Shown here piece after piece: positions 1 through 64,000 of a stretch of 64,000 nt of DNA. The notes under the pieces were generated by a model. That model made no database searches. It was not told the DNA's origin and saw only the letters and a list, made by a program, of their open reading frames with translations. Location of the stretch: positions 52,611 through 116,610 of the forward strand of contig JAPPJZ010000062.1 of NCBI GenBank assembly GCA_028874365.1, read 5' to 3'. Each line of letters opens with the position of its first letter. Within the stretch, counting starts at the first letter, position 1. The stretch comes from Chloroflexota bacterium (GTDB lineage: Bacteria; Chloroflexota; Dehalococcoidia; Bin125). Both the position numbers and the translations under genes were made by a program.

Positions 1-871
1 CGTTCAGATTCAACCCTGGCGGCAACTCCGAGACCATCGCCGCCTCCGCCTGCCAGCCGGCTCGAGCCCGGTCCAGCAATCCCGACACCTCCGCGATGGC
101 CGCCGCCGTCCTCACTCCCCACCAGGTCAGATTCTGACCGTCGCAGAGGTACACGTGCCCCTCGCGCGCGGCAGACAGCCGCTGCTGGGCCAGCAGCTCC
201 TCGGCGTGACGTTCGCGAAATCGATACGGCTCCGACGGCAGCAGGATCACGTCGGGATCCAGCTCGATCAACTCGGTGAGCTGTAGCCGCGGGTAGCGCC
301 CGCGGGTCGATTCCTCGCAAACGTTGATCGCCCCGCATACGCGGAGCAGGTCGCCGATGTATGTGTCGCCCGACGCGGCCATGTACGGGTTGCGCCAGAT
401 CAACGCCGCCGCTCGAACCCGAGGTCGCAGCCGCTGGATGTGACGCTGCTCTTCGAGCGCTTCCTCCAGCCCATCGCTGATCTTCAGAGTGATGCCGCCG
501 ACCAGGCGAGCCACATTCTCAATCTCGGCCTTCGCCTCCTCGGCAGTCCGCACGTCCCCGACATAGACGTTCAGCCCGGCCTTGCGCAGCGCGACGACAT
601 CCTCCTCGTTGTTCTCCTCGCGATTAGCGAGCACCAGCTGTGGGTTGAGCCCAATGATTCGCTCGACGTCGGGATTCTTCGTTCCCCCGACCTTGCGGAT
701 CGCATTCGTGACCTCTGCCGGCTCGACGCAGAACCTCGTCACCCCGACCAGCCGATTGCCGAGCCGCATCGAGCAGATCAGCTCGGTGAACGACGGCACG
801 AGCGAAACGATCTCGCGCGCCGGACGCTCCAGATCGAGCTCGGTGTCGGTCGCATCAACTACGCTTGGCAT
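1..871 (-). CDS. BtuF/FhuD-type (Peripla_BP_2-like) substrate-binding protein, C-terminus runs off window; no signal peptide
   Basis: Minus-strand frame translated by hand: MPSVVDATDTELDLERPAREIVSLVPSFTELI...RYPRLQLTELIELDPDVILLPSEPY...VYLCDGQNLTWWG. These are the classic helical-backbone binding-protein motifs. ATG at 871 is bounded by an in-frame stop at 902-904. Not in the ORF track because the 3' end is cut by the window edge. Confidence 0.6.
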   Translation of the reverse strand, partial: MPSVVDATDTELDLERPAREIVSLVPSFTELICSMRLGNRLVGVTRFCVEPAEVTNAIRKVGGTKNPDVERIIGLNPQLVLANREENNEEDVVALRKAGLNVYVGDVRTAEEAKAEIENVARLVGGITLKISDGLEEALEEQRHIQRLRPRVRAAALIWRNPYMAASGDTYIGDLLRVCGAINVCEESTRGRYPRLQLTELIELDPDVILLPSEPYRFRERHAEELLAQQRLSAAREGHVYLCDGQNLTWWGVRTAAAIAEVSGLLDRARAGWQAEAAMVSELPPGLNLN

Positions 872-929
872 ACTGCTGAGGCTATCAGCGCGCCGTGCTC
901 GTCAGCGGCGCTCCTGGTCGGGAATTCAA

Positions 930-1829
930 ATGACGATCGCACCGGTCTCCGGCGCCGAAGTCGCGCTCCGCGATGTGACCGTCGGCTACGGCGGGCATCG
1001 AGTCTTCGAACACCTCACCCTGAACATCCCCGGCGGCGTCTTCACCGGCATCATCGGAGGCAACGGCTCGGGCAAGAGCACGCTGCTCAAGACCATCGCC
1101 GGACTGCTGTCCCCGTCCCAGGGCGACGTAACGGTTGGCGGCGATTCGCCCACCGCCGCGCGCGCATACCTCGGCTACATGCCCCAGGTCAGCAACGTCG
1201 ACTGGCGGTTCCCGCTGACGGTTCGTGAACTCGTCGCGATGGGGCGCTACCAGTTCAGCTGGAAGCGCCGCATCGGCCGACTCATCCGTTCCCAGGAGGA
1301 TCGCATCGCCGTTGATCGCGCGATGGCGATGATGGACGTCCAGGATCTGCACGATCGCCAGATCAACGAACTCTCCGGCGGCCAACGCAAGCGCGCGCTG
1401 ATCGCGAGGGCGCTGGCCAGGCAGCCGCGAATCCTGTTGCTCGACGAGCCCTCCGCCGCGCTCGACGCAGTCTCCGACGATCAGCTCTTCGATGTGCTCT
1501 GCGAGCTGACCGACCTCGGCACCTCTGTGATCATGACCACCCACGATCTGTCGACCGTGATTGAGCACTACGCCGAGGTGATCTGCGTGAACGCGACCGG
1601 AGGCGGTATCGTTGCCCAGGGCCCGCCCACGGAGGTCCTCACGGAGGAAGTCCTGCGCCGCACCTTCGGGCGCGAACTGGCGATCTTCTCCCGTGGTGAC
1701 ATGCACCTGGACGAATCAGAGCCTCGCGAACATCACACATTGCGCCTCGCCGACGAGCTGCAGCTTCACATGGACGAGCACGAGCATCGCGCCGGCCATG
1801 TCCACGGCGCATCACGTGAGCGTGATTAA
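930..1829 (+). CDS. ABC transporter ATP-binding protein, ZnuC/MntB-like metal-type, His-rich C-terminal tail
   Basis: Walker A GGNGSGKST, signature LSGGQRKR, Walker B LLLDEPSAALD, H-loop TTHDL, EVICVN motif like ZnuC EVLCLN. Tail HMDEHEHRAGHVHG. Real start is MTIAPVSG at 930; the track ORF 582.. is an upstream in-frame extension. Confidence 0.85.
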   Translation: MTIAPVSGAEVALRDVTVGYGGHRVFEHLTLNIPGGVFTGIIGGNGSGKSTLLKTIAGLLSPSQGDVTVGGDSPTAARAYLGYMPQVSNVDWRFPLTVRELVAMGRYQFSWKRRIGRLIRSQEDRIAVDRAMAMMDVQDLHDRQINELSGGQRKRALIARALARQPRILLLDEPSAALDAVSDDQLFDVLCELTDLGTSVIMTTHDLSTVIEHYAEVICVNATGGGIVAQGPPTEVLTEEVLRRTFGRELAIFSRGDMHLDESEPREHHTLRLADELQLHMDEHEHRAGHVHGASRERD

Positions 1830-2608
1830 GCGACGTCACCACCGTTGCGACTCAGCAGGGCGACCACTCTCCGTACCGACATCGTGAACTGACCCTCCGA
1901 CTCCGCGTGCTGAAGCTCGCGACGCCAGTCGTCGAACCGCCGCGCCCGGATCTGAGCCGATTCCAGCACCAGATAGCGCCGAATCGATTCCAGGGTGTCC
2001 CAGGCCAGGGAGCCGGGCTGGAGCGTGTCGGTACTGATCGTCACGTTCGAAATCGCGTCGACCGAGAGACCAGCCTCAGCGCCGCGTGATCGAATCCTGC
2101 GGCGCAAGTTCTCAGGCGCGCCCTTCGTATAGGCGCTCACCAGGTCGCGGCCATGCTCAGCCTCGTCCACCTGGAACCAGAGCCCTTCCCAATCGGTCTG
2201 AACCAGCAGGATCGGACCGCTGTTCACCCGCGCAATCTCGGCCAGTGTCACGGTCGGATGCCGCAACCATTCGAAGACGTCGACCAACAACGCCGAATTG
2301 AAGCTCTGATCGGCGAACGGCAACCGTTGCGCGTCGGCGCGGACGACGCCCCAATCCGCCGGCCCCAACCAGTGCCCTGGTGAGGCCGCGTCGATCGCGA
2401 CGCCATGTAGCGGCGTGCCCATCGTGATCGCCGCCAACGCGAGTCCATCGCCCGTTCCGACATCCAGGACCGGCCGGGCGTCGCGCGGCGCACGCCCATT
2501 CAGCAGCAGGTCGTAGAGCGAGTCGTAGTGTCGCTGCAACTCCTGGTGAATGACCGGGAGTTCGCCGCCCGGGCGCAACGGCGGCGCCAGCGTTCGATGG
2601 TGCGGCAC
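1826..2608 (-). CDS. class I SAM-dependent methyltransferase
   Basis: LDVGTGDG glycine-rich SAM motif, methyltransferase-11-like layout. 4-nt convergent overlap with ABC ATPase stop. Confidence 0.7.
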   Translation of the reverse strand: MPHHRTLAPPLRPGGELPVIHQELQRHYDSLYDLLLNGRAPRDARPVLDVGTGDGLALAAITMGTPLHGVAIDAASPGHWLGPADWGVVRADAQRLPFADQSFNSALLVDVFEWLRHPTVTLAEIARVNSGPILLVQTDWEGLWFQVDEAEHGRDLVSAYTKGAPENLRRRIRSRGAEAGLSVDAISNVTISTDTLQPGSLAWDTLESIRRYLVLESAQIRARRFDDWRRELQHAESEGQFTMSVRRVVALLSRNGGDVA

Positions 2609-2618
2609 GACCGGCGCC

Positions 2619-3029
2619 TCAGGCCCACTCGGACGCGATGATCGGCTGCCGCCCCGCGAACCCGTCGGCCAACTCGTGCCACCAGCTCACCGTCCGCTCG
2701 CCGTATTGCCAGCACAGGTAGACCTCGCGTCCGTCCCGCTCCGCGCGCCAGTCGATCAGGCCCCGTCTGATGTCCTTGACCTCCACCCCCTGCCGCTGAA
2801 TGTGCTCGATCAGCTCTGCGATCTGCCCTTCAAGTTTGGCGATTTCCGCCCGGATCGCAGAGTCCTCGTTGACGACCGGATCGCCGTCCGCGCTCATCGT
2901 GCGGCTCATCGACGATGAGAGCGCCGAGAGTTCGTCGAGTCGGAGCGCTCGTTTGCGCATCACGGTCACCACCGCGGCGATCTCCGGCAGGGACCGCCGA
3001 GCCTGCGAAAGCGTGAACAGCCGCGCCAT
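2619..3029 (-). CDS. hypothetical protein (DUF2203-like, YLCWQYGE motif)
   Basis: 136-aa ORF with coding-like GC3, coiled-coil centre; family assignment from memory only. Confidence 0.45.
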   Translation of the reverse strand: MARLFTLSQARRSLPEIAAVVTVMRKRALRLDELSALSSSMSRTMSADGDPVVNEDSAIRAEIAKLEGQIAELIEHIQRQGVEVKDIRRGLIDWRAERDGREVYLCWQYGERTVSWWHELADGFAGRQPIIASEWA

Positions 3030-3079
3030 GCCACGGATTCTAGGCTGCCCGCTGATTCGCGCTCACCGGAGGTCGATGC

Positions 3080-5179
3080 TCAACGCTGCGACTCGTCGTT
3101 GGGCGACGGAGGAGCGTGCGGCAAGAACCACCAATTGTTCCGCGATTGCGCGGAGTGGTTGATGAACAGCGACCGCACGGTCGCCTCCTCAGGCGGCACC
3201 GACAGCACGATCGCCAGGTCATTCGCCAGCAGTTTCACGTTCCCTCGCGGGATTACGATTTCGCCACGCCGGTGAATCGCCGTGATCACCGATGCCTCGG
3301 GCAGCGGCAGTTGCGAGACCATGCTCGACTCGGCCTGGGAACCCGGCTCCACCCGCGCCTCGATTTCGATCGCACCGACCAATCGCCGCACTGGCGCCGG
3401 CGCCGCCCGCTGACCCGAGTCACGGTCGCTCGGCTGGGCAACCTCTCGCAGGACGTCGCGCTGCGTCAGCATGCCCATCAAGCGTGACTCGTCCTCGCGG
3501 GCGACGACCGGCAACTGGCGCACATCGTGATCGACCAGCACCGACAGCGCGTAGCGCAGGTTGTCGTCGGGGTGAACGAAGACCGGCGCGACGACCGCCA
3601 GGTCAAACGCCCGTCGATCCATCTCGCCGCGCTCAACCGCCGATGCCACGTCGGTCGCCGTCACCAGGCCGATGAAGCGGTTCTGCTGGTCGGCCACCGC
3701 CACCACGTTCCCGCGCGATTGGCTCATCGCGTTGGCCAGGTCCGCGATTGTTGCCATTCTCGACACGATTGGCGTGTCAGTGCGCATCGTCGCCGCCACC
3801 GTGAGATCGTCGAGCGGAGACGGTGCGGACTCCTCCTGGACGTCCAGGCCGGCTCGGCGCAGGCGGACGTTGTAAATCGTGTCCCGGGTCAGCAGCTGGG
3901 CCAGCGCCGCGGCCAGCGCCACCGCGGTCATCAACGGCAGGATCAGCGAGTATCCGCTGAGCTCGAACACGATGAACAGCGACGTCAACGGCGCCCGCGC
4001 CGCCGCGGCAAAGACCGCCGCCATGCCCACCACGACATACGTGCCGGTCGGCCCCACGATGCTCGGCAGCGCCGACTCGAATCCCGCACCCATCAAGGCG
4101 CCCAACGTCGCGCCCACGAACAGCAACGGCGCAAACGCCCCGCCCGAAGCGCCCGAGCCAATCGTCAGCGACGCCGCGATCAGCTTGAGCACCATCAAGA
4201 TCGCCAGCGTTGAGACGGCCGTCCCACCCTCGGCGAAGATTCTGATCTGATCCAGCCCGGACCCGAGAATGTTCGATTCGATCAGCGCCAGCACACCGAC
4301 GCCGAACAGACCCAGAATCGGTCGAACCGACATCGACACGCCGAGGAACTCGAACACGTCCTCGGTGAAGAAGCGCGTTCGGACGAAGAGAATCCCGGCA
4401 ATCGCCGCCGAGATGCCGACGATCGCATGCAGGAACAACTCCCAGCTGCTGTTGATGTCGAAGTCGGGCAGGTCGAGCCCCGCCGAGTCGCCGTAGAAAG
4501 CCACGGCGACGATGTTCGCGACCACCGCAGCCACGACCACGATCGTGAAGTTGCGCACGTTGAATCGACGCAGCACCACCTCGAGCGCGAAGAACGTGCC
4601 GGCGATTGGCGTGTTGAACGTGGCCGAGATGCCGCCCGCCGCAGCCGCCGCCACCGTCAGGACCAGCATGTCGGACGGTTGCTTCGTCACGCGGCCAATC
4701 GTCGAGGCCAGCGACGCGGCGATCAGGACGATCGGACCCTCACGTCCGGCCGCGCCGCCGCCGCCCAGCGTGAATCCGGTCGCGACCAGCTTGGCCGGCG
4801 CAATGATCGGTCGCACGAATCCGCCGGCGCGTTCGACCGCGACCATCACGTACGGCACGCCCGCGCCCTGCGATTCGGACGCGACCCGCGAGACGACGAA
4901 CGCAACCGGAATCGCCGCGATCGCCGGAACCAGCATCAGGGTCCAGCCGCCCGCGAGACCATCGAGCAGCGACGTGAGCTCGTCGAAGACCATGGTCAGA
5001 CCGTCGACCAGGGCGCTCAGCGCCACGGCCGCGAATCCCGCTGCCAGACCGACCGCCACCGCAAGCAACAGCGGCGCGAGGTTGCGCGGGACGCGAACCC
5101 GGCCGACCAGCGGCAGGCGCCAGAAGAGATGCGCCGACCGGGTGCCGAATCGCCTGGACGGACGGCTGACGAGGGACAT
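3080..5179 (-). CDS. ClC-family chloride channel with C-terminal CBS pair and TrkA-C-like domain
   Basis: GREGP selectivity motif and GSGASGG in N-terminal ~450-aa membrane domain; two CBS repeats and an RCK-C-like tail. Confidence 0.9.
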   Translation of the reverse strand: MSLVSRPSRRFGTRSAHLFWRLPLVGRVRVPRNLAPLLLAVAVGLAAGFAAVALSALVDGLTMVFDELTSLLDGLAGGWTLMLVPAIAAIPVAFVVSRVASESQGAGVPYVMVAVERAGGFVRPIIAPAKLVATGFTLGGGGAAGREGPIVLIAASLASTIGRVTKQPSDMLVLTVAAAAAGGISATFNTPIAGTFFALEVVLRRFNVRNFTIVVVAAVVANIVAVAFYGDSAGLDLPDFDINSSWELFLHAIVGISAAIAGILFVRTRFFTEDVFEFLGVSMSVRPILGLFGVGVLALIESNILGSGLDQIRIFAEGGTAVSTLAILMVLKLIAASLTIGSGASGGAFAPLLFVGATLGALMGAGFESALPSIVGPTGTYVVVGMAAVFAAAARAPLTSLFIVFELSGYSLILPLMTAVALAAALAQLLTRDTIYNVRLRRAGLDVQEESAPSPLDDLTVAATMRTDTPIVSRMATIADLANAMSQSRGNVVAVADQQNRFIGLVTATDVASAVERGEMDRRAFDLAVVAPVFVHPDDNLRYALSVLVDHDVRQLPVVAREDESRLMGMLTQRDVLREVAQPSDRDSGQRAAPAPVRRLVGAIEIEARVEPGSQAESSMVSQLPLPEASVITAIHRRGEIVIPRGNVKLLANDLAIVLSVPPEEATVRSLFINHSAQSRNNWWFLPHAPPSPNDESQR

Positions 5180-5322
5180 CGACTACATCACCCGCTCGAC
5201 GCAGCCGGCCAACACGACTCGAACCATGCTCGGGCTGCGGGAGCTACCCGTCTGAGGCTATGCCTCCCGATGGCAGCGGGCAATCAGCCTCTGCGAACCC
5301 CGCGGATCGCCGCAGGTTGCGC

Positions 5323-6717
5323 CTACTCCTCCTCCAGCGCGTCTTCTTCCTGTTCGTCGGCATCCGCGGCGTCGCCCGAATTCGCATCGTTCCCTGAACC
5401 GCCGTCCAGCGAGATCCTCAGCGCCTCCACTAGGCTGTCGCCCTGGACCGTGAACACGAACGTGTAACGCGAGGCCACCGACTCATCCATCGCCAGACCG
5501 TTGACCACGATGTCGGGCACCCCATCGCCGGTGCGATCCAGGATCTCAATCCCTGAAACGGCGCCGACCTGCGCAGCCGTGCTCGTCACCGTCCGGTAGC
5601 CGTCACCCGTCGACGAGAGCACATAGAAGCTGCTCACGCAGCCCGACTCGTCGCACGTGATCTCGCGGAACGCAAGGTCGCGGACAGCGTCACCGGTGAG
5701 ATCGACATCGACGAGCTGCTGCAAGCCCTGAACTTCCCGTGCGTAGCTCAACGCGTGGTCGTACGCGATCCGATACTTCGACGGATTGCCGGGTACCGGG
5801 TCATAGACGACCAGGTTCGAATACGGCACGGCAGCGCCGAACGAGTTCGGGTCCGTGTAGATGATCGAGGCGGAGAACTGGCCGTCGTCGGTGGTGTCGA
5901 CCAGCACGATGCGATCGTGCCCGACGGCCAGCGGAGGCATCGGCCAGGCCTTGAACAGCTCGATGATCGGCTCCACCTCGTTGATCCCGTGCAACCAGGG
6001 CAATGCCGCTGCTCCGTACTGCAGGAAGTTGGCCGGCGGATCTGGAATCGTGTCGGTCGTCTGATCGGGCCCCGGCTGCGGGAACTGCGTGTACGAGACC
6101 TGTGTTGGCGTGGCTGCCGGAACCGCAACCGTCGGCAGCTCGACGCTCGGCGGCTCGATCTGCTCATCCTCTCCCTCTTGCTGCTCATCTTCAGCCGCCT
6201 GATCCTCTTCCCCATCGTCCGATTCAGTGCTGGCCGGTTCCTGGCCCGGAATCCTCAGCTCCTGCCCCACATGCAGAACGTCGGGGTCCTGAATGCCATT
6301 CAATGTGATCAAATCATCGATACGCACGTTGAACCGATTTGCGATCTGGGCCAGCGTGTCGCCCGGCTGCACGATGTAGATGCTGGGGTCGGTCTCTGGC
6401 TCCTCGACCTCAGCAGCCGTCTGTTCCCGCTGCGCGGCATCGTCCTGCGACGACGAGGTCGTCACCCGCACGGTCTCGGTCGGTTGAGCGGTCTGTTGCT
6501 CCTGGGCCTCGGACTGTGTCGTCGCCGCCGCGGCCGTGGGCTCGCTTGTTTGCGTCGTCTCGGCTGCCGTGTCGGGACGCTCGACGACATCGGGCTGCTC
6601 GTCGTCGCCGCCGAACAATCCACACGCAGAAAGGATGAATGAGCAAATCAGCAAGATGGCAAAGAGAGCGACGAACCCGACGCCACGCCGTCGAGTATGC
6701 GTACGTGTTTGGGACAT
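5323..6717 (-). CDS. LysM-domain lipoprotein with acidic low-complexity linker and FG-GAP/VCBS-like C-terminal region
   Basis: Signal peptide plus lipobox LSAC (start MSQTRTH at 6717); LysM YIVQPGDTLAQIANRFNV...LNGI; C-terminal DGxxD repeats; E/D/Q-rich linkers. Confidence 0.7.
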   Translation of the reverse strand: MSQTRTHTRRRGVGFVALFAILLICSFILSACGLFGGDDEQPDVVERPDTAAETTQTSEPTAAAATTQSEAQEQQTAQPTETVRVTTSSSQDDAAQREQTAAEVEEPETDPSIYIVQPGDTLAQIANRFNVRIDDLITLNGIQDPDVLHVGQELRIPGQEPASTESDDGEEDQAAEDEQQEGEDEQIEPPSVELPTVAVPAATPTQVSYTQFPQPGPDQTTDTIPDPPANFLQYGAAALPWLHGINEVEPIIELFKAWPMPPLAVGHDRIVLVDTTDDGQFSASIIYTDPNSFGAAVPYSNLVVYDPVPGNPSKYRIAYDHALSYAREVQGLQQLVDVDLTGDAVRDLAFREITCDESGCVSSFYVLSSTGDGYRTVTSTAAQVGAVSGIEILDRTGDGVPDIVVNGLAMDESVASRYTFVFTVQGDSLVEALRISLDGGSGNDANSGDAADADEQEEDALEEE

Positions 6718-6811
6718 CAGTGGCACAACCGCCCCGTCGCCTGTAGCCACTCTATACACATTCCCAACTTGGGGGCGAAGCGCGAAACCGCGTCTAAGCT
6801 ACGTGTCGAAG

Positions 6812-7183
6812 CTACAAGCGCGCGAGCTGTTGACCCAGCCACGCGGCCGCCAATCCGCCGACCGCGGACACGAGCAGATTGGTCAACGCCCAGACCCAGC
6901 GGCCGCCGTTGAGCAGATGCAGCGTGTCCAACCAGACGGTCGAAAACGTGGTGAATCCGCCCAGCAATCCCACCGTGATCGCCAGGCGCATGTTGTCCGA
7001 GACGCCGAGTCGCTCCAGGAACAGCGTCGCCACGAGTCCCAGCACCAGCGTCCCGCTGAGGTTGACCACCAGGATGCCCAGCGGCAAGCCGTCGGGCTGA
7101 CCAACCCAGCGATTGAGGAGGTAGCGCAGCACGGAGCCGGCCGCGCCGCCGAGCGCAATCGAAGCGATCGCCGCAACCGTCAT
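6812..7183 (-). CDS. crcB: fluoride exporter CrcB/FluC
   Basis: 123 aa, four TM, conserved GGFTTFSTF motif. Confidence 0.85.
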   Translation of the reverse strand: MTVAAIASIALGGAAGSVLRYLLNRWVGQPDGLPLGILVVNLSGTLVLGLVATLFLERLGVSDNMRLAITVGLLGGFTTFSTVWLDTLHLLNGGRWVWALTNLLVSAVGGLAAAWLGQQLARL

Positions 7184-7186
7184 CGA

Positions 7187-8071
7187 TCAGCGGCCCGTCG
7201 ATCCGAACCCGCCGGAGCCGCGCGCCGTGTCGTCGAGGTCGTCAACCTCTTCCACCGCAGTCAGCGCCACCGGCGCCACGACGAGCTGCGCAATCCGATC
7301 ACCGTGATTGACGCGGTAGCCACGACCCGACGGCCCGCGCAGCGACATCGACACCAACAGCTCACCGCGATAGTCCGCATCGACCGTGCCCCAGCCGATC
7401 TCCACGCCCCGCCGCGTCAGTCCCGAACGCGGTCGAATCTGTATCTCATAGCCCGGCGGTGGCGCGCAGGCAATGCCGGTCGGTACCGGTTGCGGCATCT
7501 GCGAGAGGTTGAGCCAACCGCCCAACTCCGAAAGGTCGGCGTACAGATCGAGGCCGGAAGACAGCTCGGAGCCGCGCGTGGGCAACTGCGCCGCCGCGCG
7601 CAATCGCCGCACGCGCAGGGCTCCGAGCCTGCCGCCCTCCGTCACAGCCCAACGGAACGGCGGGAAGTTGTCCAGCGGTGTGTCCGCCAACACGGCTGGA
7701 TCGTCGGGCGCCTGACGCAGCAGAGCCGCCGCGTCGCCGACCGTCGTCGACACGTCCACTCCCAGGTACGACGGCGCATACGGCGCCAGGCGTTCAATTC
7801 CGGACGACAGTTTGATTCGCACCCCGCGAGGCCGGTGCGTGCCGGTCCAGTGATGCAGGCCGGCTGCCAGCAGGATCAGGCCCTGGTAGAAGCTGCGGAT
7901 TGGTCGACGCTCGACCTGCCAGATCTCTTCCCACGTCTCATGCGCATCAAAGAACTGCTTCGCGTCCCACTCCGCTGCGCCCTTCGCGAGTTCGGCGCGA
8001 TGCGCTGTCGACACTGTCGGTTCAAGCGCGAGTTGTTCCGCTCGGGACGGGATCTCACGAACTCGGGCCAT
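7187..8071 (-). CDS. dut: DUF309 domain fused to dUTP diphosphatase
   Basis: N-terminus FFDAHETWEEIW...GLILLAAGLHH (DUF309-like). C-terminal dUTPase motifs SSGLDLYA, RSGLTRRG, GTVDADYRGEL, GDRIAQLVV, RGSGGFGSTG. Stop 3 nt from crcB start, so likely an operon. Confidence 0.85.
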   Translation of the reverse strand: MARVREIPSRAEQLALEPTVSTAHRAELAKGAAEWDAKQFFDAHETWEEIWQVERRPIRSFYQGLILLAAGLHHWTGTHRPRGVRIKLSSGIERLAPYAPSYLGVDVSTTVGDAAALLRQAPDDPAVLADTPLDNFPPFRWAVTEGGRLGALRVRRLRAAAQLPTRGSELSSGLDLYADLSELGGWLNLSQMPQPVPTGIACAPPPGYEIQIRPRSGLTRRGVEIGWGTVDADYRGELLVSMSLRGPSGRGYRVNHGDRIAQLVVAPVALTAVEEVDDLDDTARGSGGFGSTGR

Positions 8072-8102
8072 CAGGCCGGCCGCCTTCTGCGTTCGCTGAG
8101 CA

Positions 8103-8657
8103 GTGAGTTGTCCCGCCGCCGTCGTTCATCGACACTGTGCGCGACGCCCCACGCGTTGGATACAGGTTGAGGTAAACATCATCGCTGATTCTGTAAACGT
8201 CCAGGCAGCGCTCGCCCAGAACTTCGAAGAACTGCGATCGTTGCTCGACGCCTGCGCCGATGACCGCCTCGACGAACGCCTCGGGCCCGTCGAGTGGTCC
8301 GTTCGCGAAATCCTGCTGCACGTCGTCCACTCCGAGCGTTGGCTGCATCCTCAGCTCATGCTGCTGCGCCGCGAGGTCGCGCCGCAACTCCCGATCCCGC
8401 CCGTCGGCGGCGTCAACCTGCCCGACACGGAGTCCGAGGCATCGCTGCCGGAACTGCGATGGGCACTGACCAGCGTGCGCGAAGACACCGAGCGTCTGCT
8501 CTCCGACCTGTCATCCGATCAGCTCCGCGAACCGGCCAACATCGAACTCGACGGCGATGTGCTCGATATGTCCCTGCGAACCATCGCGCTCACCGCCGCC
8601 GATCACCAGCTCTTCCATGTCCGCCAGATTCAACGGACGCTCGGCATCGCACCCTGA
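8103..8657 (+). CDS. DinB/YfiT-like (DinB_2 family) protein
   Basis: ILLHVVHSERW and HxxxH-type four-helix-bundle motifs; start codon uncertain (probably an internal GTG/TTG near 8160). Confidence 0.6.
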   Translation: MSCPAAVVHRHCARRPTRWIQVEVNIIADSVNVQAALAQNFEELRSLLDACADDRLDERLGPVEWSVREILLHVVHSERWLHPQLMLLRREVAPQLPIPPVGGVNLPDTESEASLPELRWALTSVREDTERLLSDLSSDQLREPANIELDGDVLDMSLRTIALTAADHQLFHVRQIQRTLGIAP

Positions 8658-8738
8658 TCGCCATCCGCCCACGCTTGCCATAATCGATAGCCTGCGCGCA
8701 CCGGCCCCGCGCACTCCGCTCATTCAGGGAGCTTCGCA

Positions 8739-9308
8739 ATGCAACGCACCGCCGACGAGTACCCGGCCCGTCTCGACATCGAGTACCCGCAATCGCTCGA
8801 TCGCATCTCGACCCTGCTCCGACCGATCCTCGCAATCCCCGTCGTCGTCCTGCTCTGGTTCATCCCGCCGATGCTCTGTACGCCGGTCGCCCTGGTGCTC
8901 GTGGTGCGTCGCAAGTATCCGCGCTGGTGGTTCGACTTCAATCTCGAAGCCACCCGCTTCCACAACCGCGTCTATGCCTATCTCAATCTGATGACCGACC
9001 GGTATCCATCGACGGACGAAGAACAGTCGGTGCGGCTTGACCTCGACTACCCCGACGCCGCCCAGCTCAACCGATGGCTGCCGTTGTTCAAGTGGTTCCT
9101 GGCGATTCCGCACTACATCATCATCTGGGTGCTGGTCGGCATCCAGAACATCGTCGTGTTGATCGCCTGGTTCGCGATCCTGTTCAGCGGAACCTATCCG
9201 CGACCGCTGTTCACCTTCATGCTCAACGTCGAGCGCTGGGTCCTCCGCGTCGAGGCCTACGCCTTCCTCCTGATCACCGACCGCTACCCACCCTTCCGCC
9301 TCGGCTAG
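8739..9308 (+). CDS. DUF4389 domain membrane protein
   Basis: KYPRWWFDFNLE motif and two hydrophobic segments typical of DUF4389. Confidence 0.7.
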   Translation: MQRTADEYPARLDIEYPQSLDRISTLLRPILAIPVVVLLWFIPPMLCTPVALVLVVRRKYPRWWFDFNLEATRFHNRVYAYLNLMTDRYPSTDEEQSVRLDLDYPDAAQLNRWLPLFKWFLAIPHYIIIWVLVGIQNIVVLIAWFAILFSGTYPRPLFTFMLNVERWVLRVEAYAFLLITDRYPPFRLG

Positions 9309-9311
9309 CAG

Positions 9312-12300
9312 CTACGCCGCCAGTCTGAGCGCACCGTGCAGCTCGATCCGCCGCAGGAACCACAGGAACGCGCCCAGATTGAGCGCAAACAGCGCTGACA
9401 ACGCGCCAAACAGGATGCCAACCCCCGGCCAGTCGATGATGAACTGCAGCGCCGGCACCACATCCCGACCATCCGGCGTGAGCGCGAAGAAGTCCAACAG
9501 CACCGCGCCCGCCTGCGTCCCCACGATCAGTCCCGCTCCCAGTCCAATCGCGATGATGATCAGTTGCTCCAGCGCGATCAATCCCAGAATCTGGCGCATG
9601 CTCATCCCGACGCTCTGACACACGGCAAACTCCACCCGTCGCGCCTGCGCTGTCACTGCGGTCAGCACCACCAGACCGAACGCCGACGCGATCGCCACCG
9701 CCGCCAGCGCGCCGATGAAGACCCCATTCCACGAAGCGACGATCAGCGGGTCGGCCGCCAGTTCCTCCCGGGCGCTCTCGATCGTGGCGATGCCATCGCT
9801 CTCGATCGGCAGCTCGTACCTGGCCAATAGACCGCCCCAGCGCTGCAGCGACGCCGACGCCCACAGTTCGTTGCTCACGGCCAGCGCCACGCCGGCCGCG
9901 GCGCTGCCATACAGCCGATCGATGAATGCCGCGCGATCGATCAACACGAGCGGATCATCGCGCTGCGGGTCGTAGCTCGGGAACGTCTCAAACTGCCCGC
10001 CGACGAGGAACGTCATCGAGGATGGCCCGATCCGCAGTTTGACCGTCTCGCCGATGTTGAGCCGTCCCTGTGCGATGGCCTCCGCCGAAAACAACGCCGG
10101 CAACGGGCCCCGATCCGCGATGTAGCGCACCCCGCGCAGCGACGATGGGATCGCATTCCAGCGATAGCGCGCCTCTGTTTCGGTGACGACGAAGAAGTCG
10201 AGCGGCTCCTCGCCGACCTCCAGGGGCGTCGCCTCCCAGCGTCCTGAGCTGAAATCGGCCAACAGGTAGCTCTCGCCACGCCGGGCGTAGCTCAGATCGC
10301 CAAGCAAGATTTCTCCCCCGGCGCGTGTGAGCGCCAGGTCAAGCGACACCAGTGTCAGTGGCGCGACTGGACGCTCAGCCACCGTGGGGCTGAACCTGCT
10401 TTGCCCCTGGATCAGCCGAGCGCCCTCCAGAGGCAGATAGGCCGCCGGTTCCTCCGTTAAGCGGTTCGAGATCGTGATCCACTCCGGATCTTCTTGAACC
10501 TGAGTGGGACTGAGCGTGTCAATCGCATACCACCAGTAACGTCCGATCGCGTCCAGCACCTTGATGCCGATCACGGTCTCCTGCTCGAGCTGCACAACCG
10601 CAATCCGTAGCTCCAGCAGGCCCCCAAAATCGTCGATCACCGCTCCCTGGACTTCGTTAAGCGGTACCGCAATCTGCTGCAGGTCCGCCGGCGGCAACGC
10701 CCAGTCAGCCCCTTGTTCGGCCAGCTGATCGGCAACCACCTCGGAGTCCAACGCAGCGATCTGCAGATGACCCGAGTCTTCATCCCCTTCGAACGCCCCC
10801 ACGATCCGCTTGATCTGTGCCACCGATGCACCGCTGGCGTCCTCAATCGCCTCATATTGAACAATGTCCGAGACCGGCTCGGTCAGCCGTACCGACGCGC
10901 CCACCGCGTGCAGCGAACGATCGTTGTAAGACGTGTCGAGCGTCGTCCGGAACGAGGCCGCAAACACCGCCAGCGCACCCGCGATCGTCAGCAACAGCAC
11001 CGTCCGCGCGTAGTGCGTCGGTGTGCGACCCAGATACCAGGCGCCCATCAGCAGCGTCAGCGAGCGCCAGGGCGACGCAAGCCGGGCCAGCAGCCGCATC
11101 GTCGGTGGGAACAAGCGCAGCACGATTAGCCCAACCACGAACAGCAACACGGTCGGCGTCGCGACCGCCAGCCAGTCCAGCCGCGTCTCACCGACCAACG
11201 GCGAATCGATCGGATCGCCGGCCCATTGCAGTTCGAAGATCAGCAGAGCGCCCAGCGCTGCTACAGCCGCGTCGATCAGGGCGCGCTGCGTCCATGATGC
11301 GGGCGGCCGACCGCGCTCCCGGCGGGTCGTGACCATCGTCTGGCGAGTCGCCCGGTACGTCGGCACTGCCTGAGCCAGCAGCGCCAGCACCCCTGCGCCC
11401 ACGGCCAGGTACCACGACTCGACCGGCAGCGAGACCGGCAGGAACGGACCCGCGCCGGTAGCGGCCAGCGCCTCATCGAAGGGCGGCACGAACCCCAACA
11501 GACTGACCAGCCCCATGCCGATCAGCGGCCCCAGCAATATCGCCGGAGCGGTCAGAATCGCAGCCTCGACGATGTGCATCACGGCGACATCGCGCTGCCG
11601 GGCGCCTCGCGAACGTAGCCAGGCCGTGTCCTCGGTGCGTTGCTCGGCGAGCATCGCCGATGCCACCACCGCATAGACCAACACCGCGCCCACGAGCTGC
11701 AGCACGATCATCAATAGCGTCGACTGGGCAAACTGGAAGCGTTGGCTGAACCCGACCAGCGTGTCGACCAGTTCCGTCTCCTGCTGGATACCGTCCACGG
11801 ACTGCGAGATTCGCCGAGTCATCTGCTCCAGCGAATCGGCCGCCGCAGACGCTTCCGCCGCCGACGCGCCGTGCAAGTCGGTCCGGAACCGCTGCAGCAA
11901 CGACAGACGCAACGTGGGCGACTGCTCGGCCAGAATGCCGAGAATCCCCTCCCGCGTGGTCCAGAACCGCAGTTCCGTGTCCAGCGCCGCGATCGGCAGG
12001 AACAGCGGATCGAGCGTTGACCAACGCCGCTCGTCGGTCGACGGCTCGATGATCCCGACAATCCGCACGCGAGTCTCATGCTCGGTGCCCAGCCAAAACG
12101 GTTGCGCCAGTCGTTCGTCTCCAACGTCGAGTCCAAAGTCCTGCGCCTGCCTCCGCTCGACCATCACCTCCAACAGATCAGTCGTTGCCTCCGGTCTACG
12201 GCCGGCCACGACTTCTGAGAGGTCCGCCACATCGCTCTGCGCAACGAACGTGGCGTGATCGGCGTCCGGCGGATCGAACGGCTGCTCCTCGGTTCGCAGG

Positions 12301-12659
12301 ATGTATCCACCGGTACGGAGCGCCGTCATTCGGCCAACCGTGAGCGACGAGGCCGCCGCCGAGACTTCGTCATGGATCAGCGACTCAACGTCGTCAACTG
12401 ACGCTGAGTCCGCGGTCACGTTGGTCTGATTGAATCGCAGGTCCAGCGTTGCCGGATCGGCATCCGCGAGCGTCTGCCGCAGTCCCAGATCACGCACCGC
12501 TTCGATGAAGATCGGCGCGCTGCTCGCCAGGCCCACCGCCAGCAGCGCCCCGATCAGCAGCACCGTCGAGAGCCTGGGCGCCGAAGCGATACGCCGCAGC
12601 GCCAGTCTGCCGAGCTCTCGGGCCGTTTCACCGCGTCGAGTCGGAATCTGCTGCGACAT
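9312..12659 (-). CDS. ABC-transporter permease, FtsX-like double-domain (YbbP/MacB-type), 1115 aa
   Basis: Two FtsX modules, each with a large extracytoplasmic loop; C-terminal FtsX signature ...SVGMSMRQILGLIALEQL.... Confidence 0.8.
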   Translation of the reverse strand: MSQQIPTRRGETARELGRLALRRIASAPRLSTVLLIGALLAVGLASSAPIFIEAVRDLGLRQTLADADPATLDLRFNQTNVTADSASVDDVESLIHDEVSAAASSLTVGRMTALRTGGYILRTEEQPFDPPDADHATFVAQSDVADLSEVVAGRRPEATTDLLEVMVERRQAQDFGLDVGDERLAQPFWLGTEHETRVRIVGIIEPSTDERRWSTLDPLFLPIAALDTELRFWTTREGILGILAEQSPTLRLSLLQRFRTDLHGASAAEASAAADSLEQMTRRISQSVDGIQQETELVDTLVGFSQRFQFAQSTLLMIVLQLVGAVLVYAVVASAMLAEQRTEDTAWLRSRGARQRDVAVMHIVEAAILTAPAILLGPLIGMGLVSLLGFVPPFDEALAATGAGPFLPVSLPVESWYLAVGAGVLALLAQAVPTYRATRQTMVTTRRERGRPPASWTQRALIDAAVAALGALLIFELQWAGDPIDSPLVGETRLDWLAVATPTVLLFVVGLIVLRLFPPTMRLLARLASPWRSLTLLMGAWYLGRTPTHYARTVLLLTIAGALAVFAASFRTTLDTSYNDRSLHAVGASVRLTEPVSDIVQYEAIEDASGASVAQIKRIVGAFEGDEDSGHLQIAALDSEVVADQLAEQGADWALPPADLQQIAVPLNEVQGAVIDDFGGLLELRIAVVQLEQETVIGIKVLDAIGRYWWYAIDTLSPTQVQEDPEWITISNRLTEEPAAYLPLEGARLIQGQSRFSPTVAERPVAPLTLVSLDLALTRAGGEILLGDLSYARRGESYLLADFSSGRWEATPLEVGEEPLDFFVVTETEARYRWNAIPSSLRGVRYIADRGPLPALFSAEAIAQGRLNIGETVKLRIGPSSMTFLVGGQFETFPSYDPQRDDPLVLIDRAAFIDRLYGSAAAGVALAVSNELWASASLQRWGGLLARYELPIESDGIATIESAREELAADPLIVASWNGVFIGALAAVAIASAFGLVVLTAVTAQARRVEFAVCQSVGMSMRQILGLIALEQLIIIAIGLGAGLIVGTQAGAVLLDFFALTPDGRDVVPALQFIIDWPGVGILFGALSALFALNLGAFLWFLRRIELHGALRLAA

Positions 12660-15600
12660 CAGTCGGCGCCCTCCCGCAGCAGAGGAGCCGCTTCACGGCC
12701 CGTCGCCCAGCGTGAGATCGCGGTCGTGCCCAGCACCGCACATAACACGATCACCCCGACACCGATACCGGCCAGGACCCAGTCGATCGACAGCACCGTC
12801 GGCGGCGCAGCCGCCACCCCTTCAGCCGTGACGTCGAGGAACGCCAACAGCGCGCCCGCCACTGCCCGCCCCAGGCCGAACCCCAGCGCCACACCGGCCG
12901 CCAACACGAGGCCGACTTCCACCGCGGCTTGCGCGGTCAACCCGGCCCGACCTGAGCCGACGGTCCGCATCAGCGCAAACTCGCGAGCCCGCTCGCCGCC
13001 GGCCGCCGCGAGTGTGAAGATCAGCGCCGCCGATCCCACGATCAAGAGTCCGATGAACCCGACCACGAACAACGCCGCCGCCCCGCCCGAGCGAAACGGA
13101 TCCTCCTCCGCCGCCACGATCTTCGCCTCCGCGTCGAACACTGTGCTGGACAGATACACATCGTCCAGCAGCTCGGCGGCAATCAGGCGTCCCGCATTGC
13201 TTTCTGTCGCAGTCCACACCTCCGTGATCGGCAGCACCGCCTGAACCGCCGCGACCAGCGCCGCCCCCCGCAGCGCTAGGAGATCCACGATCAGGAACCC
13301 GCCCTGCGCCGGATTGAGCGTGGGAAAGTAGTCAACGGCCGACTGAATCCGGACCGGGATGGTCGCATTGCTGACACCGATCGGGACGATGTCGCCGACA
13401 CTGAGGTTGGCGGTCTCCATCGACGTTCGATCCATCGCCGCATTGACCGGCAGGTTCGGCGATTCGCGCACGATGATTCGCTCATCGCTGGCCGCAAGCT
13501 GCGACCAGTGGTAGCGCAGACCTCCGCCCTCGAACGAAATCCGGTCTTCGCCCGCGCCGCCTGAGGCCGGCAGCCACGGTCCAGCCTCGTCAAACGCATC
13601 CACCGCGACGGATTGCTCCCCGACCTGCGCGTTCAAGTCGTCCATGTACAACGTCCCGGTCGGCGCTCGAACCACCCGCGCCTGCGGACGCAGAATGATC
13701 GCCGCGATCCGCAGTGGTTGCTCGAGCCCGCCCAGAGGCGCGCGAAACGTGTTCCAGTCCCCGTCAACCACGGAAGCCGTATTCGTCCGAAACGGGCGCA
13801 TGTGCACCTGTCCACGGGCGTCGAGCACCCGCGCCGCCAGTTCAAGATTGCTGTTCCCCGGATTGCTGCGCACGCGAACCGTCAACGCCTCCGCCCCGTC
13901 CGGCAACTCCTGCCCGGCTCGCCCCGGCTCACGCTCGATCGCCGCCAACAGCTCGTCCGGCGGCGTGCCCAGCAAGTCCTCGTCCAGCGCCACGATCTCG
14001 GACAGCCGACTCGTCTGCAGCCCCAGCAGCACGACGCGGCTGCCTTCCCGATCGCCGCCGATCGCGCCGATCCCGCGATACGCCGCTGCCGCGCTGATTC
14101 CCTGACGGCTCTGCAGCGGCTCCGTCACCCGGCCCACCGTCGAGTTCGACAGGTTGCCGCCGATTGACACCCCGCGCAGGTCCGAACCGACCTCATATTC
14201 AATCCGCGACCGCTCGACGGTCCGAATCGTCGACGCATACGTCGCCGAGATCAGTCCCACGGCCGTGATGAACGCAACCAGGGCCGTCAGCAACATCGGG
14301 CCCGTCGGATTCCGAGCCACGCTGAGCACCCCGAGGTACAACCACGACGGAATCGGTGATCTCGAGAGCAGTGCCGCCGCGAAGCCCCACACCCGCGGGG
14401 CGACCCGCATGATCGTCAGTGCCGCGCCCAGCAGAAGCAGTCCGGGGCTCAGCATCAGCACCGGATTGATCCCGCCCGACTCAAACGCGGCCAGCGCCCC
14501 GCCCGACGCTTCGGTCTCGAACTGAAGAAACAGCACCGTTGCCAGCGCCAGCAATGCCACGTCGAGCCACGCCCGTTGCACCAACGACTGCCGCTGCGGG
14601 CGCCCCTGCGCCACGCGCTCGTTCGTCCGCTGCCGCGCATCGAACCAGGCCGGCGCCGCAAACGCGATCCAGGCGATCACCGCGCCCGCAACTGCCAGCC
14701 CCCACGCCTCCGCCGTCAGCCGCGTATCGAACGGCTCGCCGCCCGAGACCCGAGCCACTGCCTCCAATCGACCGGCATGACTCAACGCAAAAGCCGCCAG
14801 CGGCGCGCCGAGAATCGCCGCCGGTAGAGCCGCGACCCCGCCGAGCATCGCCTGCGCCCCGGCCTGCTGCCATGGTTTCGCTCCGCGAGCCGCGAGCCGT
14901 TCGCGATCGACCCGAGTCCGCTGCGCCATCACGCGTCCGACCAGCGCCACGCCGAACATCGCCACCGCGGCGATCTGCAAACCGGCCAACAGCGACTGCC
15001 CTGCCGAAAACTGCGCCTGGCGTACGAACGTCTGCAGCGTGCCCACCAGGAGCGTGCCCGCCGAGCCACCCTCCAGGCGACTCAGCTGTTGTTGCCACGC
15101 GCCCAGCGACTCGATCACGGCCTCAACCTGGTCGGAGTTAATCGCTCCGGTGTCCAGTTCCGTCCGCATCCGATGCGTCACCGGAGCTCCGAGTCGCTCC
15201 AGCGCGTCGGGCTCGGCGAACATGCCGAAATACGGCACCTCCGCGCCGCCCAGCGTGATATCGAACTGCAACTCGAACCAGACGTCCGTGTAGTGGAACG
15301 CCAGCACCCGCGTGACATCGTCCACGACCGGTTCGATGATCCCGCTGATTTCGAACTGCATCGCCTCGCTGAAACTGACCACGCTGCCGACATCGATGCT
15401 GAGCTGCTCGGCGAGCCGCGCGCCGATCACCACCTCGTCCGCCGAACCGGCCCAATCGCCCCGCACCAGCCGCGCGTTCGTCCGCAGTTGCTCGAACGAC
15501 ATCAGATACGCCAGCAGGGACTCGTTCAGACCGTTGTCGAGGCGCGTAAACCCGGCGAACGTCTCGGGAGTCTCCATGATCCGCCGTGTGTCGCTGGCCA

Positions 15601-15901
15601 GACCTGGGAACCGCTCCAGATGCCGCTCGCGGGCTTCCGCCGCTTCTCGCTCGATGCGATCGAAGTCCTCAGCGCTCGCCGGACGGAAGGCCCGCGAATG
15701 GTCCGCGAACGTGGTCCCCCGCGGCGATTGCTCGATCAACTCGCGAAGCGCGAGGTCGGCCGACGCCGCTCGAAAGACGAGCGGCAACGCCACGAGCGCG
15801 GCGGCGATGATCAGCAGCGACGCAGCCCCGAACATCAATAGCCAACCGCCCCGCAGTTCGCGTAGGGCGGCGAGCCTGAGTAGGCGGAAAAGTCCAAGCA
15901 T
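12659..15901 (-). CDS. ABC-transporter permease, FtsX-like double-domain, 1080 aa
   Basis: Same architecture as neighbour; C-terminal FtsX ...MRTVGSGRAGLTAQAAVE...; start overlaps the stop of the downstream gene (translational coupling). Confidence 0.8.
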   Translation of the reverse strand: MLGLFRLLRLAALRELRGGWLLMFGAASLLIIAAALVALPLVFRAASADLALRELIEQSPRGTTFADHSRAFRPASAEDFDRIEREAAEARERHLERFPGLASDTRRIMETPETFAGFTRLDNGLNESLLAYLMSFEQLRTNARLVRGDWAGSADEVVIGARLAEQLSIDVGSVVSFSEAMQFEISGIIEPVVDDVTRVLAFHYTDVWFELQFDITLGGAEVPYFGMFAEPDALERLGAPVTHRMRTELDTGAINSDQVEAVIESLGAWQQQLSRLEGGSAGTLLVGTLQTFVRQAQFSAGQSLLAGLQIAAVAMFGVALVGRVMAQRTRVDRERLAARGAKPWQQAGAQAMLGGVAALPAAILGAPLAAFALSHAGRLEAVARVSGGEPFDTRLTAEAWGLAVAGAVIAWIAFAAPAWFDARQRTNERVAQGRPQRQSLVQRAWLDVALLALATVLFLQFETEASGGALAAFESGGINPVLMLSPGLLLLGAALTIMRVAPRVWGFAAALLSRSPIPSWLYLGVLSVARNPTGPMLLTALVAFITAVGLISATYASTIRTVERSRIEYEVGSDLRGVSIGGNLSNSTVGRVTEPLQSRQGISAAAAYRGIGAIGGDREGSRVVLLGLQTSRLSEIVALDEDLLGTPPDELLAAIEREPGRAGQELPDGAEALTVRVRSNPGNSNLELAARVLDARGQVHMRPFRTNTASVVDGDWNTFRAPLGGLEQPLRIAAIILRPQARVVRAPTGTLYMDDLNAQVGEQSVAVDAFDEAGPWLPASGGAGEDRISFEGGGLRYHWSQLAASDERIIVRESPNLPVNAAMDRTSMETANLSVGDIVPIGVSNATIPVRIQSAVDYFPTLNPAQGGFLIVDLLALRGAALVAAVQAVLPITEVWTATESNAGRLIAAELLDDVYLSSTVFDAEAKIVAAEEDPFRSGGAAALFVVGFIGLLIVGSAALIFTLAAAGGERAREFALMRTVGSGRAGLTAQAAVEVGLVLAAGVALGFGLGRAVAGALLAFLDVTAEGVAAAPPTVLSIDWVLAGIGVGVIVLCAVLGTTAISRWATGREAAPLLREGAD

Positions 15902-16093
15902 GATGCTGCAATGCTACGACTGGCCGTACTGTTGAACGCCTCCGGCTCCTCGGTCTGCCCTTCGGTTGCCGCTGAGCCGATGGGCGCTTAGCCTGCACCT
16001 AACTAGTTCGTCCGCTCGGTCGTTGGGCGGAACGCCCGCACACCCCTTCCGAGCCGAATCAACATCGCCGGAACCACCGTCAGGAGCACGTGT

Positions 16094-16882
16094 ATGACGA
16101 CACAGACAGAAACGCACTCACAGATCGCCGTCGAGGTCTCCGGCCTCAAGGTCAACGCGCTCCAGGACGGCAGCGGACCCAACATCGTCGTCCTGCACCA
16201 CTCCACCGGCCCCGGCTGGATCCCGTTCTACGACCTCCTGGCCCAGAATCACACCGTCACCGCTATCGACATGCCCGGCTACGGGCAGTCCGAGCGCCCG
16301 GTCTGGGCTCGTCACCCGCGCGACATCGCCATCATGCTGCACAGCGCCATCCACAAGATGGGCATCGACACTGACGCCAACCTCGTCGGCATGGGCTTCG
16401 GCGGCTGGGTCGCGGCCGAGCTCGCCTGCATGCATCTGCATGGTCTCGACAGCCTCACCCTGATTGGCGCAGCCGGCGTCCAACCCGACGAGGGCGAAAT
16501 CGCCGACGTGATCTTCTACGAGTTCGAGGAGTACGTGAAGCTCGGCTTCTCCTCCGACGAGGCCTACGCCGACATCTTCGGCGACGAGGCCGCCCCCGAA
16601 CTGAAGGAGCTCTGGGACTTCTCGCGCGAGATGACCGCGCGTCTGACCTGGAAGCCCTGGATGTTCAACCGCCAGCTCCCGCATCTGCTCACCGAGCTCG
16701 AGACGCCGACCCTGCTGCTCTGGGGTGAAAACGACCGAGTCGTCCCACACGGTGTCGCCGAGGTCTACGACGCCAGCCTGCCCAACAGCAGGCTCCAGGT
16801 GCTCGAAGGGCTCGGCCATCTCGTCGAACTCGAAGACGCCCAGGCCACGGCCGACGCCGTGATCGCGCACATCAGCTCGTAG
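16094..16882 (+). CDS. alpha/beta-fold hydrolase
   Basis: HG-type oxyanion region VVLHHSTGPG, nucleophile elbow GMGFGG, SD GGAG 8 nt upstream. Confidence 0.8.
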   Translation: MTTQTETHSQIAVEVSGLKVNALQDGSGPNIVVLHHSTGPGWIPFYDLLAQNHTVTAIDMPGYGQSERPVWARHPRDIAIMLHSAIHKMGIDTDANLVGMGFGGWVAAELACMHLHGLDSLTLIGAAGVQPDEGEIADVIFYEFEEYVKLGFSSDEAYADIFGDEAAPELKELWDFSREMTARLTWKPWMFNRQLPHLLTELETPTLLLWGENDRVVPHGVAEVYDASLPNSRLQVLEGLGHLVELEDAQATADAVIAHISS

Positions 16883-16990
16883 CGAGGCAGACGATAGAGG
16901 CGTGACGCTTCGCCGTCACGTATCATCTTGAGGAACGTACAACCGGCTCGCGCAACCGCACCCTGAGCCGGAGGAACAGGAACCGAAACC

Positions 16991-18286
16991 ATGTTCATTG
17001 GCTACTTCACGGAACGTCCCTACCAGGACTTCGAATCGGGCTGGGTCGGAGCGACCGGCCGCGAAATCGAGGACCTCGGGATGACCAATGGGGATTACGA
17101 CCCCCGGATCGGCGCCGAGCTCTACAACCGCTACCTCGACGAGAAGGTCTACGCCGAGGAGATGGGCTTTGACGGCCTGATGCTCAACGAGCATCACTCC
17201 ACCCCGTTCTGCATGGGCGGCGTGATGAACGTCGAAGCCGCGATCCTCGCCCGGATCACCAAGCGCGCCAAGATCGTGCTGCTCGGCAACGTCCTCCCGA
17301 TCTGGGAAGACCCTCTGTGGCTGGCCGAGGAACTGGCCGAGATCGACATGATCTCCCGGGGCCGCCTGGTTACGGGTTGGGTCCGCGGCACCGGCCGCGA
17401 ATCGGTTGCCCACAACTCGCAGGCGCCCTTCAACTGGGAGCGCTTCCAGGAAGCCCACGACTTCGTCGTCAAGGCCTGGTCGACCCCCGGCCCCTTCCGC
17501 TGGGAAGGCGAGCACTACCAGTACCGCTACGTCAACCCCTGGGCGCGCCCCTACCAGGAGCCGCACCCCCAGATCTGGATCCCTGGCGTGATGTCGCGTA
17601 ACACGGTCAAGTGGTGCGCCGAGCATCGCTACCCCTACGTCATGCTCGCCACCGAGATCGAGCCGACCAAGAAGTCGTTCGACTACTACGATGAGGTCGC
17701 GCAGGAAAACGGCTACGAGGCCTCGACCGAGCACCACGGCTACCTCTTCAAGGTCCACGTCGACGAGACCGAAGAACTGGCCGAGGAAGCCGGCCGCAAG
17801 TACATCTCCGGACCGGCCAACCCGTTCCTCGAGGGCAACCAGGGCACCGTCCGCAGCAACCTGCAGAACCTGCCCGGTCTGACTTCGCGCACCCAGCTCC
17901 TGCCGACCGTCAGCACCTTCGCTGCCGCCGCGCGTGGACGCCAGGAGGAACAGAAGGCGGCCCTCGCAGAGAAGGAAGCCGAAACCGACAAGCGCGACGC
18001 CGACGCCTTCGGCACCTACGAGGAACAGGTCAACAAGTACTCCATCATCACGGGTACCCCCAAGACCGTGATCCCCAAGATCCGCCACGTCCTTGAAGAG
18101 CTGCGCCCCGGCAACATCTTCTTCTGGGACGGCGACGGCGCCATGAACCACGACGACGCGATGCGCTCCCTCCGCCTCTTCGGCGAGGAAGTCATCCCCG
18201 CCGTCCGCGAAATGGGCAAGGAACTCGATCTCAAGGGAGCCTTCGAGGTCAACACCCTCACCGGAGACCCAATGTCCGGCGACTAA
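16991..18286 (+). CDS. LLM-class flavin-dependent oxidoreductase (luciferase-like monooxygenase)
   Basis: TIM-barrel LLM signature GFDGLMLNEHH, 431 aa. Confidence 0.85.
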   Translation: MFIGYFTERPYQDFESGWVGATGREIEDLGMTNGDYDPRIGAELYNRYLDEKVYAEEMGFDGLMLNEHHSTPFCMGGVMNVEAAILARITKRAKIVLLGNVLPIWEDPLWLAEELAEIDMISRGRLVTGWVRGTGRESVAHNSQAPFNWERFQEAHDFVVKAWSTPGPFRWEGEHYQYRYVNPWARPYQEPHPQIWIPGVMSRNTVKWCAEHRYPYVMLATEIEPTKKSFDYYDEVAQENGYEASTEHHGYLFKVHVDETEELAEEAGRKYISGPANPFLEGNQGTVRSNLQNLPGLTSRTQLLPTVSTFAAAARGRQEEQKAALAEKEAETDKRDADAFGTYEEQVNKYSIITGTPKTVIPKIRHVLEELRPGNIFFWDGDGAMNHDDAMRSLRLFGEEVIPAVREMGKELDLKGAFEVNTLTGDPMSGD

Positions 18287-18311
18287 TCTCGCACCCGGTT
18301 CGACCAACAGA

Positions 18312-18350
18312 GACCCGCGCCCCCTGCACTGGGGCGCGGGTCTTCTGCGT
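18312..18350 (+). terminator. rho-independent terminator after LLM gene
   Basis: GACCCGCGCCCC-tgcact-GGGGCGCGGGTC followed by TTCTGCGTT, 25 nt after stop. Confidence 0.6.
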
Positions 18351-18355
18351 TAACC

Positions 18356-18525
18356 CCTCCGTCATTCCCCCCTTCTCCCGTCACTCCCGCCTTCTCCTCT
18401 TCATTCCCGCCCTCTCCCCGTCATTCCCGCGAAAGCGGGAACCCATACCGCCGCAGCGAACGGCACCTCCCACCAGAGCCCAATCCCATCCCTCAGTCAT
18501 TCCCGCGCTTGCCGCGGGAATCTCG
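18356..18525. repeat. family-C repeat cluster: 3.5 degenerate ~20-bp tandem units (GTCATTCCCnCC-TTCTCC) followed by two GTCATTCCCGCG hairpin units
   Basis: GTCATTCCCGCG-aaa-GCGGGAAC at 18420-18443 and GTCATTCCCGCG-cttg-CCGCGGGAATCTCG at 18496-18525; a third copy lies at 34777-34808. Confidence 0.7.
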
Positions 18526-18564
18526 CCTTGGTCCGCACCGACCTTCATTCAACTCCCTTTCGGG

Positions 18565-18600
18565 CTCCCTCTCCCTCTGGGAGAGGGTTGGGGTGAGGGC
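18565..18600. repeat. family-B hairpin repeat (CTCCCTCTCCC-tctg-GGAGAGGGttGGGGTGAGGGC)
   Basis: Recurs at 19430, 33176, 50281 and, in reverse orientation, at 51914 and 52003. Confidence 0.7.
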
Positions 18601-18691
18601 CGCCCCTTCCGACAACCACGATACACCAACCACGAACACCCTTTCTGTATAGTGACCAGAACGTACGTTCACGCTCAGAGAGGGTCCGACC

Positions 18692-19387
18692 ATGCACATC
18701 CCACCCAACCAACGTCGACGCGCCATCCAGGGCCACTACCTCCGCCAACGCGGCCACTCGCTGCGCCAGATCGCCGAACAGCAGAACCTCTGCCCCGACA
18801 TCGTCCGCTCCGACCTCAAGCTCGTCGAAACCCATTGGAGCTCGATCGCCGCCGCGGCTGCCGACGACCTTCTGCTCGAATCGCTGCAGCTCCTCAGGAT
18901 CAGGCTCTCGCTCGCCATCAAGAACGACGATGTCTCCAACAACGCCGAACGCCTCACCCCGGTCGAGTACCTCCGTGCACGCGATGCCCAGGAAACCGGG
19001 CTCAACAACCTCGCCCGCGAAATCCGCCGCACCGCCCAGGACGTCCACCGACGAGCCGCACAGCGCGCCGACCAACCCGACCTCTACGACGATGTACCGC
19101 AAGAACCAGGCGAAAACACTCCAGAACTAGTCAAAACTGACCACCCCGATCGCACGATCTCCAGTCCAGAGCAGAAGATCGTCGAATCTAAGCCCCAGCA
19201 AGAAAAAATTCCCGCGGAAACCGCCCACCTGCCCGATCAGCCCGAGTATGACCCTCTGATCGAGGAGGTCTTCAACGAATTCCCCCACCTCAGAGGCCAG
19301 TCAACCGAGCAAATCCTCGCCTTCCTCGACCAACTCACTGATCCCGAAGCATCGGAGCCCGCTGTCTACGCCGAGGCCGCCGGCTAG
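18692..19387 (+). CDS. hypothetical protein with N-terminal HTH; C-terminal half compositionally atypical (lower GC, E/P/Q-rich)
   Basis: RRRAIQGHYLRQRGHSLRQIAEQQNL resembles sigma-70 region 4 or terminase small-subunit HTH; gene is bracketed by repeat clusters. Confidence 0.5.
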   Translation: MHIPPNQRRRAIQGHYLRQRGHSLRQIAEQQNLCPDIVRSDLKLVETHWSSIAAAAADDLLLESLQLLRIRLSLAIKNDDVSNNAERLTPVEYLRARDAQETGLNNLAREIRRTAQDVHRRAAQRADQPDLYDDVPQEPGENTPELVKTDHPDRTISSPEQKIVESKPQQEKIPAETAHLPDQPEYDPLIEEVFNEFPHLRGQSTEQILAFLDQLTDPEASEPAVYAEAAG

Positions 19388-19429
19388 GCCCCCAAAGGCC
19401 CCTCTCTTCTGGTTCCCGCTCCTTCCGGT

Positions 19430-19508
19430 CCCCTCTCCCTCTGGGAGAGGGTTAGAGCCTGCCCCCGCGAAGGCGGGGGGTGAGGGTCCCGCGAAGCCCG
19501 CCCCGCAC
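19430..19508. repeat. composite B+A hairpin repeat
   Basis: CCCTCTCCCTCTGGGAGAGGG + CCCCCGCgaagGCGGGGGG + GGGTCCCGCgaagCCCGCCCC. Confidence 0.65.
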
Positions 19509-19627
19509 CTGATTCCCGATGCCCCGCACTCGATGCGGGGCCCAGACCTCGATGTTCGAGCGCAGCGTCGGCGTCCCGCTCGCCCCTACGCTCTGCCGCA
19601 GGAGCCATCACCATCTACGATCCCACC

Positions 19628-21292
19628 ATGACCCAGCGGATCATCGTCATCGGTGGCGGACCCGGGGGCTCCACCGCCGCCACCCTCCTCGCCCGACAGG
19701 GCTTCGATGTCACCCTCTTCGAGCGCGAAGTCTTCCCCCGCGAACACGTCGGTGAGTCACTCCTGCCCGCCTCGATCCCCATCCTCGAAACCCTCGGCGT
19801 CATCGACGAGATCGAGGCCGCCGGTTTCACTCCCAAGTACGGAGCGACGATGGTCTGGGGGCGAGAACCGGAGCCCTGGTCCTGGCATTTCGCCGAGACC
19901 AACGCCAGCTATCCCCACGCCTACCAGGTCTGGCGCCCGACCTTCGACCAGATGCTCCTCCGCAATGCCGAGCGCAACGGCGTATCGGTCCACGAGGGTT
20001 GCCGAGTCGTCGATGTCAGCCTCGATGAGACCGACCCCTCATCGGTGACGGTGGAATCAGCAAACGGAGAGACTCAAGCCCACGAAGCCGAATGGATCGT
20101 CGACGCCAGCGGCCAGAACGGCTTCCTCGCTCGCCGACTCGACCTACGCGTCAACGACGAGTTCTTTCGCAACCTGGCCGTCTACAGCTACTTCCGCGGC
20201 GCCGATCGCCTCCCTGAACCCGACACGGGCAACATCTTCATCGAGGCCTACGAACACGGCTGGTCCTGGGCCATCCCCCTGCCCGACGACGTCATGTCCG
20301 TCGGAGTCGTCGTCGACGCGGCCTGGGGAGGCTCCAAACTCAACGAAGCGCCGACCGAGGAGTTCTACCGCCGGCAGCTCTCGATGACCCAGCGCACCGC
20401 CGCGATGCTCAGGCCGTCCCGGATGATCGACGACCCGCGCGTCATCCGCGACTGGTCGTACACCTCGCAACGCCTCGTCGGCGACGGCTACATCCTCGTC
20501 GGCGACGCCGCCTGCTTTATCGACCCGCTCTTCTCCTCCGGCGTCCACCTGGCGCTGTCTTCGGCGGTCCTCGCCTCGGCCTACGTGACGTCGGCCCTGA
20601 GAGATCCCGAAATGCGCGAGCCCGCCGCCGAGGTCTACACCCAGCTCTACATGCAGCAGTACCACCAGTTCCGCGAGATGGCCGCCCTCTTCTACGCGTC
20701 CAATCGCACCTCCGACTCCTACTTCTGGGAGGCCCGGCGCATCACGCAAAGCGCGGACGATGTCTCACCGCGCGAAGCCTTTATCGCCGCCGTCGCCGGA
20801 CAACCGCCCCAAGGCTACGAGCGCGTCGTCCTCGAACGAGGCGAAGCGCCCCCCGACTTCGTCGAAGGGGTCGCCGCCGTCGAAACCGAGCGCGCCGAGC
20901 GCGACGCCGAAATGACCAAATTAATCGATTCTGCCTGGCCCGATCGCAGCCCAATGCTCGACGCCGTCCCCGCGCTCGCTCCGGGCGTCACGCTGGCCCG
21001 CAAGCCCGTCGTCGGCGATGGACAGTTCGAGTGGGGAGCCGTGATCTCCTCGTCGACGCGCCCCCAGGGAGCCCCAATCTCGACGCTGATCGCCGCCCTC
21101 GCCACCCGAATCGACGGCCAGCGGCCGGTCCGTGTTCTCCTCGACGACCTCCTCGAAGGAGTCGAACCCCGCCAGCGAGCCCAACTCCTCCCCGGCCTCC
21201 TCACCGCCCTCCGCGTCCTCTACGTCGACGGAATGATCGCACGTTGGACTCCTGCGCAAGACCCTCAAGTACCTTCCTCCCCCCGAGAGTGA
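19628..21292 (+). CDS. FAD-dependent halogenase (tryptophan-halogenase family) with ~140-aa C-terminal extension
   Basis: GGGPGGS dinucleotide motif, halogenase signature GWSWAIPL (WxWxIP), GDAACFIDPLFSSGVH; 554 aa. Confidence 0.8.
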   Translation: MTQRIIVIGGGPGGSTAATLLARQGFDVTLFEREVFPREHVGESLLPASIPILETLGVIDEIEAAGFTPKYGATMVWGREPEPWSWHFAETNASYPHAYQVWRPTFDQMLLRNAERNGVSVHEGCRVVDVSLDETDPSSVTVESANGETQAHEAEWIVDASGQNGFLARRLDLRVNDEFFRNLAVYSYFRGADRLPEPDTGNIFIEAYEHGWSWAIPLPDDVMSVGVVVDAAWGGSKLNEAPTEEFYRRQLSMTQRTAAMLRPSRMIDDPRVIRDWSYTSQRLVGDGYILVGDAACFIDPLFSSGVHLALSSAVLASAYVTSALRDPEMREPAAEVYTQLYMQQYHQFREMAALFYASNRTSDSYFWEARRITQSADDVSPREAFIAAVAGQPPQGYERVVLERGEAPPDFVEGVAAVETERAERDAEMTKLIDSAWPDRSPMLDAVPALAPGVTLARKPVVGDGQFEWGAVISSSTRPQGAPISTLIAALATRIDGQRPVRVLLDDLLEGVEPRQRAQLLPGLLTALRVLYVDGMIARWTPAQDPQVPSSPRE

Positions 21293-21300
21293 GGGCCAAT

Positions 21301-21356
21301 CCCCTCTCCCCCCGCCGCAGGCGGGGGGAGATGTCCCGTAGGGACAGAGGGGGGCA
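21301..21356. repeat. family-A nested-hairpin repeat
   Basis: CCCCTCTCCCCCCGC-cgcag-GCGGGGGGAGATG-tcccgtaggga-CAGAGGGGGGCAC. Confidence 0.75.
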
Positions 21357-21412
21357 CGCCGCGCGCCAACCCTTAGAATCGTGCCAACCTCGGTTGTAAG
21401 GCGGGCAGCGAC

Positions 21413-21964
21413 ATGACCACAGCCAAATCCCGGACTTCGGGCCGAATCGAACAACTCAACGTCTCACCTGGCGGCGTGCCCAAGCGTGCCGTCCCCGAAG
21501 CCGTCGTCAACGAGTACGGCCTCACCCAGGACCGACAGCGCGACCGCCGCCACCACGGCGGCACCGAGCGCGCCGTCTGCCTGTTCTCTGCCGAAATCCT
21601 CGACAGTCTCCGCGCCGACGGCCATCAGATCGGCCCCGGCACAACCGGCGAGAATGTGACCATACGCGGCATCGACTGGAAAAAGCTCGTCCCCGGCTCG
21701 CGCGTTCACCTCGGCGAACAGGTCATCGTGGAGGTCACCTCCTACGCCGCCCCCTGCCGGATCATCGCCCACTGCTTCCGCGACGGCGACTTCAACCGCA
21801 TCAACCAGGCCACGCATCCAGGACGTTCCCGCCTCTACGCACGCGTCGTCCGGCAGGGGACCATGTACCCGGGCGACGACGTCACAATCGAGGCTGACTC
21901 GGCCGCCGACCGAGGCGCTCGACTACAACCCAAAACCACACGTTGGCGTCCGCCCTCGAGCTGA
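21413..21964 (+). CDS. MOSC-domain protein (YiiM-like)
   Basis: GENVTIRGID and surrounding beta-barrel pattern; 183 aa. Confidence 0.7.
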   Translation: MTTAKSRTSGRIEQLNVSPGGVPKRAVPEAVVNEYGLTQDRQRDRRHHGGTERAVCLFSAEILDSLRADGHQIGPGTTGENVTIRGIDWKKLVPGSRVHLGEQVIVEVTSYAAPCRIIAHCFRDGDFNRINQATHPGRSRLYARVVRQGTMYPGDDVTIEADSAADRGARLQPKTTRWRPPSS

Positions 21965-22096
21965 TTTCCTCCCCCCGGAATCCGTAGCGCCGTTGCAATC
22001 AATGGCGCCTGCGCAGTGATACTCTGCGCGCACGCGAATACGAATGTCCAATCGAGAGAACGCGACTCGCCAGGTCTTTGGAACGGGAGCAGAACG

Positions 22097-22702
22097 ATGA
22101 CCACCGAAGCATCCGCCCGCCAGGCCGCCCTGATCGCACGGCGATACCCCAGTCGCGCCACCCTACGCGGCGGCCGCGAGATCGACATGCGCCTGATGGC
22201 CCCCGCCGACAAGGCCCGCTTCCTCGCCTTCGCCCGCTCGCTCTCACGCGACGACTTGCTCTACCTGCCCTGGGACATCACCGACGAAGGCGTGGTTGAC
22301 CGCTGGCTGGAGAACATCGCCGAACATCGCACCACTACCGTCCTTGCCGTGGACTCCGGAGACATCGTCGGCGAGGCGTCGTTGGTCCACAACGAAGCGG
22401 GCTGGACCGACCACATCGGAGAAATCCGCGTCACCGTCAACTCCCAGATCCGCGGCCAGGGTCTCGGCCGATTCCTGGCCGAGGAGATCTTCGCCATCGC
22501 CGACTCCATCGGCCTCGAGCGCATCTCCGCCCGCATGACCCACGATCAGCTCAGCGCGCAGGCCGTGTTCGAGTCTCTCGGCTTCCAGGCCGTCGCGACC
22601 CTGCCCGGCTGGGTCATGGACCGCAGCGGCCGTCTCCGCGACCTCGTCGTCATGGCCTACGACCTCCGCGCCCGAGGCGCTCCCACCTCCGCCCAACGCT
22701 GA
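22097..22702 (+). CDS. GNAT-family N-acetyltransferase
   Basis: Acetyl-CoA pocket IRGQGLGRFL; start MTTEAS at 22097 with GGGAGC SD. Confidence 0.75.
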   Translation: MTTEASARQAALIARRYPSRATLRGGREIDMRLMAPADKARFLAFARSLSRDDLLYLPWDITDEGVVDRWLENIAEHRTTTVLAVDSGDIVGEASLVHNEAGWTDHIGEIRVTVNSQIRGQGLGRFLAEEIFAIADSIGLERISARMTHDQLSAQAVFESLGFQAVATLPGWVMDRSGRLRDLVVMAYDLRARGAPTSAQR

Positions 22703-22756
22703 AGCTTGTCGCTGCCGCTCTCCCTGCGCAGCGGGCGTTTCGCCGACCTCCCCGTT

Positions 22757-22807
22757 CCCCTCTCCCCCCGCGCAGCGGGGGGAGATGCCGAAGGCAGAGG
22801 GGGGCAC
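22757..22807. repeat. family-A nested-hairpin repeat (identical to copy at 38691)
   Basis: cccctctccccccgcgcagcggggggagatgccgaaggcagaggggggcac, 51/51 identical to 38691-38741. Confidence 0.8.
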
Positions 22808-22915
22808 ACCAACACGCGCTGATGCTGCGCTGTCCTCACAGGCGCCCGCCCGCCCCCACGCTTCCGCCATTGCACCTATCCTGTCGGGACAACCCATGGC
22901 ACGACAGGACCTCCG

Positions 22916-24283
22916 ATGACCACCCCGACCCAGGAAGCGCTACGCAAGCAATCGCTGGAACACCTCTGGATCCCCACCCAGTCGCACGCCGACCTCGCGG
23001 CCGACGATGGATTGCTGGTCATCCGTAAAGGCGAAGGAATCTTCCTGCACGACGACCAGGGACGCGAGTACATGGACGCCATGTCCGGTCTCTGGCTCAA
23101 CGCGGTCGGACACGGTCGCACCGAACTCGCCGACATCGCACATGAGCAGATGTCGCAACTCGCTTACCAGAACACCTTCGCCTACGCCTCCGAGCCGGCC
23201 GTCAACCTGGCCACCAAGCTCGCCGAACTGACGCCCTCAAACATTCGCAAGGCCGTCTTCGTCAACGGCGGATCTGAAGCCGTCGAAACCGCTCTCAAGA
23301 TCGCCAAGCAGTACCACCGCATCCGAGGCAACGCCGCCAAGTTCAAGGTGATCTCGCGGATCGGTTCCTACCACGGCCAGACCGCCGGCGCGCTCTCGGT
23401 CAACGCCGCAACCTACTCAATGCGCGCCCCCTACGAGCCGCTGGTGCCGGGCTCGATCCACGTGCCCGGCGTCAACTGCGACCGTTGCCCCTACGAAAAG
23501 ACCTTCCCCGAGTGCGACGTCTTCTGCGCGCGCACCATCGAGGATGTCGTGACGGCGGCCGGCCCCGACACGGTCGCGGCGATCATCGCCGAGCCGATCT
23601 CCACTGCCAACGGCAGCTACGTCCCCGACCGGAAGTACTGGCAGACGCTGCGCGAGATCTGCGACAAACATGACATCGTGCTGATCGCCGACGAGGTGAT
23701 CAATGGCTTCGGCCGCACCGGCAAGTGGTTCGGCATGGACCACTTCGGCGTCCAGCCCGACATCATGACCACAGCCAAGCAAATCTCATCCGGCTACTCG
23801 CCCATTGCCGCCACGCTCGTCAGCGATGAAATCGCCAAGACCTTCGAAGAGGCCGGCAAGGACGGCACGATCGGCGGGATCACCTGGGGCGCAAACCCCG
23901 TCTCCTGCGCCGTCGCGCTCGGCAACCTCAACATCATCGAACGCGAGGGTCTCGTCGAGAATTCCGCCCGCGTCGGCGAGCACGTACGCTCCCGACTCGT
24001 GCAACTGCGCGAGGAGCATCGCACGATTCACCACACTCGCGGGATCGGCATGATGCACGTCGTCGAGCTAAAGAAGGATCCGCTGACCGGCGAGGACTTC
24101 GACGAAGCCGACAACGTGCAGGCGCGGATGACCCAGTACATGAGGGACGAAGGCGTCCTCGCACGGGCCGGTACCTCGGTTCCGTTCGCCCCGCCGCTGA
24201 CCACCAACCTCGAAGAGGCCGACGAGTTGGTCAACCGCATTTCCCGCTCAATCGCGAGGCTCGAATCCGAGTTGGGTCTGTAG
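22916..24283 (+). CDS. class-III (omega-type) PLP-dependent aminotransferase
   Basis: VNGGSEAVE, DEVINGFGRTG, K-containing TTAKQISSGY; 455 aa. Confidence 0.85.
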   Translation: MTTPTQEALRKQSLEHLWIPTQSHADLAADDGLLVIRKGEGIFLHDDQGREYMDAMSGLWLNAVGHGRTELADIAHEQMSQLAYQNTFAYASEPAVNLATKLAELTPSNIRKAVFVNGGSEAVETALKIAKQYHRIRGNAAKFKVISRIGSYHGQTAGALSVNAATYSMRAPYEPLVPGSIHVPGVNCDRCPYEKTFPECDVFCARTIEDVVTAAGPDTVAAIIAEPISTANGSYVPDRKYWQTLREICDKHDIVLIADEVINGFGRTGKWFGMDHFGVQPDIMTTAKQISSGYSPIAATLVSDEIAKTFEEAGKDGTIGGITWGANPVSCAVALGNLNIIEREGLVENSARVGEHVRSRLVQLREEHRTIHHTRGIGMMHVVELKKDPLTGEDFDEADNVQARMTQYMRDEGVLARAGTSVPFAPPLTTNLEEADELVNRISRSIARLESELGL

Positions 24284-24379
24284 GGAGAACTGAAAACCCG
24301 CAAGCCGCCTGAGCGCAGCGCCCGCCGGTCGAGAGCACAGCGGGCCGCGGTCAGGCGGCGTGTCTGTGGTCGGGAAGCG

Positions 24380-24715
24380 CTAGAACGTACTCAGCGCGCC
24401 GGGGCGGTCGTCGTGGATCGGAATAATCTCCGCGAAACCGGAGAACTTGAACACTTCCTGGATGTGATCCTGCACCGCACAAAGCGCAAGTTGGCCGGCC
24501 GACTGACTGGTTCGCTTGGCGGCCATCAAGAGGACCCTGAGCCCGGCCGAGGAGATGTAGTTGATCCCCTCGAAATTCATCAAGATCTGATTGTCCCCCG
24601 CGTCGATTCGGCCGAGTAGCGCCTCTTCGAACGCCTTCGCATTGGTCCCGTCGATTCGTCCGAGCGGGTTCAGCACCAGCACGCTGTCGTCGTATTCCGG
24701 GTAAAGGTCAACCAT
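24380..24715 (-). CDS. STAS-domain anti-sigma-factor antagonist (SpoIIAA/RsbV-like)
   Basis: 111 aa; phospho-acceptor region INYISSAGLRVLL. Confidence 0.8.
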   Translation of the reverse strand: MVDLYPEYDDSVLVLNPLGRIDGTNAKAFEEALLGRIDAGDNQILMNFEGINYISSAGLRVLLMAAKRTSQSAGQLALCAVQDHIQEVFKFSGFAEIIPIHDDRPGALSTF

Positions 24716-24754
24716 CAGTCGTCTCCTCTATCGGCCTGAAGCGGCGTGACTAGC

Positions 24755-26803
24755 TTATTCCGAATCATCCTCAGACGTCGCCCGCGTTTGTCTCAACGTC
24801 GTGACATTGCGGTCATCAATCCGCTCGTAGTTTACCGCATCGAATGTCGATGCAATCAGCTGCAGGCCGAGTCCACCGATCGGCCGCTCGAGCAGGTCCA
24901 ACTCCGTGTCCTGCCCCGTCGCCTCCAGCGGATTGAATGCGGGGCCGTTGTCCTCGTAGCGAACCACGATCGTCTCGCCTTCCCGGCGCATCGCGATCGA
25001 GATGTCCGCTTCGTTCTCTCGACCCGGGAACCCATGCTCGATCGTGTTCGTGAACAGCTCGTCCAGCGCCAGGTTGATCCGATACAGCTCCATCGGATCG
25101 AACCCCTCTGTTTCGGCGAACCGCTCAACGAAGGCGGCTACCCGCGGGAGCGACGTCTCCAGAGTCGGCTGTACCACCATGCGCCGCCATCCCGACGCCA
25201 GGTGCGTCTCACCGCGCCCTGGGATGAACGGCTCTTCAAGCGCCCCGCCGACGAACTGAACCGCCATACACGTAATGTCGTCGAACTGCTTGGCGTCGCC
25301 CGAGAACGTGCGCAGGTCGGTCAGCACCGACTCCATCAGCTCCTGCGGGCCCTCACCGTTGAGCCCGGCGAGCTTCTCTTCCAGCCGCTCCCGACCGAAC
25401 TGCTGCCCGGCAACGTCCTCCGCCTCCGTGATTCCATCGGTGTAGAGGAACATCGACGCCCCTTCATCGAGCGGAATCGTCGTCTCCGTGTAGTTGAGCT
25501 CCGGCAGCACGCCGAGCGCGATCCCGCCGGTCATCGGGATCATCTCCGGCCCCTCATTCGGGCGCATCAGGTACGGCGGATCGTGGCCCGCATTCACATA
25601 GGTCAGCGTGCCCAGCTCCAGATCAATCACACCGAAGAACGCCGTGATGAAGAGTTCCTTCGGATTCATCGAGCAGAGCTGGTCGTTCGTCTCGGCAACG
25701 GCCATGCTCGGGTCGGCATGCTGATTCGCCGCGCTCCGCAACAGCGCGCGTCCAACCGCCATCATCAACGCCGAGGCCACGCCCTTGCCCGACACGTCCG
25801 CGATCGCGAACGCCAGGTGCCCGTGATCGGTGATGAACGCGTCGTAGAAGTCGCCGCCCACATCCAGCGCAGGCGTCATGAACGCGGCTACGCCGGCGCG
25901 CGGATCTTCCGGCAGGTCCGACGGCACCAGCGCCGCCTGCACCGAGTGCGCCATCTCCAGGTCGTTGCGAATCTCGCGCTGCGCATCCTCAAGCGCCTGG
26001 TTCTTCTCCGACAACTCAACCGTGCGCTCCTCGACGATCGCATTCAGTCTGATCTCACGTGCGCCGACCTCGCGAGCCATGTCCAGGAACACGCCCGCCA
26101 GCTCCCCGTACTCGTCGCGCGTCAACGATGTGTTCCGCAGCGATGCAGCGACCGACGGTTCCGGTTGCTGCCCGTCTTCGACCGCCCGCGCGGCGCGAAC
26201 CATCAATCCAATCGGGCGCGCCAGCCGCTTGGCCAGGAACCAACTGGCCAGCACCAGCAGCAGCAGCAGGGCGATCACCCCGATCAGGTACTCGAGCCGG
26301 TACAGATCGAAGTGATTGCCGATGTGATTGCTCGTGAACTCGACCCTGACCGCACCGAGAGGACTACCGTCCTCGGCGCGGATCGCCGCCGTCCCGGCGT
26401 AGCGACCGTCGGTCAGCGCCTCGACGACCGCTCCGTCGCCGCCCTCCATCGCCTGGCGCGCACTTGCCACCTCAGTCCGACTGATCGGTCGCGAGCCGTC
26501 CGAGGACGCCGCAAGCCGCGCCTGCACATTGAACACCCAGATGTTGTCCAGGTCGACGGCTTCCCCCTCGACGTCAGCCGCGGAAGCCGCGTTCAAACGA
26601 ATCAGTGCGTTGACTTCATCTTCGCTCAGCGACGCCAGGTCGGCTTCCAGCAGCGAACGCGCAATCGCCTCGGCAAAGACCTCTGCCGACTTGCGTCCCG
26701 TGTCACCCTCTGAATCCAGCGCAAGCAGCAGCAGCACGACTGCCGAAGCGATCACCCCGGCGAGCGTCAGGACGGAGATCATGCCGACGATGCGCCCAGC
26801 CAT
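24755..26803 (-). CDS. membrane sensor PP2C (SpoIIE-type) phosphatase fused to C-terminal GHKL/RsbW-like serine kinase domain
   Basis: TM1, ~150-aa outside loop, TM2+HAMP, PP2C (DVSGKGVASALMM...YVNAGH...LYTDGITEA), then HATPase_c (LALDELFTNTIEHG). Confidence 0.8.
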   Translation of the reverse strand: MAGRIVGMISVLTLAGVIASAVVLLLLALDSEGDTGRKSAEVFAEAIARSLLEADLASLSEDEVNALIRLNAASAADVEGEAVDLDNIWVFNVQARLAASSDGSRPISRTEVASARQAMEGGDGAVVEALTDGRYAGTAAIRAEDGSPLGAVRVEFTSNHIGNHFDLYRLEYLIGVIALLLLLVLASWFLAKRLARPIGLMVRAARAVEDGQQPEPSVAASLRNTSLTRDEYGELAGVFLDMAREVGAREIRLNAIVEERTVELSEKNQALEDAQREIRNDLEMAHSVQAALVPSDLPEDPRAGVAAFMTPALDVGGDFYDAFITDHGHLAFAIADVSGKGVASALMMAVGRALLRSAANQHADPSMAVAETNDQLCSMNPKELFITAFFGVIDLELGTLTYVNAGHDPPYLMRPNEGPEMIPMTGGIALGVLPELNYTETTIPLDEGASMFLYTDGITEAEDVAGQQFGRERLEEKLAGLNGEGPQELMESVLTDLRTFSGDAKQFDDITCMAVQFVGGALEEPFIPGRGETHLASGWRRMVVQPTLETSLPRVAAFVERFAETEGFDPMELYRINLALDELFTNTIEHGFPGRENEADISIAMRREGETIVVRYEDNGPAFNPLEATGQDTELDLLERPIGGLGLQLIASTFDAVNYERIDDRNVTTLRQTRATSEDDSE

Positions 26804-26863
26804 GCACAGATATTAACGATTCTGATACTCAGGTGCTATCGAGAGCCGAGCAGGGCTCCAGTC

Positions 26864-27682
26864 TCAGATGTTTATCAGGCTCGATGCCGAGCAAGCGCCG
26901 TACGCGCCGCTTCTGTCTCCCAACACCGCCTGCGCCGTCGCCACGCCGTCAGCCGCTCCGCGCGAGACGACGCGCAGGTAGTGCCAATCACCGACCGGCG
27001 GACGTTGCAGATGCAGAGTGATATCGGCGTTCACATAGCCGCTGCGGCCCGGCTGCATGTTGGCAAAGGGCGAGACGAAATCGGCGATGCTCGCCGCCTG
27101 GACTGCCGGCGTCAACGACGCTTCGGCGAGCACCTGCGCATCGGCCCGTATCCAGACAACGGGCGGCTCCGTGCCGCCGGGTGCAACTACATGTCGCATC
27201 TCAAGCGTGCCCGGGTACGACACCCAGCGGTTGCCCACCCGGTCGACCCTTGCCGGTATTGCATCCTCGGGTCGAGGGGGCGCCTCATGAGCATGCTGCG
27301 CGCCAACCGCACCGAAGCTGACATCTCCGCGCAGACATAGTGTTGTGGCCTGCGTGAGCGGTGTCCCGTCGCAACTCACTCGTGTCTGGTAGACCGCAAC
27401 CCGACGGCCTTCACGGATCGACTCGACATCAAGGTTCAGCCGCCCGAACGGCACCGGACGGAAGAGATCAATCGTCTGCCTGGCAATGCGCAGCTCGCCG
27501 GTTACGCCCGATTCGCCCCGCGTCGAACGAAGCAACTCCAGCTCAACGCAATGGGCGATCAGCGCCGCAACCGGGCTCCCATGCAACGCATCGCGCGACC
27601 AGGGCCCGCGCGCCCGGTCGGTCGGTACGTAACACTCCCCGTCGCGCGCAAACAATGCCCCATCGAGCGCACGCTCAGTCAC
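26864..27682 (-). CDS. thioesterase-superfamily protein (double hot-dog, TesB-like)
   Basis: 272 aa, two hot-dog halves; assignment by overall pattern. Confidence 0.5.
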   Translation of the reverse strand: MTERALDGALFARDGECYVPTDRARGPWSRDALHGSPVAALIAHCVELELLRSTRGESGVTGELRIARQTIDLFRPVPFGRLNLDVESIREGRRVAVYQTRVSCDGTPLTQATTLCLRGDVSFGAVGAQHAHEAPPRPEDAIPARVDRVGNRWVSYPGTLEMRHVVAPGGTEPPVVWIRADAQVLAEASLTPAVQAASIADFVSPFANMQPGRSGYVNADITLHLQRPPVGDWHYLRVVSRGAADGVATAQAVLGDRSGAYGACSASSLINI

Positions 27683-27731
27683 AGCGCCGCCGGGCGCATC
27701 CGGCTGGCTCGTTGCGAGCGGACGGGCGTCA

Positions 27732-28052
27732 CTACTGGATCGGAGAGCGAGGCGTCGCTTCCAGACGCTGGACCGAGATACTGTCGCGGCTCATCATCTC
27801 CGAGACGTGCGGCGCAATCTCGTCCCGCCAGTAGTCCGAGCCATACACGTCTTCGTAGAGTCGCTCCCGCTCCTCCTCCGAGTGGAAGCGGCGAATCCAG
27901 ATGTACGTGTTGTCATCCTCTTCCGAGGTGAACGACCCCAGAATCGTCATACCCTTCGACACCTGGAAGGGAATGATCTGCTCTTCCATCAAGCGGACGA
28001 AATCTTCGCGGCGTCCCTCATTGATCGTGTACTGACGAAGTTCAAACAACAT
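27732..28052 (-). CDS. NIPSNAP-family protein
   Basis: MLFELRQYTINEGRREDFVRLMEEQ...WIRRFHSEEERERLYE. Confidence 0.7.
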   Translation of the reverse strand: MLFELRQYTINEGRREDFVRLMEEQIIPFQVSKGMTILGSFTSEEDDNTYIWIRRFHSEEERERLYEDVYGSDYWRDEIAPHVSEMMSRDSISVQRLEATPRSPIQ

Positions 28053-28154
28053 GACCTGACTGCCCTCCAGGCTGCGTAGACGCCCCGCCGCTCAGTGCCA
28101 ACACATTGACAGCGGGGCCAATGACTGTGCGTATGCTACCGCGCTAGGCTCCCG

Positions 28155-28664
28155 CTATTGGCTGGTTGCCGGACGAGTACCGAACGTCGTCGTCGAGGTG
28201 ACCACCGGCGGCGCGTCGGATCGGGAAGCCGGAGCCGAACCCGATCCGCCCCCGCTCGCGAGCAGCGACCAACGGTTGCGTCCGTTGTTCTCGATCTCGC
28301 CCATTTCCTTCATCCGCTGCAGCGTCGACTGCAACGTCGGCATCGGCTTGGCGGACTGCGGAGCAGCATCCTGCTTCTCGAGGAACGCGAGGATCTCCGT
28401 CGCGTGTACCGGCCCGCTCTGCTGACCGAGGAACTCACGCACCTTGCCGGTAATCAGGCCTCGCGGTCGGCGCGTGCGCTTGGCGCCGCCCGCGGTCCGT
28501 CGAGCGGCTCGACGCCGCGCCGGCCGAGGCGCGCTGGGAGTACCGCCCGACGATTCGTTACTCAGTAACTCCTGAATCAGGCGCCGCTTGTTCTCCAGGC
28601 GGTCAATCTCTGTCTGGATTGCCGCAAGTTCGGACTGCAGTTGCCCAGTAAACGTGTCGGCCAT
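28155..28664 (-). CDS. hypothetical protein, N-terminal coiled coil, basic linker, C-terminal winged-helix-like region
   Basis: Start MADTFTG at 28664 with GGAGGG SD; AT-rich promoter-like region upstream (TTGACG...TATACT). Confidence 0.5.
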   Translation of the reverse strand: MADTFTGQLQSELAAIQTEIDRLENKRRLIQELLSNESSGGTPSAPRPARRRAARRTAGGAKRTRRPRGLITGKVREFLGQQSGPVHATEILAFLEKQDAAPQSAKPMPTLQSTLQRMKEMGEIENNGRNRWSLLASGGGSGSAPASRSDAPPVVTSTTTFGTRPATSQ

Positions 28665-28782
28665 GTCTGCTGTTCCTCTCCCTCCGACACAATGCCAAAC
28701 CACCGTATGTGATTTGACTTCGTGACGGCATCATGTGTATTCCAACTGTTGTCTCAGTATATGCACCTGTCAGGCGCATCCG

Positions 28783-29742
28783 TCAAATGTCACCCGAACC
28801 GAGCGTGAGCATATGATCGAGTCGCCTGATCAATCGATCCTCGATCAAAGAACGTTCTGATAAGAGAACGCGGGACTGCTTGACTCCGGCCTGGCGGGCG
28901 ACATGTTCAATGACTGATGAACGCGTTAACGGCCCGTCCGACGCTCTCAACAGTGAAAGGATCATCCCGCGTAGCTCGCGTTGGGAGCCCGCGAACCGAC
29001 CCTGAGCCCGGCCCGCTGCTGGCCGCTGCCCGGCCCGGAACTTCGCTTCCGCTACACAAAGTGTTGCTAGCGGACAGAGATCACACTTAGGAGTCGGTGT
29101 ACAGATTGATGCGCCAAAGTCCATCAACGCAGGATTCCAGCGAGTTGCTTGACTATCTGGTAACAGCCGCTCCGCTGCCCAACCGATGTGAGCGCTCGGC
29201 GTGTCATTCGCAGGTTGTAGATCGCCAAACAACAAGCGTCCGAGGACTCGAACGATGTTGGTGTCGACAGCCGGCGCATCGATGCCGTGTCCAAAGTTGA
29301 GTACAATCGCCGCCGTGAATGGACCGACGCCCGGCAACGATTCCAGTAGCGTCCGCTCGCTCGGCATCCGGCCGTCGTAATGTTCACAAACGATCGTCGC
29401 GGTGCGGTGGAGGTACACCGCTCGCCGTGGATAGCCCGCTCGACCCCAGACCCGAATCGCGTCGGCGTCCGAGGCCTCGGCAAGATCCCGGATCGTCGGA
29501 AACGCTGCCATCCAGCGTTCGTAGATCTGCAGGACGCGCGACATCTGTGTCTGCTGTGCCGCCACCGCTGCCACGAGCGCCGCGTATGGGTCGCGAGCGT
29601 TCCGCCAAGGGAACGGTTGCTCATGCTCGGCGTACCACGCCAGTAGACGCTTGCGTATCGCCCCCAACCGCTGCGGCGAGAGCGGACGAGGCAGTTCCGG
29701 TTCGGCGCTCCTCCCGGGCATGCTGCTCAGGTCAAACCGCAC
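28783..29742 (-). CDS. mutY: A/G-specific adenine DNA glycosylase
   Basis: HhH-GPD motif LPGVGPFTAAIV, 4Fe-4S loop CTPTPKCDLCPLATLC, C-terminal NUDIX-like domain. Confidence 0.85.
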   Translation of the reverse strand: MRFDLSSMPGRSAEPELPRPLSPQRLGAIRKRLLAWYAEHEQPFPWRNARDPYAALVAAVAAQQTQMSRVLQIYERWMAAFPTIRDLAEASDADAIRVWGRAGYPRRAVYLHRTATIVCEHYDGRMPSERTLLESLPGVGPFTAAIVLNFGHGIDAPAVDTNIVRVLGRLLFGDLQPANDTPSAHIGWAAERLLPDSQATRWNPALMDFGASICTPTPKCDLCPLATLCVAEAKFRAGQRPAAGRAQGRFAGSQRELRGMILSLLRASDGPLTRSSVIEHVARQAGVKQSRVLLSERSLIEDRLIRRLDHMLTLGSGDI

Positions 29743-30020
29743 ATGTCGTCAAAGCAGTCCCGGCCGACCGGCGTGACGTACACCCGGTACGACGACTCAC
29801 CTATATGGGTCAAATCAACGAGTCCGTGTTCCGCCAGCTTGGCCAGCACGCCCGGGTGATAGCCCTGGTGCTGCAGGGCCGGTCGAAACACCAGCCCCTC
29901 CTCCCCGACCGCGTCATCCACCACGATCGCCGTCGGATCCGGCGGATCTTGCAACGCCATCAGATCCGCCAGCAGGGCGCAGTGGTACTCGTTCAGTCGG
30001 ACATGACGAAACTGGATCAC
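29727..30020 (-). CDS. hypothetical 97-aa protein, overlaps mutY start and HEPN stop
   Basis: High GC3 (coding-like); 16-nt overlap with mutY, 4-nt overlap with HEPN gene. Confidence 0.4.
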   Translation of the reverse strand: MIQFRHVRLNEYHCALLADLMALQDPPDPTAIVVDDAVGEEGLVFRPALQHQGYHPGVLAKLAEHGLVDLTHIGESSYRVYVTPVGRDCFDDMCGLT

Positions 30021-30427
30021 GATTCGAGCGAGCTGAGTTTGGTCGAGACGAACTCAACAACGTCCTGGGCGATCTCAACCGCGCGTGCCGAGTCGACCTG
30101 ATCGTAGACTTCGTGAGGCACGCCGCCCGGCAGCCCGGTCGGATAGCGCGTCGGATGGTGATACTTGTCCAGCAGCATCGCCACCGTTTTGATCACGTCG
30201 AACGACGTATCGAACTGCATCGCGTCCTCGCACAGGTCGGAGAGCGCGTGTCCCCAGACATGATCGGCGCCGCGAGCGAACAGGTAGCCGGCCACCGCCT
30301 TCTCGCCTGCCTGCTGACACAGAAAGCACGCCAGCGCGTGGAAGCCGCCCGACGCTGCGTGCTCGGCCGCCTCCAGATCGTGTCGTGCCTGCGCCAGCCA
30401 ACGCTCCGACTCCGCTCGCCCGCTCAC
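30017..30427 (-). CDS. HEPN-domain protein (toxin of HEPN/MNT pair)
   Basis: ARHDLEAAE...ACFLCQQAGEKAVAGYL typical HEPN helices. Confidence 0.8.
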   Translation of the reverse strand: MSGRAESERWLAQARHDLEAAEHAASGGFHALACFLCQQAGEKAVAGYLFARGADHVWGHALSDLCEDAMQFDTSFDVIKTVAMLLDKYHHPTRYPTGLPGGVPHEVYDQVDSARAVEIAQDVVEFVSTKLSSLES

Positions 30428-30762
30428 ACGATCACCGCATCACTGAGCCGCGTCGCTTCGACGATCACGCGATCCGTTTCGCAGAGTTCCGCGAACTCGT
30501 CCGGCGTGTAGACGATGAACGATGTGCCGACCTGGGGTCTCAAATGCGTCTGGAAGAAATCCGACCGGTGATGAAACGGCCGCTCGGTCTCGTGCACGAT
30601 CAGCAATTCGAGCTCGGACTCCGGTCCAACCGTGTTGCGTGCCAGATCCCCCGCTAGCCAGAACCGTTCAGCGCCAAGCTGGCGCATGGCCCCGGCGATA
30701 CGCAGGAACTCGGCCTCAAGTTGCTGACGGCGATGCGTGGCGAAACCGAACACCATCGGCAT
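30424..30762 (-). CDS. minimal nucleotidyltransferase (MNT, antitoxin partner)
   Basis: GDLARNTVGPESELELLIV NTase core; 4-nt overlap with HEPN gene. Confidence 0.8.
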   Translation of the reverse strand: MPMVFGFATHRRQQLEAEFLRIAGAMRQLGAERFWLAGDLARNTVGPESELELLIVHETERPFHHRSDFFQTHLRPQVGTSFIVYTPDEFAELCETDRVIVEATRLSDAVIV

Positions 30763-30791
30763 CGGTTCCGCCCGATCCGTTGATGTCCGAG

Positions 30792-31814
30792 CTACGTCGT
30801 CGACAGCGTCGGGGCGCGCAGCTCGGCCATGATCTGATTCTCGGACAGCGCTTCCGCGTCCTTCTTGAAGATCTGCACGCGGTGGCTGCCGAAGTCACAA
30901 ACGTACAGCCGACCCTCGTGATAGCGCACGCCCTGCGGGAAGCGCAGCAGTTTCTGCTCTTCCAACGATGTCATCTCGCGCAGGCGCAGCGTCTTCTGGT
31001 TGGCGCGAATGTACTCGCGACCCATCCGACCTAGCGTCGCCGCGCCGTAGAACGACTCCACGTAGCGGCCCCGATGGTCGTACATCACTACGCGATGTTT
31101 GTTCCGTTCCGCGACATACAGGTCGCCATGTTCGTCGACCGCCACGCCGCACGGCCGAACCACTTCGTAGCCCGGTCGCGTGCCGAAATCCATGATGTGC
31201 TCGCCCGACGCCGTCAGTTTCTGCACCCGGTCGTTACGCCAATCCGAGATGTAGACGCTGCCTTCCGCGTCGAAGGTGATTCCCCACGGCATGTTGAACT
31301 GCCCCGGAGCGTCGCCGAACTCCCCGAATCCGCCGATGTATTCGCCCGCGGACGAGAACTGCTGAATCCGGTGGTTCTGCGTGTCCACCACCCAGACGTT
31401 GCCCTCGGTGTCGAAGGCGAACCCGGACGGACGGTCGAGTTGACCTGGATCCGAACCGTGCTCGCCCCACTGGTTCAGCTTCTCGCCCTCCGGCGAGTAC
31501 GTCGTGATGTTGTGGTTGCCCTCATCGAGGACGTGCAGATTCCCGTCCTCGGTGCGTAGCAGTCCGACCGGCCACAGGTGACCCGTGTCGGCCATCGTGC
31601 CCAGGTCGCCGTGCGTCAGGTCGTCGCCCAGCTCGTCGTCGTACTTCAACGAGACCATCCGGATGTTCCCGCCGACGCCCAATTCGGTCCGGCCGACCAC
31701 ATAGATGCGATCGTCGCCGACCGCGATGTCGACAGGGAACGTGGTCACTCGGCGCATGCCGAGCACGCGCTCATAGGGGTAGCCGCAGCGCAGCATCGCA
31801 TGTGGAAATGCCAT
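30792..31814 (-). CDS. NHL-repeat beta-propeller protein
   Basis: Six repeats of the (F/Y)xxPxGxAxDxxGxxYVxDxxNxRV type. Confidence 0.75.
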   Translation of the reverse strand: MAFPHAMLRCGYPYERVLGMRRVTTFPVDIAVGDDRIYVVGRTELGVGGNIRMVSLKYDDELGDDLTHGDLGTMADTGHLWPVGLLRTEDGNLHVLDEGNHNITTYSPEGEKLNQWGEHGSDPGQLDRPSGFAFDTEGNVWVVDTQNHRIQQFSSAGEYIGGFGEFGDAPGQFNMPWGITFDAEGSVYISDWRNDRVQKLTASGEHIMDFGTRPGYEVVRPCGVAVDEHGDLYVAERNKHRVVMYDHRGRYVESFYGAATLGRMGREYIRANQKTLRLREMTSLEEQKLLRFPQGVRYHEGRLYVCDFGSHRVQIFKKDAEALSENQIMAELRAPTLSTT

Positions 31815-31841
31815 TGTGGTAGCTCCAATCGCGTCTCGCTT

Positions 31842-31893
31842 CCTCCCCTCGCGTCAGCGGGGGGAGGTGTCCCGTAGGGACGGAGGGGGGCAC
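31842..31893. repeat. family-A nested-hairpin repeat
   Basis: cctcccctcgcgtcagcggggggaggtgtcccgtagggacggaggggggcac. Confidence 0.7.
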
Positions 31894-31977
31894 TGCCCGT
31901 GGACTTGTTGGCGTCGCGCCGCTCCTCGGCCGTCCCCCTCTGTCTTCTGCATCGCCCCGTACGGGCAGAATCCGAAC

Positions 31978-33141
31978 CTAGTTCGACAGCATCGTCTGCT
32001 TGAACGGGCGAACCTGCTCAAAATCGCCGACCACGATCTCTTCCGGCTCGACGCCCATCCACTGCTCGAGCATCGTGCCGTAGATCCCGCGGAAGTCGAC
32101 TGTGTGCTTCAAGTCCTCGCCGTTCAACCAGTCCTTCGGATCGATCGACGGGTACTCCGCGTAGAGACCGCCCTCGACGTGCTCGCCGATGATGAACGCG
32201 CCGCCCCCGGATCCGTGGTCGGTGCCCGAGCCGTTGTCCTTCATCCGTCGACCAAACTCCGTGAACACCAGGACGGCAACCTCTTCGGCCGCGTCGTGCT
32301 CGCGCAGGTCGGTCAGGAAGTCGTCAAGCGCGCCGGTCATGTCGCGCAGCAGCCCGGGGTGAACGGGCGGCTGATGGGAGTGTGTGTCGTAACCGATGTG
32401 GTTCGTATAGAAGACCCGAGCCCCCAGCCCCGCCGTGTGAATCCGAGCCACGTCGCGCAGCGCCTGCGCGATCGGGTTCGAGCCGTACTCGACTGACGAC
32501 TCGTACATGCCCGGAGCCGGGGCCAGCATGTCCGCGCCGGCCAACGAGTCGATCCCCGTCTGACGCAGGTAGTCCATGACCATCCCCGCGCCGATTGCCG
32601 GCGTGTACATCCGCTTGAAGATCTCGAGGTCGCGGTTACGGTCTTCTTCGGCCTGGATATCAGGCATCAGACCGTAGTTGTCGAGGTCGCCGACCGAGGT
32701 GGCCGTCACGCCCGCGGCGACCATCGCCCGCGGCAGACCTCGGCCGATGTTGATCCCGGTCAACGGGTTCTCCGACTGCGGGTCGAGCCGCTGGATCAGC
32801 TTCGCCACCCAACCTTCGGTCGAGATCCGGTCCGGCTCGCACGTGTGCAGGATGTCCATGCCGCGGAAGTGCGAGCGTGACGAGTTCGGATAGCCAATGC
32901 CCTGGATCACGGCGACGTCGCCGTTGTCGTACATCTTCTTCATCCGCTCGGCGGCCGGATTGAAGCCCAACTCATCGTTGATCGGCATGACCTCGTCCTG
33001 AGGAACGCCAACCAGCGGTCGCGCATCGTAGTAATGGCCCTGGTTGTACGGCACCAGGGTGTTCATGAAGTCGTTCCCGCCCGAAAGCTGGACGATGACC
33101 AGGACGGGATCCTTCTTTTCGCTGTGTCCGTTGCCGCTCAT
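31978..33141 (-). CDS. DUF1501 (sulfatase-like) protein
   Basis: VLVIVQLSGGNDFMNTLVPY and C-terminal GTDHGSGG motif; 387 aa. Confidence 0.85.
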   Translation of the reverse strand: MSGNGHSEKKDPVLVIVQLSGGNDFMNTLVPYNQGHYYDARPLVGVPQDEVMPINDELGFNPAAERMKKMYDNGDVAVIQGIGYPNSSRSHFRGMDILHTCEPDRISTEGWVAKLIQRLDPQSENPLTGINIGRGLPRAMVAAGVTATSVGDLDNYGLMPDIQAEEDRNRDLEIFKRMYTPAIGAGMVMDYLRQTGIDSLAGADMLAPAPGMYESSVEYGSNPIAQALRDVARIHTAGLGARVFYTNHIGYDTHSHQPPVHPGLLRDMTGALDDFLTDLREHDAAEEVAVLVFTEFGRRMKDNGSGTDHGSGGGAFIIGEHVEGGLYAEYPSIDPKDWLNGEDLKHTVDFRGIYGTMLEQWMGVEPEEIVVGDFEQVRPFKQTMLSN

Positions 33142-33175
33142 TAGCTTGTTCCGTTCCGTTGCTTGCGTTGGTCCG

Positions 33176-33210
33176 CTCTCCCCCTGGGAGAGGGATGGGG
33201 TGAGGGTTCC
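33176..33210. repeat. family-B hairpin repeat
   Basis: ctctccccctgggagagggatggggtgagggttccc. Confidence 0.65.
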
Positions 33211-34608
33211 CTATGCGAACTGGTACTCAGGTGACGCGATCACCAGCCGCAGCGCCTGGGCAGCGCGCTGGCCCGCTTCCTCGACCGCGTCGTCGCCGTC
33301 GAACGACAACTCGCCGCCCGCCGACGCCGCCTCGAGCAGCGCCGCTCGGGTGTTGTCCGAGACCTCCAGCGGTCCAGCGAAATCGAGTGTTGCGTTGACG
33401 AGCTCTTCGGGACTGCTCGCCCCGATCTCCTGCAGCCGACTGACCAGCTCCTGTACGCCTGGCGCAGACGTGTCGGAGACGAGCTTCGAGGCGAAGTTGA
33501 TCCGCTCCATCAGCGTGCCGCCGTCGATCCATTCCTTGCCCGTGTGCCAGCCTTCGACCGACGGTGGGTCCATCAGGCTCTGGCCCATCGCGCCCATCGT
33601 CATGTGCAGATTCCACATCTCGGCTTGCGGCACTCCGAGCTTGCCCGACAGCTTGTATGCGCCGGCCACCCATTCGGCCGGACACTTGACGCGCTCGTAA
33701 CGAGCCTCTTTGAACCACTCCGCGTTGAACAGCACGCGCATCACTGCGCGCAGGTCGCCGTTCGACTCCGCGAAGGCGGACGCAAGCTCGGCCACAGCCT
33801 CGGGATTGCCCGGGTCGGTCACCGACCAGGCCGACACGCCCGGCTCGTCCTTGACGAAGAAGTTGTACAGGTGTCGCCCGATGAAGCGGCCTGTCGCCGG
33901 CTGCTGGACGATGATGTCGATGATGTCCTCGCCGTTGAAATTGCCCGTGTGGCCGAGGAACTCCTTCTCCGAGTGATCGTGCAAATCGTCGCGATACACG
34001 AAGCGCGCCGGGTATCCGCCGTGCGGGTAGAGCGGAATCGGCTGCTCGAACGTCCAGCCGGTGAAGCTGTACGCCGCCGCCTTGATGTCGTCCTCGGTGT
34101 AGTTGCCCACACCCATCGAGAACAGCTCAAGCAGTTCGCGACCGTAGTTCTCGTTCGGGGCGCCGACAACCGACTCGCTGTTGTCCAACCAGAAGATCAT
34201 CAACGGGTCGCGCGACAGTTCCGTCAACAGCACGCGCATGTTGGCCAGACCGTGCTCGCGGAACATCTGGATATGCACCGGCATGGACGGTCCGTGCTCC
34301 GACTTGAACCAGGCCGTGGCGAAAACGTGGTGCCAGAACAGTGCCATCTTCTCGCGCAGCGGCGACTCCGAGTTGACCATCCAGTAGATCCAGCGGCCGC
34401 TCCACGGCCACGGTGTATCCGAATTGGCCAACGCCGGGAAGTAGCGGAAGACCAGGTCGTCGTCGTCCTCGGCCATCGTCGGATTGATCAGGTCCTCGAC
34501 AATGTCGGCGTATGGTCGCTTCGCTAGCTCGTCCAGTTCAGCGGGTGTCACGCCCGCCCCGGCGCGACGCATCAGGTGGGCGACCAGCGCTCGTTGGTCG
34601 TCTGACAT
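33211..34608 (-). CDS. DUF1800 protein (partner of DUF1501)
   Basis: Conserved FWHHVFATA... region; preferred start MSDDQRA at 34608 (GGAGAGG SD); alternative ATG at 34659. Confidence 0.75.
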   Translation of the reverse strand: MSDDQRALVAHLMRRAGAGVTPAELDELAKRPYADIVEDLINPTMAEDDDDLVFRYFPALANSDTPWPWSGRWIYWMVNSESPLREKMALFWHHVFATAWFKSEHGPSMPVHIQMFREHGLANMRVLLTELSRDPLMIFWLDNSESVVGAPNENYGRELLELFSMGVGNYTEDDIKAAAYSFTGWTFEQPIPLYPHGGYPARFVYRDDLHDHSEKEFLGHTGNFNGEDIIDIIVQQPATGRFIGRHLYNFFVKDEPGVSAWSVTDPGNPEAVAELASAFAESNGDLRAVMRVLFNAEWFKEARYERVKCPAEWVAGAYKLSGKLGVPQAEMWNLHMTMGAMGQSLMDPPSVEGWHTGKEWIDGGTLMERINFASKLVSDTSAPGVQELVSRLQEIGASSPEELVNATLDFAGPLEVSDNTRAALLEAASAGGELSFDGDDAVEEAGQRAAQALRLVIASPEYQFA

Positions 34609-34776
34609 ATGTGGCACCTCTCCAGAAACGTCCGTGCGCGGGTACGAAAAGTCGGTCAAGCCCGCGCGATTGCTCTACAAGCGCAATATAGGACATGAGA
34701 GGCTTCCAATTGAGTACGTGTGCGTACCATTTCGATTGACTTTGCGGCGCGTGTTGGTTCAGCGAGCCAGGAATTC

Positions 34777-34808
34777 GTCATGCCCGCTCTTGCCGCGGGT
34801 ATCTCGAC
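34777..34808. repeat. family-C hairpin repeat
   Basis: gtcatgcccgctcttgccgcgggtatctcg, 26/30 match to 18496-18525. Confidence 0.6.
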
Positions 34809-34961
34809 CAAATGGGCACGGACTTCAATCACACCGTGGCGAGATTGCTGCGACGGAACGCGGCAATGACGAGGTGACAGTCGACTGGTTTGGGCAGCCC
34901 AACCCGTCGCTATACTGCGCAGCAACTTCAGCAATTCCGTACTCAGTGCCTGGAGCGCTCT

Positions 34962-36716
34962 ATGGGCCTGCACAAGACATCCGGTACCGGCGACAGCGGT
35001 TCGTCCCCCGACTACATGGACCGCAAGACCGCAGCCGCCTACGACCGCTACCGCGAGACCGTCGTCGGACGCGACAACGCCTCTGCGCTCCACCAGGCTT
35101 TTGACCTGATCAAGGACGGCCGACCGACCACCGAGATCCTCTCCGAGACGATTCGCGCGCACGCTCCCTACACCCACGTGCCATACCACCAGCGAATCGA
35201 CTCCGGAATCGTCCGCTTCGTCAACAACGACCACTGCCTGCTCTCCTCACGCGCAACGCTCGGTCTGCAGAACATGGTCTCCGAGGAGATGCGCCACCTG
35301 CCGCTCAGCCAGACCGCCTGGTACGTGCCCACCGGCCTCGATATCTGGAACCAGCTGAAGGGCCGCATGCCAGGTCATTACTCGCGCCGCACTTACGACC
35401 CCGCCAAGTACCCCGACGGCCCGGCCCCGCCCGCCGCTCACTGGGACGACCAGGAACCGGCCGACTACGACGGCTCGCTCGAGGAGGGCCTCAACGACTG
35501 GCTCACCCTCGTCCAGTACGGACACGTCAACGAGGAGTACTCACTCTTCCTCGGTCTTTGGGAGCAGTTCCCCGAGCGCCGCGAAGAAATCCTCGGCCAG
35601 ATGATGTTCGCCGGCCTGATCGACGTCCAGGACCGGATGTTCTGGAACCGCTCTTACACCACCGGCCACAAGTCCTTCCGCGCCCGCAGCACCATCCAGC
35701 TCGGACGCGCGATCGGCTGGGACAACGCCCACCACGTGCTCTACGCCGGCGTGCCCGACATCGCCGTCGGCCCGCGCTGGTACTCGCTCTTCGAGTCCGC
35801 CTGTCAGATCATGATGTACCACCTCGAGGAAGAGCCGCCCGCCTCGTCGCTCAACGCGACCCAGACCTCAACCCGAGACCAGCAACTCTTCAAGAACCAG
35901 ATCCCGCTCTCGCCGCCCGAGGCCGAAGGCCTGATCCGCTCCATCATCCGCGAGCCTGAGGAATCCTACATCGAAGACATCGTCGCGCTGCTCAAGGCCG
36001 GCCGCTCGCCCAAGTCAATCCTCGACGCCATCCAGATCGCCGCCGCCCGCGTCGTGCTCGAATGCGGCCTGCCCGCCAACTTCTCGATGCCCCAGCACGG
36101 CTACGAGTACACCAACATGCTCGGCTGGTTCTACGAGAACTTCGACCACCCGCACAAGACCAAGCTGCTCTTCATCGCCGCCAACTTCATCAACCAATGC
36201 GCGCATTGGGTGACCAACTCCAAGGGCAACAAGACCCGTGGCGCCGCCACCTACTTCGCCGGCTACTCGATGGACGAGGACGCACCGCCGATGACGCAGG
36301 GCAAGCTCCTCGGCGAACTCAACGAGGCCATGCTCGCCCTCGACACCGAGCAATCCGTCTTCTGGGTCGAGAACTATCTCAAGCAGGGCTACGACGACGG
36401 TCCGCTCGTCGAGACCCTCGCCGACGGCATCGCCAAACAAGGCAACGATCCGCACAACCAGGAAATCGGCCTCTGCATGCTCGAGGACTACCGGCGCACC
36501 ACCTCCGAGATGCGCAACACCCTGTTGCTCTCGGCTGCCCATCACACGGCCGGTCACATGAAGTACGGCGACCAGTACGAGTCCTATCGCTACTTCGCCG
36601 ACGCGTTCGACATGCAGGTTGAGGACGGCTGCCTCGGCGAGACTCCCGTCATCGAGAACCTCGCCGACGACGTCGAGGCCGAACTGCTGGTCTCGGATCC
36701 CGCGAGGGCGACATAG
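34962..36716 (+). CDS. hypothetical soluble protein (~584 aa), no recognisable domain
   Basis: Long ORF with strong GC3 bias; start at MGLHKTS (track ORF begins 34890); no TM segments. Confidence 0.5.
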   Translation: MGLHKTSGTGDSGSSPDYMDRKTAAAYDRYRETVVGRDNASALHQAFDLIKDGRPTTEILSETIRAHAPYTHVPYHQRIDSGIVRFVNNDHCLLSSRATLGLQNMVSEEMRHLPLSQTAWYVPTGLDIWNQLKGRMPGHYSRRTYDPAKYPDGPAPPAAHWDDQEPADYDGSLEEGLNDWLTLVQYGHVNEEYSLFLGLWEQFPERREEILGQMMFAGLIDVQDRMFWNRSYTTGHKSFRARSTIQLGRAIGWDNAHHVLYAGVPDIAVGPRWYSLFESACQIMMYHLEEEPPASSLNATQTSTRDQQLFKNQIPLSPPEAEGLIRSIIREPEESYIEDIVALLKAGRSPKSILDAIQIAAARVVLECGLPANFSMPQHGYEYTNMLGWFYENFDHPHKTKLLFIAANFINQCAHWVTNSKGNKTRGAATYFAGYSMDEDAPPMTQGKLLGELNEAMLALDTEQSVFWVENYLKQGYDDGPLVETLADGIAKQGNDPHNQEIGLCMLEDYRRTTSEMRNTLLLSAAHHTAGHMKYGDQYESYRYFADAFDMQVEDGCLGETPVIENLADDVEAELLVSDPARAT

Positions 36717-36772
36717 CTGGGCGTCATCTCGGCCTCACAGATCGCCCGTTATGAGTGGTACGATCTGCTGAC

Positions 36773-37795
36773 ATGACAACCGCCGAGCTCTCCAGCCGCG
36801 CTACCGACGACGAACCGGAACCACCACATAGTCTGGTCCGGCTGTCCGACGGTCGAGCCCTGAGCTGGACCGAGTATGGCGATCCCACAGGCGAGCCGAT
36901 CTTCTTCCACCACGGACTGCCCTCGTCCCGTGTTGCGGCGGCCGTCATGGCCGACGGCGCCGCACAGTCGGGCGTCCGCCTGATCGCACCGGAGCGGCCC
37001 GGATTCGGTTACTCCGACCCGCTGCCCGGGCGCACAATCTTCGATTGGCCCTCCGACCTGCGCCAGCTCGCTGACTACCTGGAACTCGAAAAGTTCTCCG
37101 TCGCTGGCATCTCCGCCGGCCTGCCCTACACCCTGGCCTGTGCCCTGCTCATGCCCGAGCGCCTCCACCGGGTCGCCTCGATCTCCGGGCTCGGAGTCAT
37201 CGACTCCGGTGAAGTTCTCGAAGGCATGTCCTATGAGTGGCGTCTGATCTACACGCTCTTCCTCAAGTCGCAGCGTCTCGCTTCACTCTGGATGCGCGGT
37301 TACGGCCGTTCCGTGCAGAAGCGCCCGGATCGCGTCGTCGCCGAGCAGATCAAGCGCATGCCGCCGGTCGACGGAGCAGTCCTCGGCTCCGAGCCCACCA
37401 GGACGAACCGAATCACCGACCTCCGCGAGGCCTTCCGCCAGGGTCCGGCCGCCGCCGGCGACGAAGCCCGCCATCACCTCGAGCCCTGGGGCTTCGAGCT
37501 GCGCGACATCGATTTCCCCGTCATGCTCTGGCACGGCATGCTCGACGAGTCGCACCCAATCCAGATGGGCGAGCGCATCGCCTCAGAACTCCCGCAGTGC
37601 CGCCCGATCTACGTCGAGGGCGTCGGTTCCCTCGGCTTCATCGAACACGCCGAGTCAATCTTCAACGAACTCTTCAGCCCACGTCCACGAGTCCGACACA
37701 GCGTCAGCCCGGTCGAGGCCGCCGCCGTCGACGAGGAAGCCGACATCTTCGCCGGCCTCCTCGAAGTCCTCCCAGAACCCCTCGCGGGCGAATAG
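36773..37795 (+). CDS. alpha/beta-fold hydrolase
   Basis: HGLPSSR oxyanion, GISAGLPY nucleophile elbow. Confidence 0.75.
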   Translation: MTTAELSSRATDDEPEPPHSLVRLSDGRALSWTEYGDPTGEPIFFHHGLPSSRVAAAVMADGAAQSGVRLIAPERPGFGYSDPLPGRTIFDWPSDLRQLADYLELEKFSVAGISAGLPYTLACALLMPERLHRVASISGLGVIDSGEVLEGMSYEWRLIYTLFLKSQRLASLWMRGYGRSVQKRPDRVVAEQIKRMPPVDGAVLGSEPTRTNRITDLREAFRQGPAAAGDEARHHLEPWGFELRDIDFPVMLWHGMLDESHPIQMGERIASELPQCRPIYVEGVGSLGFIEHAESIFNELFSPRPRVRHSVSPVEAAAVDEEADIFAGLLEVLPEPLAGE

Positions 37796-37799
37796 CCGA

Positions 37800-38615
37800 T
37801 CAGCCCCTCGCCCAGTTCAGGCTGTTCTTCAGCAGCCGACCGTACTCCTCGGTCTCCCACGTGAACCGCAACGTGCGCGGCATCTCGCCGTCTGCGTCGC
37901 GCGCGTTCTCTTCGACAAACGGCTGTGAGTTCGTCAGCGGCGAGTGACAGTGACCCAGCGCGATGTAGCAGACCCCGCCTTCTCCGATCCCGCGCGTGTA
38001 GCCGAAGACCCGCGTGATGCCGTCAGCTTCAAGCGCCGTGTCTTCCTCGTAGTCGAAGCCGAAGTCGGGATAGTTGTCCGGACCGATCGGCGCCGTTAAC
38101 AGGATGTCGGTGTTCGGCCGATCCGTGATCTCAATCATGTACGGCTCGTCGATTACATCGAACTGCTCCGGGAGCCCTTCGAGAATCGGCGAGTCCACGC
38201 TCTTCACGTCGACCGTGAATCGCTTGATCGGCGGGTGATTGATGAAGAAGCCGCCCAGCGTCTCGTGGTGCTCCATCTTCACCATCGCCCGCTTGCCCTC
38301 GCCGATTCGTGCGGCCTTGCCGCCCGACGTCCCATGCAACCCGACCCAGTGTCCGCCGTTGCCAATCCAGTCGCGCAGGATCTCGTTCTGCGGGTCGTCT
38401 GCGTATGGACCGGCCGTGTAGGTGATCAGCACGTCGGTCACCGGCAACCACTTCCACATATCAGTGAAGTCGTTACCGGTCGTCGCCCGCACGTTGCCAT
38501 CCGAGTACAGCATGTCGAGCAGTCGCAGGCGGGCAAAGTCCATGTCATGACCACCGTGCTGTCCCGGCGGAAAGCCACCCGTCACCACATGTACGCGAGT
38601 CGGTGCGCTGGCCAT
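37800..38615 (-). CDS. ThuA-like (class-I glutamine-amidotransferase-fold) protein
   Basis: ThuA pattern ...GGHWVGLHGTSGG... and GYTRGIGEGGVCYIALGH. Confidence 0.75.
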   Translation of the reverse strand: MASAPTRVHVVTGGFPPGQHGGHDMDFARLRLLDMLYSDGNVRATTGNDFTDMWKWLPVTDVLITYTAGPYADDPQNEILRDWIGNGGHWVGLHGTSGGKAARIGEGKRAMVKMEHHETLGGFFINHPPIKRFTVDVKSVDSPILEGLPEQFDVIDEPYMIEITDRPNTDILLTAPIGPDNYPDFGFDYEEDTALEADGITRVFGYTRGIGEGGVCYIALGHCHSPLTNSQPFVEENARDADGEMPRTLRFTWETEEYGRLLKNSLNWARG

Positions 38616-38690
38616 CTTGACCTCATTTCAGGTTCAGCATCGAGCGATGGCCAAATGATAGGCGAACCACGAATCGGCCGAATCTCCACT

Positions 38691-38742
38691 CCCCTCTCCC
38701 CCCGCGCAGCGGGGGGAGATGCCGAAGGCAGAGGGGGGCACT
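38691..38742. repeat. family-A nested-hairpin repeat (identical to 22757 copy)
   Basis: See 22757-22807. Confidence 0.8.
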
Positions 38743-38861
38743 CCAAGCCGTCGCTCTCCCGACCCGGGAACTATATCCCGCTTTACATCGTCTAGCTCCC
38801 TAACGGGGCGGCAGCCGGTCGTCAATCTGGCGCCCCGAGAACAGTCGGTCAGGAGGACCAC

Positions 38862-40721
38862 GTGTACGAGAACCCCACCCGAGCCAGAGTCCCGAGATGG
38901 ATTCGCATCCTCGCCCCGCCAATGATCATCTTGGCGGTGCTCGCGGCGGCAACGCTCTCCATTGCCTGCAGCGACGACGAACAGGCTGAGAGCGAACAGC
39001 CGGTTCGACAGTCCGTCGCTCAGGTCGAGGAGCAGCAACAGCAGGAGATGCAACAGGCGGCGCAGCAGCAGGAGGTTCAGCAGCAGGCTGTGTCCTACGA
39101 GCAAGAAGCGCAGGAGCAGTCATACGACTACCAGGAGCAACAACAGGCAGAGCAGCAAGAGCAAGCCGCCGCACAGGAAGCGATGCAGGAACAGGAGGAG
39201 GCCGAGCAGGCCGCCTCCGACAGCTCCCGCTCTCGTCGCCAGCAGCGCGAGCAGCGTTCGAGCGAGGAACAACGCACGCCGCGACGATCGCTGCCCGGTT
39301 CAACCAACTTCGAGGACTACGCCACCACCGGATGGCGTGACACCGTCGACGACGACACCTCCACCTTCTCGCTCGATGTCGATCGCACTTCTTACTTCCT
39401 CGCCCTCAACTGGGTCGAGGCGGGCTACGCAATCGAACCGGCCTCCGTCCGCGCCGAGGAATGGATCAACGCCTTCAACTACAACTACGAACTGCCCGAC
39501 GGCACGAACAGCTTCGCGGTCACCACTGACATCGTTGAGCACCCGCTGCACGACGACCTGCACCTCGTCCGAATTGCGACCCAGGCGCCCGAGTTCGTCG
39601 ACAACACGCCGCTCAACGTGACGCTCGTGCTGGATTCGTCCGGTTCGATGGGCACGGGCAATCGCGTGGAAATCGCCCGCGCCGCTGCCGACTCCATCCG
39701 CCGCGGACTGAGCAGGGACGACCGGATCGCCGTCGTGCTGTTCTCCGACTACATCGTCGACTACGAGGAACACCAGCGTCCCGGCGATCGCGACATCGAG
39801 CGGATTATCGGCCGGCTCACGCCGCAAAGCTCCACCAACGTGCAGGCCGGCCTGAACCTCGGTGTCGAGTTGGCCGACGACGCGAGGCGCGATCGACCTG
39901 ATGCCTACAACTACGTGATCCTCATGTCCGACGGCGTCGCGAACGTCGACGCCACCGACCCCTTTGCCATCTTGCGCACGGCCGAGGACCGCGACGACTC
40001 CAACCCGCTTCGTCTGATCACCGTCGGCGTCGGCATCGAGAACTACAACGACGTGCTGCTGGAACAGCTCGCCCAGCATGGCAACGGCTGGTACCGCTAC
40101 CTGCAGGATGTTGCTCAGGCCCGGTCGACCTTCAGTCGCGACAACTGGCTGGCCCTCTCGATCCCCTTCGCCGACCAGGCCCGCGCACAGGTCCGCTGGG
40201 ATCTCGATGCTGTCGCGGCCTGGCGTCTGGTCGGCTACGAGAACCGGGTCACTGCCGACCGCAACTTCGATGAGGCCCGCAAGGAGTTCGCAGAAATCCC
40301 GATGGGCTCGGCCACGACGATGTTCTTCGAGGTTGAACTGACGAACGACGCGATCCGTAGGGACGTCATTGACCTCGGCGAAATCGAACTCAAATGGCTG
40401 GTTCCCATGTCCGATGAGTCGAGAAGCCAGCAGGTCGGGATGGTGTCCGACATTGTCGGATTCGGCGACGATGACATGCTGGACCTGGGATCAGTCGTCG
40501 CTCTCGCCGCCGACCGCTACAGCTGGTTCGGCCAGGACGGCCTCAGCAGCGAGACCATCAGCCTCGCTGCCGAGCACCTCGATGAGATTGCCTGGTGGTT
40601 CGAGGAACTGCCGGCCGGCATCCTCAGCTCCCAGGCCGGCCAGGACTTGTCCCGACTCCTCGTCGCCATGGGAGCCATCGCCGACCAGCACGACACCGAG
40701 GACCCCGGCTACTCCCGCTAA
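38862..40721 (+). CDS. von Willebrand factor A-domain lipoprotein (YfbK-like) with Q/E-rich linker
   Basis: GTG start with GGAGGA SD; lipobox LSIAC; MIDAS motif DSSGSMG; ~100-aa Q/E low-complexity region. Confidence 0.8.
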   Translation: MYENPTRARVPRWIRILAPPMIILAVLAAATLSIACSDDEQAESEQPVRQSVAQVEEQQQQEMQQAAQQQEVQQQAVSYEQEAQEQSYDYQEQQQAEQQEQAAAQEAMQEQEEAEQAASDSSRSRRQQREQRSSEEQRTPRRSLPGSTNFEDYATTGWRDTVDDDTSTFSLDVDRTSYFLALNWVEAGYAIEPASVRAEEWINAFNYNYELPDGTNSFAVTTDIVEHPLHDDLHLVRIATQAPEFVDNTPLNVTLVLDSSGSMGTGNRVEIARAAADSIRRGLSRDDRIAVVLFSDYIVDYEEHQRPGDRDIERIIGRLTPQSSTNVQAGLNLGVELADDARRDRPDAYNYVILMSDGVANVDATDPFAILRTAEDRDDSNPLRLITVGVGIENYNDVLLEQLAQHGNGWYRYLQDVAQARSTFSRDNWLALSIPFADQARAQVRWDLDAVAAWRLVGYENRVTADRNFDEARKEFAEIPMGSATTMFFEVELTNDAIRRDVIDLGEIELKWLVPMSDESRSQQVGMVSDIVGFGDDDMLDLGSVVALAADRYSWFGQDGLSSETISLAAEHLDEIAWWFEELPAGILSSQAGQDLSRLLVAMGAIADQHDTEDPGYSR

Positions 40722-40750
40722 CACCCTCACTACCGCCATTCCCTTTCTAC

Positions 40751-40797
40751 CCCCGCCGGCAGGCGGGGGGAGATGTCACGAAGTGACAGAGGGGGCG
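40751..40797. repeat. family-A nested-hairpin repeat
   Basis: cccccgccggcaggcggggggagatgtcacgaagtgacagagggggcgc. Confidence 0.7.
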
Positions 40798-40885
40798 CAT
40801 CCCACACACCAAGGGACTCCCCACCCTCCCAAGATTCGATACAATCAGAACATACGTACACCTACGACCCAGGGAGCCTCCCAAC

Positions 40886-41212
40886 ATGCCCAACCCCTAC
40901 CACTTCCGAGCACGGATCGACCGAATCTGCCGGCGCGCCTTCGGCAACGGACCCGGCTACCTCCGCCTCAAGGCCCTCAACACTCTCGTCCGCGAACTCC
41001 ACGCCCCCAACGACCGAGCCCGGGCCAACCACCAGATGTATCTCGCCACCGACCCCTACGACGTCGCCCGCCACCAGCTCCGCTACCTCCACGACTCCGC
41101 CTCTCTTTCCTCTCTCCCCCCGCCGTCAGGCGGGGGGAGATGTCTCGTAGAGACAGAGGGGGGCCTCCCACAGGACCAACAACGACCCGACGAAGACGAC
41201 GACCCCTTGTAG
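40886..41212 (+). CDS. small conserved hypothetical protein (MPNPYHFR... family), paralog of 49854..50159; contains an in-frame family-A repeat
   Basis: About 45% identical over the first 73 aa to the minus-strand ORF at 50159; shared MPNP(Y/F)H(F/Y)R N-terminus and ...EDDDPL C-terminus; GGGAGC SD. Confidence 0.45.
   Translation: MPNPYHFRARIDRICRRAFGNGPGYLRLKALNTLVRELHAPNDRARANHQMYLATDPYDVARHQLRYLHDSASLSSLPPPSGGGRCLVETEGGLPQDQQRPDEDDDPL
41110..41166. repeat. family-A repeat embedded in frame in ORF 40886..41212
   Basis: cctctctccccccgccgtcaggcggggggagatgtctcgtagagacagaggggggcc, translated as SLSSLPPPSGGGRCLVETEGG. Confidence 0.7.
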
Positions 41213-41372
41213 TCCCCAAGCGCCATCTCTTTTTTCCCGCGCGTTTTTTTTCGAGCAGGCCGCCAACCGACCCCCCGGCCCCGCCGTGCCCGATCGACAT
41301 CAACTCCGCGATAGCCACGCCCATGCGATGATGAATGTAGCCCCCTGACACTCACCGAATGCGAGGACGCGA

Positions 41373-42545
41373 ATGTTCGACTCCACCATCGTCGACCTGC
41401 GCTACTACCTGGTCCATCCCACCCCGCCGGACACTGGCCAGCCCGACCGCTACATCGCCGGCAAGAACCTCTGCTTCGTCCGACTCGAAACCGCCGACGG
41501 CCTCCACGGTTGGGGCGAGTGCTACACACAGTCCGACCGCGACATCCAGATCACGGCCCACCTCGAGGCCATGCGGCGCTACATCGTCGGCTGGGACGCG
41601 GCACGGATAAAGCCCTGGACCGACGCGATCCACAACGACTTCGGCAACCGACGCGGCGCCATGGACCTCTACTCCGCCATCTCCGGCGTCGAGCAAGCCA
41701 TGTGGGACCTCGCCGGCAAGCGAGCCAATATGCCCGTCCATCAGCTACTCGGCGGTGCCGTCCGCGACCGCCTGCGCGTCTACGCCAACGGCTGGGCCAA
41801 GATGGACGACCTCGAGGAGCTCCAGTCCCGCGCTCGCGCCATGGTCGACCGAGGCTTCAACGCGCTCAAGTTCGACCCCGTCCCGGGCAAATGGCGCAGC
41901 TACGTCGGCATGAGCCAACTCCGCCTCGCCACCGAACGCGTCCGAGCCGTGCGGGAGGCCGTCGGCCCCGACGTCGACGTCCTGCTCGAGATCCACCGCC
42001 GCCTCAGTCCTTCCAACGCCGTCCGACTCTCGAAGATGGTCGAAGAGTACGAACCCTTCTGGTTCGAGGAGCCGGTCTGGGCCGAGAACATGACCGCCCT
42101 CGCAGCCGCCACCGCGCAGATCAACATCCCCACCGTCACCGGCGAGGAGCTCTACACCAAGTTCGAGTTCCGCGAGGCCTTCGAGCAGCGCGCCGCCGAC
42201 ATCATCAACCCCGACGTCGCCAACGTCGGCGGGATCAAGGAGCTGACCGAGATCGCGGCGATGGCCGAGATCTACTTCGTGGCCGTCGCGCCGCACAACT
42301 ACAACTCGACCACCATGGCGCTCGCCTCAACCCTCAACGCCGCCGCCACGATGCCCAACTTCATCATCACCGAGTACTTCGTCAACTTCGAACCTTGGGG
42401 CCAGCAAGCCGCCGCCCCACCCTTCGAGGTCGAAGACAGCCACATCGCCCTCCCCACCGCCCCAGGCCTCGGCCTAGATCTCGACGAAGAAGTGCTCAAG
42501 GCACACCCAGCCAAAGACTTCCCCACCCGCACGATTGGAGGCTGA
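41373..42545 (+). CDS. enolase-superfamily enzyme (mandelate racemase / muconate-lactonizing / sugar-acid dehydratase type)
   Basis: Capping domain plus TIM-barrel pattern with conserved metal-binding D/E region ...KFDP...EEP...; 390 aa. Confidence 0.8.
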   Translation: MFDSTIVDLRYYLVHPTPPDTGQPDRYIAGKNLCFVRLETADGLHGWGECYTQSDRDIQITAHLEAMRRYIVGWDAARIKPWTDAIHNDFGNRRGAMDLYSAISGVEQAMWDLAGKRANMPVHQLLGGAVRDRLRVYANGWAKMDDLEELQSRARAMVDRGFNALKFDPVPGKWRSYVGMSQLRLATERVRAVREAVGPDVDVLLEIHRRLSPSNAVRLSKMVEEYEPFWFEEPVWAENMTALAAATAQINIPTVTGEELYTKFEFREAFEQRAADIINPDVANVGGIKELTEIAAMAEIYFVAVAPHNYNSTTMALASTLNAAATMPNFIITEYFVNFEPWGQQAAAPPFEVEDSHIALPTAPGLGLDLDEEVLKAHPAKDFPTRTIGG

Positions 42546-42549
42546 CTCG

Positions 42550-42999
42550 ATGCGCCAGCTCAGCGCCATCCTGCCGGAAGACGCCTGCACCTACCGCGGC
42601 GACCGCTGGGTGTCGATCTTCATCGTGCTGCTCACTATCGTTGCGACCCTGCGCAGCGTGATCCATATCGCCCGGCACGACGGCGGCGCCGCATCTATCG
42701 CGGGCATCGACATCGAGGTCGAGGGCGGGCAGAACATCGTCGCGATCTTCGCTCAGTGGGGCTTGGTGCAACTCCTGCAGGCCTCGCTCGGCTGGGTCGT
42801 CGTGTGCCGCTACCGAGGATTGATTCCACTGATCCTGCTGATCAGCCTGCTCGAGAACGTCGGGCGAATTGTCATTGGCCGCTCAAAGCCGCTCAAGGTG
42901 GCGAAACCGCCGCCGGGCGCATACGGCTCCCTGATCATCTCGCCGATCCTGCTCATCGCCTTCTGGCGCTCACTGCCTCAGAGTGAACGCTCGCCGTGA
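42550..42999 (+). CDS. hypothetical membrane protein (4 TM)
   Basis: Start overlaps enolase stop (GGAGGCTGA ctcg ATG); hydrophobic segments. Confidence 0.45.
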   Translation: MRQLSAILPEDACTYRGDRWVSIFIVLLTIVATLRSVIHIARHDGGAASIAGIDIEVEGGQNIVAIFAQWGLVQLLQASLGWVVVCRYRGLIPLILLISLLENVGRIVIGRSKPLKVAKPPPGAYGSLIISPILLIAFWRSLPQSERSP

Positions 43000-43883
43000 T
43001 CGGCATGCCGACTCATGAAGTCCCGCAACGCAGCGATGACCCGCTCCGGCGCCTCCTCGGCGACGAAGTGACCAACGTCGTCGTAGTCGTAGACCTCGGT
43101 GTAGTCCAATGCCGACCGCCAGCGATCCAACTCCTTCCGGCGAAACGCGATGTCCCGCAGACCCCAAAAGATCAGCGTCGGCTTGTCGACGAATCGCGCC
43201 CGGTCCTCCCAGATATCACCCAGCCACTGGCTCGCCCGGATGATGTGACCAGGCAGCGCAGCACAGGCCGAGCGATCGCGCGGCGATGGCTGGGCACTGC
43301 GGTAGTGCGCCATCATCTCGGCTGTAATCGCCGACCTGGCAGCGATCGCTCTCGGCATCACCCCATTGACGAAGAAGTTGCGACGTTTGATCAGGTACTG
43401 TCCCAGCGGACACCACATCATCAGGCTGAACATCAGGAAGTGCGGGTCGCGGTTGACCGGCCAGCACCACGTGTTGGCCAGTACCATCCGCGAAACACGC
43501 CCCGGCCGACGACGAGCAAAGTCGAGACCAATCGGCCCGCCCCAGTCCGTCATCAACAACGTGATCTCACTGACGTGCAGCTCGTCCAACAGCGCCGCCA
43601 GCCGCCGAGCATGTGCATGCGGGTGGTGGTCGTCCTTGTTGTCGCTGCGAGACGACAATCCGAATCCCACATGATCGGCAGCGATGCAGCGATAGTCGGA
43701 CCGCAGGTCGGCGATCAGGTGGCGAAACTCGAACGACCAGGACGGATTGCCATGTACGAAGACGATGGCCGGGCCTTCGCCCTCATCGACATAGTGCATC
43801 CGCTGTCCGTCGGGCGTCTCGAAGTACCGGCTCTCGAACGGGTACATCTCGTCGGAGACCCATCCGGGCCTCACACCGTTCAT
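42978..43883 (-). CDS. alpha/beta-fold hydrolase, haloalkane-dehalogenase-like
   Basis: FVHGNPSWSFEFRHLI (compare HGNPTSSYLWR), nucleophile-elbow region DWGGPIG. Confidence 0.75.
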   Translation of the reverse strand: MNGVRPGWVSDEMYPFESRYFETPDGQRMHYVDEGEGPAIVFVHGNPSWSFEFRHLIADLRSDYRCIAADHVGFGLSSRSDNKDDHHPHAHARRLAALLDELHVSEITLLMTDWGGPIGLDFARRRPGRVSRMVLANTWCWPVNRDPHFLMFSLMMWCPLGQYLIKRRNFFVNGVMPRAIAARSAITAEMMAHYRSAQPSPRDRSACAALPGHIIRASQWLGDIWEDRARFVDKPTLIFWGLRDIAFRRKELDRWRSALDYTEVYDYDDVGHFVAEEAPERVIAALRDFMSRHADHGERSL

Positions 43884-43922
43884 GACGCAGACTCCCGACG
43901 AGACGTCCCGTCTGGAGCCCCA

Positions 43923-45215
43923 CTACAACAACGCTTCGTAGACGCCCTTCTCGAAGTCGGTCTCCAGGTACGCGACGGGGTTGAACTGGTACATGAACAC
44001 GTGGGTGAAGAACAGTCCGGCGAGGTTCTCGGCCGGGTCAACGAAGAACCACGTGCCCGCGGCGCCGCCCCATCCGTATGTGCCGACACTGCCGGGATAC
44101 GCCGTGCCGGCGATCCGGTCGCGCACCGCGTATCCGAACCCGAATCCAAATCCGGGGCCGGCCAAATCGATCTCCGTTCCGCAGATCGCGCCGAGGTGGT
44201 TCGCGGTCATCAGCTCAATCGTCTTCCGACCGAGTACACGCACCCCGTCCAGTTCTCCGCCGTTGAGCAGCATCGCGGCGAAGCGCGTGTACGCCGCCGG
44301 CGTCATCAGCACGCCACCGTACAGTCCGTTGCCGGATATCTGCTGGCCCAGCGACTCGCGCACCTTGTGCGAGGTCTCGGGCCGCTCGACCGGATTGAGC
44401 GCGCCCTCCTCGGACCAGTGGTGATTGGTGACCAGTCGAGCGGCATCGCCAGGCGGACAGTAGAAGCCACAGCCCTCGACCCCCAGCGGTCCAAAGATCC
44501 GCTCCTGGAAGAGCTCGTCGAGGTTCTGCCCGGTCGCTCGTTCGAGCAGCAGGGTCAGGACATCGAAATCCGCCGCATACTCCCACGCCGCGCCGGGCTG
44601 CCGCGCGTTGGGGAGCTGCGCCATCTGCAGCACGCGTGTCTCCGCCGACACCGACGTATCGACAACGCCCGGGTTGGTGATCCCGAATTCGGTACCGCTC
44701 CAGGCCGGTTCGAGCAGCGGAAACATCCCCGACGGAATGTTGCCGAACGATGGCAAGCCCGATGTCATCGTCAGCAGATCGCGAATCGTGATCTGCCTGA
44801 CCATCGGCACCGTCTGGCCCATCAGCAAGCCCTGTCCACGGACCTTGTTGGGTGGATCGAACGGGGCCAAGACCTGGCGGTTCTCGAACTCCGGCAGCCA
44901 CTTCGTGATGGGCTCGTCAACGTAGAAGACGCCCTCCTCCTGCAGTTGCATCGTCAGCGCGGCCGTGACCGGCTTGGTCTGCGAGTACATACGGAACAGC
45001 GCGTCGATCGGCAGCGGATTCTTGCGTTCCGAATCCAGGTACCCGTGCGACGAGACGTGCGCGAGATGACCATGCCGAAGCAGAACCGTCACCACGCCGG
45101 GGACCTCGTCGTTCTCAACAGCTTGCGCCATGCGAGCGTCAACACGTGCCAGCCGCTCGGCGTCGATACCGAGCGAGGCAGGATCGGCGGCAGGAAGATT
45201 GGCAAAGTCGGACAT
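43923..45215 (-). CDS. beta-lactamase-family (class-C-like) serine hydrolase
   Basis: SQTK (SxxK) motif; start MSDFANLP at 45215 (track ORF extends to 45458). Confidence 0.75.
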   Translation of the reverse strand: MSDFANLPAADPASLGIDAERLARVDARMAQAVENDEVPGVVTVLLRHGHLAHVSSHGYLDSERKNPLPIDALFRMYSQTKPVTAALTMQLQEEGVFYVDEPITKWLPEFENRQVLAPFDPPNKVRGQGLLMGQTVPMVRQITIRDLLTMTSGLPSFGNIPSGMFPLLEPAWSGTEFGITNPGVVDTSVSAETRVLQMAQLPNARQPGAAWEYAADFDVLTLLLERATGQNLDELFQERIFGPLGVEGCGFYCPPGDAARLVTNHHWSEEGALNPVERPETSHKVRESLGQQISGNGLYGGVLMTPAAYTRFAAMLLNGGELDGVRVLGRKTIELMTANHLGAICGTEIDLAGPGFGFGFGYAVRDRIAGTAYPGSVGTYGWGGAAGTWFFVDPAENLAGLFFTHVFMYQFNPVAYLETDFEKGVYEALL

Positions 45216-45297
45216 GATCGGCTCCTTGCTGAAAGACTGGCCTGTCGAGGATAGGCGCTGGGATCGCGTAGTCTCGGCATGATCAAGGGAGGTCGGC

Positions 45298-46509
45298 ATG
45301 GCGTACGAGTATGACCGCAACATCCGCGACAGGGTGGCGGTGATCGGTGTCGGCGAGACGGAGTACACGAAGCACGGACGCATCGGGCGTCCGGAGTTCC
45401 GCCTCGCCCTCGAGGCCATCCTCGCCGCCTGCGCCGACGCAGGACTCGAACCACGCATGTTGGATGGCTTCTCCTCCTACTCCGCCGATCGCAACGATCC
45501 CAACCGGCTCTCGACGGCGCTCGATCTGCCCCACTACGCCTTCGCCTCGATGGTCTACGGCGGAGGTGGTGGAGGCGTCTGCGCGGCGATCGGCAACGCA
45601 GCCGCCGGCATCGTCGCCGGCTATGCCAACTTCGTCGTGGTCTACAGAGCCCTGGCGCAGGGCGAGTTCGGTCGCTTCGGCCAGTCACGCCGGGGCGGCC
45701 GGCTGCGAGGTCAGTACGCCTTCAATGTGCCCCAGGGCCTGATGTCGCCGGCACAGTTCCTGGCAATGAAGATGCAACGCCATATGTACGAGTACGGAAC
45801 TACGTCCGAACATCTGGGACACATCGCTGTCGCCGCGAACAAGCATGCGCAGAACAATCCCCGCGCGGTGATGAACGGACGGCCGATCACGCTGGAAGAT
45901 CATCAGAACTCCCGCATGATCGCCGACCCATATCGGCTCTACGACTGCTGCCTCGAGACCGATGGCGCAGCGGCAATGATCCTCACCACCGCGGAGATCG
46001 CCCGCGACTTCACCGACAAGCCGGTCTACCTGGCGGCTTCTGTGCAGGGCTCCGGCCATCGACAGGGCAACGTGGTGGATGGCTTCTGGCACGACGACTT
46101 CATGAGTTCCAACTACACGACGATGGTCGACCGGCTGTATTCGGCCGCAGGCATGGGCCCGGACGAGATCGACTGCGGTCAATTCTACGAGAACTTCACC
46201 GGCCAGGTGCTGACCTCGTTTGAGGACCACAAGTTCTGCGAGGTCGGCGAGGGCGGCCCCTTCTGCGAAGGCGGACGACTTGAGACGAAGCAGGTCGCCG
46301 AGCCCGGCGCACCGTACGCGGGCGAGTTCCCGATCAACACCTCCGGCGGCAATCTGTCCGAGGCATACACCCACGGATTCAATCTCGCCGTCGAAGCAAT
46401 CCGTCAGCTGCGAGGCGACTCGTCCAATCCGGTCGAAGGCGCGAGAACCTGCATTGTCGCGGCCGGTCCGGCGTCCGCGCCAATCTCGTCGGCGATCTTC
46501 CGCAACTGA
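45298..46509 (+). CDS. thiolase-like protein, SCP-x / lipid-transfer (Ltp) type
   Basis: Thiolase fold without the classic active-site Cys motif; GGGGGG loop; usual partner DUF35 lies nearby. Confidence 0.75.
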   Translation: MAYEYDRNIRDRVAVIGVGETEYTKHGRIGRPEFRLALEAILAACADAGLEPRMLDGFSSYSADRNDPNRLSTALDLPHYAFASMVYGGGGGGVCAAIGNAAAGIVAGYANFVVVYRALAQGEFGRFGQSRRGGRLRGQYAFNVPQGLMSPAQFLAMKMQRHMYEYGTTSEHLGHIAVAANKHAQNNPRAVMNGRPITLEDHQNSRMIADPYRLYDCCLETDGAAAMILTTAEIARDFTDKPVYLAASVQGSGHRQGNVVDGFWHDDFMSSNYTTMVDRLYSAAGMGPDEIDCGQFYENFTGQVLTSFEDHKFCEVGEGGPFCEGGRLETKQVAEPGAPYAGEFPINTSGGNLSEAYTHGFNLAVEAIRQLRGDSSNPVEGARTCIVAAGPASAPISSAIFRN

Positions 46510-46516
46510 GCCCGCG

Positions 46517-47551
46517 CTAGGAGAGCGCCCGCTTGATGCAGTGACTGGTCGGTAGCGAATGCTCTCCAGCCTCTCGCTGGGCGATCGCCTGCCCGAGCAT
46601 CTGCCCGATCTGATTCTGCAACTTGCGGGAACGCGTCCAGCCGATGAAGCTCTCCTGCATGATCGTCACCACATAGCGGGGTTGCGATCCGAGCCAGGGC
46701 GGAGCCAACCAGATGGCGGCGCTGTTCATCCGCACGAGGGCGCGCACCCTGCTCGCCTGTGACCGGAGCGGCGAGTCGCCGACTTCCTCTGCTTCTGCCT
46801 CGTCTTCGGCCCGCTGGAGGTCGCGTATGAGCAAGGCCGCGTCCTCGTAGTCGCGCGGGTTGATCTTTGCGATGGGATCGTCGTCCTCGGATTCGGGGAT
46901 CGTGAAGTTGCCGGTCTTGATCAGCGACTCCCAGCCGGGAAGCATGGGTTCGGGGATCGTTGCGCCCCAGCGGTGGTTGTCGACTACCTCGCGGAGCAGG
47001 TCGAAGCCATCGGCCCGCGCGTCGTGCGGGACGGACTCGGATCGCGCCAGCGCGGCGAAGAGCCGGGCCAGATGGATCGGCTCGGCCCGGCTGGCGCCCC
47101 AGCGGCTGCGATGGGTGAGTTCGATCAGTTCCGGAACGCCCCAGCGTTCGTAGTACTCGGTCAGTCCGGCCAGGCCGCCGATCATCGACAGCAAGGTGGT
47201 CACGTCGGGATTCTGCGACCAGGCGACCATGTAGAACAGGGCGTCACGTTGCAGCTTGGTCAGCTCCCTCCCCTCGTCGTACGCATCGCTGAGGATGGCC
47301 CAGGCGATGGGCGGCTTGATCACGCTATGCAGGGCGTATGGTCCCGAGTGGCCGCCGGTCCAGATCGTCTCGGTTTCCAGGTCATAGACCGCAGCGCCGA
47401 TCACGGCGTCAACGCTCAGCACTTGACGTTCGAATTCGTTCGAGAGGGCGCACAGCGGGGCGTCGGCCGAGGCCGGTCGGGGGACCGCGATCAAGATCAG
47501 GGCAGGGAGCATCAAGGCGGGCAACAGGGCGAGGGCGGGCAGTCGGCGCAT
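46517..47551 (-). CDS. secreted class-A-beta-lactamase-fold serine hydrolase
   Basis: Signal peptide; all three class-A motifs present: SVIK (SxxK), SQN (SDN-loop variant), KTG. Confidence 0.6.
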   Translation of the reverse strand: MRRLPALALLPALMLPALILIAVPRPASADAPLCALSNEFERQVLSVDAVIGAAVYDLETETIWTGGHSGPYALHSVIKPPIAWAILSDAYDEGRELTKLQRDALFYMVAWSQNPDVTTLLSMIGGLAGLTEYYERWGVPELIELTHRSRWGASRAEPIHLARLFAALARSESVPHDARADGFDLLREVVDNHRWGATIPEPMLPGWESLIKTGNFTIPESEDDDPIAKINPRDYEDAALLIRDLQRAEDEAEAEEVGDSPLRSQASRVRALVRMNSAAIWLAPPWLGSQPRYVVTIMQESFIGWTRSRKLQNQIGQMLGQAIAQREAGEHSLPTSHCIKRALS

Positions 47552-47594
47552 GCCGCGTCAGCGTACTAGGCAGACAACGCGTTACTCTCGCGCT

Positions 47595-48056
47595 ATGACG
47601 AGTTCGAGCCAGCCTGCGGAGTTCCTGGATGCCCCATACTTCCCGGACGGGATGAGCGTTCCGGACCCGGACGATGCGATCAACGGCGGTTACTTCGCCG
47701 CGGCCGCCGACAGGCGGCTCGTGGTTCAGCGCTGCGCCGACTGTGGCACTCGACAGTATCCGCCGGAGTTGAACTGCCATGCGTGCTACGGCTTCAACAT
47801 GGAGTGGGAAGAGTCGGTCGGGACCGGGACGGTCTGGTCGTGGGTCGAGGTCGTGCACCCTGCCCATCCGGCGTTGCGCGAGTTCGGGCCATACATGGTG
47901 GCGTTGGTCGAATTGGACGATATGCCCGAGATCAAGCTGATGGGCGCGGTGGTTGATGCTCCGCTGGGCGGGACGATGAAGATCGGCGCGCGGGTGCGTG
48001 TGGTCTTCGAGCGGACGGCGGACGACCTCGCACAACCACGCTGGCACATGGCATGA
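47595..48056 (+). CDS. DUF35 zinc-ribbon / OB-fold protein (thiolase partner)
   Basis: CADCGTRQYPPELNCHAC rubredoxin-like zinc ribbon followed by OB fold; start MTSSSQP. Confidence 0.75.
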   Translation: MTSSSQPAEFLDAPYFPDGMSVPDPDDAINGGYFAAAADRRLVVQRCADCGTRQYPPELNCHACYGFNMEWEESVGTGTVWSWVEVVHPAHPALREFGPYMVALVELDDMPEIKLMGAVVDAPLGGTMKIGARVRVVFERTADDLAQPRWHMA

Positions 48057-49753
48057 CGGCTCAGGTGCCCGCTGCTTCGACGGCGGCATCGACTTCTCGT
48101 CGGCGCTGGGTGATCCTGCTGGTTCTGGCCGGGTCGCAGATGCTCGTCCAGCTTGACGCCACGATCATCAACACGGCGCTGCCGGCGATCAAGCGGGCCT
48201 TCGAGATGTCGGAGGCGCAGTCGCTCTGGGTGGCCGACGCCTACATGGTGATATTCGGCGGCTTGCTGCTGCTCGCGGGGGCGCTCGGCGACCGTTTCGG
48301 CCGGCGCAAGATGCTGATCGCTGGCATGGCGATCTTCGTCGTGGCGTCGATCGCGGTGGCGTTCTCGCCAGACGCCAACTTCATGATTGTCGGACGCGGA
48401 TTGCAGGGGCTGGGCGGGGCGCTGGTGATCCCGCAGACACTGTCGATCCTGACCGCGGTGTTCCCGCGTGAAGAGCGCGGCCGTGCGATCGGCATCTGGG
48501 CGGGAGCGATGGGCTTCGGGATGGCGTTTGGACCGCTGGTGGGCGGCGTCCTGGTCGACCTTATTGGTTGGGCGGGCGTGTTCTGGGTTCCGGCGCCGAT
48601 CGCCGCGCTCTGCATGGCGGGTATGGCCGCCGTACCAGAGTCGCGTTCGCAGATGCATACCAAGCTTGATGTGCCGGGCGCGATCACCGGAACGATCGCG
48701 ATGGTTGCGATCGTCTTTGCGATCATCGAGGGCATTCAGAAGGGTTGGAGTGATCCGCTGATCGTGGGTTCGTTCGCGGTGGCGATCGTCTCGGCCGTGA
48801 TGTTCATCGTGATCGAGCGGCGCACCGACCAACCGTTGCTGCCGATGGCCTTCTTCAAGCAGCGAGACTTCACCGGCTCGATGGTTGGCATGTTCTTCAT
48901 CATGTTTGCCCTGATGGGCGTGATGTTCTACATGCCGCAGTTCTTCCAACTCGTGCAGGGCATGTCTGCCTCGGAGAGCGGCGCGCGGCTGATGCCGCTG
49001 GCGCTTGCGATGATGATCTTCGCACCGATCATGGCCAAGTTGCTGCCCAAGCTTGGACCACGATTCATGTTGTTCTGGGCGCCCGCCGTACACGGCGGCG
49101 GCGCACTGTTGTTGTTCAGCTTCATTCTCGACATCGACACGCCGTACTGGATGATTGGCCTGGGGATGGCGTTCCTGGGGATGGGCGGGGCGATGCATAT
49201 GCCGGCCACGACGGACACGGCGATGGCGTCGGTGCCGGTCGACCTGGCCGGGAAGGCGTCGGCGGTGAACAACGCCGGTCGGCAGTTGGGCGGGACGCTG
49301 GCGATCGCGATCCTCGGTTCGTTTGCGGCGGCGGTGTACTCCTCCGGGGTGACGTCTGGGCTGACGCCGCTTGGTATCGCCGAAGGATCGGTCGAGATCT
49401 TGGCGACCGGGATCGGCGCGGCGCAGCAGGTGTTTCCGACGCTTGATCAGAGTGTGCTCGGTCCGGCGCAACTCGTCCTGCGGGAGTCGTTCGTCGAGGC
49501 GATCCGGGACACGATGCGGTTCGGGATCGTGTTTGCGTTGATCTCGGGCATTGTGGGGTGGTTGCTGGTGCCGAAGCGTCAGCGTCAGACACAGATGCAG
49601 TGGGAGGGCGGCCAGCCTGTCGAGCAAGGGTCCGCGGCGGCCGCGATGCCAGCCGGTACCTCGAACGGGGCGGCCGCCAACGGGGCGCGTGAGTTCGCGC
49701 CCAGTGGCAGATCGGTCGTCCTGCAGCGGCCGCAGAAGTCGGGGTTTGGCTGA
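48053..49753 (+). CDS. MFS transporter, DHA2 (EmrB/QacA, 14-TM) family
   Basis: 14 hydrophobic segments; MFS motif A GxLxDRxGRR. Confidence 0.85.
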   Translation: MTAQVPAASTAASTSRRRWVILLVLAGSQMLVQLDATIINTALPAIKRAFEMSEAQSLWVADAYMVIFGGLLLLAGALGDRFGRRKMLIAGMAIFVVASIAVAFSPDANFMIVGRGLQGLGGALVIPQTLSILTAVFPREERGRAIGIWAGAMGFGMAFGPLVGGVLVDLIGWAGVFWVPAPIAALCMAGMAAVPESRSQMHTKLDVPGAITGTIAMVAIVFAIIEGIQKGWSDPLIVGSFAVAIVSAVMFIVIERRTDQPLLPMAFFKQRDFTGSMVGMFFIMFALMGVMFYMPQFFQLVQGMSASESGARLMPLALAMMIFAPIMAKLLPKLGPRFMLFWAPAVHGGGALLLFSFILDIDTPYWMIGLGMAFLGMGGAMHMPATTDTAMASVPVDLAGKASAVNNAGRQLGGTLAIAILGSFAAAVYSSGVTSGLTPLGIAEGSVEILATGIGAAQQVFPTLDQSVLGPAQLVLRESFVEAIRDTMRFGIVFALISGIVGWLLVPKRQRQTQMQWEGGQPVEQGSAAAAMPAGTSNGAAANGAREFAPSGRSVVLQRPQKSGFG

Positions 49754-49853
49754 GTTGATCATCCTTAGTCGATGGGGGAGGGCACGGCAGAGCCAAGGGT
49801 CGGCGTTCGGCGCTCCCTGAAAGAAAGAGCTGGCGAAAAAGAGAGGCGGCGGA

Positions 49854-50159
49854 CTACAAGGGGTCGTCGTCCTCCGCGGGTGGTTGTTCTTCCTGCAGGG
49901 TGGCCCCGGCATGCGCGGGGGCGACTTCAACTAGCGCGGGGGAGGCGCGGTCGTAGAGGTCGCGGAGGAGGTGGCGGGCGTACTCGTAGGCGTCGACAGC
50001 GTTGAGCATTTGCTGGGCAATGGCGTAGCGGGGCCGGCCGGGGATGAGATCGCGAGCGAGCGCGTCAAGCGCCCGGAGTCGGATGTATGCAGGCTTGGGT
50101 CCATTGACGGTTCGCCAGAGCTGATTGACGTGGGTTCGGTAGTGGAATGGGTTGGGCAT
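49854..50159 (-). CDS. small conserved hypothetical protein (MPNPFHYR... family), paralog of 40886..41212
   Basis: See 40886..41212; GGAGGA SD. Confidence 0.45.
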   Translation of the reverse strand: MPNPFHYRTHVNQLWRTVNGPKPAYIRLRALDALARDLIPGRPRYAIAQQMLNAVDAYEYARHLLRDLYDRASPALVEVAPAHAGATLQEEQPPAEDDDPL

Positions 50160-50224
50160 GATCGGCTCCTCCGGAGACGATGGTATCAGAACGGGCGTGC
50201 GGTATAAGTATCGTGGTTGGCGGA

Positions 50225-50312
50225 GGCCCCCGCCTTCGCGGGGCCAGCACTCAATGGTTGGCGGAGGGGCAGGCTCTAGCCCTCTCTCCCTCGGAGAGGG
50301 GATCAGAGGGGC
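50225..50312. repeat. GGCCCCCGC-cttc-GCGGGGCC hairpin plus family-B repeat
   Basis: cctctctccctcggagaggggatcagagggg at 50281-50312. Confidence 0.6.
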
Positions 50313-51854
50313 TTAGTCCTCCATGAGTGATTCGGCGACGCGTTCGCCGATCATGATTGCGGTGAGGTTGGTGTTGCAGCTGACGATGTCGGGCATGATT
50401 GAGGCGTCAGCGACCCGGAGGTTGTCGACCTGGTGGACTCGACCTCGTTGATCGGTGACGGCGAGGGGGTCGGTCGCGGGGCCCATCCTGGCGGTTCCGC
50501 AGATGTGCCAGGTAGTCGAAGTGGTGCGGCGGATGTAGTCGGCGAGGGCGCTGTCGGATTCCATCACGGTGGCGCGCGGAGCGATGACGCGGTCAACGAA
50601 GGGCATGATCTCGTCGGAGTGCATGATCTGCCAGCAGAGACGGGCGCCGTCCATGAGGCGGCGCAGGTCCTCGGGATGGGACGCGTAGTTCATGTCGAGT
50701 TGGGGCTGCTCGGCCGGGTCGGTCGAGCGGAGGGTGACCGAGCCGCGCGAGTGGGGCCGCTGGATGACTGCGCCGATGCCGAAGGAGGGATGCTGGCGCG
50801 GCGCTTCGGTGAGGCCGCGTACCTGGTCCTCGTCCCAGATGGTTGAGATCGCGATCTGCATGTCGTTGAACTGGTCGGAGCCGGGCGCGGTGTAGCGCAC
50901 GCCGATCTCGGTGACGACATCGGGATCGTGGATCACCTCCGGCTTAGGGAATGCCTGCACGCCGGTGCCGAAGTGGTCGATCAGGTTCTCGCCGACGCCG
51001 GGCAGGGGTACGCGCTGGGTAATGCCGTGGGGCGAAAGCTTCTCGGCCGGGCCAATGCCGCTGCGCAGCAGGATTGCGGGCGAGACGGCCGACCCTGCCG
51101 ACACGCAAACCCGATCGCTTCGGATTGCTTCGCCATCGCTCAGCACGACGCCGTTGACGCGAGCGCCGGATTCGCCGTCGAAGTTAAGGCGGTCAACGAG
51201 CACGTCGTGACGGATGGTCAAGTTGTCGCGGTCGCGGATGGCGAGCAGGTAGGCGATGTTGGTAGATATGCGATTGCCGTTGCGGCGATTTCGCGGCCAG
51301 GGTCCGACCCCCGTGGCGTCGGGCAGGTTGTGATCCCAGACATCATCGAAGCCGCTGACTCGACAGGCGTCATAGAAGGCGCGTTGGAGGGGCTGCCAGT
51401 TGGCTTCGGGCTCGCGCTCGATCGGGATGGGACCTGACTGTCCGTGGAAGTCGCCGCCCTCGGGATCGGACTCGAGGCGTCGATACCAGGGGAGCACATC
51501 CTCGAAGGCCCAGTCGTCGCAGCCGAGGGCGACCCAGGACTCGAAGTCTCCGGGTACGCCGCGAAGCGCGATGGTGCCGTTGACGGCGGAGGAGCCGCCC
51601 ATGACCTTGCCGCGGTGCAGGGGGAACTCGCGGCCGTGGCGAGCGTTGGCCTTGAAGCCCCAGTCGTGATCGCGCCAGGAGACCCAGGGCTTGAGCAGGT
51701 CGCGGGGCATCTCTTCGACGCGGGTGTAGTCGGGTCCTGCTTCGAGCAGCAGCACGCGGCGGTTGGGGTCTTCGGAGAGTCGGGCGGCGATCACGGCTCC
51801 GGCGGATCCGGCGCCGATGATGATGTCGTCGTAGGTCGGCATGTCATCCTCCAC
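50313..51854 (-). CDS. GMC-family FAD oxidoreductase (choline-dehydrogenase-like)
   Basis: IIIGAGSAGAVIAARLSE N-terminus, GMC signatures. Confidence 0.85.
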   Translation of the reverse strand: MEDDMPTYDDIIIGAGSAGAVIAARLSEDPNRRVLLLEAGPDYTRVEEMPRDLLKPWVSWRDHDWGFKANARHGREFPLHRGKVMGGSSAVNGTIALRGVPGDFESWVALGCDDWAFEDVLPWYRRLESDPEGGDFHGQSGPIPIEREPEANWQPLQRAFYDACRVSGFDDVWDHNLPDATGVGPWPRNRRNGNRISTNIAYLLAIRDRDNLTIRHDVLVDRLNFDGESGARVNGVVLSDGEAIRSDRVCVSAGSAVSPAILLRSGIGPAEKLSPHGITQRVPLPGVGENLIDHFGTGVQAFPKPEVIHDPDVVTEIGVRYTAPGSDQFNDMQIAISTIWDEDQVRGLTEAPRQHPSFGIGAVIQRPHSRGSVTLRSTDPAEQPQLDMNYASHPEDLRRLMDGARLCWQIMHSDEIMPFVDRVIAPRATVMESDSALADYIRRTTSTTWHICGTARMGPATDPLAVTDQRGRVHQVDNLRVADASIMPDIVSCNTNLTAIMIGERVAESLMED

Positions 51855-51913
51855 CTGTCGGCAGAGGATAGGTCAGGGTTTGGAGTTCATCCGATAATGT
51901 GACGCAGAGCGGG

Positions 51914-52050
51914 ACCCTCACCCTAACCCTCTCCCACGGGGAGAGGGGATCTGGCGGGGGCTCACTCACACCTTCTCCCAATGAGAGCGGGTTCGCAGGG
52001 AGACCCTCACCCTAGCCCTCTCCCAGGGGAGAGGGGACCAGAGGGGAGCA
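51914..52050. repeat. two tandem family-B repeats in reverse orientation
   Basis: ccctcaccctaaccctctcccacggggagagggg and ccctcaccctagccctctcccaggggagagggg. Confidence 0.7.
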
Positions 52051-52072
52051 CGAAGAGCGTAGTGAGATTGAC

Positions 52073-54511
52073 ATGAGCGACAGTCTGCTGGCCGCCTATG
52101 AGGGTCTTGTTGTCTTGGACATGTCGAGGCGGATGTCGGGGGCGTTCGCGGCGCGGCTGTTTGGCGATCATGGCGCCGATGTTGTGATGCTGGAACCGCC
52201 GGAAGGTCATCCGGTGCGGCACGAGGCGCCGTTCCTGGAGGACGTTCCGGGGGCTGAGCGTTCGGCGTTGCACGCGTACGTCAACTGGAACAAGCGATCG
52301 GTGGTGATCGGCAGGCCGGCGGAGGCGGAAGCGTGGATTGTCCGTGCGGATGTGGTGATCACGACTGACGGGCGCGAAGAATTGCAGGCTTGGCCGCTCT
52401 CGGCGATGCAAATGGACGCGGTGCATCTATCGGTGACGCCGTATGGCCTTGAGGGTCCCTTGGCCGATACGCCGGGCGGCAATCTGACGCTAAACGCGCG
52501 CTGCGGTTGGGCGTACGTGAATGCCCTGCGCGACGAATCGCCATTGGCGCTGCCTTCGCGTCAGTTTGGCTACATGGGTGGACTGGCCGGATTCGTCGCG
52601 GGCGCCGCGGCGCTGCACCGCCGGTCCGAATCCGAGTCACCCGAGCTGGTCGATGTGCGCGAGCTGGAGGCGATGACGCACACCATCTATCCGTGGTCGA
52701 TTGGCGCGATCTATCAGGGCACGGGTTGGTCGCGGGGGGCGACGGGCGGGCGGCCTCGCGGGGAGCCCGGCCCGCTCTGGGAAGCGGCGGACGGTCGGAT
52801 GAACTTCGGATTCGGCGACTGGCATAACTGGGCTGAGGCGATGGCGCTGTTCAACCTGCCAGATCAGGGCGCGCGCGAGGATCTGCAGGCGCGTAACGCG
52901 CGGTACTCGAAGGATCTGTCGGCCGTGATGGCCGGGGTAGCGCGTGAGTTGCCGACGATGGAGAAGTGGCCGCTGTTTCACCGACTGGCGGAGTTGCGCT
53001 GCATTTCGGGTGTGATGCAGACGATTCCCGAGCTTGTTGAGAATGAGCAGTTTGCGGCACGGGGGTTCATTGTCGAGACCGAGCTGGCGGGCGAGAGGGT
53101 TCGGGCGTCGGGTGATCCGCATCCGATGAGTCCGCCGAGCTGGTCGGTGCGGTCGGCGGCGCCCGTGCTTGGATCGGACGATCGTGAGCCCCGGAGATCA
53201 GAACTGGATCGGCCGGTCAGCGTCCCGACGACGAAGGGGCCGCTTGATGGGGTGCGGGTTCTGACGTTTACCCAGGCGTGGAGCGGGACGTTTGGGACGG
53301 AGTTGCTGGGATTTCTGGGAGCGGACGTGGTTCAGATTGAGGCGCTTCGGCGGGTAGATATCTGGCGGCTGCTGCGGCCGTGGGTGCCGGACGCGATTCG
53401 GGACGACTCGAAGACGCAGCATCCGGTCAACCTGCAGGGGGTGTACAACGCGGTCAACCTGAACAAACGGGGGATCACTCTGGATCTGGGCACCGACGAA
53501 GGCAAGGAGATCTTCTGGCGGATGATGCCGAAGTTCGATGTGGTCTGCGAGAACTTCCGGCCAGGGGTGCTCGAGGGCTGGGGGATCACGCTGGAATCGT
53601 TAGCCGAGCAGCGCTCGGATGTGATCCTGGCGTCGATCTCGGGCTATGGCGCGACGGGGCCATTTTCGGCCTATCCGGCGAACGGCGCGACGACGGAGCC
53701 GATGTCCGGGCTGTCATCGATTCACGGATACGAGGGCGATCCGGGAATGAACACGGGCGGTCTGTATCCGGATTCGATCTCCGGTTACTCGATGGCCGGA
53801 GCGATCATCGCGGCGCTCGCGCGGCGCGAGCGGGTGACGGGGCCGCAGCGAATCGACGTGGCGATGCTTGAGGCGATGGGCGTGGTCGTCGGGGATGCGG
53901 TGCTCGAGTACGACGCGACCTCGCGGATGCCGGCGCCGATGGGCAACTTCGACAGACAGCGAGCTCCACATAACATCTACCCGTGCGCAGGGGACGACGA
54001 GTGGGTCGCGATCTCGGTCCATTCGGAGTCGGAGTGGCAGGCGCTTTGCGGGGAGATTGGCCAGGAACGACTGTCGGAGGATCCGCGATTCGATAATGCT
54101 GCGTCGCGTAAGGCGAACGAAGAGCGGTTGGACGAGATCATCACGAGCTGGACCGCCGATCGCGAATCGATCGAGGCCGAACAACGGTTAGTGGCTGTCG
54201 GGGTTGATGCGGCTCGGGTCGCGCGACCGTACGAGCAGTTCTCGGAGCCGGATCCGAACTACCTGGCGAGCGGGTTCATCCAGTCGGTACACCATCCCGA
54301 GGTCGGACCGTCGTGGCTGCCAGGTGCGCCCTGGCGATTGAGTGGGGCGGAGGATCGAGCGCTGAGGCCATCACCTTGCGTGGGCGAGCACTCGTTCGAG
54401 GTGTTCGCGCAGGAGTTGGGAATGACGGAGGCCGAGTACCGAGAGCTCGTGGAGCGGGGGATCAGCGGCACGATGGACGACGTGGCGGCCAGGAAGGCGC
54501 AAGCCCGCTGA
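52073..54511 (+). CDS. tandem-duplicated family-III CoA-transferase (CaiB/BaiF-like), two domains in one 812-aa protein
   Basis: Both halves start with the GxLxGxRVLD-type motif (LAAYEGLVVLDMSRRMSGAFAARLFGDHGADVV and GPLDGVRVLTFTQAWSGTFGTELLGFLGADVV). Confidence 0.8.
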   Translation: MSDSLLAAYEGLVVLDMSRRMSGAFAARLFGDHGADVVMLEPPEGHPVRHEAPFLEDVPGAERSALHAYVNWNKRSVVIGRPAEAEAWIVRADVVITTDGREELQAWPLSAMQMDAVHLSVTPYGLEGPLADTPGGNLTLNARCGWAYVNALRDESPLALPSRQFGYMGGLAGFVAGAAALHRRSESESPELVDVRELEAMTHTIYPWSIGAIYQGTGWSRGATGGRPRGEPGPLWEAADGRMNFGFGDWHNWAEAMALFNLPDQGAREDLQARNARYSKDLSAVMAGVARELPTMEKWPLFHRLAELRCISGVMQTIPELVENEQFAARGFIVETELAGERVRASGDPHPMSPPSWSVRSAAPVLGSDDREPRRSELDRPVSVPTTKGPLDGVRVLTFTQAWSGTFGTELLGFLGADVVQIEALRRVDIWRLLRPWVPDAIRDDSKTQHPVNLQGVYNAVNLNKRGITLDLGTDEGKEIFWRMMPKFDVVCENFRPGVLEGWGITLESLAEQRSDVILASISGYGATGPFSAYPANGATTEPMSGLSSIHGYEGDPGMNTGGLYPDSISGYSMAGAIIAALARRERVTGPQRIDVAMLEAMGVVVGDAVLEYDATSRMPAPMGNFDRQRAPHNIYPCAGDDEWVAISVHSESEWQALCGEIGQERLSEDPRFDNAASRKANEERLDEIITSWTADRESIEAEQRLVAVGVDAARVARPYEQFSEPDPNYLASGFIQSVHHPEVGPSWLPGAPWRLSGAEDRALRPSPCVGEHSFEVFAQELGMTEAEYRELVERGISGTMDDVAARKAQAR

Positions 54512-54570
54512 TATCGTTGCGACAGTTGAAGAGACTGTTGAATTTGTCCCGACTGAAGTTGGAGTGACGT

Positions 54571-57500
54571 ATGGCTGTGAGTGTTTCCGTGTCTCCCGTT
54601 TCGAAGCTGCTGATCACCAATCGCGCGGAGATCGCGATCCGGGTTGCGCGCGCGGCTTCGGACCTTGGAATCGAAACGGTCGCCGTCTACTCGACGGACG
54701 ACGCGAAGTCGCTTCACGTTCACTCGGCCGATGAGGCGGTGGAACTCGATGGATTGGGCGTGCCGGCTTACCTGAACATCGATGGACTGATCGAGGCAGC
54801 TCGGTCGACCGGTTGCGACGCGGTGCATCCGGGCTACGGATTCCTGGCGGAGTCGGCGGAGTTCGCTCGCGCCTGCCGCGATGCGGGGATCACGTTCGTG
54901 GGTCCGACGCCGCATCTGTTGGATCTGTTCGGCGACAAGGTCCGGGCGCGGCAGGCGGCTCGGGAGGCCGGGGTTGCGGTGATCGAAGGCTCGGACGAGG
55001 CGGTGACGTTGGCGGAGGCGTTGGAGTTCTTCGAGTCGCTGGGAGACGATGCGGCGATCATGGTCAAGGCCGTTGCGGGCGGCGGCGGCAGGGGTTCGCG
55101 GGCGGTGACGCAGATCGAGGACCTGGAGGCAGCCTGGGAGCGATGCGTCTCGGAGGCGCAGATGTCGTTCGGATCCGGCGCGCTGTACGTGGAGCAACTG
55201 ATTCCTCGCGCGCGGCACATCGAGGTGCAGGTGATCGGCGATTTGCACGGTGGGGTTGGACATCTCTGGGAGCGGGAGTGTTCTGTGCAGCGACGATTTC
55301 AGAAGATCGTCGAGATTGCTCCGGCGCCGCATCTGGCTTCATCGACGCGAGAGGAGATCGTCGAGGCGGCGGTGCGGATTGCTCGCGATGTGGGTTATTC
55401 GTCGCTGGGCACGTTCGAGTTCCTGCTCGATGCCTCCGAGGGTTCCAATGATCGGTTCTACTTCCTTGAGGCCAACGCGCGTTTGCAGGTCGAGCACACG
55501 GTGACCGAGCAGGTCACCGGCGTTGACCTGGTTCAGTCGCAGCTTCGCGCGGCGCGGGGAGCGACGATTGCCGAGCTGGGACTGGACGACGCATCGTGGC
55601 TGCGACCGCGCGGATTTGCGATTCAGACGCGGGTGAACATGGAGACGCTGACCGCTGACGGGTCGGTGCGTCCGGCGTCGGGGACGCTCAAGGCGTATGA
55701 GGCGCCATCCGGGCCCGGGGTTCGGACCGACGGGTTTGGCTATGTCGGTTATCAGACGTCGACGGCATTCGATTCGCTGCTGGCCAAGGTGATCGCGCAT
55801 TCGCCGACGCCGAAGCTCGAGGATGCGTTGACGCGCTCGTTGCGGGCGCTGTCGGAGTTCCGGATTGAGGGGGTGGCTTCCAACATTCCGTTCCTGACGA
55901 ACGTGCTGGAGCATGCCGACCTGGCGGAGGGTCGGGTTCACACGCGCTGGGTGGACGAGCAGATGGCCGAGCTCGCGGCGAGCAACGGCGCTCAGCGGGT
56001 CCGATATCTCTCGACCGAAGCGCCCGCGGCCGACACGGGCTTCGCAGGCGCTCGGGTCGACTCGCGCGATCCACTGGCGTTGTTCGAGCACGACCAACGC
56101 GTGAAGCAGGAGCAGTCGATCCAGGTGGTCGAGGAAGACGCGCCGGATCTGACTGGTCCGGAAGGATCGATCGGTCTGCCGGCGCCGATCCAGGGGACGA
56201 TCGTGTCGATCATGGTGGAGGAAGGCCAGGAGGTGCGGAGGGGTCAGGACCTGGTGGCGATGGAAGCGATGAAGATGGAGCACGTGATCCAGGCGGATCG
56301 CGACGGGATCGTGAAGGGGATCGCCTGCTCGGTCGGCGACGTGATTCGCGAGGGGTTCCCGCTGGTGTTCATTCTCGAGGCGGAGGTGTCGGTCGAGGCG
56401 CTTGGCGGCGGCGAGCTGATCGACCCGGACTTCATTCGCCCGGACCTGCAGGAGAACTACGATCGGCACGCGTACACGCTGGACGAGAATCGGCCGGTGG
56501 CGGTGGGCAAACGGCGCGGTCGCGGGTATCGGATGCCGCGGGAGAACATCGAGCAGCTTGTTGATCCCGGTTCGTTCCAGGAGTATTGGCCGCTGATCGT
56601 GGCGCGTCAGCACCAGCGCAACACCGACGAGCAATTGCGCGAGAACACTCCGGCGGACGGCCTGCTGGCGGGGACGGCGACGATCAACGGAGATCTGTTT
56701 GACGACGAGCGCGATGCGCGGGCGATTGTCGTGCATTACGACTACACGGTGCTGGCGGGCACTCAGGGCGGTCGCAACCACTACAAGCAGGACCGCATGT
56801 TTGAGATGGCGCGGCGGTTCAACTTCCCGATTGTGTTCTACACCGAGGGCGGCGGCGGTCGACCGGGTGACGACCGGACTGGTCCCGGCGTCGCGTTCGA
56901 TACGTACACGTTCACGCAGTTCTCGAAGCTGTCGGGCCTGGTGCCGCTGGTCGGAGTGACCAATGGTCGCTGCTTCGCCGGCAATACGGCGCTGTTGGCC
57001 TGTTGCGATGTGATCATTGCGACGGAGGGCTCGACCGTTGCGATGGGTGGTCCGGCAATGATCGAAGGCGGCGGACTTGGCATCTACACGCCTGAGGAGG
57101 TCGGGCCGATGTCGTTCCAGGTGCCGAACGGCGTGGTGGACATTTTGTGCAGGGACGAGGAAGAGGCGACCGAGGTCGCGAAGCAGTATCTGAGCTACTT
57201 CCAGGGTCCGACTAAGGAGTGGACCGCGCCGGACCAGCGGCGGTTGCGCCACATCGTGCCGGAGAATCGGCTGCGTCTGTATGACATGAAGGAGATCATC
57301 GAGACGATCGCCGACGAAGGCTCGGTGCTTGAGATCCGGGAGAAGTTTGGGATTGGGATCATCACGGCGTTGATCCGAGTCGAGGGTTATCCGATTGGAG
57401 TGATCGCTAACAATCCGCATCACCTGGCGGGTGCGATCGACTCGGATGGCTCGGACAAAGGGGCGCGATTCCTGCAGCTCTGCGACGCGTTCGACATCCC

Positions 57501-57993
57501 GGTGCTGAGCCTGATGGACTGCCCGGGGATGATGGTCGGGCCGGACGTAGAGGCGACGGCGCTCGTGCGGCACTGCGCGAGAATGTTCAACACCGGGGCC
57601 AACCTTAGCGTGCCGTTGTTCGGCGTGGTCGTGCGCAAGGCCTACGGACTCGGGGTGCAGGCGATGTGCGGCGCGAGCGCACTGGTCGGATTCTTCACCG
57701 TGGCCTGGCCGACGGCGGAGTTCGCCGGGATGAACCTTGAAGGCTCGGTCAAGTTGGGCTACCGCAAGGAGCTGATCGCGATCGAGGACCCCGACGAGCG
57801 GATTGAGACCTACGAGAACATGGTCAACCGGGCCTACGAGAACGCCAAGGCGGTCAACGCAGCGGCGGGCGGCGGCCTGGACGATGTTATCGATCCGGCG
57901 GAGACGAGAACGTGGGTTGTCAACGGTCTCAAGCGTCTACCACCGACGCCTGAGCGACGGGGGAAGAAGCGGCCGTATATCGATACGTGGTAG
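54571..57993 (+). CDS. single-chain biotin-dependent acyl-CoA carboxylase (biotin carboxylase + BCCP + carboxyltransferase)
   Basis: N-terminal ATP-grasp BC; biotinyl-Lys motif EAMKMEH; C-terminal crotonase-fold CT domain; 1140 aa. Confidence 0.85.
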   Translation: MAVSVSVSPVSKLLITNRAEIAIRVARAASDLGIETVAVYSTDDAKSLHVHSADEAVELDGLGVPAYLNIDGLIEAARSTGCDAVHPGYGFLAESAEFARACRDAGITFVGPTPHLLDLFGDKVRARQAAREAGVAVIEGSDEAVTLAEALEFFESLGDDAAIMVKAVAGGGGRGSRAVTQIEDLEAAWERCVSEAQMSFGSGALYVEQLIPRARHIEVQVIGDLHGGVGHLWERECSVQRRFQKIVEIAPAPHLASSTREEIVEAAVRIARDVGYSSLGTFEFLLDASEGSNDRFYFLEANARLQVEHTVTEQVTGVDLVQSQLRAARGATIAELGLDDASWLRPRGFAIQTRVNMETLTADGSVRPASGTLKAYEAPSGPGVRTDGFGYVGYQTSTAFDSLLAKVIAHSPTPKLEDALTRSLRALSEFRIEGVASNIPFLTNVLEHADLAEGRVHTRWVDEQMAELAASNGAQRVRYLSTEAPAADTGFAGARVDSRDPLALFEHDQRVKQEQSIQVVEEDAPDLTGPEGSIGLPAPIQGTIVSIMVEEGQEVRRGQDLVAMEAMKMEHVIQADRDGIVKGIACSVGDVIREGFPLVFILEAEVSVEALGGGELIDPDFIRPDLQENYDRHAYTLDENRPVAVGKRRGRGYRMPRENIEQLVDPGSFQEYWPLIVARQHQRNTDEQLRENTPADGLLAGTATINGDLFDDERDARAIVVHYDYTVLAGTQGGRNHYKQDRMFEMARRFNFPIVFYTEGGGGRPGDDRTGPGVAFDTYTFTQFSKLSGLVPLVGVTNGRCFAGNTALLACCDVIIATEGSTVAMGGPAMIEGGGLGIYTPEEVGPMSFQVPNGVVDILCRDEEEATEVAKQYLSYFQGPTKEWTAPDQRRLRHIVPENRLRLYDMKEIIETIADEGSVLEIREKFGIGIITALIRVEGYPIGVIANNPHHLAGAIDSDGSDKGARFLQLCDAFDIPVLSLMDCPGMMVGPDVEATALVRHCARMFNTGANLSVPLFGVVVRKAYGLGVQAMCGASALVGFFTVAWPTAEFAGMNLEGSVKLGYRKELIAIEDPDERIETYENMVNRAYENAKAVNAAAGGGLDDVIDPAETRTWVVNGLKRLPPTPERRGKKRPYIDTW

Positions 57994-58019
57994 GTCGAGT
58001 GTCGAAGCAAGGGTTTGGG

Positions 58020-58096
58020 TGGCGACCCCGAGCGGATTCGAACCGCCGATCTCCACCTTGACAGGGTGGCGTGTTAGGCCGCTACACCACGGGGCC
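58020..58096 (-). tRNA. tRNA-Asp (anticodon GTC), CCA encoded
   Basis: Hand-folded cloverleaf: acceptor GGCCCCG/CGGGGTC, anticodon stem CCACC/GGTGG with loop CTGTCAA, T-loop TTCGAAT. Confidence 0.85.
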
Positions 58097-58171
58097 GTTG
58101 GGCTAGCTTACGCGGACTGGTGATGATCGGCAACAGCGCGTAACGTGTAAGCGGAGCGTCGGAGATTGCAG

Positions 58172-58549
58172 ATGGCACGCGGTTCACGACGAGGACGGGG
58201 TGGCTCGAACCGGGCTCAGCGAGCGGCGCGGCCGCAAGGTCGGCGCGGACAACGGGGTCGCGAGGACCGGCTGCCGACGGCCCAGGCGGGGGCCGCGAAT
58301 GCGCCCGCAGGCGCGTCGATCAGCGGCAACATCCAACAACCGACGCGGATGGGTCCACGAGGCGGACGGGCGCCCGGAGGCCCACGGGGCGGGGCGGGGG
58401 GAGCGGTCGAACGTCGAGACCGCCGGGCCCGTGCGGCGGCGGCGATGCACGACTTCCACTACGTGCCCGGCGACCTTCGCTGGGTTGCCATCACGACGGT
58501 GGCGAGCGTTGTGCTGGTGCTCGCGCTGTGGGCGGCGATCACGCTGTAG
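58172..58549 (+). CDS. hypothetical Arg/Gly-rich protein with C-terminal TM helix
   Basis: GGAG SD; high GC3; could be spurious. Confidence 0.3.
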   Translation: MARGSRRGRGGSNRAQRAARPQGRRGQRGREDRLPTAQAGAANAPAGASISGNIQQPTRMGPRGGRAPGGPRGGAGGAVERRDRRARAAAAMHDFHYVPGDLRWVAITTVASVVLVLALWAAITL

Positions 58550-58602
58550 CGGCGAGCAGGCTCGCTTCTCTGAGCAGACCCGTGTCTGCATGCTGGTCGA
58601 GA

Positions 58603-58646
58603 TGCCCCCCTCTGCCTGCGGCATCTCCCCCCGCGGAGCGGGGGGA
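58603..58646. repeat. family-A repeat, inverted orientation, partial
   Basis: gcccccctctgcctgcggcatctccccccgcggagcggggggag. Confidence 0.6.
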
Positions 58647-58700
58647 GAAAAAATCCGAAGAGCTTAGGCTGAGGCCCCCACGAGGGTGTCGGCGGCCTAT

Positions 58701-59159
58701 CTATGCCTCGGTGGGTGGATCGACGAGGGCGAACGTTAAGCGGCCCTCGGCGGCGGTTTGGCCTTCGATGGTTGCGGTTGCGGCGGCTCGGCCGATGCCC
58801 CGGCGGAGGCGTTCCATTTCGACTTCGAGCCTGAGTTGATCGCCGGGGACGACCTGGCGACGAAAGCGGACGCCGTCGATGCCAGCGAACAGTCCGAGTT
58901 TGCCTGCGAACTCGTCCGCCGACAGTGCTGCGACTGCGCCGGTTTGAGCGAGGGCCTCGACGATCAATACGCCGGGCATGATTGGATTGCCGGGGAAGTG
59001 TCCCTCGAAGAACCACTCGTTAGTTGAGACGTTTTTCACTCCTACGGCGCGTCGGCCGGGCTCGAGTTCGACGATGCGGTCGACCAGCAGGATGGGGAAT
59101 CGGTGGGGGATGATTCGTTGGATCGCTCGCACGTCAAGCGGAAGTTGCAGGTCGGTCAT
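58701..59159 (-). CDS. fabZ: 3-hydroxyacyl-ACP dehydratase
   Basis: Hot-dog fold with [12 protein letters not shown] catalytic motif. Confidence 0.85.
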
Positions 59160-59992
59160 GGGGAGAGGTCTTTCAGGATCTGCATGATTCGCGTGGCCTG
59201 ATGCTCGGGCATGGGAACCGTACCGGGACCAAGTTCCGACGGATGCAGGCCGTGGAAGTCTGAGCCGACGGTCGCCACGAGACCGAGCCGCTGAGCGAGT
59301 TGTTCACCGTTGGCGATTTCGTCGGGCGTGTCGTTGCGATAGAAGATCTCCAGGCCCCGGCCACCGGCTGCGGCGAATGCCTGGGTCGCGCCGACGGGGT
59401 CGTCGTAGCGGGTGGGGTGAGCGAGCGATGAGAAGCCGCCTGTCCGGTGAATCATGTCGAGCGAATCGGAGAGGCTGAGCAGGGTCCTAGGCACGTAGGC
59501 GGGGCCTCCGTTGTGGAGATAGCGGTCGAAGGCCTCCTGCACAGATTCGACGTGGCCGGCTTCGACCATGGCGCGAGCGACGTGTGGGCGCCCGATGGAG
59601 GCCCGGCCGGCAATGTCCATCACAGATTCGTACTCAACGGGCATTCCCAGCGCATGCAAGCGCTTGACCGTGCGGCGTGCCCTGGACTTGCGTTCCTCCC
59701 GATAGCGGGTGAGCTGTCGCTCGAGTTCGTCGAGCTGCGCAGATGGCGCGAAGTAGCCGAGCACGTGCAGTTCGCCGAGATCGGGATCGCTGACGCTGAT
59801 TTCGACGCCGGCGATGAGGTCGATTCCGGTTTGTCGGGCTGCACCTCGGGCCGCTTTGACGCCTGCCAGGGTGTCGTGGTCGGTCAATGCGATGAGCTCG
59901 ACACCGTTGTCGGCGGCCTGTTGGACGACCCACTCCGGCGGCCTGGTGCCGTCGGAGCACGTGCTGTGCGTGTGCAGGTCGAGGCGGGCCAT
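59156..59992 (-). CDS. PHP-domain phosphoesterase (TrpH/YciV-like)
   Basis: [10 protein letters not shown] and PHP His/Asp clusters; 4-nt overlap with fabZ. Confidence 0.8.
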
Positions 59993-60007
59993 CGGCCGCG
60001 TCTGGTT

Positions 60008-61498
60008 CTAGCGCGCGTACTCGGCGGCGCGGGTCTCGCGCAGAACGGTGACACGAATCTGGCCGGGGTACTGCAGCGATTCCTCGATCTGCTTGGAGAT
60101 GTCTCGCGCCAGCCTCATCGCGCCGAGATCGTCGATTTCACGCGGGTCGACGACGACCCGCACCTCACGCCCGGCCTGGATGGCATATGCCTGGCCGACC
60201 CCCTCGAAGGACGTCGCGATCTCTTCCAGCGAGCGCAGCCGTTCGATGTAGCGTTCAACCGACTCACGGCGCGCGCCGGGTCGTCCGCCGGAGATGGCGT
60301 CGGCCATCTGGACGATGATCGCCTCGACGGTGCGCAGTTCGACCTCGTCGTGGTGCGCCTCGATGCAGTGGGCGATTTCCTCGGACATCTTGAAGCGGCG
60401 AGCGAGTTCGCCGCCGATGATCGCGTGGGTGCCCTCGACCTCGTGATCGATGGCTTTGCCGACGTCGTGCAGCAGTGATCCGCGCCGCGTGATCTCGACG
60501 TCGGCGTGGATTTCCTGGGCGATCATCGCGCCGATGTGAGCGGTCTCGACCGCGTGTCGGAGCTGGTTCTGGCCGTAGCTGGTGCGGAAGCGGAGGCGAC
60601 CGAAGATGTCCAGCATCTCGCGTGGCAGTCCGCTGCAGTGCGCTTCGATCGCGGCTTCGTCGCCCGATTCGCGAATGATGCGGTCGACATCCCGCTGGGC
60701 CTTTGCGACCGTTTCTTCGATGCGCGTGGGATGAATTCGGCCGTCGGCGACGAGGCGGCTGAGCGACAGTCGACCGACCTCGCGGCGCACCGGGTCGAAT
60801 CCGGAGACGGTCACGACATCGGGCGTGTCGTCAATGATCAGGTCGCAGCCGAGGGCCGATTCGAGGGCGCGGATGTTGCGGCCCTCGCGGCCGATGATGC
60901 GGCCCTTCATCTCGTCGGAGGGGATCTGCACCACGGAGACGGTGGATTCGGTGGTGACCTCGGACGCGACTCGCTGGATTGCGGTGGCGACGATCTTGCG
61001 GGCTCGGGCCTCGCCCTCGTCCTTGGCCTTTTGCTCGGCTTCGCGCACGAGGCGGCCGGCTTCGTCCGAGACTTCCTGTTCGACCTGTTCGAAGATGACT
61101 GTGCGAGCCTCATCCCTGGTCAGGTTGGAGATTTCCTCGAGGCGGCGGTCATGTTCGGCGGCGCGCTCGTCGAGCTCGGAGCTGCGCCGGTCAAGCTGTT
61201 GGCGCTCGCGGTTCAGCTTGGAATCACGCTGGTCGAGAGACTTGAGCCGCTCGTCCAGCGACGCTTCGCGTCGGTCGAGTCTGTCTACCGCCCGCTGCAG
61301 GTCGTCGCGCGCTCCGCGCACGTCGGCCAGGATCTGGTCTCGTTCGGCTTGCGCCTGCTCCCGCGCTTCCTGTAGCCGCTCACGCGCCTCCTGATCGGCC
61401 CCGTCTCGGGCCTGTTGGATGATGCGTTCGGCTTCTAGCGTGGCCTCGTCGCGTGGATCGGGCCCGCCGCGCAGGAGCCGCATCAGGGCTCCCCACAT
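60008..61498 (-). CDS. rny: ribonuclease Y
   Basis: Coiled coil, KH domain (GREGRNIRALE), HD domain (LLHDVGKAIDHE). Confidence 0.9.
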   Translation of the reverse strand: MWGALMRLLRGGPDPRDEATLEAERIIQQARDGADQEARERLQEAREQAQAERDQILADVRGARDDLQRAVDRLDRREASLDERLKSLDQRDSKLNRERQQLDRRSSELDERAAEHDRRLEEISNLTRDEARTVIFEQVEQEVSDEAGRLVREAEQKAKDEGEARARKIVATAIQRVASEVTTESTVSVVQIPSDEMKGRIIGREGRNIRALESALGCDLIIDDTPDVVTVSGFDPVRREVGRLSLSRLVADGRIHPTRIEETVAKAQRDVDRIIRESGDEAAIEAHCSGLPREMLDIFGRLRFRTSYGQNQLRHAVETAHIGAMIAQEIHADVEITRRGSLLHDVGKAIDHEVEGTHAIIGGELARRFKMSEEIAHCIEAHHDEVELRTVEAIIVQMADAISGGRPGARRESVERYIERLRSLEEIATSFEGVGQAYAIQAGREVRVVVDPREIDDLGAMRLARDISKQIEESLQYPGQIRVTVLRETRAAEYAR

Positions 61499-61655
61499 AG
61501 TGTCCTCGACTCATTGGGACTGGCATCGCGTTGGCTCTGCCTCTGGTCACGGTCGTAATCGCTCTGTTGGCTGGCCGGTTCGGGACCGGGATGAACCGAA
61601 CCGGGTATCTCCTCCACGTAGGGTACGCGCGTTGACAACGCGGCGCCACTGGACG

Positions 61656-62159
61656 TTACGCCAACTCGGACCAGGCGAGGCGTACGGCCTGCTTGGCAGC
61701 ACCCGCGTGGAAACCTCGCATTGTTAGGCGTCGCGCTTGCGCGGGTCCGAATTCGCTCCAGGTCAAGGCAGCGTTGCGACTTTGGGCCAGGCGCAACTTC
61801 TGTCGCGCAATATGCAGAGCGACCGCGAGATCATCCAACTCACCTCGTCGTTCGAGGAGTCCCAGCGTCTCCCTGATGACATCGGAGGCGAGTCCAGCGA
61901 CATTGAGTTTGGCGGCGATCTCGTTGCGGCTGTAGCGCTGCCGGCGGATGAGGCGGCGTGCTTCATGCGTGGCCAGGTCGAACGAAGCCGATTCGCGCAG
62001 CCGATCGACGAAAACGGGATCGATCTCCTGTCCGCGAGAGAAATGCGAGCGGGCGGCGAAATCGCGAGTACAGCGCAGCGACGTGCCGTCGTCGAAGTCA
62101 ACGGTGGAGAGTGCACCGCTGGCGTGGATTGACAGCACCTCGGTCATCGACCGGTCCAA
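61656..62159 (-). CDS. recX: RecA regulator RecX
   Basis: Three-helix repeats; position immediately downstream of recA. Confidence 0.7.
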   Translation of the reverse strand: MDRSMTEVLSIHASGALSTVDFDDGTSLRCTRDFAARSHFSRGQEIDPVFVDRLRESASFDLATHEARRLIRRQRYSRNEIAAKLNVAGLASDVIRETLGLLERRGELDDLAVALHIARQKLRLAQSRNAALTWSEFGPAQARRLTMRGFHAGAAKQAVRLAWSELA

Positions 62160-62177
62160 TCATGCCGCGCGATTGGC

Positions 62178-63392
62178 TCAGCCAGCGCGAGCGCGACCCT
62201 TTTTCTTGGGGGGTGGCTTGGCGATCGGGGTGGCGTCGGGCGTGCCTTCGGCGGGCATCAGTTCAGGGGCCTGGGGCAGCCCGCGTTCCTCGCGGATGCG
62301 GGCTTCGATCTCTTCGGCCACGTCGGAGTGCTCGCGGAGGAAGGCCTTGGTTCGTTCTCGACCCTGACCGAGCCGCGTGTCGCCGTAGGAATAGAAGGTG
62401 CCCTGTTTCTTGATCACCGAAGGGCTGCCTGTGGGCAGGTCGGGCGCGGGCTCGACGCCGAGGTCGATCAGACAGCCGGTCTTGGAGATGCCGTATTCGG
62501 CGGCGGTGAACATGAGATCGAACTCGGCGGTGCGGAAGGGCGGCGCGACCTTGTTCTTGACCACCTTGGCCTTGACGCGCGAACCGATGACCATCTGGCC
62601 ATCTTTGAGGGTTTCGGCGCGGCGCAGCTCGATGCGTACGGAGGAATAGAACTTGAGGGCGCGGCCGCCGGGCGTGGTCTCGGGGTTGCCGAAGACGATG
62701 CCGACCTTCTCGCGCAACTGGTTGATGAAGATCAGGACGGTCCTGGAGCGGGAGACGACGGCGGTGAGCTTGCGCAGCGCCTGGGACATGAGTCGGGCTT
62801 GCGCCCCGACCTGAACGTCTCCCATTTCCCCCTCGATCTCGGCTCGCGGGACAAGCGCAGCGACGGAGTCGACGACGACGACATCGATGGCGTTGCTGCG
62901 CACGAGGGCTTCGGCGATTTCGAGGGCCTGCTCTCCGGTGTCGGGCTGGGCGATGAGCAGCTGAGACGTGTCGATGCCCAGGCGCGAGGCGAACTCGGGG
63001 TCGAGCGCGTGCTCGACATCGACGTAGGCGGCCTGGCCGCCGAGGCGCTGCGCCTCGGCGATGACGTGCTGGGCGACGGTCGACTTGCCGGCGGATTCGG
63101 GACCGTACACCTCGACGATGCGGCCGCGGGGCAGGCCGCCAATCCCGAGGGCGACATCGAGCGAGAGTGCGCCGGTGGGAATTCCGTCGACCGACATTCG
63201 CCCACTCGCGTCGCCAAGGCGCATGAGCGCGCCTTCGCCGAAGCGGCGTTCCATGTCGCCGAGCAGTTCCGTGACCGCGGGAGGAGGTTCGTTGCTGGTG
63301 GTCATGGGCAGAGGTTCTTGTGCGTTGTCGGTGAGCGGGATGGGTTCGAGCAGGTCTGCGCCGTCGGTGGTGTTCGTCGGGTTAGATGTCAT
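62178..63392 (-). CDS. recA: recombinase RecA
   Basis: Walker [11 protein letters not shown]1/L2 loops; start MTSNPT at 63392 (track ORF extends to 63485). Confidence 0.9.
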
Positions 63393-63456
63393 AATATGCG
63401 CTGCCTTTCTGACGTTCGCGATGCGATGCAGAGGGGTGCGAACGTGTGTGCTGCGC

Positions 63457-63485
63457 ACACTACCAACGAATGCGGTCAATGTCAA
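63457..63485 (-). promoter_or_regulatory. sigma-70-type recA promoter (TTGACA-17 nt-TAGTGT) with overlapping 15-bp inverted repeat GTGTGC-N3-GCACAC
   Basis: On minus strand: gcTTGACAttgaccgcattcgttggTAGTGTgcgcagcacac; the -10 overlaps the inverted repeat at 63446-63460. Confidence 0.45.
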
Positions 63486-63515
63486 GCAAACGTTCTAGGA
63501 AAGGGTGGAACAGGA

Positions 63516-63782
63516 TCAGCGAGCACTGAGCAGGGCATTGCCGATGATCTGCAGTCCAATCAGCGCGACCAGGGGGGAGAGGTCCATCATTCCGATGACG
63601 AGGTAGCGGCGGAGCGGGGAGAGGATGGGTTCGGTGATGTCGAGCAAGAACTTGACGATCGGGTTGTAGGGGTCGAGCGGGCGGTTGGTGAACATCGGCA
63701 CCCAGCTCATCAGCACGCGGGCGAGCAGGATGAACGAGTAGATGTGGATCACGGTTCCGATGATCGTCAGGACTTCGCTCAT
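63516..63782 (-). CDS. YggT-family membrane protein
   Basis: 88 aa, two TM, YggT pattern. Confidence 0.7.
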   Translation of the reverse strand: MSEVLTIIGTVIHIYSFILLARVLMSWVPMFTNRPLDPYNPIVKFLLDITEPILSPLRRYLVIGMMDLSPLVALIGLQIIGNALLSAR

Positions 63783-64000
63783 TGTCGCCCCAGTTCCTCA
63801 GCACGTTGGTGGGCCGCGGCGACGGCTTCGATGATGGCGCCGCGTACGCCGTGTTGCTCGAGCACCCGCAGGCCGGCCGCCGTGGTGCCGCCCGGCGAGG
63901 TGACCATGTCCTTCAAGACGGCCGGATGCATTCCCGATTGCGAGGTGAACTCTGTGGAGCCGATGATGGTCTGGAGGACCATCGTCCGAGCTTCGTCGGG
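63779..64000 (-). CDS. proC: pyrroline-5-carboxylate reductase, C-terminal part (N-terminus outside window)
   Basis: C-terminal P5CR dimerisation-domain motif VTSPGGTTAAGL. Confidence 0.7.
   Translation of the reverse strand, partial: PDEARTMVLQTIIGSTEFTSQSGMHPAVLKDMVTSPGGTTAAGLRVLEQHGVRGAIIEAVAAAHQRAEELGRQ

Follow-up and report, generated by a model that had tools for sequence, protein, structure and literature searches.

The closest described relative of the 554-aa protein analysed here is the chloramphenicol halogenase CmlS (PDB 3i3l), in which a flavin monooxygenase domain is followed by a C-terminal winged-helix domain. CndH, PltA, Mpy16 and Bmp2, the carrier-protein-dependent "variant B" halogenases, fall in the same sequence clade. 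These enzymes are encoded in NRPS/PKS clusters beside carrier proteins, and carrier-tethered substrates are the targets of CndH, PltA and Mpy16 (PMC4227530). The superfamily also includes QhpG, LodB and GoxB, halogenase-like enzymes that hydroxylate peptidyl-tryptophan, and the peptide halogenases SrpI and MibH have been described as lacking an embedded RRE (PMC10858898). With regard to gene context, luciferase-like monooxygenases (LLM; FMNOs) followed by esterases have been proposed as a catabolic theme of SAR202 bacteria (Landry et al. 2017, PMC5395668).

The window examined here, a 64-kb stretch of DNA, derives from a sponge-symbiont Chloroflexota genome. It encodes, in this order and all on the forward strand, an alpha/beta hydrolase, an LLM, orf231, the halogenase, a MOSC protein, a GNAT acetyltransferase and a class-III aminotransferase (Table 1). 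The original prediction concerned positions 18692 to 24283, and the ORF listing placed five same-strand ORFs there at the coordinates given; the prediction had passed over one of them, orf231. Its family assignments of the halogenase, MOSC, GNAT and aminotransferase genes were each backed by Pfam. The GNAT gene most likely starts at ATG 22097, preceded 8 nt upstream by GGGAG and in agreement with the public gene call; a start at GTG 22016 was set aside in its favour.

Table 1. Coordinates of the features discussed, as positions within the window
Feature	Position	Strand	Evidence or remark
Alpha/beta-fold hydrolase, 262 aa	16094..16882	+	First gene of conserved cassette; Pfam Abhydrolase_1 3e-19
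Luciferase-like (class C flavin) monooxygenase (LLM), 431 aa	16991..18286	+	Pfam Bac_luciferase 2.6e-34
Strong terminator-like hairpin 3' of LLM gene	18311..18343	+	14-bp G+C stem
A-type repeat CCCTCTCCCTCTGGGAGAGGG + GGGGTGAGGG, left flank of orf231 insertion	18559..18600	.	Direct repeat family D7, inverted repeat I9
orf231, multi-copy lineage-specific HTH-type gene, outside cassette	18692..19387	+	Homolog distribution
A-type repeat + GC hairpin, right flank of orf231 insertion	19423..19490	.	Repeat and folding scans
Flavin-dependent halogenase, CmlS/CndH clade, 554 aa	19628..21292	+	Pfam Trp_halogenase 2e-46
GxGxxG FAD-binding motif, GGGPGG, residues 9-14	19652..19669	+	Invariant in 58 homologs
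K70 codon, putative chloramine-forming catalytic lysine	19835..19837	+	Aligns with CmlS K71, CndH K76
WxWxIP motif, GWSWAIPL, residues 211-218	20258..20281	+	W212, W214, I216, P217 invariant
C-terminal winged-helix domain, PqqD/RRE-like fold, residues about 446-542	20963..21253	+	
B-type compound hairpin repeat, halogenase-MOSC spacer	21303..21358	.	Repeat scan, folding
MOSC-domain protein, 183 aa, YiiM-like	21413..21964	+	Pfam MOSC 6.5e-20
GNAT acetyltransferase, 201 aa	22097..22702	+	Pfam Acetyltransf_1 8.6e-12
B-type hairpin repeat, GNAT-aminotransferase spacer	22757..22810	.	Repeat scan
Class-III (omega) aminotransferase, 455 aa	22916..24283	+	Pfam Aminotran_3 2.4e-101
Long imperfect hairpin between convergent aminotransferase and STAS genes	24301..24362	.	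Inverted repeat I22; -49.7 kcal/mol, z -2.6

Family, catalytic residues and fold of the halogenase

The 554-aa protein matched the Pfam family Trp_halogenase with 159 bits (cut-off 21). Among PDB sequences its best match was CmlS (6e-91 over residues 3-397), followed by CndH (4e-87), FasV (1.5e-72) and PltA (3e-55), with ChlB4 and Mpy16 also found; PrnA and RebH matched at only about 1e-7. In these sequence matches the protein groups with CmlS, CndH and PltA and not with PrnA/RebH. The motifs that had been predicted were found at their places, FIDPLFSSG at residues 297-305 in addition to the two in Table 1, and the WxWxIP and FxDPxFSxG signatures are common to the protein and the variant B enzymes.

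We have also examined the catalytic Lys/Glu pair. K70 aligned with CmlS K71 and CndH K76, which we take to be the catalytic lysines of these enzymes, and E43, D275 and Y345 aligned with CmlS E44, D277 and Y350. Podzelinska and colleagues reportedly assigned roles to CmlS E44, K71, D277 (covalent FAD) and Y350 in 2010. All four residues of our protein, together with WxWxIP and FxDPxFSxG, were unchanged in all 58 homologs compared, whose identity goes down to 53%. The family match and the conserved lysine bear out the call of a flavin-dependent halogenase, and the protein looks like one of the CmlS/CndH type that would probably be halogenating.

A flavin monooxygenase that acts on a small molecule and has lost the halogenase chemistry was weighed as an alternative. 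Genes for an LLM, a hydrolase, a cyclase and an SDR form a context that looks catabolic, and hydroxylases occur among relatives of the same superfamily. Nor is WxW diagnostic by itself, since the monooxygenase QhpG has it too (PMC7876137). However, no family member departs from K70, E43 or any part of the WxWxIP motif, and every one of the closest relatives with a solved structure is a halogenase, which makes such a loss unlikely.

The AF2 model of the halogenase (pLDDT 84, pTM 0.84) had CmlS as its top Foldseek match (E 4e-42, 554 aligned columns, TM 0.74), in keeping with a two-part architecture shared by both proteins. Sequence similarity to the Pfam family and to CmlS stops at residues 380-397 and leaves about 155 residues, close to the roughly 140 extra C-terminal residues that had been predicted. 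This extension is not peculiar to the protein; it is a family-wide domain at the same position as the winged-helix domain of CmlS. In the model, a low-confidence linker (362-395) and then helices precede the domain, which was confidently modelled with a PqqD/RRE-type winged-helix fold. It showed no sequence similarity to PqqD and no Pfam hit at E<=10, and a profile search with it returned halogenase family members only. The solved CndH chain, in contrast, aligned over only 420 columns and so offers no counterpart to this domain.

The RRE-like fold, together with an NCBIfam QhpG (peptidyl-Trp dihydroxylase) model that spans residues 5-519 and reaches 221 of the 240 bits set as its cut-off, would suit a peptide- or protein-modifying flavoenzyme. 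Such an enzyme would be an RRE-docking peptidyl halogenase or a QhpG/LodB-like hydroxylase, acting on an unrecognised peptide or on a neighbour protein such as the LLM. We consider this improbable. The QhpG score stays below the cut-off and the PDB QhpG chain matched at only 7e-12, whereas CmlS and CndH matched far better, the catalytic lysine is invariant, and CmlS, which is not thought to act on peptides, has a domain at the same position. The missing sequence link to PqqD argues in the same direction. Moreover, no conserved short ORF adjoins the halogenase gene, the LLM-halogenase gaps being mostly 64-240 nt, and neither a precursor peptide near the gene nor a radical-SAM, YcaO, lanthipeptide or other RiPP enzyme in the conserved neighbourhood was found. 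The qhpC/qhpD and lodA/goxA genes are likewise absent here.

Conserved and incidental neighbours

We have compared 160 related loci overall, 74 of which are genome loci with less than 75% halogenase identity (distant loci), and have run a reciprocal test on metagenome loci anchored on the LLM. The LLM was present in 47 of the 74 distant loci, and in 42 of 65 evaluable ones its gene preceded the halogenase gene by no more than 3 kb in the same orientation, the gap being below 400 nt in 27. This association covers deep branches of the halogenase tree, and the median identity across distant loci was 68% for the LLM vs. 54% for the halogenase. The reciprocal search found the halogenase directly downstream of the LLM in 28/50 loci. 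The hydrolase gene preceded the LLM gene in 29/74 distant loci and in 42/61 LLM-anchored metagenome loci. Hence, the best-conserved neighbour of the halogenase is the LLM, which, like the hydrolase, lies upstream of the start of the range originally predicted. About a third of the family lacks the LLM and occurs in other contexts, for example with xanthine-dehydrogenase-like, thiamine-diphosphate enzyme or FGE-sulfatase-like genes.

The best PDB match of the LLM was the LuxA-type alkanal monooxygenase 8cbb (2e-21), and the hydrolase gave sub-threshold NCBIfam matches only, to enol-lactonase/C-C hydrolase types (PcaD, HsaD, BphD, MenH). The pair resembles the SAR202 FMNO-esterase scheme in combining a class C LLM with an alpha/beta hydrolase in Dehalococcoidia/SAR202 genomes. 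The scheme, however, has no halogenase, and the LLM of the cassette is one orthologue, strongly conserved at 65-81% identity and nearest to LuxA-type enzymes among solved structures. The hairpin that follows the LLM gene folds with -33.5 kcal/mol (z -5.45), and at the same place three related loci (L003, L007 and L017) have hairpins followed by T-tracts. Given this terminator-like hairpin, LLM and halogenase may not be co-transcribed, and their conserved adjacency points to a common pathway only indirectly.

The downstream genes behaved differently. MOSC was found in 12/74 distant loci and directly downstream in 9/63 evaluable ones, in several separate clades; GNAT and aminotransferase were each found in 0/74. 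The four genes had been proposed to tailor jointly one amino-bearing small metabolite, and indeed they share a strand, are separated by short spacers and are syntenic in L003-L008 and L083. GNAT and aminotransferase, however, are found with the halogenase only where the halogenases are 79-90% identical to that of the window. In the LLM-anchored set, too, both are confined to near-identical loci, which for GNAT are L083 and L084. In close relatives the whole 20 kb is syntenic, including unrelated genes for an FtsX permease, STAS, SpoIIE phosphatase, thioesterase and NIPSNAP. As unrelated genes to either side are syntenic too, the synteny reflects recent common ancestry and not selection for linkage. 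GNAT and aminotransferase are therefore neighbours through recent synteny only, and co-conservation was kept in part by MOSC alone. Joint tailoring is largely refuted by comparative genomics, and we hold it to be extremely improbable. The label "sulfur-carrier-like" was also a poor fit for the YiiM-type MOSC protein, which matched the NCBIfam 6-hydroxyaminopurine reductase weakly (39 bits, cut-off 294).

As predicted, the window ORFs tested include no NRPS, PKS or carrier protein, and none was present among the conserved neighbour clusters inspected in the 160 related loci. This bears on a carrier-protein-dependent halogenase serving an NRPS/PKS encoded elsewhere in the genome. Closeness to CndH, PltA and Mpy16 would favour such an enzyme, and PKS clusters do occur in sponge SAR202 genomes (PMC6306507). 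Unlike those enzymes, however, the family was not seen beside carrier protein, adenylation or ketosynthase genes in the 160 loci, nor were such genes among the window ORFs tested, and it is present in >588 Dehalococcoidia species genomes, free-living SAR202 lineages included, which renders a tethered substrate very unlikely.

Intergenic repeats and the orf231 insertion

The A-type repeat was found in both spacers flanking orf231, and the B-type repeat (CTCTCCCCCCGC..GCGGGGGGAGA) in the halogenase-MOSC and GNAT-aminotransferase spacers. The MOSC-GNAT spacer (21965-22096) has neither, contrary to the prediction that every spacer carries one. The window holds 12 copies in total, none within the larger ORFs listed; this is far above chance, with 0 expected in shuffles (for the A-type, 5 copies vs. 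0 expected). The halogenase-MOSC spacer folds into a Y shape (-67.5 kcal/mol, z -3.7). Separate termination of the genes had been proposed, but the repeats do not show it: they are no canonical terminators and have no T-tracts, and the terminator scan gave 1 site vs. 5.6 expected.

L003, L004 and L006 also have B-type copies 3' of their halogenase genes, and the GNAT-aminotransferase spacer of L003 has an A-type copy where the window has a B-type one. The repeats resemble REP/MITE elements in being short, G+C-rich, structured, multi-copy and confined to spacers between larger ORFs, at positions that vary among close relatives; in contrast to such elements, the window sequences match no Rfam family and have no associated transposase. 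They are window-wide intergenic REP-like elements, not particular to the halogenase stretch.

The orf231 product had no match in Pfam, NCBIfam or PHROG, and the gene was missing from all 80 genome loci. Its homologs (213, all source-named ones from Chloroflexota MAGs) include several paralogs on the same contig, and some of them match HTH families of Pfam weakly. In the window, orf231 is inserted between LLM and halogenase and is no member of the cassette.

Proposed role of the halogenase cassette

The halogenase lies outside any recognisable biosynthetic gene cluster, and its cassette has no biosynthetic core genes. A free substrate, as originally predicted, is plausible, given that the 160 loci examined show no conserved carrier protein close to the gene. 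We favour, as the rather probable reading, a CmlS/CndH-clade halogenase of phenol, pyrrole or enolate groups in an ancient hydrolase-LLM-halogenase cassette, whose composition makes a free small molecule handled by both upstream enzymes the most likely substrate.

By homology with the CmlS/CndH clade, reduced FAD, O2 and halide would yield hypohalous acid, which Lys70 would capture and deliver to an electron-rich carbon of a phenol, pyrrole or enol held beneath the C-terminal winged-helix lid. FAD is perhaps covalently bound via D275, as in CmlS; no flavin reductase is encoded near the halogenase. The free small molecule would be processed oxidatively by the LLM and hydrolytically by the alpha/beta hydrolase. 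The cassette, at whose 3' end some clades have a MOSC protein and others a cyclase-family hydrolase, is ancient and widespread in Dehalococcoidia, spanning SAR202, Tepidiformaceae and sponge symbionts.

Identity and domain structure of the halogenase

The 554-residue protein encoded downstream of a luciferase-like monooxygenase (LLM) gene is a flavin-dependent halogenase, as its Pfam score, matches to solved structures, motifs, lysine K70 and fold all indicate. It scored 159 bits against Pfam PF04820 (cut-off 21), and its best sequence matches among solved structures were CmlS (6e-91) and CndH (4e-87), followed by FasV, ChlB4, Mpy16 and PltA. We have modelled the protein with AlphaFold2 using a 58-sequence alignment (pLDDT 84, pTM 0.84, confident except for the linker 362-395), and the top 11 Foldseek matches of the model in the PDB were all halogenases. 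The three motifs on which the original prediction was based were found in place, the FAD-binding GxGxxG motif as GGGPGG (residues 9-14), the WxWxIP motif within GWSWAIPL (211-218; W212-S-W214-A-I216-P217) and FIDPLFSSG at 297-305.

The same prediction depended on a catalytic Lys/Glu pair, which is retained in part. The HOCl-capturing lysine is present, with K70 aligning with CmlS K71 and CndH K76 in HMMER alignments; the PrnA-type glutamate has no counterpart in this clade, and it is the CmlS-type glutamate that is found. Residues E43, D275 and Y345 align with E44, D277 and Y350 of CmlS, whose roles have reportedly been described by Podzelinska et al. 2010, D277 being said to form the covalent flavin link. 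K70, E43, D275, Y345 and the motifs were invariant across the alignment of 58 homologs, with identity down to 53%. A main rival explanation is that the protein is a non-halogenating monooxygenase. The WxWxIP motif alone would be insufficient to decide this, since QhpG, a non-halogenase, also has two Trp two positions apart (Trp181 and Trp183; PMC7876137); the invariant K70, the structural matches and the fold argue for a halogenase.

Judged by sequence similarity, this halogenase belongs to the phenol/pyrrole/enolate clade, because CmlS, CndH, FasV, ChlB4, Mpy16 and PltA are its best matches and PrnA and RebH reach only ~1e-7. The match to PrnA, a tryptophan halogenase of variant A, was confined to residues 3-61 (E 6e-8), and that to RebH (3.6e-7) contained no single stretch significant by itself. 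Tested for PrnA/RebH-type membership through full-length similarity, the Trp-binding module and the catalytic glutamate (E346 of PrnA), the halogenase failed. It also missed the cut-off of the CmlS equivalog NCBIfam NF033113 (369.5 vs. 900 bits), covering only profile positions 3-396 of 570.

The identical sequence is public as 'MAG: tryptophan 7-halogenase [Chloroflexota bacterium]', a name that many relatives share and that was taken over from the Pfam family name. We consider it a misnomer, as the sequence speaks against membership of the Trp halogenases. The public copy lies on the 149-kb contig ROBB21-1_SAMN13943214_METAG-scaffold_156, and its ROBB21-1 prefix presumably marks it as one of the sponge-microbiome MAGs of Robbins et al. 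2021. It is only from this reading of the prefix and from sponge-type relatives that we call the host organism a sponge symbiont. A 73%-identical protein, UniProt E0X6N2 ('putative halogenase, uncultured microorganism'), probably originates from the work of Bayer et al. 2013 on sponges. As cited in PMC6644159 and PMC6306507, such PCR/fosmid surveys (Bayer et al. 2013) made the halogenase genes of sponge Chloroflexota candidate sources of brominated sponge metabolites. The uncharacterised clade is already known as sequences, and the 554-residue protein adds a member to a known kind of enzyme with CmlS-type architecture.

Sequence similarity to CmlS and CndH ends near residue 397, and the remaining ~155 residues are kept family-wide, with the motifs VAGQPPQGYERVVLERGEAP, FEWG, IDG and LYVDG. 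Because the Foldseek alignment of the complete model with CmlS spans 554 columns (TM 0.74) and that with CndH only 420, the extension matches the C-terminal winged-helix domain of CmlS in position; the model has a catalytic domain followed by a C-terminal winged-helix domain, as in CmlS. Modelled alone (pLDDT 87), the C-terminal domain had three or four strands and then three helices, matching the PqqD/RRE fold (winged helix, three-stranded sheet, three helices). PqqD membership was not recovered by sequence, the isolated C-terminal 166 residues giving no Pfam match at E<=10. A profile of the domain gave only insignificant matches among PDB sequences (a designed protein, E 0.46; the winged-helix region of QhpG, E 0.53). 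Its 133 matches among 1.84 billion representative proteins were apparently all halogenase-family members or fragments and connected the domain neither to PqqD nor to any other architecture. We regard the extension as a family-wide winged-helix domain of predicted RRE-like fold, in an architecture known from CmlS; the domain might be a lid, or it might provide a docking site.

This fold bears on a second main rival explanation, in which the substrate of the halogenase is a peptide or a protein. The halogenase-like enzyme QhpG, which hydroxylates peptidyl-tryptophan, also has a winged-helix domain (PMC7876137), and the RRE-like fold and the score against the QhpG model NCBIfam NF049967 favour this explanation; the score, at 221.3 bits, stayed under the cut-off of 240. 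Qhp-type genes (QhpC peptide, QhpD radical-SAM) were not recognised among the annotated window neighbours or the inspected conserved neighbour clusters. No conserved small ORF of at least 70 aa was found beside the halogenase, and the LLM-halogenase gaps are short. That the LLM itself would serve as protein substrate, on the model of LodA/LodB, has a low probability.

A conserved hydrolase-LLM-halogenase cassette

The original prediction combined the halogenase with the MOSC, GNAT and class-III aminotransferase genes that follow it into a cluster that could tailor an amino-bearing metabolite. Beyond the aminotransferase, convergent STAS and SpoIIE/HATPase genes are found.

Features of the halogenase region and other window features discussed in the text
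Feature	Position	Strand	Annotation or remark
CLC-type chloride channel	3080-5179	-	CBS and TrkA_C domains
Alpha/beta hydrolase	16094-16882	+	Pfam, NCBIfam
LLM	16991-18286	+	Pfam, NCBIfam
Hairpin 3' of LLM gene	18311-18343		z -5.45
A-type repeat copies flanking orf231	18559-18589, 19423-19453		direct copies
orf231	18692-19387	+	231 aa; no family assignment
Halogenase	19628-21292	+	554 aa; Pfam, NCBIfam
MOSC protein	21413-21964	+	Pfam, NCBIfam
GNAT	22097-22702	+	ATG 22097 most likely start; Pfam, NCBIfam
Class-III aminotransferase	22916-24283	+	Pfam, NCBIfam
B-type repeat copies	21303-21358, 22757-22810, 31842-31900, 38693-38745, 40746-40800, 41113-41170		partial copy at 58624
CoA-transferase and carboxylase genes	52073-57993	+	812 aa, then 1140 aa

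We have scanned for relatives of the halogenase, with one genome per species, and obtained more than 588 loci, nearly all in Dehalococcoidia (SAR202, Tepidiformaceae, sponge MAGs) and a few in Entotheonella and Acidimicrobiia. The best 80 of these loci were searched, within 10 kb on either side, for every protein of the window. The six closest relatives (79-90% halogenase identity) have the entire region in common, down to the genes for FtsX permease, STAS, SpoIIE, thioesterase and NIPSNAP, which is plain synteny of close kin. Among the 74 distant loci (48-57% halogenase identity), GNAT and the aminotransferase were found in none and MOSC in 12, so that co-conservation of the predicted cluster fails beyond close kin. 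The cluster reading fails for two of the three neighbours, and we consider it essentially excluded. MOSC immediately follows the halogenase at 9 of the 63 loci that could be evaluated, and these 9 come from several separate clades.

The neighbours that persist among the distant loci are the LLM (47/74) and the alpha/beta hydrolase (29/74). The LLM gene was located upstream on the same strand within 3 kb in 42 of 65 evaluable loci, 27 of these with a gap below 400 nt, and median identity was 68% for the LLM vs. 54% for the halogenase. De novo clustering of all locus ORFs recovered the same neighbours; at 14 marine loci it also revealed a cyclase-family protein (PF04199) as the next gene downstream. 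In a neighbour-joining tree, the LLM association was spread over deep halogenase branches, a few subclades having moved to other contexts. A reciprocal test, in which an LLM profile was run on metagenome contigs, placed the halogenase directly downstream of the LLM at 28 of the 50 loci that could be evaluated, a further three having it upstream of the hydrolase, and the hydrolase upstream of the LLM in 42 of 61. The hydrolase-LLM-halogenase adjacency is hence conserved in both directions across divergent genomes. Taken together, the neighbour counts, clustering, tree and reciprocal test define a conserved unit of hydrolase, LLM and halogenase, joined by MOSC or the cyclase in part of the family. 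This cassette is widespread in Dehalococcoidia, and we have not found it described in the literature on SAR202 halogenases or on halogenases with luciferase-like monooxygenases.

General synteny as the cause of the adjacency was rejected, since the genes beyond the three- or four-gene block vary between clades.

Variants of this context were also observed. At marine SAR202-type loci (L010, L017, L018, L024, L030, L032, L035, L038, L043, L051, L056), a 310-aa 'putative cyclase' of family PF04199 (kynurenine formamidase / isatin hydrolase) replaces MOSC directly downstream, and may hint at aryl-amide or indole-derived compounds as substrate chemistry. Halogenase subclades without LLM (L021, L031, L037, L040, L053, L062; L026, L027, L042, L057; L046, L074, L078, L081) adjoin other oxidative or catabolic genes, encoding a xanthine-dehydrogenase-like molybdenum subunit and a glyoxalase-fold protein, an FGE-sulfatase-like protein or a thiamine-diphosphate enzyme; no biosynthetic core genes were seen beside the halogenase in these subclades. 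In a single locus, L029 of one Dehalococcoidia genome, a 108-aa ORF (9611-9937, +) between the duplicated LLM and the halogenase resembles, by eye, a stand-alone PqqD-like protein.

As had been noted, no NRPS, PKS or carrier protein was detected among the larger window ORFs tested or the inspected conserved neighbour clusters of the 80 loci. The same search near the halogenase gave no RiPP precursor or maturase and no terpene synthase, and no flavin reductase or RiPP enzyme recurred among the neighbour clusters or occurred among the larger window ORFs tested. The recurrent clusters were instead H+-pyrophosphatase, GMC oxidoreductase, SDR, amidase, alcohol dehydrogenase, cyclase and xanthine-dehydrogenase-like proteins. 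A carrier-dependent halogenase acting in trans is a further main rival explanation; judged by its cassette, the halogenase would more likely have a free small molecule as substrate.

An inserted gene and hairpin repeats

The LLM-halogenase gap measures 1341 nt in the window vs. ~80-240 nt in relatives, because orf231, a gene for a 231-aa, putative HTH-type protein, sits between the two, with a direct copy of the A-type repeat on either side. It was absent from all 80 genome loci. Its 213 homologs form a family of ~203-283 aa, those with a named source being all from Chloroflexota MAGs; several distinct paralogs occur per contig (e.g., five on a 3.49-Mb contig), some with weak N-terminal HTH matches, and searches of orf231 against PHROGs, Pfam and NCBIfam gave nothing significant. 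We conclude that orf231 is a multi-copy, lineage-specific, recent arrival that splits the conserved LLM-halogenase pair, and with its flanking A-type repeats it may constitute a small mobile unit.

The A-type element (five copies in the window) and the B-type element (6-7 copies) are always found between the larger listed ORFs. The B-type element, CCCCTCTCCCCCCGC..GCGGGGGGAGATG..hairpin..AGAGGGGGGCAC, is ~55 nt long and forms a Y-shaped double hairpin within CCCCTCT...AGAGGGG. Substitutions in its second hairpin compensate for one another from copy to copy (GTCCCGTAGGGAC, GTCACGAAGTGAC, GTCTCGTAGAGAC, GCCGAAGGC), a pattern suggesting that the structure is under selection. Repeat positions vary among close relatives, with a B copy in the LLM-halogenase spacer of loci L004 and L006 and, in L003, an A copy at the position of a window B copy.

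These repeats had been thought to occupy every spacer and perhaps to terminate each gene separately. The MOSC-GNAT spacer contains neither type, both elements lack a T-tract, and an intrinsic-terminator scan returned one site vs. 5.6 expected, fewer than in shuffled sequence, which lends no support to separate termination. The sigma-70 promoter scan returned one site vs. 0.8 expected, and Rfam gave no match over 15900-24800 (E<=0.1), which leaves the spacer repeats outside the known RNA families. The A and B repeats are REP/MITE-like elements of the lineage and are uninformative on the transcription of the halogenase stretch.

A different, strong and terminator-like hairpin lies directly 3' of the LLM gene. 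It has counterparts followed by T-tracts in divergent genomes (L003, 9948-9980; L007, ~9890-9925; L017, ~9860-9900), which indicates that LLM and halogenase, although conserved as neighbours, may have separate or attenuated transcription.

Possible substrates and significance

By homology, the halogenase would use FADH2, O2 and halide to generate HOX, which K70 would capture and deliver to an electron-rich carbon. D275 suggests covalently bound FAD, as in CmlS, and Y345 would fit the enolate chemistry that has been proposed for CmlS. The free small molecule favoured as substrate would also be acted on by the class C flavin monooxygenase and the hydrolase. A catabolic scheme has been proposed for SAR202 LLMs and esterases (PMC5395668), without a halogenase; the cassette fits it in general, the halogenase being the cassette's and not the scheme's.

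Two further window features were noted. The CLC-type chloride channel gene, ~15 kb upstream of the halogenase, is possibly linked to its halide supply. A double CoA-transferase family III protein followed by a fused biotin carboxylase-BCCP-carboxyltransferase looks like an acyl-CoA carboxylation module with no relation to the halogenase.

The clade is spread in Dehalococcoidia, including SAR202-type and Tepidiformaceae genomes. Since it is not tied to biosynthetic clusters, is widespread and has LLM and hydrolase as companions, the cassette should guide the substrate search, in place of Trp, indoles or an aminated metabolite; taken at face value, the tailoring-cluster reading would have spent effort on the wrong neighbours. 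New here are the hydrolase-LLM-halogenase cassette, the RRE-like C-terminal fold, the recent insertion of orf231 and the refutation of two of the three proposed neighbours.

A bolder proposal, which we hold to be improbable even with its two versions taken jointly, is that the cassette, in hundreds of Dehalococcoidia/SAR202 species, belongs to an unrecognised halogenation-dependent primary or catabolic pathway, or else contains a peptidyl halogenase recruiting its substrate via the embedded RRE-like domain. In the pathway version, enolate or alpha-carbon halogenation could precede the hydrolysis of C-C bonds in recalcitrant carbonyl compounds, with release of organohalogens. If the enzyme halogenates, the cassette would tie an abundant marine lineage to organohalogen formation, and if either version is true, abundant ocean and sponge Chloroflexota would supply halogenated organic matter by a route other than classical natural-product clusters.

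Follow-up and report, generated by a model that had tools for sequence, protein, structure and literature searches.

A structured repeat family of Chloroflexota with the sequence layout of intrastrand triplex repeats

Judged from its sequence, the family A repeat present in the window (the whole 64-kb stretch of Chloroflexota DNA analysed here, from a Dehalococcoidia chromosome) is most likely a non-autonomous repeat acting as single-stranded DNA. We are highly confident that it constitutes a real REP/BoxC-like repeat family with a Y-R-RH sequence layout. The complete explanation, a high-copy, non-autonomous, structured repeat which is REP/BIME-like, closer to BoxC/PIT/TMECO, and which would work through a single-stranded DNA triplex, is the one we lean towards, and the triplex as the functional state is proposed tentatively. 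The family displays a sequence rule with covariation, abundance, presence/absence differences, frequent tail-to-tail dimers of two subtypes, tolerance in frame, conservation above the flanking coding DNA and a strand bias linked to skew.

Results

Unit anatomy and copies in the window

The family A unit consists, 5' to 3' on one strand, of a 9-nt pyrimidine tract (S1, TCTCCCCCC), a loop, a complementary 9-nt purine tract (S2, GGGGGGAGA), one unpaired T, a mini-hairpin of 3-5 bp closed by C-G with a GNA triloop, and a second 9-nt purine tract (S3, AGAGGGGGG) which mirrors the first. With filters off, a covariance model derived from 30 copies was applied to the whole window and recovered, at their places, all seven copies of the preliminary description as full-length matches, and no others (51-77 bits); the matches below 30 bits were the first-hairpin palindrome on the opposite strand, or weak matches of a second repeat family:

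Copy 1, 21301..21357, plus strand (model match 21295-21358, 66.4 bits): long subtype; CCCC, S1 TCTCCCCCC 21305-21313, GCC-GCA-GGC, S2 GGGGGGAGA 21323-21331, T, mini-hairpin GTCCC-GTA-GGGAC, S3 AGAGGGGGG 21346-21354, CAC.
Copy 2, 22757..22807, plus strand (model match 22751-22808, 77.2 bits): short subtype, identical to copy 4; S1 22761-22769, loop GC-GCA-GC, S2 22777-22785, T, mini-hairpin GCC-GAA-GGC, S3 22796-22804.
Copy 3, 31842..31893, plus strand (model match 31832-31894, 57.6 bits): long subtype, mirror variant; S1 CCTCCCCTC, S2 GGGGGGAGG 31859-31867, S3 GGAGGGGGG 31882-31890.
Copy 4, 38691..38741, plus strand (model match 38685-38742, 76.9 bits): short subtype.
Copy 5, 40746..40796, plus strand (model match 40736-40799, 51.0 bits): long subtype, slightly decayed; S1 TCTACCCCC (one mismatch), mini-hairpin GTCAC-GAA-GTGAC, S3 AGAGGGGGC.
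Copy 6, 41113..41163, plus strand (model match 41103-41167, 66.9 bits): long subtype, mini-hairpin GTCTC-GTA-GAGAC; inside the open reading frame (ORF) 40886-41212.
Copy 7, 58605..58648, minus strand (model match 58601-58658, 72.3 bits): short subtype, mini-hairpin GCC-GCA-GGC.

As first described, six copies are intergenic (spacers of 120-246 nt where both neighbours are confidently called) and one, at 41110, lies in frame inside a coding region. Copy 1 starts 9 nt past the stop codon of a FAD oxidoreductase/halogenase-like gene (19628-21292) and is followed by a MOSC gene (21413-21964); copy 2 lies between a GNAT gene (22016-22702) and an aminotransferase gene (22916-24283); copy 3 is antisense to both of its minus-strand neighbours (30792-31814, NHL repeat; 31978-33141, DUF1501); copy 4 occupies a divergent spacer (37800-38615, ThuA-like, minus; 38862-40721, vWA, plus); and copy 5 follows the vWA gene and precedes the small ORF 40886-41212.

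The copy number is above chance: seven full copies per 64 kb were found versus 0 expected, and the core hairpin pattern gave five exact matches versus 0 expected. Consistent with the REP-like, structured, dispersed repeat family put forward previously, 98.2% of the stem cells were paired, and the small hairpin changed in a compensatory way (84 copies with CG, 63 with UA); secondary structure was thus conserved, and the DNA folds had z-scores of -2.7 to -5.6. GC-rich hairpins soon after stop codons could also be Rho-independent terminators, or chance matches to G/C-rich low-complexity DNA, readings which we consider hardly credible. The terminator role suggested earlier was not borne out, no T run following any copy and a terminator scan of 21250-41240 listing none of the copies there; chance is contradicted by the covariation, the cross-species conservation and the 0 matches in shuffled sequences described below.

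Mirror rule of the purine tracts

The mirror symmetry of both purine tracts and its tie to known intrastrand triplex repeats go beyond the preliminary description. That description had the architecture right as written, but its 'nested' outer stem (5' CCCC with 3' GGGG) was seen in the minimum-free-energy DNA folds of just three copies (21301, 22757 and 38691), and in none of their centroid folds. The 5' CCCC, the only possible Watson-Crick partner of the tail, was complete in only 57 of 150 family A copies, whereas the 3' tail AGAGGGGGG was 95-100% conserved per position (in loci gathered with a pattern demanding both purine tracts), which argues that the constant design comprises two neighbouring hairpins and the conserved purine tail.

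Among 234 relaxed matches, the tract junctions (last three bases of the first purine tract/first three of the second) were AGA/AGA in 208, AAG/GAA in 12, AGG/GGA in five, GAG/GAG in two and GGG/GGG in three (a poly-G at the start of locus L100, uninformative); four were non-mirror. The pyrimidine tract co-varies with the mirror variants (CTT, CCT, CTC), and copy 31842 in the window shows a triple change of this kind. When all the pyrimidine-purine hairpins in 2.1 Mb were scanned without bias, 219 of 470 strand views had, on one side, 8 or more of the 9 triads obeying the mirror rule, which corresponds to about 93% of the hairpins, since every hairpin is viewed on both strands; the direct-repeat control reached 9/9 only three times, and at least eight different sequence families obeyed the rule. 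Where the third tract is not identical, it sets T opposite A (e.g. GGGAGAAGG/GGATGAGGG, all such cases coming from sister families and none from family A), which is permitted by the triplex code and not by the Watson-Crick alternatives. In many Dehalococcoidia copies a shared TCT (or CTTC) plus the upstream CCCC can pair with either purine tract, so that a two-state Watson-Crick junction could also favour the mirror symmetry of family A.

The mini-hairpins carried a GNA triloop in 130 of 139 cases and C-G closure in 139 of 139. DNA mini-hairpins with the d(C-GNA-G) motif are exceptionally stable, GNA triloops being a stability motif of DNA rather than RNA.

Likeness to BoxC/PIT/TMECO repeats

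Family A shares its Y-R-RH layout with the class II purine-motif intrastrand triplex repeats (BoxC/PIT/TMECO, Holder 2015), a hairpin being added in the second loop; since its three tracts follow the DNA triple-helix rules, it can be regarded as a hairpin-carrying variant of the E. coli BoxC/'intrastrand triplex' repeats. With 10-14 nt in all seven copies of the window and as many as 16 nt in other subfamilies, the second loop exceeds the 1-6 nt of the ITxF motif definition. TMECO/BoxC (5'-CCCTCNCCC-N3-6-GGGNGAGGG-N3-GGGNGAGGG) is intergenic, is tied to local genomic variability and forms a stable triplex in vitro as single-stranded DNA; in vivo DMS footprinting of TMECO did not show a stable triplex, double-stranded DNA stayed duplex, and the PIT/BoxC relatives showed neither promoter nor terminator activity (PMC4666352). 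Its inverted pairs always combine type A and type B (PMC4666352), as the family A tail-to-tail pairs combined the short and long subtypes in 12 of the 12 pairs examined. The window also contains a family B that follows the Y-R-RH grammar of family A, its second loop being short, and that includes two exact matches to the published TMECO pattern (PMC4666352):

18567..18599, plus strand: family B, exact TMECO pattern, CCCTCTCCC-TCT-GGGAGAGGG-TTG-GGGTGAGGG.
19429-19463, plus strand: family B.
33176-33206, plus strand: family B.
50266-50311, minus strand: family B.
51915..51947, minus strand: family B, second exact TMECO-pattern match, second loop TTA ('type A' loop).
52004-52036, minus strand: family B.

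Abundance, turnover and mobilising enzymes

Family A is abundant in related Dehalococcoidia metagenome-assembled genomes (relaxed searches counted 180 copies, spread over 96 loci from genomes of related Chloroflexota), and its core is also found in Rhizobiales, where it is abundant, and in other phyla. Filled and empty sites between related genomes agreed with the mobility-like turnover proposed earlier. In relative L020, the spacer orthologous to that of copy 1 holds a copy of the other subtype, and the spacer at the site of copy 2 is much shorter and without a copy; L081 has a copy at the place equivalent to copy 5, upstream of the small-ORF ortholog. Two window sites are empty:

9308..9312: empty site; 3 nt separate the stop codons of two convergent genes, 8739-9308 and 9312-12659.
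53163..53237: empty site; interdomain linker of the CoA-transferase fusion gene 52073-54511.

At the first site, relative L110 has a family A unit of 61 nt exactly between the two stops, and the close relative L082 (87-91% nucleotide identity) carries an in-frame, antisense copy at the second. The small size, the palindromic first hairpin, the many copies and these presence/absence differences would suit a conventional MITE, an IS deletion derivative moved by a DDE transposase, with terminal inverted repeats and target-site duplications. We consider it very improbable: the unit is strand-asymmetric (hairpin, mini-hairpin, tail) and has no terminal inverted repeats at its borders, the only clean pair of filled and empty sites (9308..9312 versus L110) shows at most an ambiguous 2-nt GC repeat, no transposase was found in the window, and no longer parent element was seen in the 2.1 Mb of loci.

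Mobilisation in trans by a single-copy RAYT (HUH Y1 family) encoded elsewhere in the genome and acting on lagging-strand-template hairpins, as in classical REP/REPIN systems, is unlikely but has more in its favour. Hairpin repeats, inverted dimers, intergenic preference, occasional intragenic copies and strand bias are described as typical of REP/RAYT and IS200/IS605 in PMC3733652 and PMC6006769, and the tail-to-tail dimers are REPIN-like. However, a conserved GTAG or CGTC tag is present at neither end, and the search for a cognate RAYT named in the preliminary description (tblastn with E. coli RayT) gave nothing credible in the window or in 240 related loci (2.1 Mb), the weak matches being enolase and argininosuccinate lyase. 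REP families are normally lineage-specific, whereas the family A core spans phyla, including the Rhizobiales, with few or no tnpA-Y1 genes reported (PMC6006769).

The in-frame copy and the identity between copies

Copy 6 is hosted by a real conserved gene, with a paralog in the window:

40886..41212, plus strand: small conserved ORF, 108 aa, hosting copy 6.
49854..50159, minus strand: 101-aa paralog of the small ORF, 40% identical, lacking the element.

The host ORF, which gave no Pfam match, combines a conserved N-terminal domain of 70 aa with a variable linker and, at the C-terminus, the motif (D/E)EDDDPL. The in-frame copy encodes ..LPPPSGGGRCLVETEGG.. in the linker ahead of the acidic C-terminus. 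Neither the paralog nor the L081 and L082 homologs carry it; the paralog serves as the unoccupied comparison (34 nt versus 55 nt, frame kept). With the L040 ortholog, the copy is identical at 52 of 52 nt and the surrounding gene at only 78%.

Copies 22757 and 38691 are, as previously noted, identical over 51 nt, and 94% identical when 64 nt are compared; 100 dinucleotide-preserving shuffles gave 0 matches to the 51-mer. The recent copying deduced from this identity was weakly supported, since about 40 of the 51 positions hardly vary family-wide or between species; together with the conservation of the in-frame copy, this argues that identity comes largely from constraint or homogenisation. The loop pair of these two copies (GCA + GAA) occurs in 0 of 34 exact-stem copies from other genomes, making an origin shared within this genome likely.

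Strand bias and gene orientation

Solitary copies place the purine face on the locally C-skewed strand (51:10; 40:4 at |skew| >= 0.08; 54:11 in an independent set), and 13 of 13 family A and B copies of the window switch strand at the skew sign change, copy 7 being the sole family A copy beyond it. The sign of the skew is patchy along the chromosomes of relatives, so the bias may not reflect replication. E. coli TMECO has no replichore bias (8 leading and 5 lagging solitary copies in our own count, based on the oriC and ter positions).

Between co-directional genes, 25 solitary copies were sense and 8 antisense. Copies lie nearer to the upstream gene end, at a median of about 58 nt versus 141 nt to the next gene. 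This orientation and placement, the excess of G.T over A.C stem mismatches (13 versus 4) and the stable RNA folds could indicate an RNA cis element, whose sense copies at 3' gene ends or between cistrons would shield mRNA against 3' exonucleases or define where it is processed, a role also suggested for REPs; the mismatch and sense biases would fit selection on RNA too. We consider this role improbable, because orientation tracks GC skew in both the sense (21:4) and antisense (8:0) classes, copy 31842 runs antisense to the genes on either side, copy 38691 sits within a divergent promoter region, a T tract is absent and the GNA triloops are of the DNA type. REPs with equal location bias and G.T excess are known from the literature (PMC3733652), but in most copies the strictly conserved mirror tail of purines lacks a partner for RNA pairing, and RNA does not form purine-motif triplexes (PMC4666352).

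Discussion

Under the single-stranded DNA reading, when the G-rich strand is single-stranded the first two tracts would pair as a Watson-Crick hairpin and the third would be able to occupy the major groove, antiparallel to the purine tract, with G*G.C and A*A.T triads; the outcome would be a class II purine-motif triplex with the mini-hairpin as a compact second loop. The folded single-stranded DNA (hairpins with or without the triplex) may be what selection or a trans-acting enzyme recognises, and the copies may have spread or been homogenised via single-stranded DNA intermediates in replication or repair. Most copies would have little effect on adjacent genes.

Family A repeats in the window

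The architecture of family A, a hairpin repeat with a purine tail, was borne out when the sequence was read at its seven positions (21301, 22757, 31842, 38691, 40746, 41110 and, on the minus strand, 58603). A covariance model from 30 family A copies, with every window position scored and filters off, gave exactly seven full-length matches (51-77 bits), at the coordinates of the preliminary description; elsewhere in the window, the only scores above 30 bits belonged to the first hairpin, which is palindromic and was matched on the other strand. Five matches to the core hairpin pattern CTCCCCCCGC-N2-8-GCGGGGGGAG occur in the window (0 expected), and the 51-mer of 22757 recurs exactly at 38691, a match never obtained in dinucleotide-preserving shuffles. 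Family A is a high-copy, short, extragenic imperfect palindrome, as REP and REPIN elements are, and a real repeat family of a known general kind (REP/BoxC-like), whose architecture and phyletic range have not been described before. As had been claimed, one copy is inside a coding region: six are intergenic, and the seventh (41110) is in frame in a small ORF.

Table. Genes of the small protein in the window.
40886-41212, plus strand: small ORF of 108 aa, no Pfam match, conserved in three other genomes
49854-50159, minus strand: paralog of the small ORF, within the window

The nested layout attributed to the unit holds in part. Folding models, which consider Watson-Crick and G-U/G-T pairs only, gave two adjacent hairpins and an unpaired purine tail in the centroid fold of all copies; a general outer stem was not obtained, a 4-bp outer stem being limited to the minimum-free-energy folds of 21301, 22757 and 38691 (DNA parameters). 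At the Rfam gathering score the sole match in the window was a tRNA-Asp, family A reaching no family, and a permissive Rfam scan of copy 22757 gave only chance-level matches (E above 0.4). The suggested role as terminators is unsupported as far as intrinsic termination is concerned: family A lacks a GC-rich hairpin with an immediate T run.

The window is ordinary chromosomal DNA (G+C 62-68% in 2-kb windows) with metabolic and housekeeping genes and one tRNA-Asp; no transposase or integrase was found in it. It shows 75-91% nucleotide identity over several kilobases to Dehalococcoidia (Chloroflexota) MAGs, the closest sampled relative being OZ244861.1. A planctomycete origin, which the DUF1501, DUF1800 and NHL genes had suggested, was rejected on account of these matches. 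Two gene arrangements are worth recording: a 1140-aa ORF (54571-57993, plus strand) that fuses biotin carboxylase, biotinyl carrier and carboxyltransferase domains and adjoins a duplicated CoA-transferase family III fusion (52073-54511); and two adjacent, very large FtsX-like permease ORFs of 1115 and 1080 aa (9312-12659 and 12659-15901, both minus strand), whose stop and start codons overlap. Other palindromes are also present: a third repeat, GTCATTCCCGCG-CTTGC-CGCGGGAAT.., at 18496-18542 and 34777-34823 (77% identity), and a degenerate hairpin, GCCGCTCTCCCTGCGCAGCGGGCG, at 22713-22736, about 20 nt upstream of copy 22757, which is similar to the first family A hairpin and is possibly the remnant of a neighbouring unit.

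Covariation and the mirror rule

Family A is a strand-asymmetric module whose three tracts covary by a triplex code. The 5' part of the unit consists of a pyrimidine tract (S1, TCTCCCCCC), 2-3 additional G-C pairs, a variable loop of 3-4 nt and a purine tract complementary to S1 (S2, GGGGGGAGA); the 3' part consists of one T, a mini-hairpin and a second purine tract, the tail (S3, AGAGGGGGG), usually followed by CAC or CTC. The mini-hairpin is either short (GCC-GNA-GGC) or long (GTCNC-GNA-GNGAC). In 150 aligned copies, standard pairs account for 98.2% of the stem cells, compared to 44-85% when the partners are slid by 1-3 columns. Pair 2 of the mini-hairpin alternates between CG (84 copies) and UA (63), and pair 3 of the long type is C-G, A-T, T-A or G-C depending on the copy. 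The mini-hairpin loops are of the DNA type, with a GNA triloop in 130 of 139 cases and a C-G closing pair in all 139. Stem mismatches were G.T (13) and A.C (4), a G.T excess that fits either selection at the RNA level or a strand-specific single-stranded DNA state.

S3 mirrors S2 and is not complementary to it. A relaxed search accepting any purine triplets at the S2/S3 junction gave the mirror combinations AGA/AGA (208), AAG/GAA (12), AGG/GGA (5), GGG/GGG (3, uninformative, from poly-G at the start of one sampled locus, L100) and GAG/GAG (2); only 4 combinations broke the mirror. S1 changes in step with the variant triplets of S2 and S3; window copy 31842 carries a triple change (CCTCCCCTC / GGGGGGAGG / GGAGGGGGG). 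Each tail position is 95-100% conserved, and the 5' CCCC, the only tract with which the tail could form Watson-Crick pairs, is complete in 57 of the 150 copies and absent from the rhizobial ones.

The rule was also scored without reference to family A, by taking all perfect pyrimidine-purine hairpins in 2.1 Mb, with no tail required, and recording the best mirror-rule score within 22 nt. The scores were bimodal (9/9 in 190 strand views and 8/9 in 29, over a background centred on 5), the direct-repeat control reached 9/9 only three times, and at least eight different sequence families follow the rule. Where the third tract departs from strict mirror identity, a T stands opposite A (e.g. GGGAGAAGG/GGATGAGGG and GGGAGAGGG/GGGTGAGGG). 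The triads of the antiparallel purine-motif triple helix are G*G.C, A*A.T and T*A.T (PMC4666352), and those predicted from the aligned tracts are exactly these. The comparative support for the putative triplex pairing rule is unusually clear. A G-quadruplex was set aside because each unit has only two G-tracts.

Family A, family B and the intrastrand triplex class

Class II purine motifs are defined by a 5' pyrimidine-rich tract, a complementary purine-rich tract and a 3' reverse-Hoogsteen tract on one strand, the third tract being antiparallel to and a mirror of the purine tract, with stems of 6-15 nt and at most one mismatch (PMC4666352). This tract order is present in all seven window copies and in the 150 aligned copies. 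Six window copies have all 9 mirror triads, and 40746 has 8 of 9. In the S1-S2 Watson-Crick hairpin, five copies pair at all 9 positions, and 31842 and 40746 each pair at 8, with one G.T and one A.G, respectively. Loops were limited to 1-6 nt in the ITxF search (PMC4666352) and to 0-10 nt in that of Hoyne et al. 2000, as cited in PMC4666352; the second loop of the window copies, 10 nt in the short subtype (e.g. 22757 and 38691) or 14 nt in the long (e.g. 21301), departs from the loop-length definition and is self-paired as the mini-hairpin, leaving one unpaired T.

Known members of the class, BoxC/PIT/TMECO, follow the pattern 5'-CCCTCNCCC-N3-6-GGGNGAGGG-N3-GGGNGAGGG (Holder et al. 2015, PMC4666352), with 3610 occurrences in 262 proteobacterial genomes. 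TMECO forms a stable triplex as isolated single-stranded DNA, DMS footprinting gives no stable triplex in vivo, no promoter or terminator activity was found, and purine-motif triplexes are not formed in RNA; the element is always intergenic in E. coli K-12, has two subtypes by second loop, whose inverted pairs always contain one of each, and is associated with local sequence variability (all PMC4666352). Family A shares with it three 9-nt tracts in pyrimidine, purine and mirror-purine order on one strand, conserved tracts with variable loops, an intergenic multi-copy distribution, two subtypes by second loop that pair as inverted heterodimers, presence/absence variation between relatives and the lack of an associated transposase. 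It differs in tract sequence (TCTCCCCCC / GGGGGGAGA / AGAGGGGGG, against CCCTCNCCC / GGGNGAGGG / GGGNGAGGG), in a second loop of 10-14 nt (window) with its own C-GNA-G mini-hairpin instead of 3 nt, in the 2-3 additional G-C pairs of the first hairpin, in host (Chloroflexota, against proteobacteria), in an orientation strongly biased to GC skew where E. coli TMECO is unbiased to replichores, and in having in-frame intragenic copies. Judged by its tracts, family A is a probable structural variant of the intrastrand triplex class and not TMECO in the strict sense, because the strict TMECO pattern is unmatched and the second loop is beyond the published limits.

The window has a second repeat family, family B, which is BoxC/TMECO-like. 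Exact matches to the TMECO pattern in the window are its copies 18567-18599 and 51915-51947, and four copies have a GGGAGAGGG-N2-4-GGGTGAGGG core; those at 19429 and 50266 carry a different tail, TTAGAGCCTGCCCC.

Table. Copies of family B, the second repeat family of the window.
18567-18599, plus strand: family B copy
19429-19463, plus strand: family B copy
33176-33206, plus strand: family B copy
50266-50311, minus strand: family B copy
51915-51947, minus strand: family B copy
52004-52036, minus strand: family B copy

Distribution outside the window

The pattern GGGGGGAGATG-N6-14-CAGAGGGGG, searched in one genome per species, was found at 119 loci at least. Among the matches listed, most are Dehalococcoidia, Anaerolineae or other Chloroflexota MAGs; the others are rhizobial isolates or MAGs (Mesorhizobium, Phyllobacterium, Ensifer, Neorhizobium, Pararhizobium, Aureimonas), one Rhodobacteraceae MAG, three Oscillospiraceae loci and one Flavobacteriaceae MAG. 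These are not chance matches, since in every one listed a C-tract hairpin precedes the match and a small hairpin occupies the gap. The covariance model gave at least 180 copies in 96 Chloroflexota loci, among the matches listed, and a scan of viral contigs at least 120 loci, many of them with module pairs placed head to head about 120 nt apart. In plasmid and phage collections BLAST gave no match to the 51-mer, an uninformative result, the G/C runs being probably masked by the low-complexity filter. A literature search on the sequence of the element and on the peptides that it encodes gave nothing relevant.

The rhizobial copies (GATCTCCCCCC-loop-GGGGGGAGATG-(NCC-GGCA-GGN)-CAGAGGGGGG in Mesorhizobium, Phyllobacterium, Ensifer, Neorhizobium and Aureimonas) represent the same module with a 4-nt GGCA loop and without the 5' CCCC. 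Rhizobial genomes contain dozens of annotated palindromic repeat families of unknown function (PMC2573895); RIME, the Sm-repeats and the 'AB'/'C' palindromes of Sinorhizobium meliloti are intergenic repeats of a similar kind, and the module may belong to one of these named families. In a Rhodobacteraceae MAG (L015, 6826-6890) and a Phyllobacteriaceae MAG (L070), the module forms a long, nearly perfect palindrome of two full modules inverted around a 4-nt loop (folding energy -94 kcal/mol).

Orientation and GC skew

Family A is strand-biased. Between co-directional genes, solitary copies showed a moderate bias (25 sense, 8 antisense) and were closer to the end of the upstream gene; sense copies may have an RNA-stabilising side effect. 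A stronger association was found with GC skew measured locally (±4 kb, elements masked): of the solitary copies, 51 of 61 carry the purine face on the C-skewed strand at |skew| >= 0.04, and 40 of 44 do so where |skew| is at least 0.08. The association is present within the sense class (21:4) and within the antisense class (8:0), in an independent set of viral contigs (54 of 65 copies, among the matches listed) and, 12 to 1, in TMECO-like copies from the window and the genome loci. By the positions of oriC and the terminus, the 13 solitary TMECO copies of E. coli (Table 1 in PMC4666352) are divided into 8 leading and 5 lagging.

In the window, the GC skew changes sign near 46 kb (about 44000-48000), irrespective of gene direction, values of about -0.1 to -0.25 giving way to +0.13 to +0.19 beyond the switch, and all 13 copies of families A and B are on the plus strand before it and on the minus strand after it. 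No DnaA-box cluster was found near the switch, which could be an origin, a terminus or an inversion boundary; in the relatives' chromosomes, sampled in 8-kb pieces, the skew sign is patchy.

Dimers, turnover and copies within genes

The units form heterodimers. More than 30 tail-to-tail inverted pairs were found in related genomes, where they include roughly a third of the family A copies, and a short and a long subtype were partnered in all 12 pairs examined; the window has none. At one locus (L104, 2781-3341 of OZ241982.1), a 367-nt tandem duplication, its unit containing one family B copy, a short and a long family A copy tail to tail and other palindromes, makes a mosaic that can be read as a BIME-like cluster. 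The same 367-nt spacing separates the window pair 40739/41106; this was considered a coincidence, because only the elements themselves are homologous.

The copies also turn over between relatives. Where the window has convergent stop codons 3 nt apart (9308-9312), the related locus L110 has a 61-nt unit that lies precisely between the two, its junctions showing no clear target-site duplication and no more than a 2-nt repeat, itself ambiguous; a second candidate filled/empty pair (locus L094 and window 30756-30793) was rejected, the alignment being too ambiguous. The spacer of copy 22757 is about 150 nt longer than its counterpart in locus L020, which has no copy there, and the spacer of copy 21301 has the other subtype in L020.

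By a crude gene call, a minority of the copies, about 8%, are intragenic. They include in-frame copies in the small ORF, in an argininosuccinate lyase of an Anaerolineales MAG (splitting the Lyase_1 domain), in the G domain of MnmE on an AT-rich Flavobacteriaceae contig and, antisense, in the interdomain linker of the CoA-transferase fusion of L082, whose window ortholog has no copy. Rickettsia palindromic elements (RPEs) are longer than family A, about 100-150 bp. Like intragenic REPs, they are similar to it in being palindromic, in frame in genes and tolerated in linkers or loops; RPEs have no sequence relation to it and are not known outside Rickettsia. Both RPE-1 and the intragenic REPs are treated in PMC3733652.

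The conservation of the element exceeds that of coding DNA. Copy 41110 and the copy in its L040 ortholog are identical at 52 of 52 nt, including both loops and the rare GTCTC/GAGAC stem, in a gene that is 78% identical; about 11 differences were expected at that divergence. The identity points to nucleotide-level constraint or to homogenisation by gene conversion. This case weakens the argument that the 100% identity of 22757 and 38691 reflects recent copying. Their common origin within the source genome is still likely from their loops, the combination of GCA with GAA occurring in 0 of 34 exact-stem copies from other genomes.

The small protein encoded around copy 41110 has five members (window 40886-41212 and 49854-50159; L040, L081, L082), which share a conserved N-terminal domain of 70 aa, then have a variable linker, and carry at the C-terminus the invariant acidic motif (D/E)EDDDPL, similar to the C-terminal tail of SSB. 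The DNA of the linker, which encodes EVAPAQAGA, is also palindromic; two orthologs have acquired a family A unit there and the L082 paralog a family B-like one (..FPLPPGEG..), and repeat units are found about 90 nt upstream of 3 of the 5 genes.

Possible routes of mobilisation

REP, BIME and REPIN elements resemble family A as short, GC-rich imperfect palindromes in hundreds of copies, mostly located after genes, between co-directional or convergent genes, with head-to-head or tail-to-tail dimers, mosaic clusters of different unit types and occasional copies inside ORFs (PMC3733652); the inverted-dimer arrangement is present in the related genomes. Family A differs from them in its conserved unpaired purine tail and in a core common to several phyla. 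Mobilisation by a REP-associated tyrosine transposase (RAYT), whose gene is usually flanked by such repeats, is possible but unproven, because no RAYT was found in the window (Pfam) or in 240 loci covering 2.1 Mb (tblastn; spurious enolase and ArgH matches only), no GTAG or CGTC tag is present at either end of the family A alignments (GTA appears only as one GNA loop variant), and the Rhizobiales, in which the module is abundant, reportedly possess few Y1 transposase genes or none (PMC6006769). The features that define a MITE, namely a target-site duplication, terminal inverted repeats and an autonomous related IS, were not found either: the unit is asymmetric, the filled/empty pair shows no clear duplication and no IS was detected. 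In genomes where the element looks rare, a search for a cognate gene beside the copies gave only housekeeping genes (Oscillospiraceae L018/L109, Rhodobacteraceae L015, Flavobacteriaceae L028).

We infer that the selected or recognised state would be folded single-stranded DNA, that is, the hairpins, whether or not the triplex forms as well, in a state that replication, repair or transcription would expose, and that the copies may be spread or homogenised via such intermediates by a trans-acting factor not encoded in the window. A broader interpretation, to which we give low credence, is that family A, family B and several rhizobial families would be one cross-phylum superfamily co-evolving by the triplex code, in which the single-stranded DNA triplex is functional and recognised or counter-selected. 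The modules would be strand-specific 'hairpin plus mirror purine tail' units with the d(C-GNA-G) mini-hairpin as the clasp of the triplex, and an undiscovered enzyme of mobilisation or processing would recognise the triplex, or selection would act against it on one of the replication templates; if true, either option would explain the GC-skew bias, the above-coding conservation and the colonisation of protein linkers from Bacteroidota to Chloroflexota.

Intrastrand triplex repeats (BoxC/PIT/TMECO) are an old puzzle: abundant, highly conserved and triplex-forming in vitro, with function and spread undemonstrated. Family A adds to the class a new phylum and a new architecture with a hairpin in the second loop, a layout that published triplex finders miss, since their limits on loop length rule it out. 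The triplex pairing rule is backed more strongly by covariation over many sequence families than by one conserved sequence. The repeats also produce peptide insertions and spurious ORFs, and assemblies break at them in MAGs of Chloroflexota and Rhizobiales. The skew bias, the nucleotide conservation within genes and the in-frame insertions in housekeeping genes of distant phyla are concrete handles on whether selection acts on non-B DNA in bacteria.

Follow-up and report, generated by a model that had tools for sequence, protein, structure and literature searches.

A transmembrane sensor protein with fused PP2C phosphatase and RsbW-type kinase domains, and its STAS neighbour, form a probable partner-switch module in Dehalococcoidia

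Does one membrane protein hold both of the opposing enzymes of a partner switch, and if so, what would it act on? We addressed this question for a gene pair in a 64,000-nucleotide stretch of DNA from a Chloroflexota bacterium (here, the window). A first-pass annotation, made from the letters of the window, had proposed that a 682-aa protein joins a transmembrane (TM) sensor loop, a HAMP domain, a PP2C phosphatase, and an RsbW-type serine kinase, with a STAS protein encoded next to it. In NCBI, a protein 100% identical to this one is named "SpoIIE family protein phosphatase [Chloroflexota bacterium]". The locus consists of the following features, given in 5' to 3' order on the minus strand:

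24755..26803, minus strand: gene for the 682-aa sensor phosphatase-kinase (ATG start, stop included; from the ORF list)
24723..24728, minus strand: GAGGAG ribosome-binding site (Shine-Dalgarno) of the STAS gene, 8 nt upstream of its ATG and inside the intergenic spacer (read off the sequence)
24380..24715, minus strand: gene for a 111-aa single-domain STAS protein (ATG start) in the anti-sigma-factor-antagonist family (Pfam STAS, TIGR00377)
24292..24359, minus strand: G+C-rich hairpin, then GGGUUUUC; candidate terminator 3' of the STAS gene and between convergent genes (RNA fold)

The STAS neighbour is as the first-pass annotation had described it: its gene lies 39 nt downstream of the sensor gene on the same strand, and its product matches Pfam STAS with an E value of 8e-18. 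The product also passes the NCBIfam model TIGR00377 "anti-sigma factor antagonist" with a score of 77.4 against a cut-off of 53.45. Assignment of the hairpin as the terminator of the STAS gene is tentative. Its predicted fold of -46.5 kcal/mol is modestly above chance compared to shuffled sequences (z = -1.88), and a simple terminator scan did not pick it up. A promoter scan of the 24 to 29 kb region returned no sigma-70-like sites.

Pfam domain matches and hydrophobic segments confirmed the proposed architecture of the 682-aa protein. Its domain order is TM, single-Cache/PDC, TM, HAMP, coiled coil, PP2C, tether, and RsbW-type kinase, encoded as follows:

26717..26779, minus strand: TM helix 1 (about residues 9 to 29; Kyte-Doolittle peak 2.80; within helix 2-50 of the AF2 model)
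26300..26716, minus strand: extracytoplasmic single-Cache/PDC sensor domain (about residues 30 to 168)
26234..26299, minus strand: TM helix 2 (about residues 169 to 190; Kyte-Doolittle peak 2.84, then KRLAR)
26054..26233, minus strand: HAMP domain (about residues 191 to 250; Pfam HAMP at 189-245)
25919..26053, minus strand: long helical, coiled-coil-type linker from HAMP to PP2C (about residues 251 to 295, about 45 residues; AF2 model)
25244..25918, minus strand: PP2C/SpoIIE-family serine phosphatase domain (about residues 296 to 520; Pfam SpoIIE)
25187..25243, minus strand: flexible inter-domain tether and former gene boundary (about residues 521 to 539, some 15 to 20 residues; pLDDT about 40, and a split relative described below)
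24785..25186, minus strand: RsbW/SpoIIAB-type GHKL serine kinase domain (about residues 540 to 673; Pfam HATPase_c_2)

We detected only two hydrophobic segments in the protein (approximately residues 9 to 29 and 170 to 190), and four lysine or arginine residues fall within residues 190 to 205, straight after the second TM helix. Together, these features support a topology in which the N terminus is inside, the loop is outside, and the HAMP domain is inside. Between the two TM helices is a PDC fold with a long N-terminal helix, a five-stranded sheet, and flanking helices. No Pfam Cache model matched the window protein at E <=0.01; sCache_3_2 was matched in 4 of 40 aligned relatives, with a best E value of 1.7e-6. 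The Pfam HAMP score of the window protein (24.2 bits) is marginally under the gathering score of 25, and HAMP was matched (E <=0.01) in 39 of the 40 relatives.

Conservation differs along this sensor half. In the orthologue alignment, HAMP is the most conserved segment (identity 0.93, with 41 of 55 columns invariant), closely followed by the HAMP-PP2C linker (0.91), while the sensor loop is variable (0.62). A variable sensor ahead of a conserved HAMP and linker is the pattern to be expected of a signalling wire that sits behind a diversifying ligand site. The AF2 model spans the linker with one unbroken helix (231-292), which aligns with the linker helices of SiaA (6k4e) and Pseudomonas aeruginosa RssB (3eq2). 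Such linkers have been ascribed a regulatory role, and coiled coils carry HAMP, PAS, and REC signals to PP2C dimers (PMC12143880). The 682-aa receptor is very probably dimeric.

We then considered whether both enzymatic domains retain the residues needed for catalysis. The PP2C domain (Pfam SpoIIE match at residues 327-517, E 1.4e-51) carries the metal ligands D318, D336, D456, and D508/D509, which align with D610, D628, D746, and D795 of SpoIIE. None of these ligands varies among 31 orthologues or within a 40-sequence alignment that extends down to 30% identity. The kinase domain (Pfam HATPase_c_2 match at residues 548-671, E 1.2e-21) has an N box of D581-E582-L-x-T-N586-T-x-E-H590-G-F, a G1 box of D618-N-G620-x-x-F623, which is of the RsbW type (D-x-G-x-x-F), and a G2 box of G643-G644-L-G646-L. 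All three boxes are invariant in the 31 orthologues and align with those of SpoIIAB (1til/1th8) and RsbW (6m36). A further PDB match of the kinase domain, to "SenB" (9qih), was set aside because a literature search returned nothing on SenB. Loss of catalytic residues from either domain had been named as grounds for abandoning the proposal, and none was lost; both the phosphatase and the kinase domain are predicted to be intact.

The STAS protein carries the residue on which both domains would act:

24548..24550, minus strand: codon of Ser56, the predicted STAS phospho-acceptor (alignment with SpoIIAA)

The YISSAGL segment of the STAS protein aligns with FMDSSGL of Bacillus subtilis SpoIIAA (1auz). 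By our count along the SpoIIAA sequence, Ser56 sits opposite Ser58, the serine that is phosphorylated in SpoIIAA. Ser56 is invariant in 31 sequences, as are 89 of the 111 columns of the STAS alignment, and the STAS protein is the most conserved product of nine syntenic genes compared (91 to 100% identity). Conservation this high is as expected of a hub that would have several binding partners. One alternative is that either the phosphatase or the kinase domain is non-catalytic, being a pseudo-phosphatase PP2C or a GHKL domain that only docks the STAS protein, in which case the receptor would not be a true bifunctional switch. PP2C pseudo-enzymes do exist; the E. coli RssB adaptor is derived from PP2C and has no phosphatase activity (PMC12143880), and sequence conservation alone does not prove turnover. 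However, all PP2C metal ligands and ATP-binding boxes are invariant among the 31 orthologues, the PP2C ligand set is also kept at about 30% identity, the acceptor serine does not vary, and purifying selection on all three sets of residues would be hard to explain if catalysis had been lost. We consider a non-catalytic domain improbable.

Next, we asked how consistently the two genes occur together. Full-length orthologues are present at 30 Dehalococcoidia loci (72 to 96% identity, ORFs of 672 to 692 aa), and about 70 protein clusters have 56 to 100% identity to the window protein. At all 30 orthologous loci, the STAS gene is directly downstream on the same strand, but so are the rest of the surroundings: all eight neighbouring genes that we checked are syntenic, and the whole ±6 kb neighbourhood is shared. 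Because of this synteny, we did not count adjacency inside the clade as independent evidence of coupling and relied instead on distant fused lineages and on relatives in which the two enzymes are split. In five of five independent fused lineages, with 30 to 39% identity to the window protein and neighbourhoods unlike that of the window, the STAS gene is again directly downstream. The STAS gene is therefore conserved next to the fused gene both inside and outside the clade, a second point on which the first-pass annotation had made its proposal depend.

The fused architecture itself is common in databases and plentiful in metagenomes. Of the best 150 representatives at 50% identity, 123 fuse PP2C and kinase, and the order sensor (Cache or four-helix bundle), HAMP, PP2C, RsbW kinase is seen in no fewer than about 60 divergent clusters at 50% identity. 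In other relatives (L032 to L038, L041, L042, and L045), which belong to other Chloroflexota and to Alpha- and Gammaproteobacteria, PP2C and kinase are encoded by adjacent separate genes. Nine split loci have both PP2C and kinase ORFs, and six of these carry a STAS gene within approximately 1.5 kb; one split locus (L038) has a second STAS copy about 5 kb away. These split relatives offer independent support, at the level of gene arrangement, for the phosphatase, kinase, and STAS protein as one functional unit.

The split relatives also point to how the window protein arose. In L033, the PP2C product stops opposite residue 519 of the window protein and the kinase product begins opposite residue 535; the overlap between these genes reads GTGA. 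This boundary falls on the disordered linker at residues 520-534; judged from where it falls, the 682-aa protein is a fusion product of the classical rsbU-rsbW-rsbV-type cassette. The first two genes of a phosphatase-kinase-antagonist cassette would have been joined when the stop codon between the overlapping genes was lost. In a neighbour-joining tree of PP2C plus kinase, split and fused forms intermingle, which hints at repeated fusion or fission of the two genes, although the deep branches are short and the tree has no bootstraps. Cross-phylum transfer between L032 and L037 was considered and rejected, since both are Arenicellales.

That relatives keep both functions on separate, overlapping genes also raises the suspicion of an artefact, in which two adjacent genes would appear as one owing to a frameshift (from sequencing or from assembly) or a missing stop codon in the contig. 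The ORF is uninterrupted, however, in 30 independently assembled genomes, several of them titled "chromosome", and in the approximately 70 protein clusters, which come from different samples; moreover, independent fusions are known in other lineages. We regard the probability of an artefact as negligible.

How does this gene pair compare with known systems? The window locus draws on the same three families of proteins as the RsbU-RsbW-RsbV and SpoIIE-SpoIIAB-SpoIIAA cassettes, with matching catalytic and acceptor residues. The Bacillus sigB and spoIIA operons include a sigma factor gene. In the classical cassettes the phosphatase and kinase are separate proteins, whereas the window has the first two genes joined and, among the ORFs examined, lacks a linked sigma gene. 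The best structural match to the window protein is the fused RsbU-RsbW fragment of Mycobacterium tuberculosis Rv1364c (3KE6; Foldseek E 8e-20 over 392 aligned columns, at approximately 20% identity), which covers the two catalytic domains and was also matched by sequence. Rv1364c likewise carries a fused PP2C and an RsbW-like kinase that act on a STAS domain, as proposed here, and it phosphorylates and dephosphorylates a serine of its own STAS domain (PMC9138534, PMC10950880). It is cytoplasmic, with a PAS input and the STAS domain in the same chain, whereas the window protein has no PAS domain, a Cache-HAMP input, and a separate STAS gene.

The published descriptions of HsbR/HsbA of Pseudomonas aeruginosa and CrsR/CrsA of Shewanella oneidensis show the same PP2C to RsbW-type order and a single-domain STAS partner; whether that partner is phosphorylated is controlled by the PP2C and kinase domains of the fused protein, and the acceptor residue of HsbA is Ser56 (PMC6482189). 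HsbR and CrsR are cytoplasmic and have an N-terminal REC input fed by a phosphorelay; in the window protein, Pfam detected no REC domain, and the input is TM-Cache-TM-HAMP. Unlike HsbR and CrsR, the window receptor would therefore read an extracytoplasmic signal directly. SypE of Vibrio fischeri is also one protein with a serine kinase and a PP2C domain, and it sets the phosphorylation of SypA at Ser56 (PMC10120452). It differs from the window protein in its order (kinase-REC-PP2C), in its receiver input, and in being cytoplasmic.

Apart from the kinase, the window protein matches the architecture of P. aeruginosa SiaA, which has two TM segments, HAMP, and PP2C. SiaA is both the top NCBIfam match (NF038263, over HAMP and PP2C only) and the top PDB sequence match (6k4e), but at 113.5 bits the window protein stays below the equivalog cut-off of 700 and does not qualify as SiaA. 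In vitro, SiaC is cycled by SiaA together with the kinase SiaB, and SiaC activates the diguanylate cyclase SiaD, so the output of that system is not a sigma factor (PMC7647112). In the Sia system the kinase is separate and SiaC, which is phosphorylated at Thr68, resembles an antagonist in structure only; the window has a fused kinase and a true STAS protein.

Given these precedents and the abundance of the architecture, the novelty implied for a kinase and a phosphatase on one polypeptide was overstated: HsbR, CrsR, SypE, and Rv1364c all combine the two and direct them at a STAS substrate. The part for which we found no characterised example in the literature searched is the direct transmembrane Cache-HAMP input joined to a fused PP2C-kinase. 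For a TM/Cache-HAMP-PP2C-RsbW polypeptide this is a weak negative, since coverage of subscription journals was partial. The module is real yet a fairly ordinary variant of known partner-switching modules.

The evidence above makes it probable that the locus is a two-gene, one-component transmembrane partner-switch module in which the STAS protein is the common substrate of kinase and phosphatase. The kinase domain would phosphorylate Ser56 of the STAS protein with ATP, and the PP2C domain would strip the phosphate from it. Ligand occupancy of the Cache domain would be relayed, by HAMP and then the helical linker, to the PP2C dimer; a route of this kind has been proposed for RsbU, RssB, and HAMP-PP2C proteins. 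The signal would shift the balance of kinase to phosphatase and so set the fraction of unphosphorylated STAS protein, the presumed signalling species, which would then bind the kinase domain, another target encoded elsewhere in the genome, or both.

We also screened the window for sigma factor genes and for more genes of the partner-switch families. Precomputed Pfam calls (annotations of three overlapping 20-kb contig stretches) covered called genes over approximately 1 to 56.5 kb of the window, with Pfam applied to ORFs of >=220 aa beyond; our own PP2C, kinase, and STAS HMMs were run against all ORFs of >=60 aa. Among the window ORFs examined, we detected no sigma factor gene and no additional PP2C, RsbW-like, or STAS gene. 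The window annotations show no diguanylate cyclase (GGDEF) gene near the module, and no sigma factor gene was detected beside the module in the five other fused lineages inspected. The first-pass annotation was right that no sigma gene is adjacent among the ORFs examined, but its step from there to an output that may not be a sigma factor is unsupported. For HsbR/HsbA and CrsR/CrsA, the nearest fused systems with a described function, whose kinase domain is an anti-sigma factor, the target RpoS is not reported within either gene pair (PMC6482189), so non-adjacency of a sigma gene is uninformative. By analogy with other systems, a non-sigma output is possible.

We weighed two versions of the output step. 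In the first, the receptor resembles CrsR and is a membrane-tethered anti-sigma factor: the RsbW-type domain would keep a sigma factor, whose gene lies elsewhere, at the membrane. Once the PP2C domain, under ligand control, has dephosphorylated the STAS protein, the STAS protein would bind the kinase domain and free the sigma factor. The kinase domain could in that case be mainly a binding (anti-sigma) module. This reading elaborates the output step of the partner-switch model and is compatible with it. In its favour, the C-terminal domain is a member of the RsbW/SpoIIAB anti-sigma family, and the STAS protein scores above the cut-off of the antagonist model TIGR00377. CrsR and HsbR, in which PP2C and kinase come in this order too, use the kinase domain to bind RpoS, and rpoS has not been reported within the pair (PMC6482189). 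An interaction of Rv1364c with SigF has been reported (PMC10950880). Against this are the lack of a sigma gene among the window ORFs examined or beside the five other fused lineages, and the fact that sigma-binding residues are not recognisable by sequence. We rate this reading as possible, though less likely than not.

In the second version, the one that the first-pass annotation had suggested, the sensor only sets the phosphorylation of the STAS protein. One form of the STAS protein would then be the effector, binding and regulating an enzyme or another non-sigma target in the manner of SypA, HsbA, or SiaC. SiaC acting on SiaD is one precedent (PMC7647112); others are HsbA, whose phosphorylation state decides whether it binds FlgM or the cyclase HsbD (PMC6482189), and SypA, which acts downstream of SypE and not as a classical antagonist (PMC10120452). 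The top conservation of the STAS protein within its neighbourhood would also fit extra binding surfaces. Three distant fused relatives offer a possible partner: their module is preceded by a conserved trio of a LuxC-like protein, a LuxE-like protein, and a 524-535-aa protein, the last with faint or weak acetyltransferase matches in two of the three relatives and a weak HATPase_c_2 match in one. However, the window clade lacks this LuxC/LuxE/GNAT cluster, the window offers no recognisable candidate target, and the missing adjacent sigma gene does not count as evidence. We regard this second version, like the first, as possible but short of probable.

A broader claim, that there is a large class of one-component transmembrane partner-switch receptors in which a ligand sets STAS phosphorylation and the output is a non-sigma enzyme or other protein, is in our view rather unlikely. 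In some relatives, the candidate output would be a protein that joins an acetyltransferase to a second RsbW-like domain, beside the LuxC/LuxE-like genes.

If the partner-switch model is true, this locus would represent a partner-switch pathway cut to its minimum, in which one membrane protein reads a ligand and holds both opposing enzymes. The phosphorylation state of one small STAS protein would then mirror external conditions, with neither a two-component relay nor a stressosome in between. A tractable member of the family could provide a clean system in which to study the way that signals from HAMP and coiled coils tip a kinase/phosphatase pair, and the targets that STAS proteins control in the absence of a linked sigma factor. 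The value of the locus is mainly annotational: in an uncultured Dehalococcoidia clade, a "SpoIIE family protein phosphatase" becomes a predicted Cache-HAMP sensor phosphatase/kinase with a putative STAS substrate.

Two genes on the minus strand of the window encode a membrane sensor protein and a STAS-domain protein. Both reading frames lie in the interval given by the first-pass annotation and carry the domains that it had named, as follows.

24755-26803, minus strand: sensor gene, 682 codons, ATG start
24380-24715, minus strand: STAS gene, 111 codons
Residues 327-517 of the 682-aa protein: SpoIIE/PP2C phosphatase domain (Pfam, E = 1.4e-51)
Residues 548-671 of the 682-aa protein: HATPase_c_2, an RsbW/SpoIIAB-type GHKL domain (Pfam, E = 1.2e-21)
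Residues 189-245 of the 682-aa protein: HAMP domain (Pfam, 24.2 bits, just below the 25-bit gathering score)

A spacer of 39 nt separates the two reading frames, and GAGGAG lies 8 nt upstream of the STAS start codon. The 111-aa product is a STAS domain (E = 8e-18) and scores above the cutoff of TIGR00377, the NCBIfam anti-sigma-factor-antagonist model (77.4 versus 53.45). HAMP is matched by Pfam in 39 of 40 aligned relatives of the sensor. Hydropathy analysis of the 682-aa protein gave exactly two membrane segments, at approximately residues 9 to 29 and 170 to 190, with four Lys/Arg residues directly after the second, so that the sensor loop of approximately 140 residues should lie outside and the HAMP domain inside. 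On the plus strand, an antisense ORF of 655 aa (24746-26713), rich in Arg, Pro, and His, covers nearly the entire sensor gene; we regard it as a shadow ORF of the kind commonly seen opposite a gene with 65% G+C, and not as a gene in its own right.

The first-pass annotation had proposed a switch in which phosphatase and kinase act on the STAS protein from one polypeptide, and the catalytic residues of both domains are intact. We aligned the window sequences with 30 full-length orthologs from Dehalococcoidia/Chloroflexota MAGs (72 to 96% identity). The PP2C motifs VGGD318FY, AD336VSGKG, NAGH, YTD456G, and FD508D509IT are invariant, as are the kinase N box (D581-E582-L-x-T-N586-T-x-E-H590-G-F), G1 (E-D618-N-G620-x-x-F623), and G2 (I-G643-G-L-G646-L) and the STAS motif YIS-S56-AGL. 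The PP2C residues align with D610, D628, D746, and D795 of SpoIIE, which are manganese ligands (PMC3517971), and these positions are still invariant in a 40-sequence alignment reaching down to 30% identity. The kinase boxes align with those of SpoIIAB (1til/1th8) and RsbW (6m36), with G1 in the RsbW form D-x-G-x-x-F, while S56 of the STAS protein aligns with S58, the phospho-acceptor of Bacillus subtilis SpoIIAA. The PP2C domain and the kinase domain are both free of signs of decay.

Conservation differs among segments of the module when measured as mean identity to the window sequence in the ortholog alignment.

Mean identity of orthologs to the window sequence, by segment
Sensor loop: 0.62
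HAMP: 0.93
Helical linker: 0.91
PP2C: 0.84
Kinase: 0.80
STAS: 0.96

Within the sensor loop, R96, R116, and R153 are invariant and R109 is nearly so. These arginines might suit an anionic ligand, by analogy with CitA-type sensors. An AlphaFold2 model of the sensor protein, built with the 40-sequence alignment, has a mean pLDDT of 78.7 and a pTM of 0.47, so its domains are confident and their relative placement is not. It contains an uninterrupted helix (residues 231 to 292) running from HAMP AS2 into the phosphatase, a PP2C sandwich, a GHKL domain, and a disordered tether at residues 522 to 537 (pLDDT about 40).

The STAS gene lies directly 3' of the sensor gene, on the same strand, at all 30 orthologous loci (91 to 100% identity). 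This is weaker evidence for linkage than it appears, because all eight other neighbors tested are also syntenic (genes for a thioesterase, NIPSNAP, a 182-aa protein, HhH-GPD, an aminotransferase, GNAT, MOSC, and an FAD-dependent enzyme). We therefore examined linkage where synteny is lost. Five fused relatives at 30 to 39% identity (P0095 from Xanthobacteraceae, P0075, P0077, P0079, and P0147) have neighborhoods unlike that of the window, with one upstream gene trio common to P0077, P0079, and P0147. In all five, a STAS gene is immediately 3', overlapping or at most 40 nt away, and the adjacency on which the earlier reading depended is thereby upheld in orthologs and distant relatives alike. 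Split relatives, in which PP2C and kinase are adjacent separate genes, occur in Caldilineaceae and Anaerolineales (Chloroflexota), Arenicellales, Thalassobaculaceae, and Pseudomonadales. Nine of these loci have a PP2C ORF together with a kinase ORF, and in six of the nine a STAS gene lies within approximately 1.5 kb (L032, L034, L037, L038, L041, and L042). The phosphatase, kinase, and STAS functions thus travel together in many lineages.

The 182-aa neighbor (28155-28703, minus strand) is read in the same direction as the sensor gene and lies three genes upstream of it. It has no Pfam match; a coiled-coil-like N-terminal segment is followed by an Arg-rich middle and then by a C-terminal part. 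Of the 30 orthologous loci, 29 have it in this position, with 62 to 92% conservation. At 30017-30762 (minus strand), the gene for a HEPN-domain protein (136 aa, PF05168) shares 4 bp with the preceding 112-aa ORF, which has no Pfam call; the pair, also found in a relative at 59% identity (L057), looks like a toxin-antitoxin pair of the HEPN/nucleotidyltransferase type. Elsewhere in the window, 9312-15901 (minus strand) holds a tandem of very large genes for permease-like proteins with FtsX domains (1115 and 1080 aa); the genes abut, the last base of one being the first of the next. The region 52073-57993 (plus strand) encodes first an 812-aa protein containing two stretches of CoA-transferase family III and then a 1140-aa polypeptide that combines biotin carboxylase, biotinyl carrier, and carboxyltransferase domains, a fully fused acyl-CoA carboxylase. 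GC skew flips sharply at about 44000-48000: values of about -0.1 to -0.25 up to ~46 kb give way to +0.13 to +0.19 beyond ~48 kb, with the cumulative minimum near 46 kb. An origin or terminus of replication could lie here, or the flip could simply follow a switch in the direction of the genes.

The split relative L033 bears on how the fusion arose. Its phosphatase product terminates across from window residue 519 and its kinase product starts across from residue 535, with a GTGA overlap between the two genes; window residues 520 to 534 form a low-confidence, poorly conserved tether. The simplest reading is that a stop codon was lost between two translationally coupled genes. Split and fused forms are intermixed in a rough neighbor-joining tree (no support values), which hints at repeated fusion or fission.

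That a kinase and a phosphatase on one polypeptide act on a STAS protein is an established idea. HsbR (REC-PP2C-kinase) controls phosphorylation of HsbA Ser56, its homolog CrsR does likewise for CrsA, and the kinase domains of both double as RpoS anti-sigma factors (PMC6482189). Rv1364c (PAS-PP2C-kinase-STAS) both phosphorylates its own STAS domain and removes the phosphate again (PMC10950880, PMC9138534); among structures, its RsbU-RsbW fragment, 3KE6, matches our model best, across both domains. SypE (kinase-REC-PP2C) controls SypA Ser56 (PMC10120452). The membrane half of the window protein resembles SiaA (two transmembrane segments, HAMP, PP2C), its top NCBIfam and PDB sequence hit; SiaA and the separate kinase SiaB cycle SiaC, controlling a diguanylate cyclase (PMC7647112). 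The window protein falls outside the HsbR/CrsR class in lacking REC, outside the Rv1364c class in lacking PAS and having an unfused STAS partner, and outside the SiaA class in its score (113.5 versus 700 bits) and its fused kinase. Of the sequence features of partner switching in general, it has all except an identified switched partner. Our search of the available literature found no characterized protein joining a transmembrane Cache-HAMP input with a fused PP2C-kinase pair. The parts and the logic are known, and the combination is common in databases and uncharacterized.

By homology, we infer a bifunctional switch. Signals from HAMP, PAS, or REC domains have been proposed generally to pass via crossing helical linkers into PP2C dimers (PMC12143880). 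In the window protein, a ligand would bind the Cache domain (residues 30 to 168), HAMP and the helical linker would alter PP2C dimer activity, the tethered RsbW-type kinase would rephosphorylate STAS Ser56 with ATP, and the level of unphosphorylated STAS protein would be the output. The output may be CrsR-like, with the STAS protein binding the kinase domain and freeing a membrane-held sigma factor, or the STAS protein may itself regulate a non-sigma target, as SiaC, HsbA, or SypA does; we consider these about equally likely, and they are not mutually exclusive. No sigma factor gene was found among the window ORFs examined, but this does not separate the two readings, because characterized fused systems act on sigma factors outside the pair. 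From the lack of an adjacent sigma factor gene, the first-pass annotation argued that the output may not be a sigma factor. While its architecture, catalytic competence, and STAS linkage stand, this argument does not, and its interpretation is therefore supported in part.

In three distant fused relatives (L050:1-4981, L055:1-3992, and L056:1-3982), the same gene trio precedes the sensor-STAS pair. One member encodes a protein of >830 aa with LuxC and AMP-binding matches; another, of 424 to 443 aa and matching position, has AMP-binding matches in L050 and L055 but none on record in L056. The third product (524 to 535 aa) has weak or faint acetyltransferase matches in two loci (L055 and L056), of which L055 alone also gives a weak HATPase_c_2 match; for L050 none is on record. 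In these lineages, the STAS protein could have as its switched partner a second RsbW-like domain, one that is fused to an acetyltransferase.

To assess how common the architecture is, we searched 1.84 billion representatives exhaustively with HMMER and counted architectures among the best 150. The window clade constitutes one 50%-identity cluster (P0070), after which the score falls from 816 to 343 bits. Among the record titles of related loci (L002-L037), that of L032 names Candidatus Poriferihabitaceae, a family called after Porifera, and several isolate labels (IRC, RHO, SB0664) possibly denote samples from marine invertebrates, so host association of the clade is a possibility. In other fused relatives, genes for periplasmic solute-binding proteins adjoin the module: a Peripla_BP_6 gene overlapping the sensor gene start by 4 bp (L052, 3847-5004) and an SBP_bac_5 gene after the STAS gene (L048, 7837-9447), pointing to ligand sensing via a binding protein in some members. 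One continuous alignment spans PP2C and kinase in 123 of the 150 best representatives, about 61 of which align from TM2/HAMP onward. All ten representatives sampled have SpoIIE and HATPase_c_2 matches, nine have HAMP, and six have a recognizable dCache_1 or TorS-like sensor; in some sources, proteins of this kind already bear the annotation [quoted passage not shown]. Given these counts and the variety of sensors, the PP2C-kinase chassis is widespread and its extracytoplasmic sensors are interchangeable.
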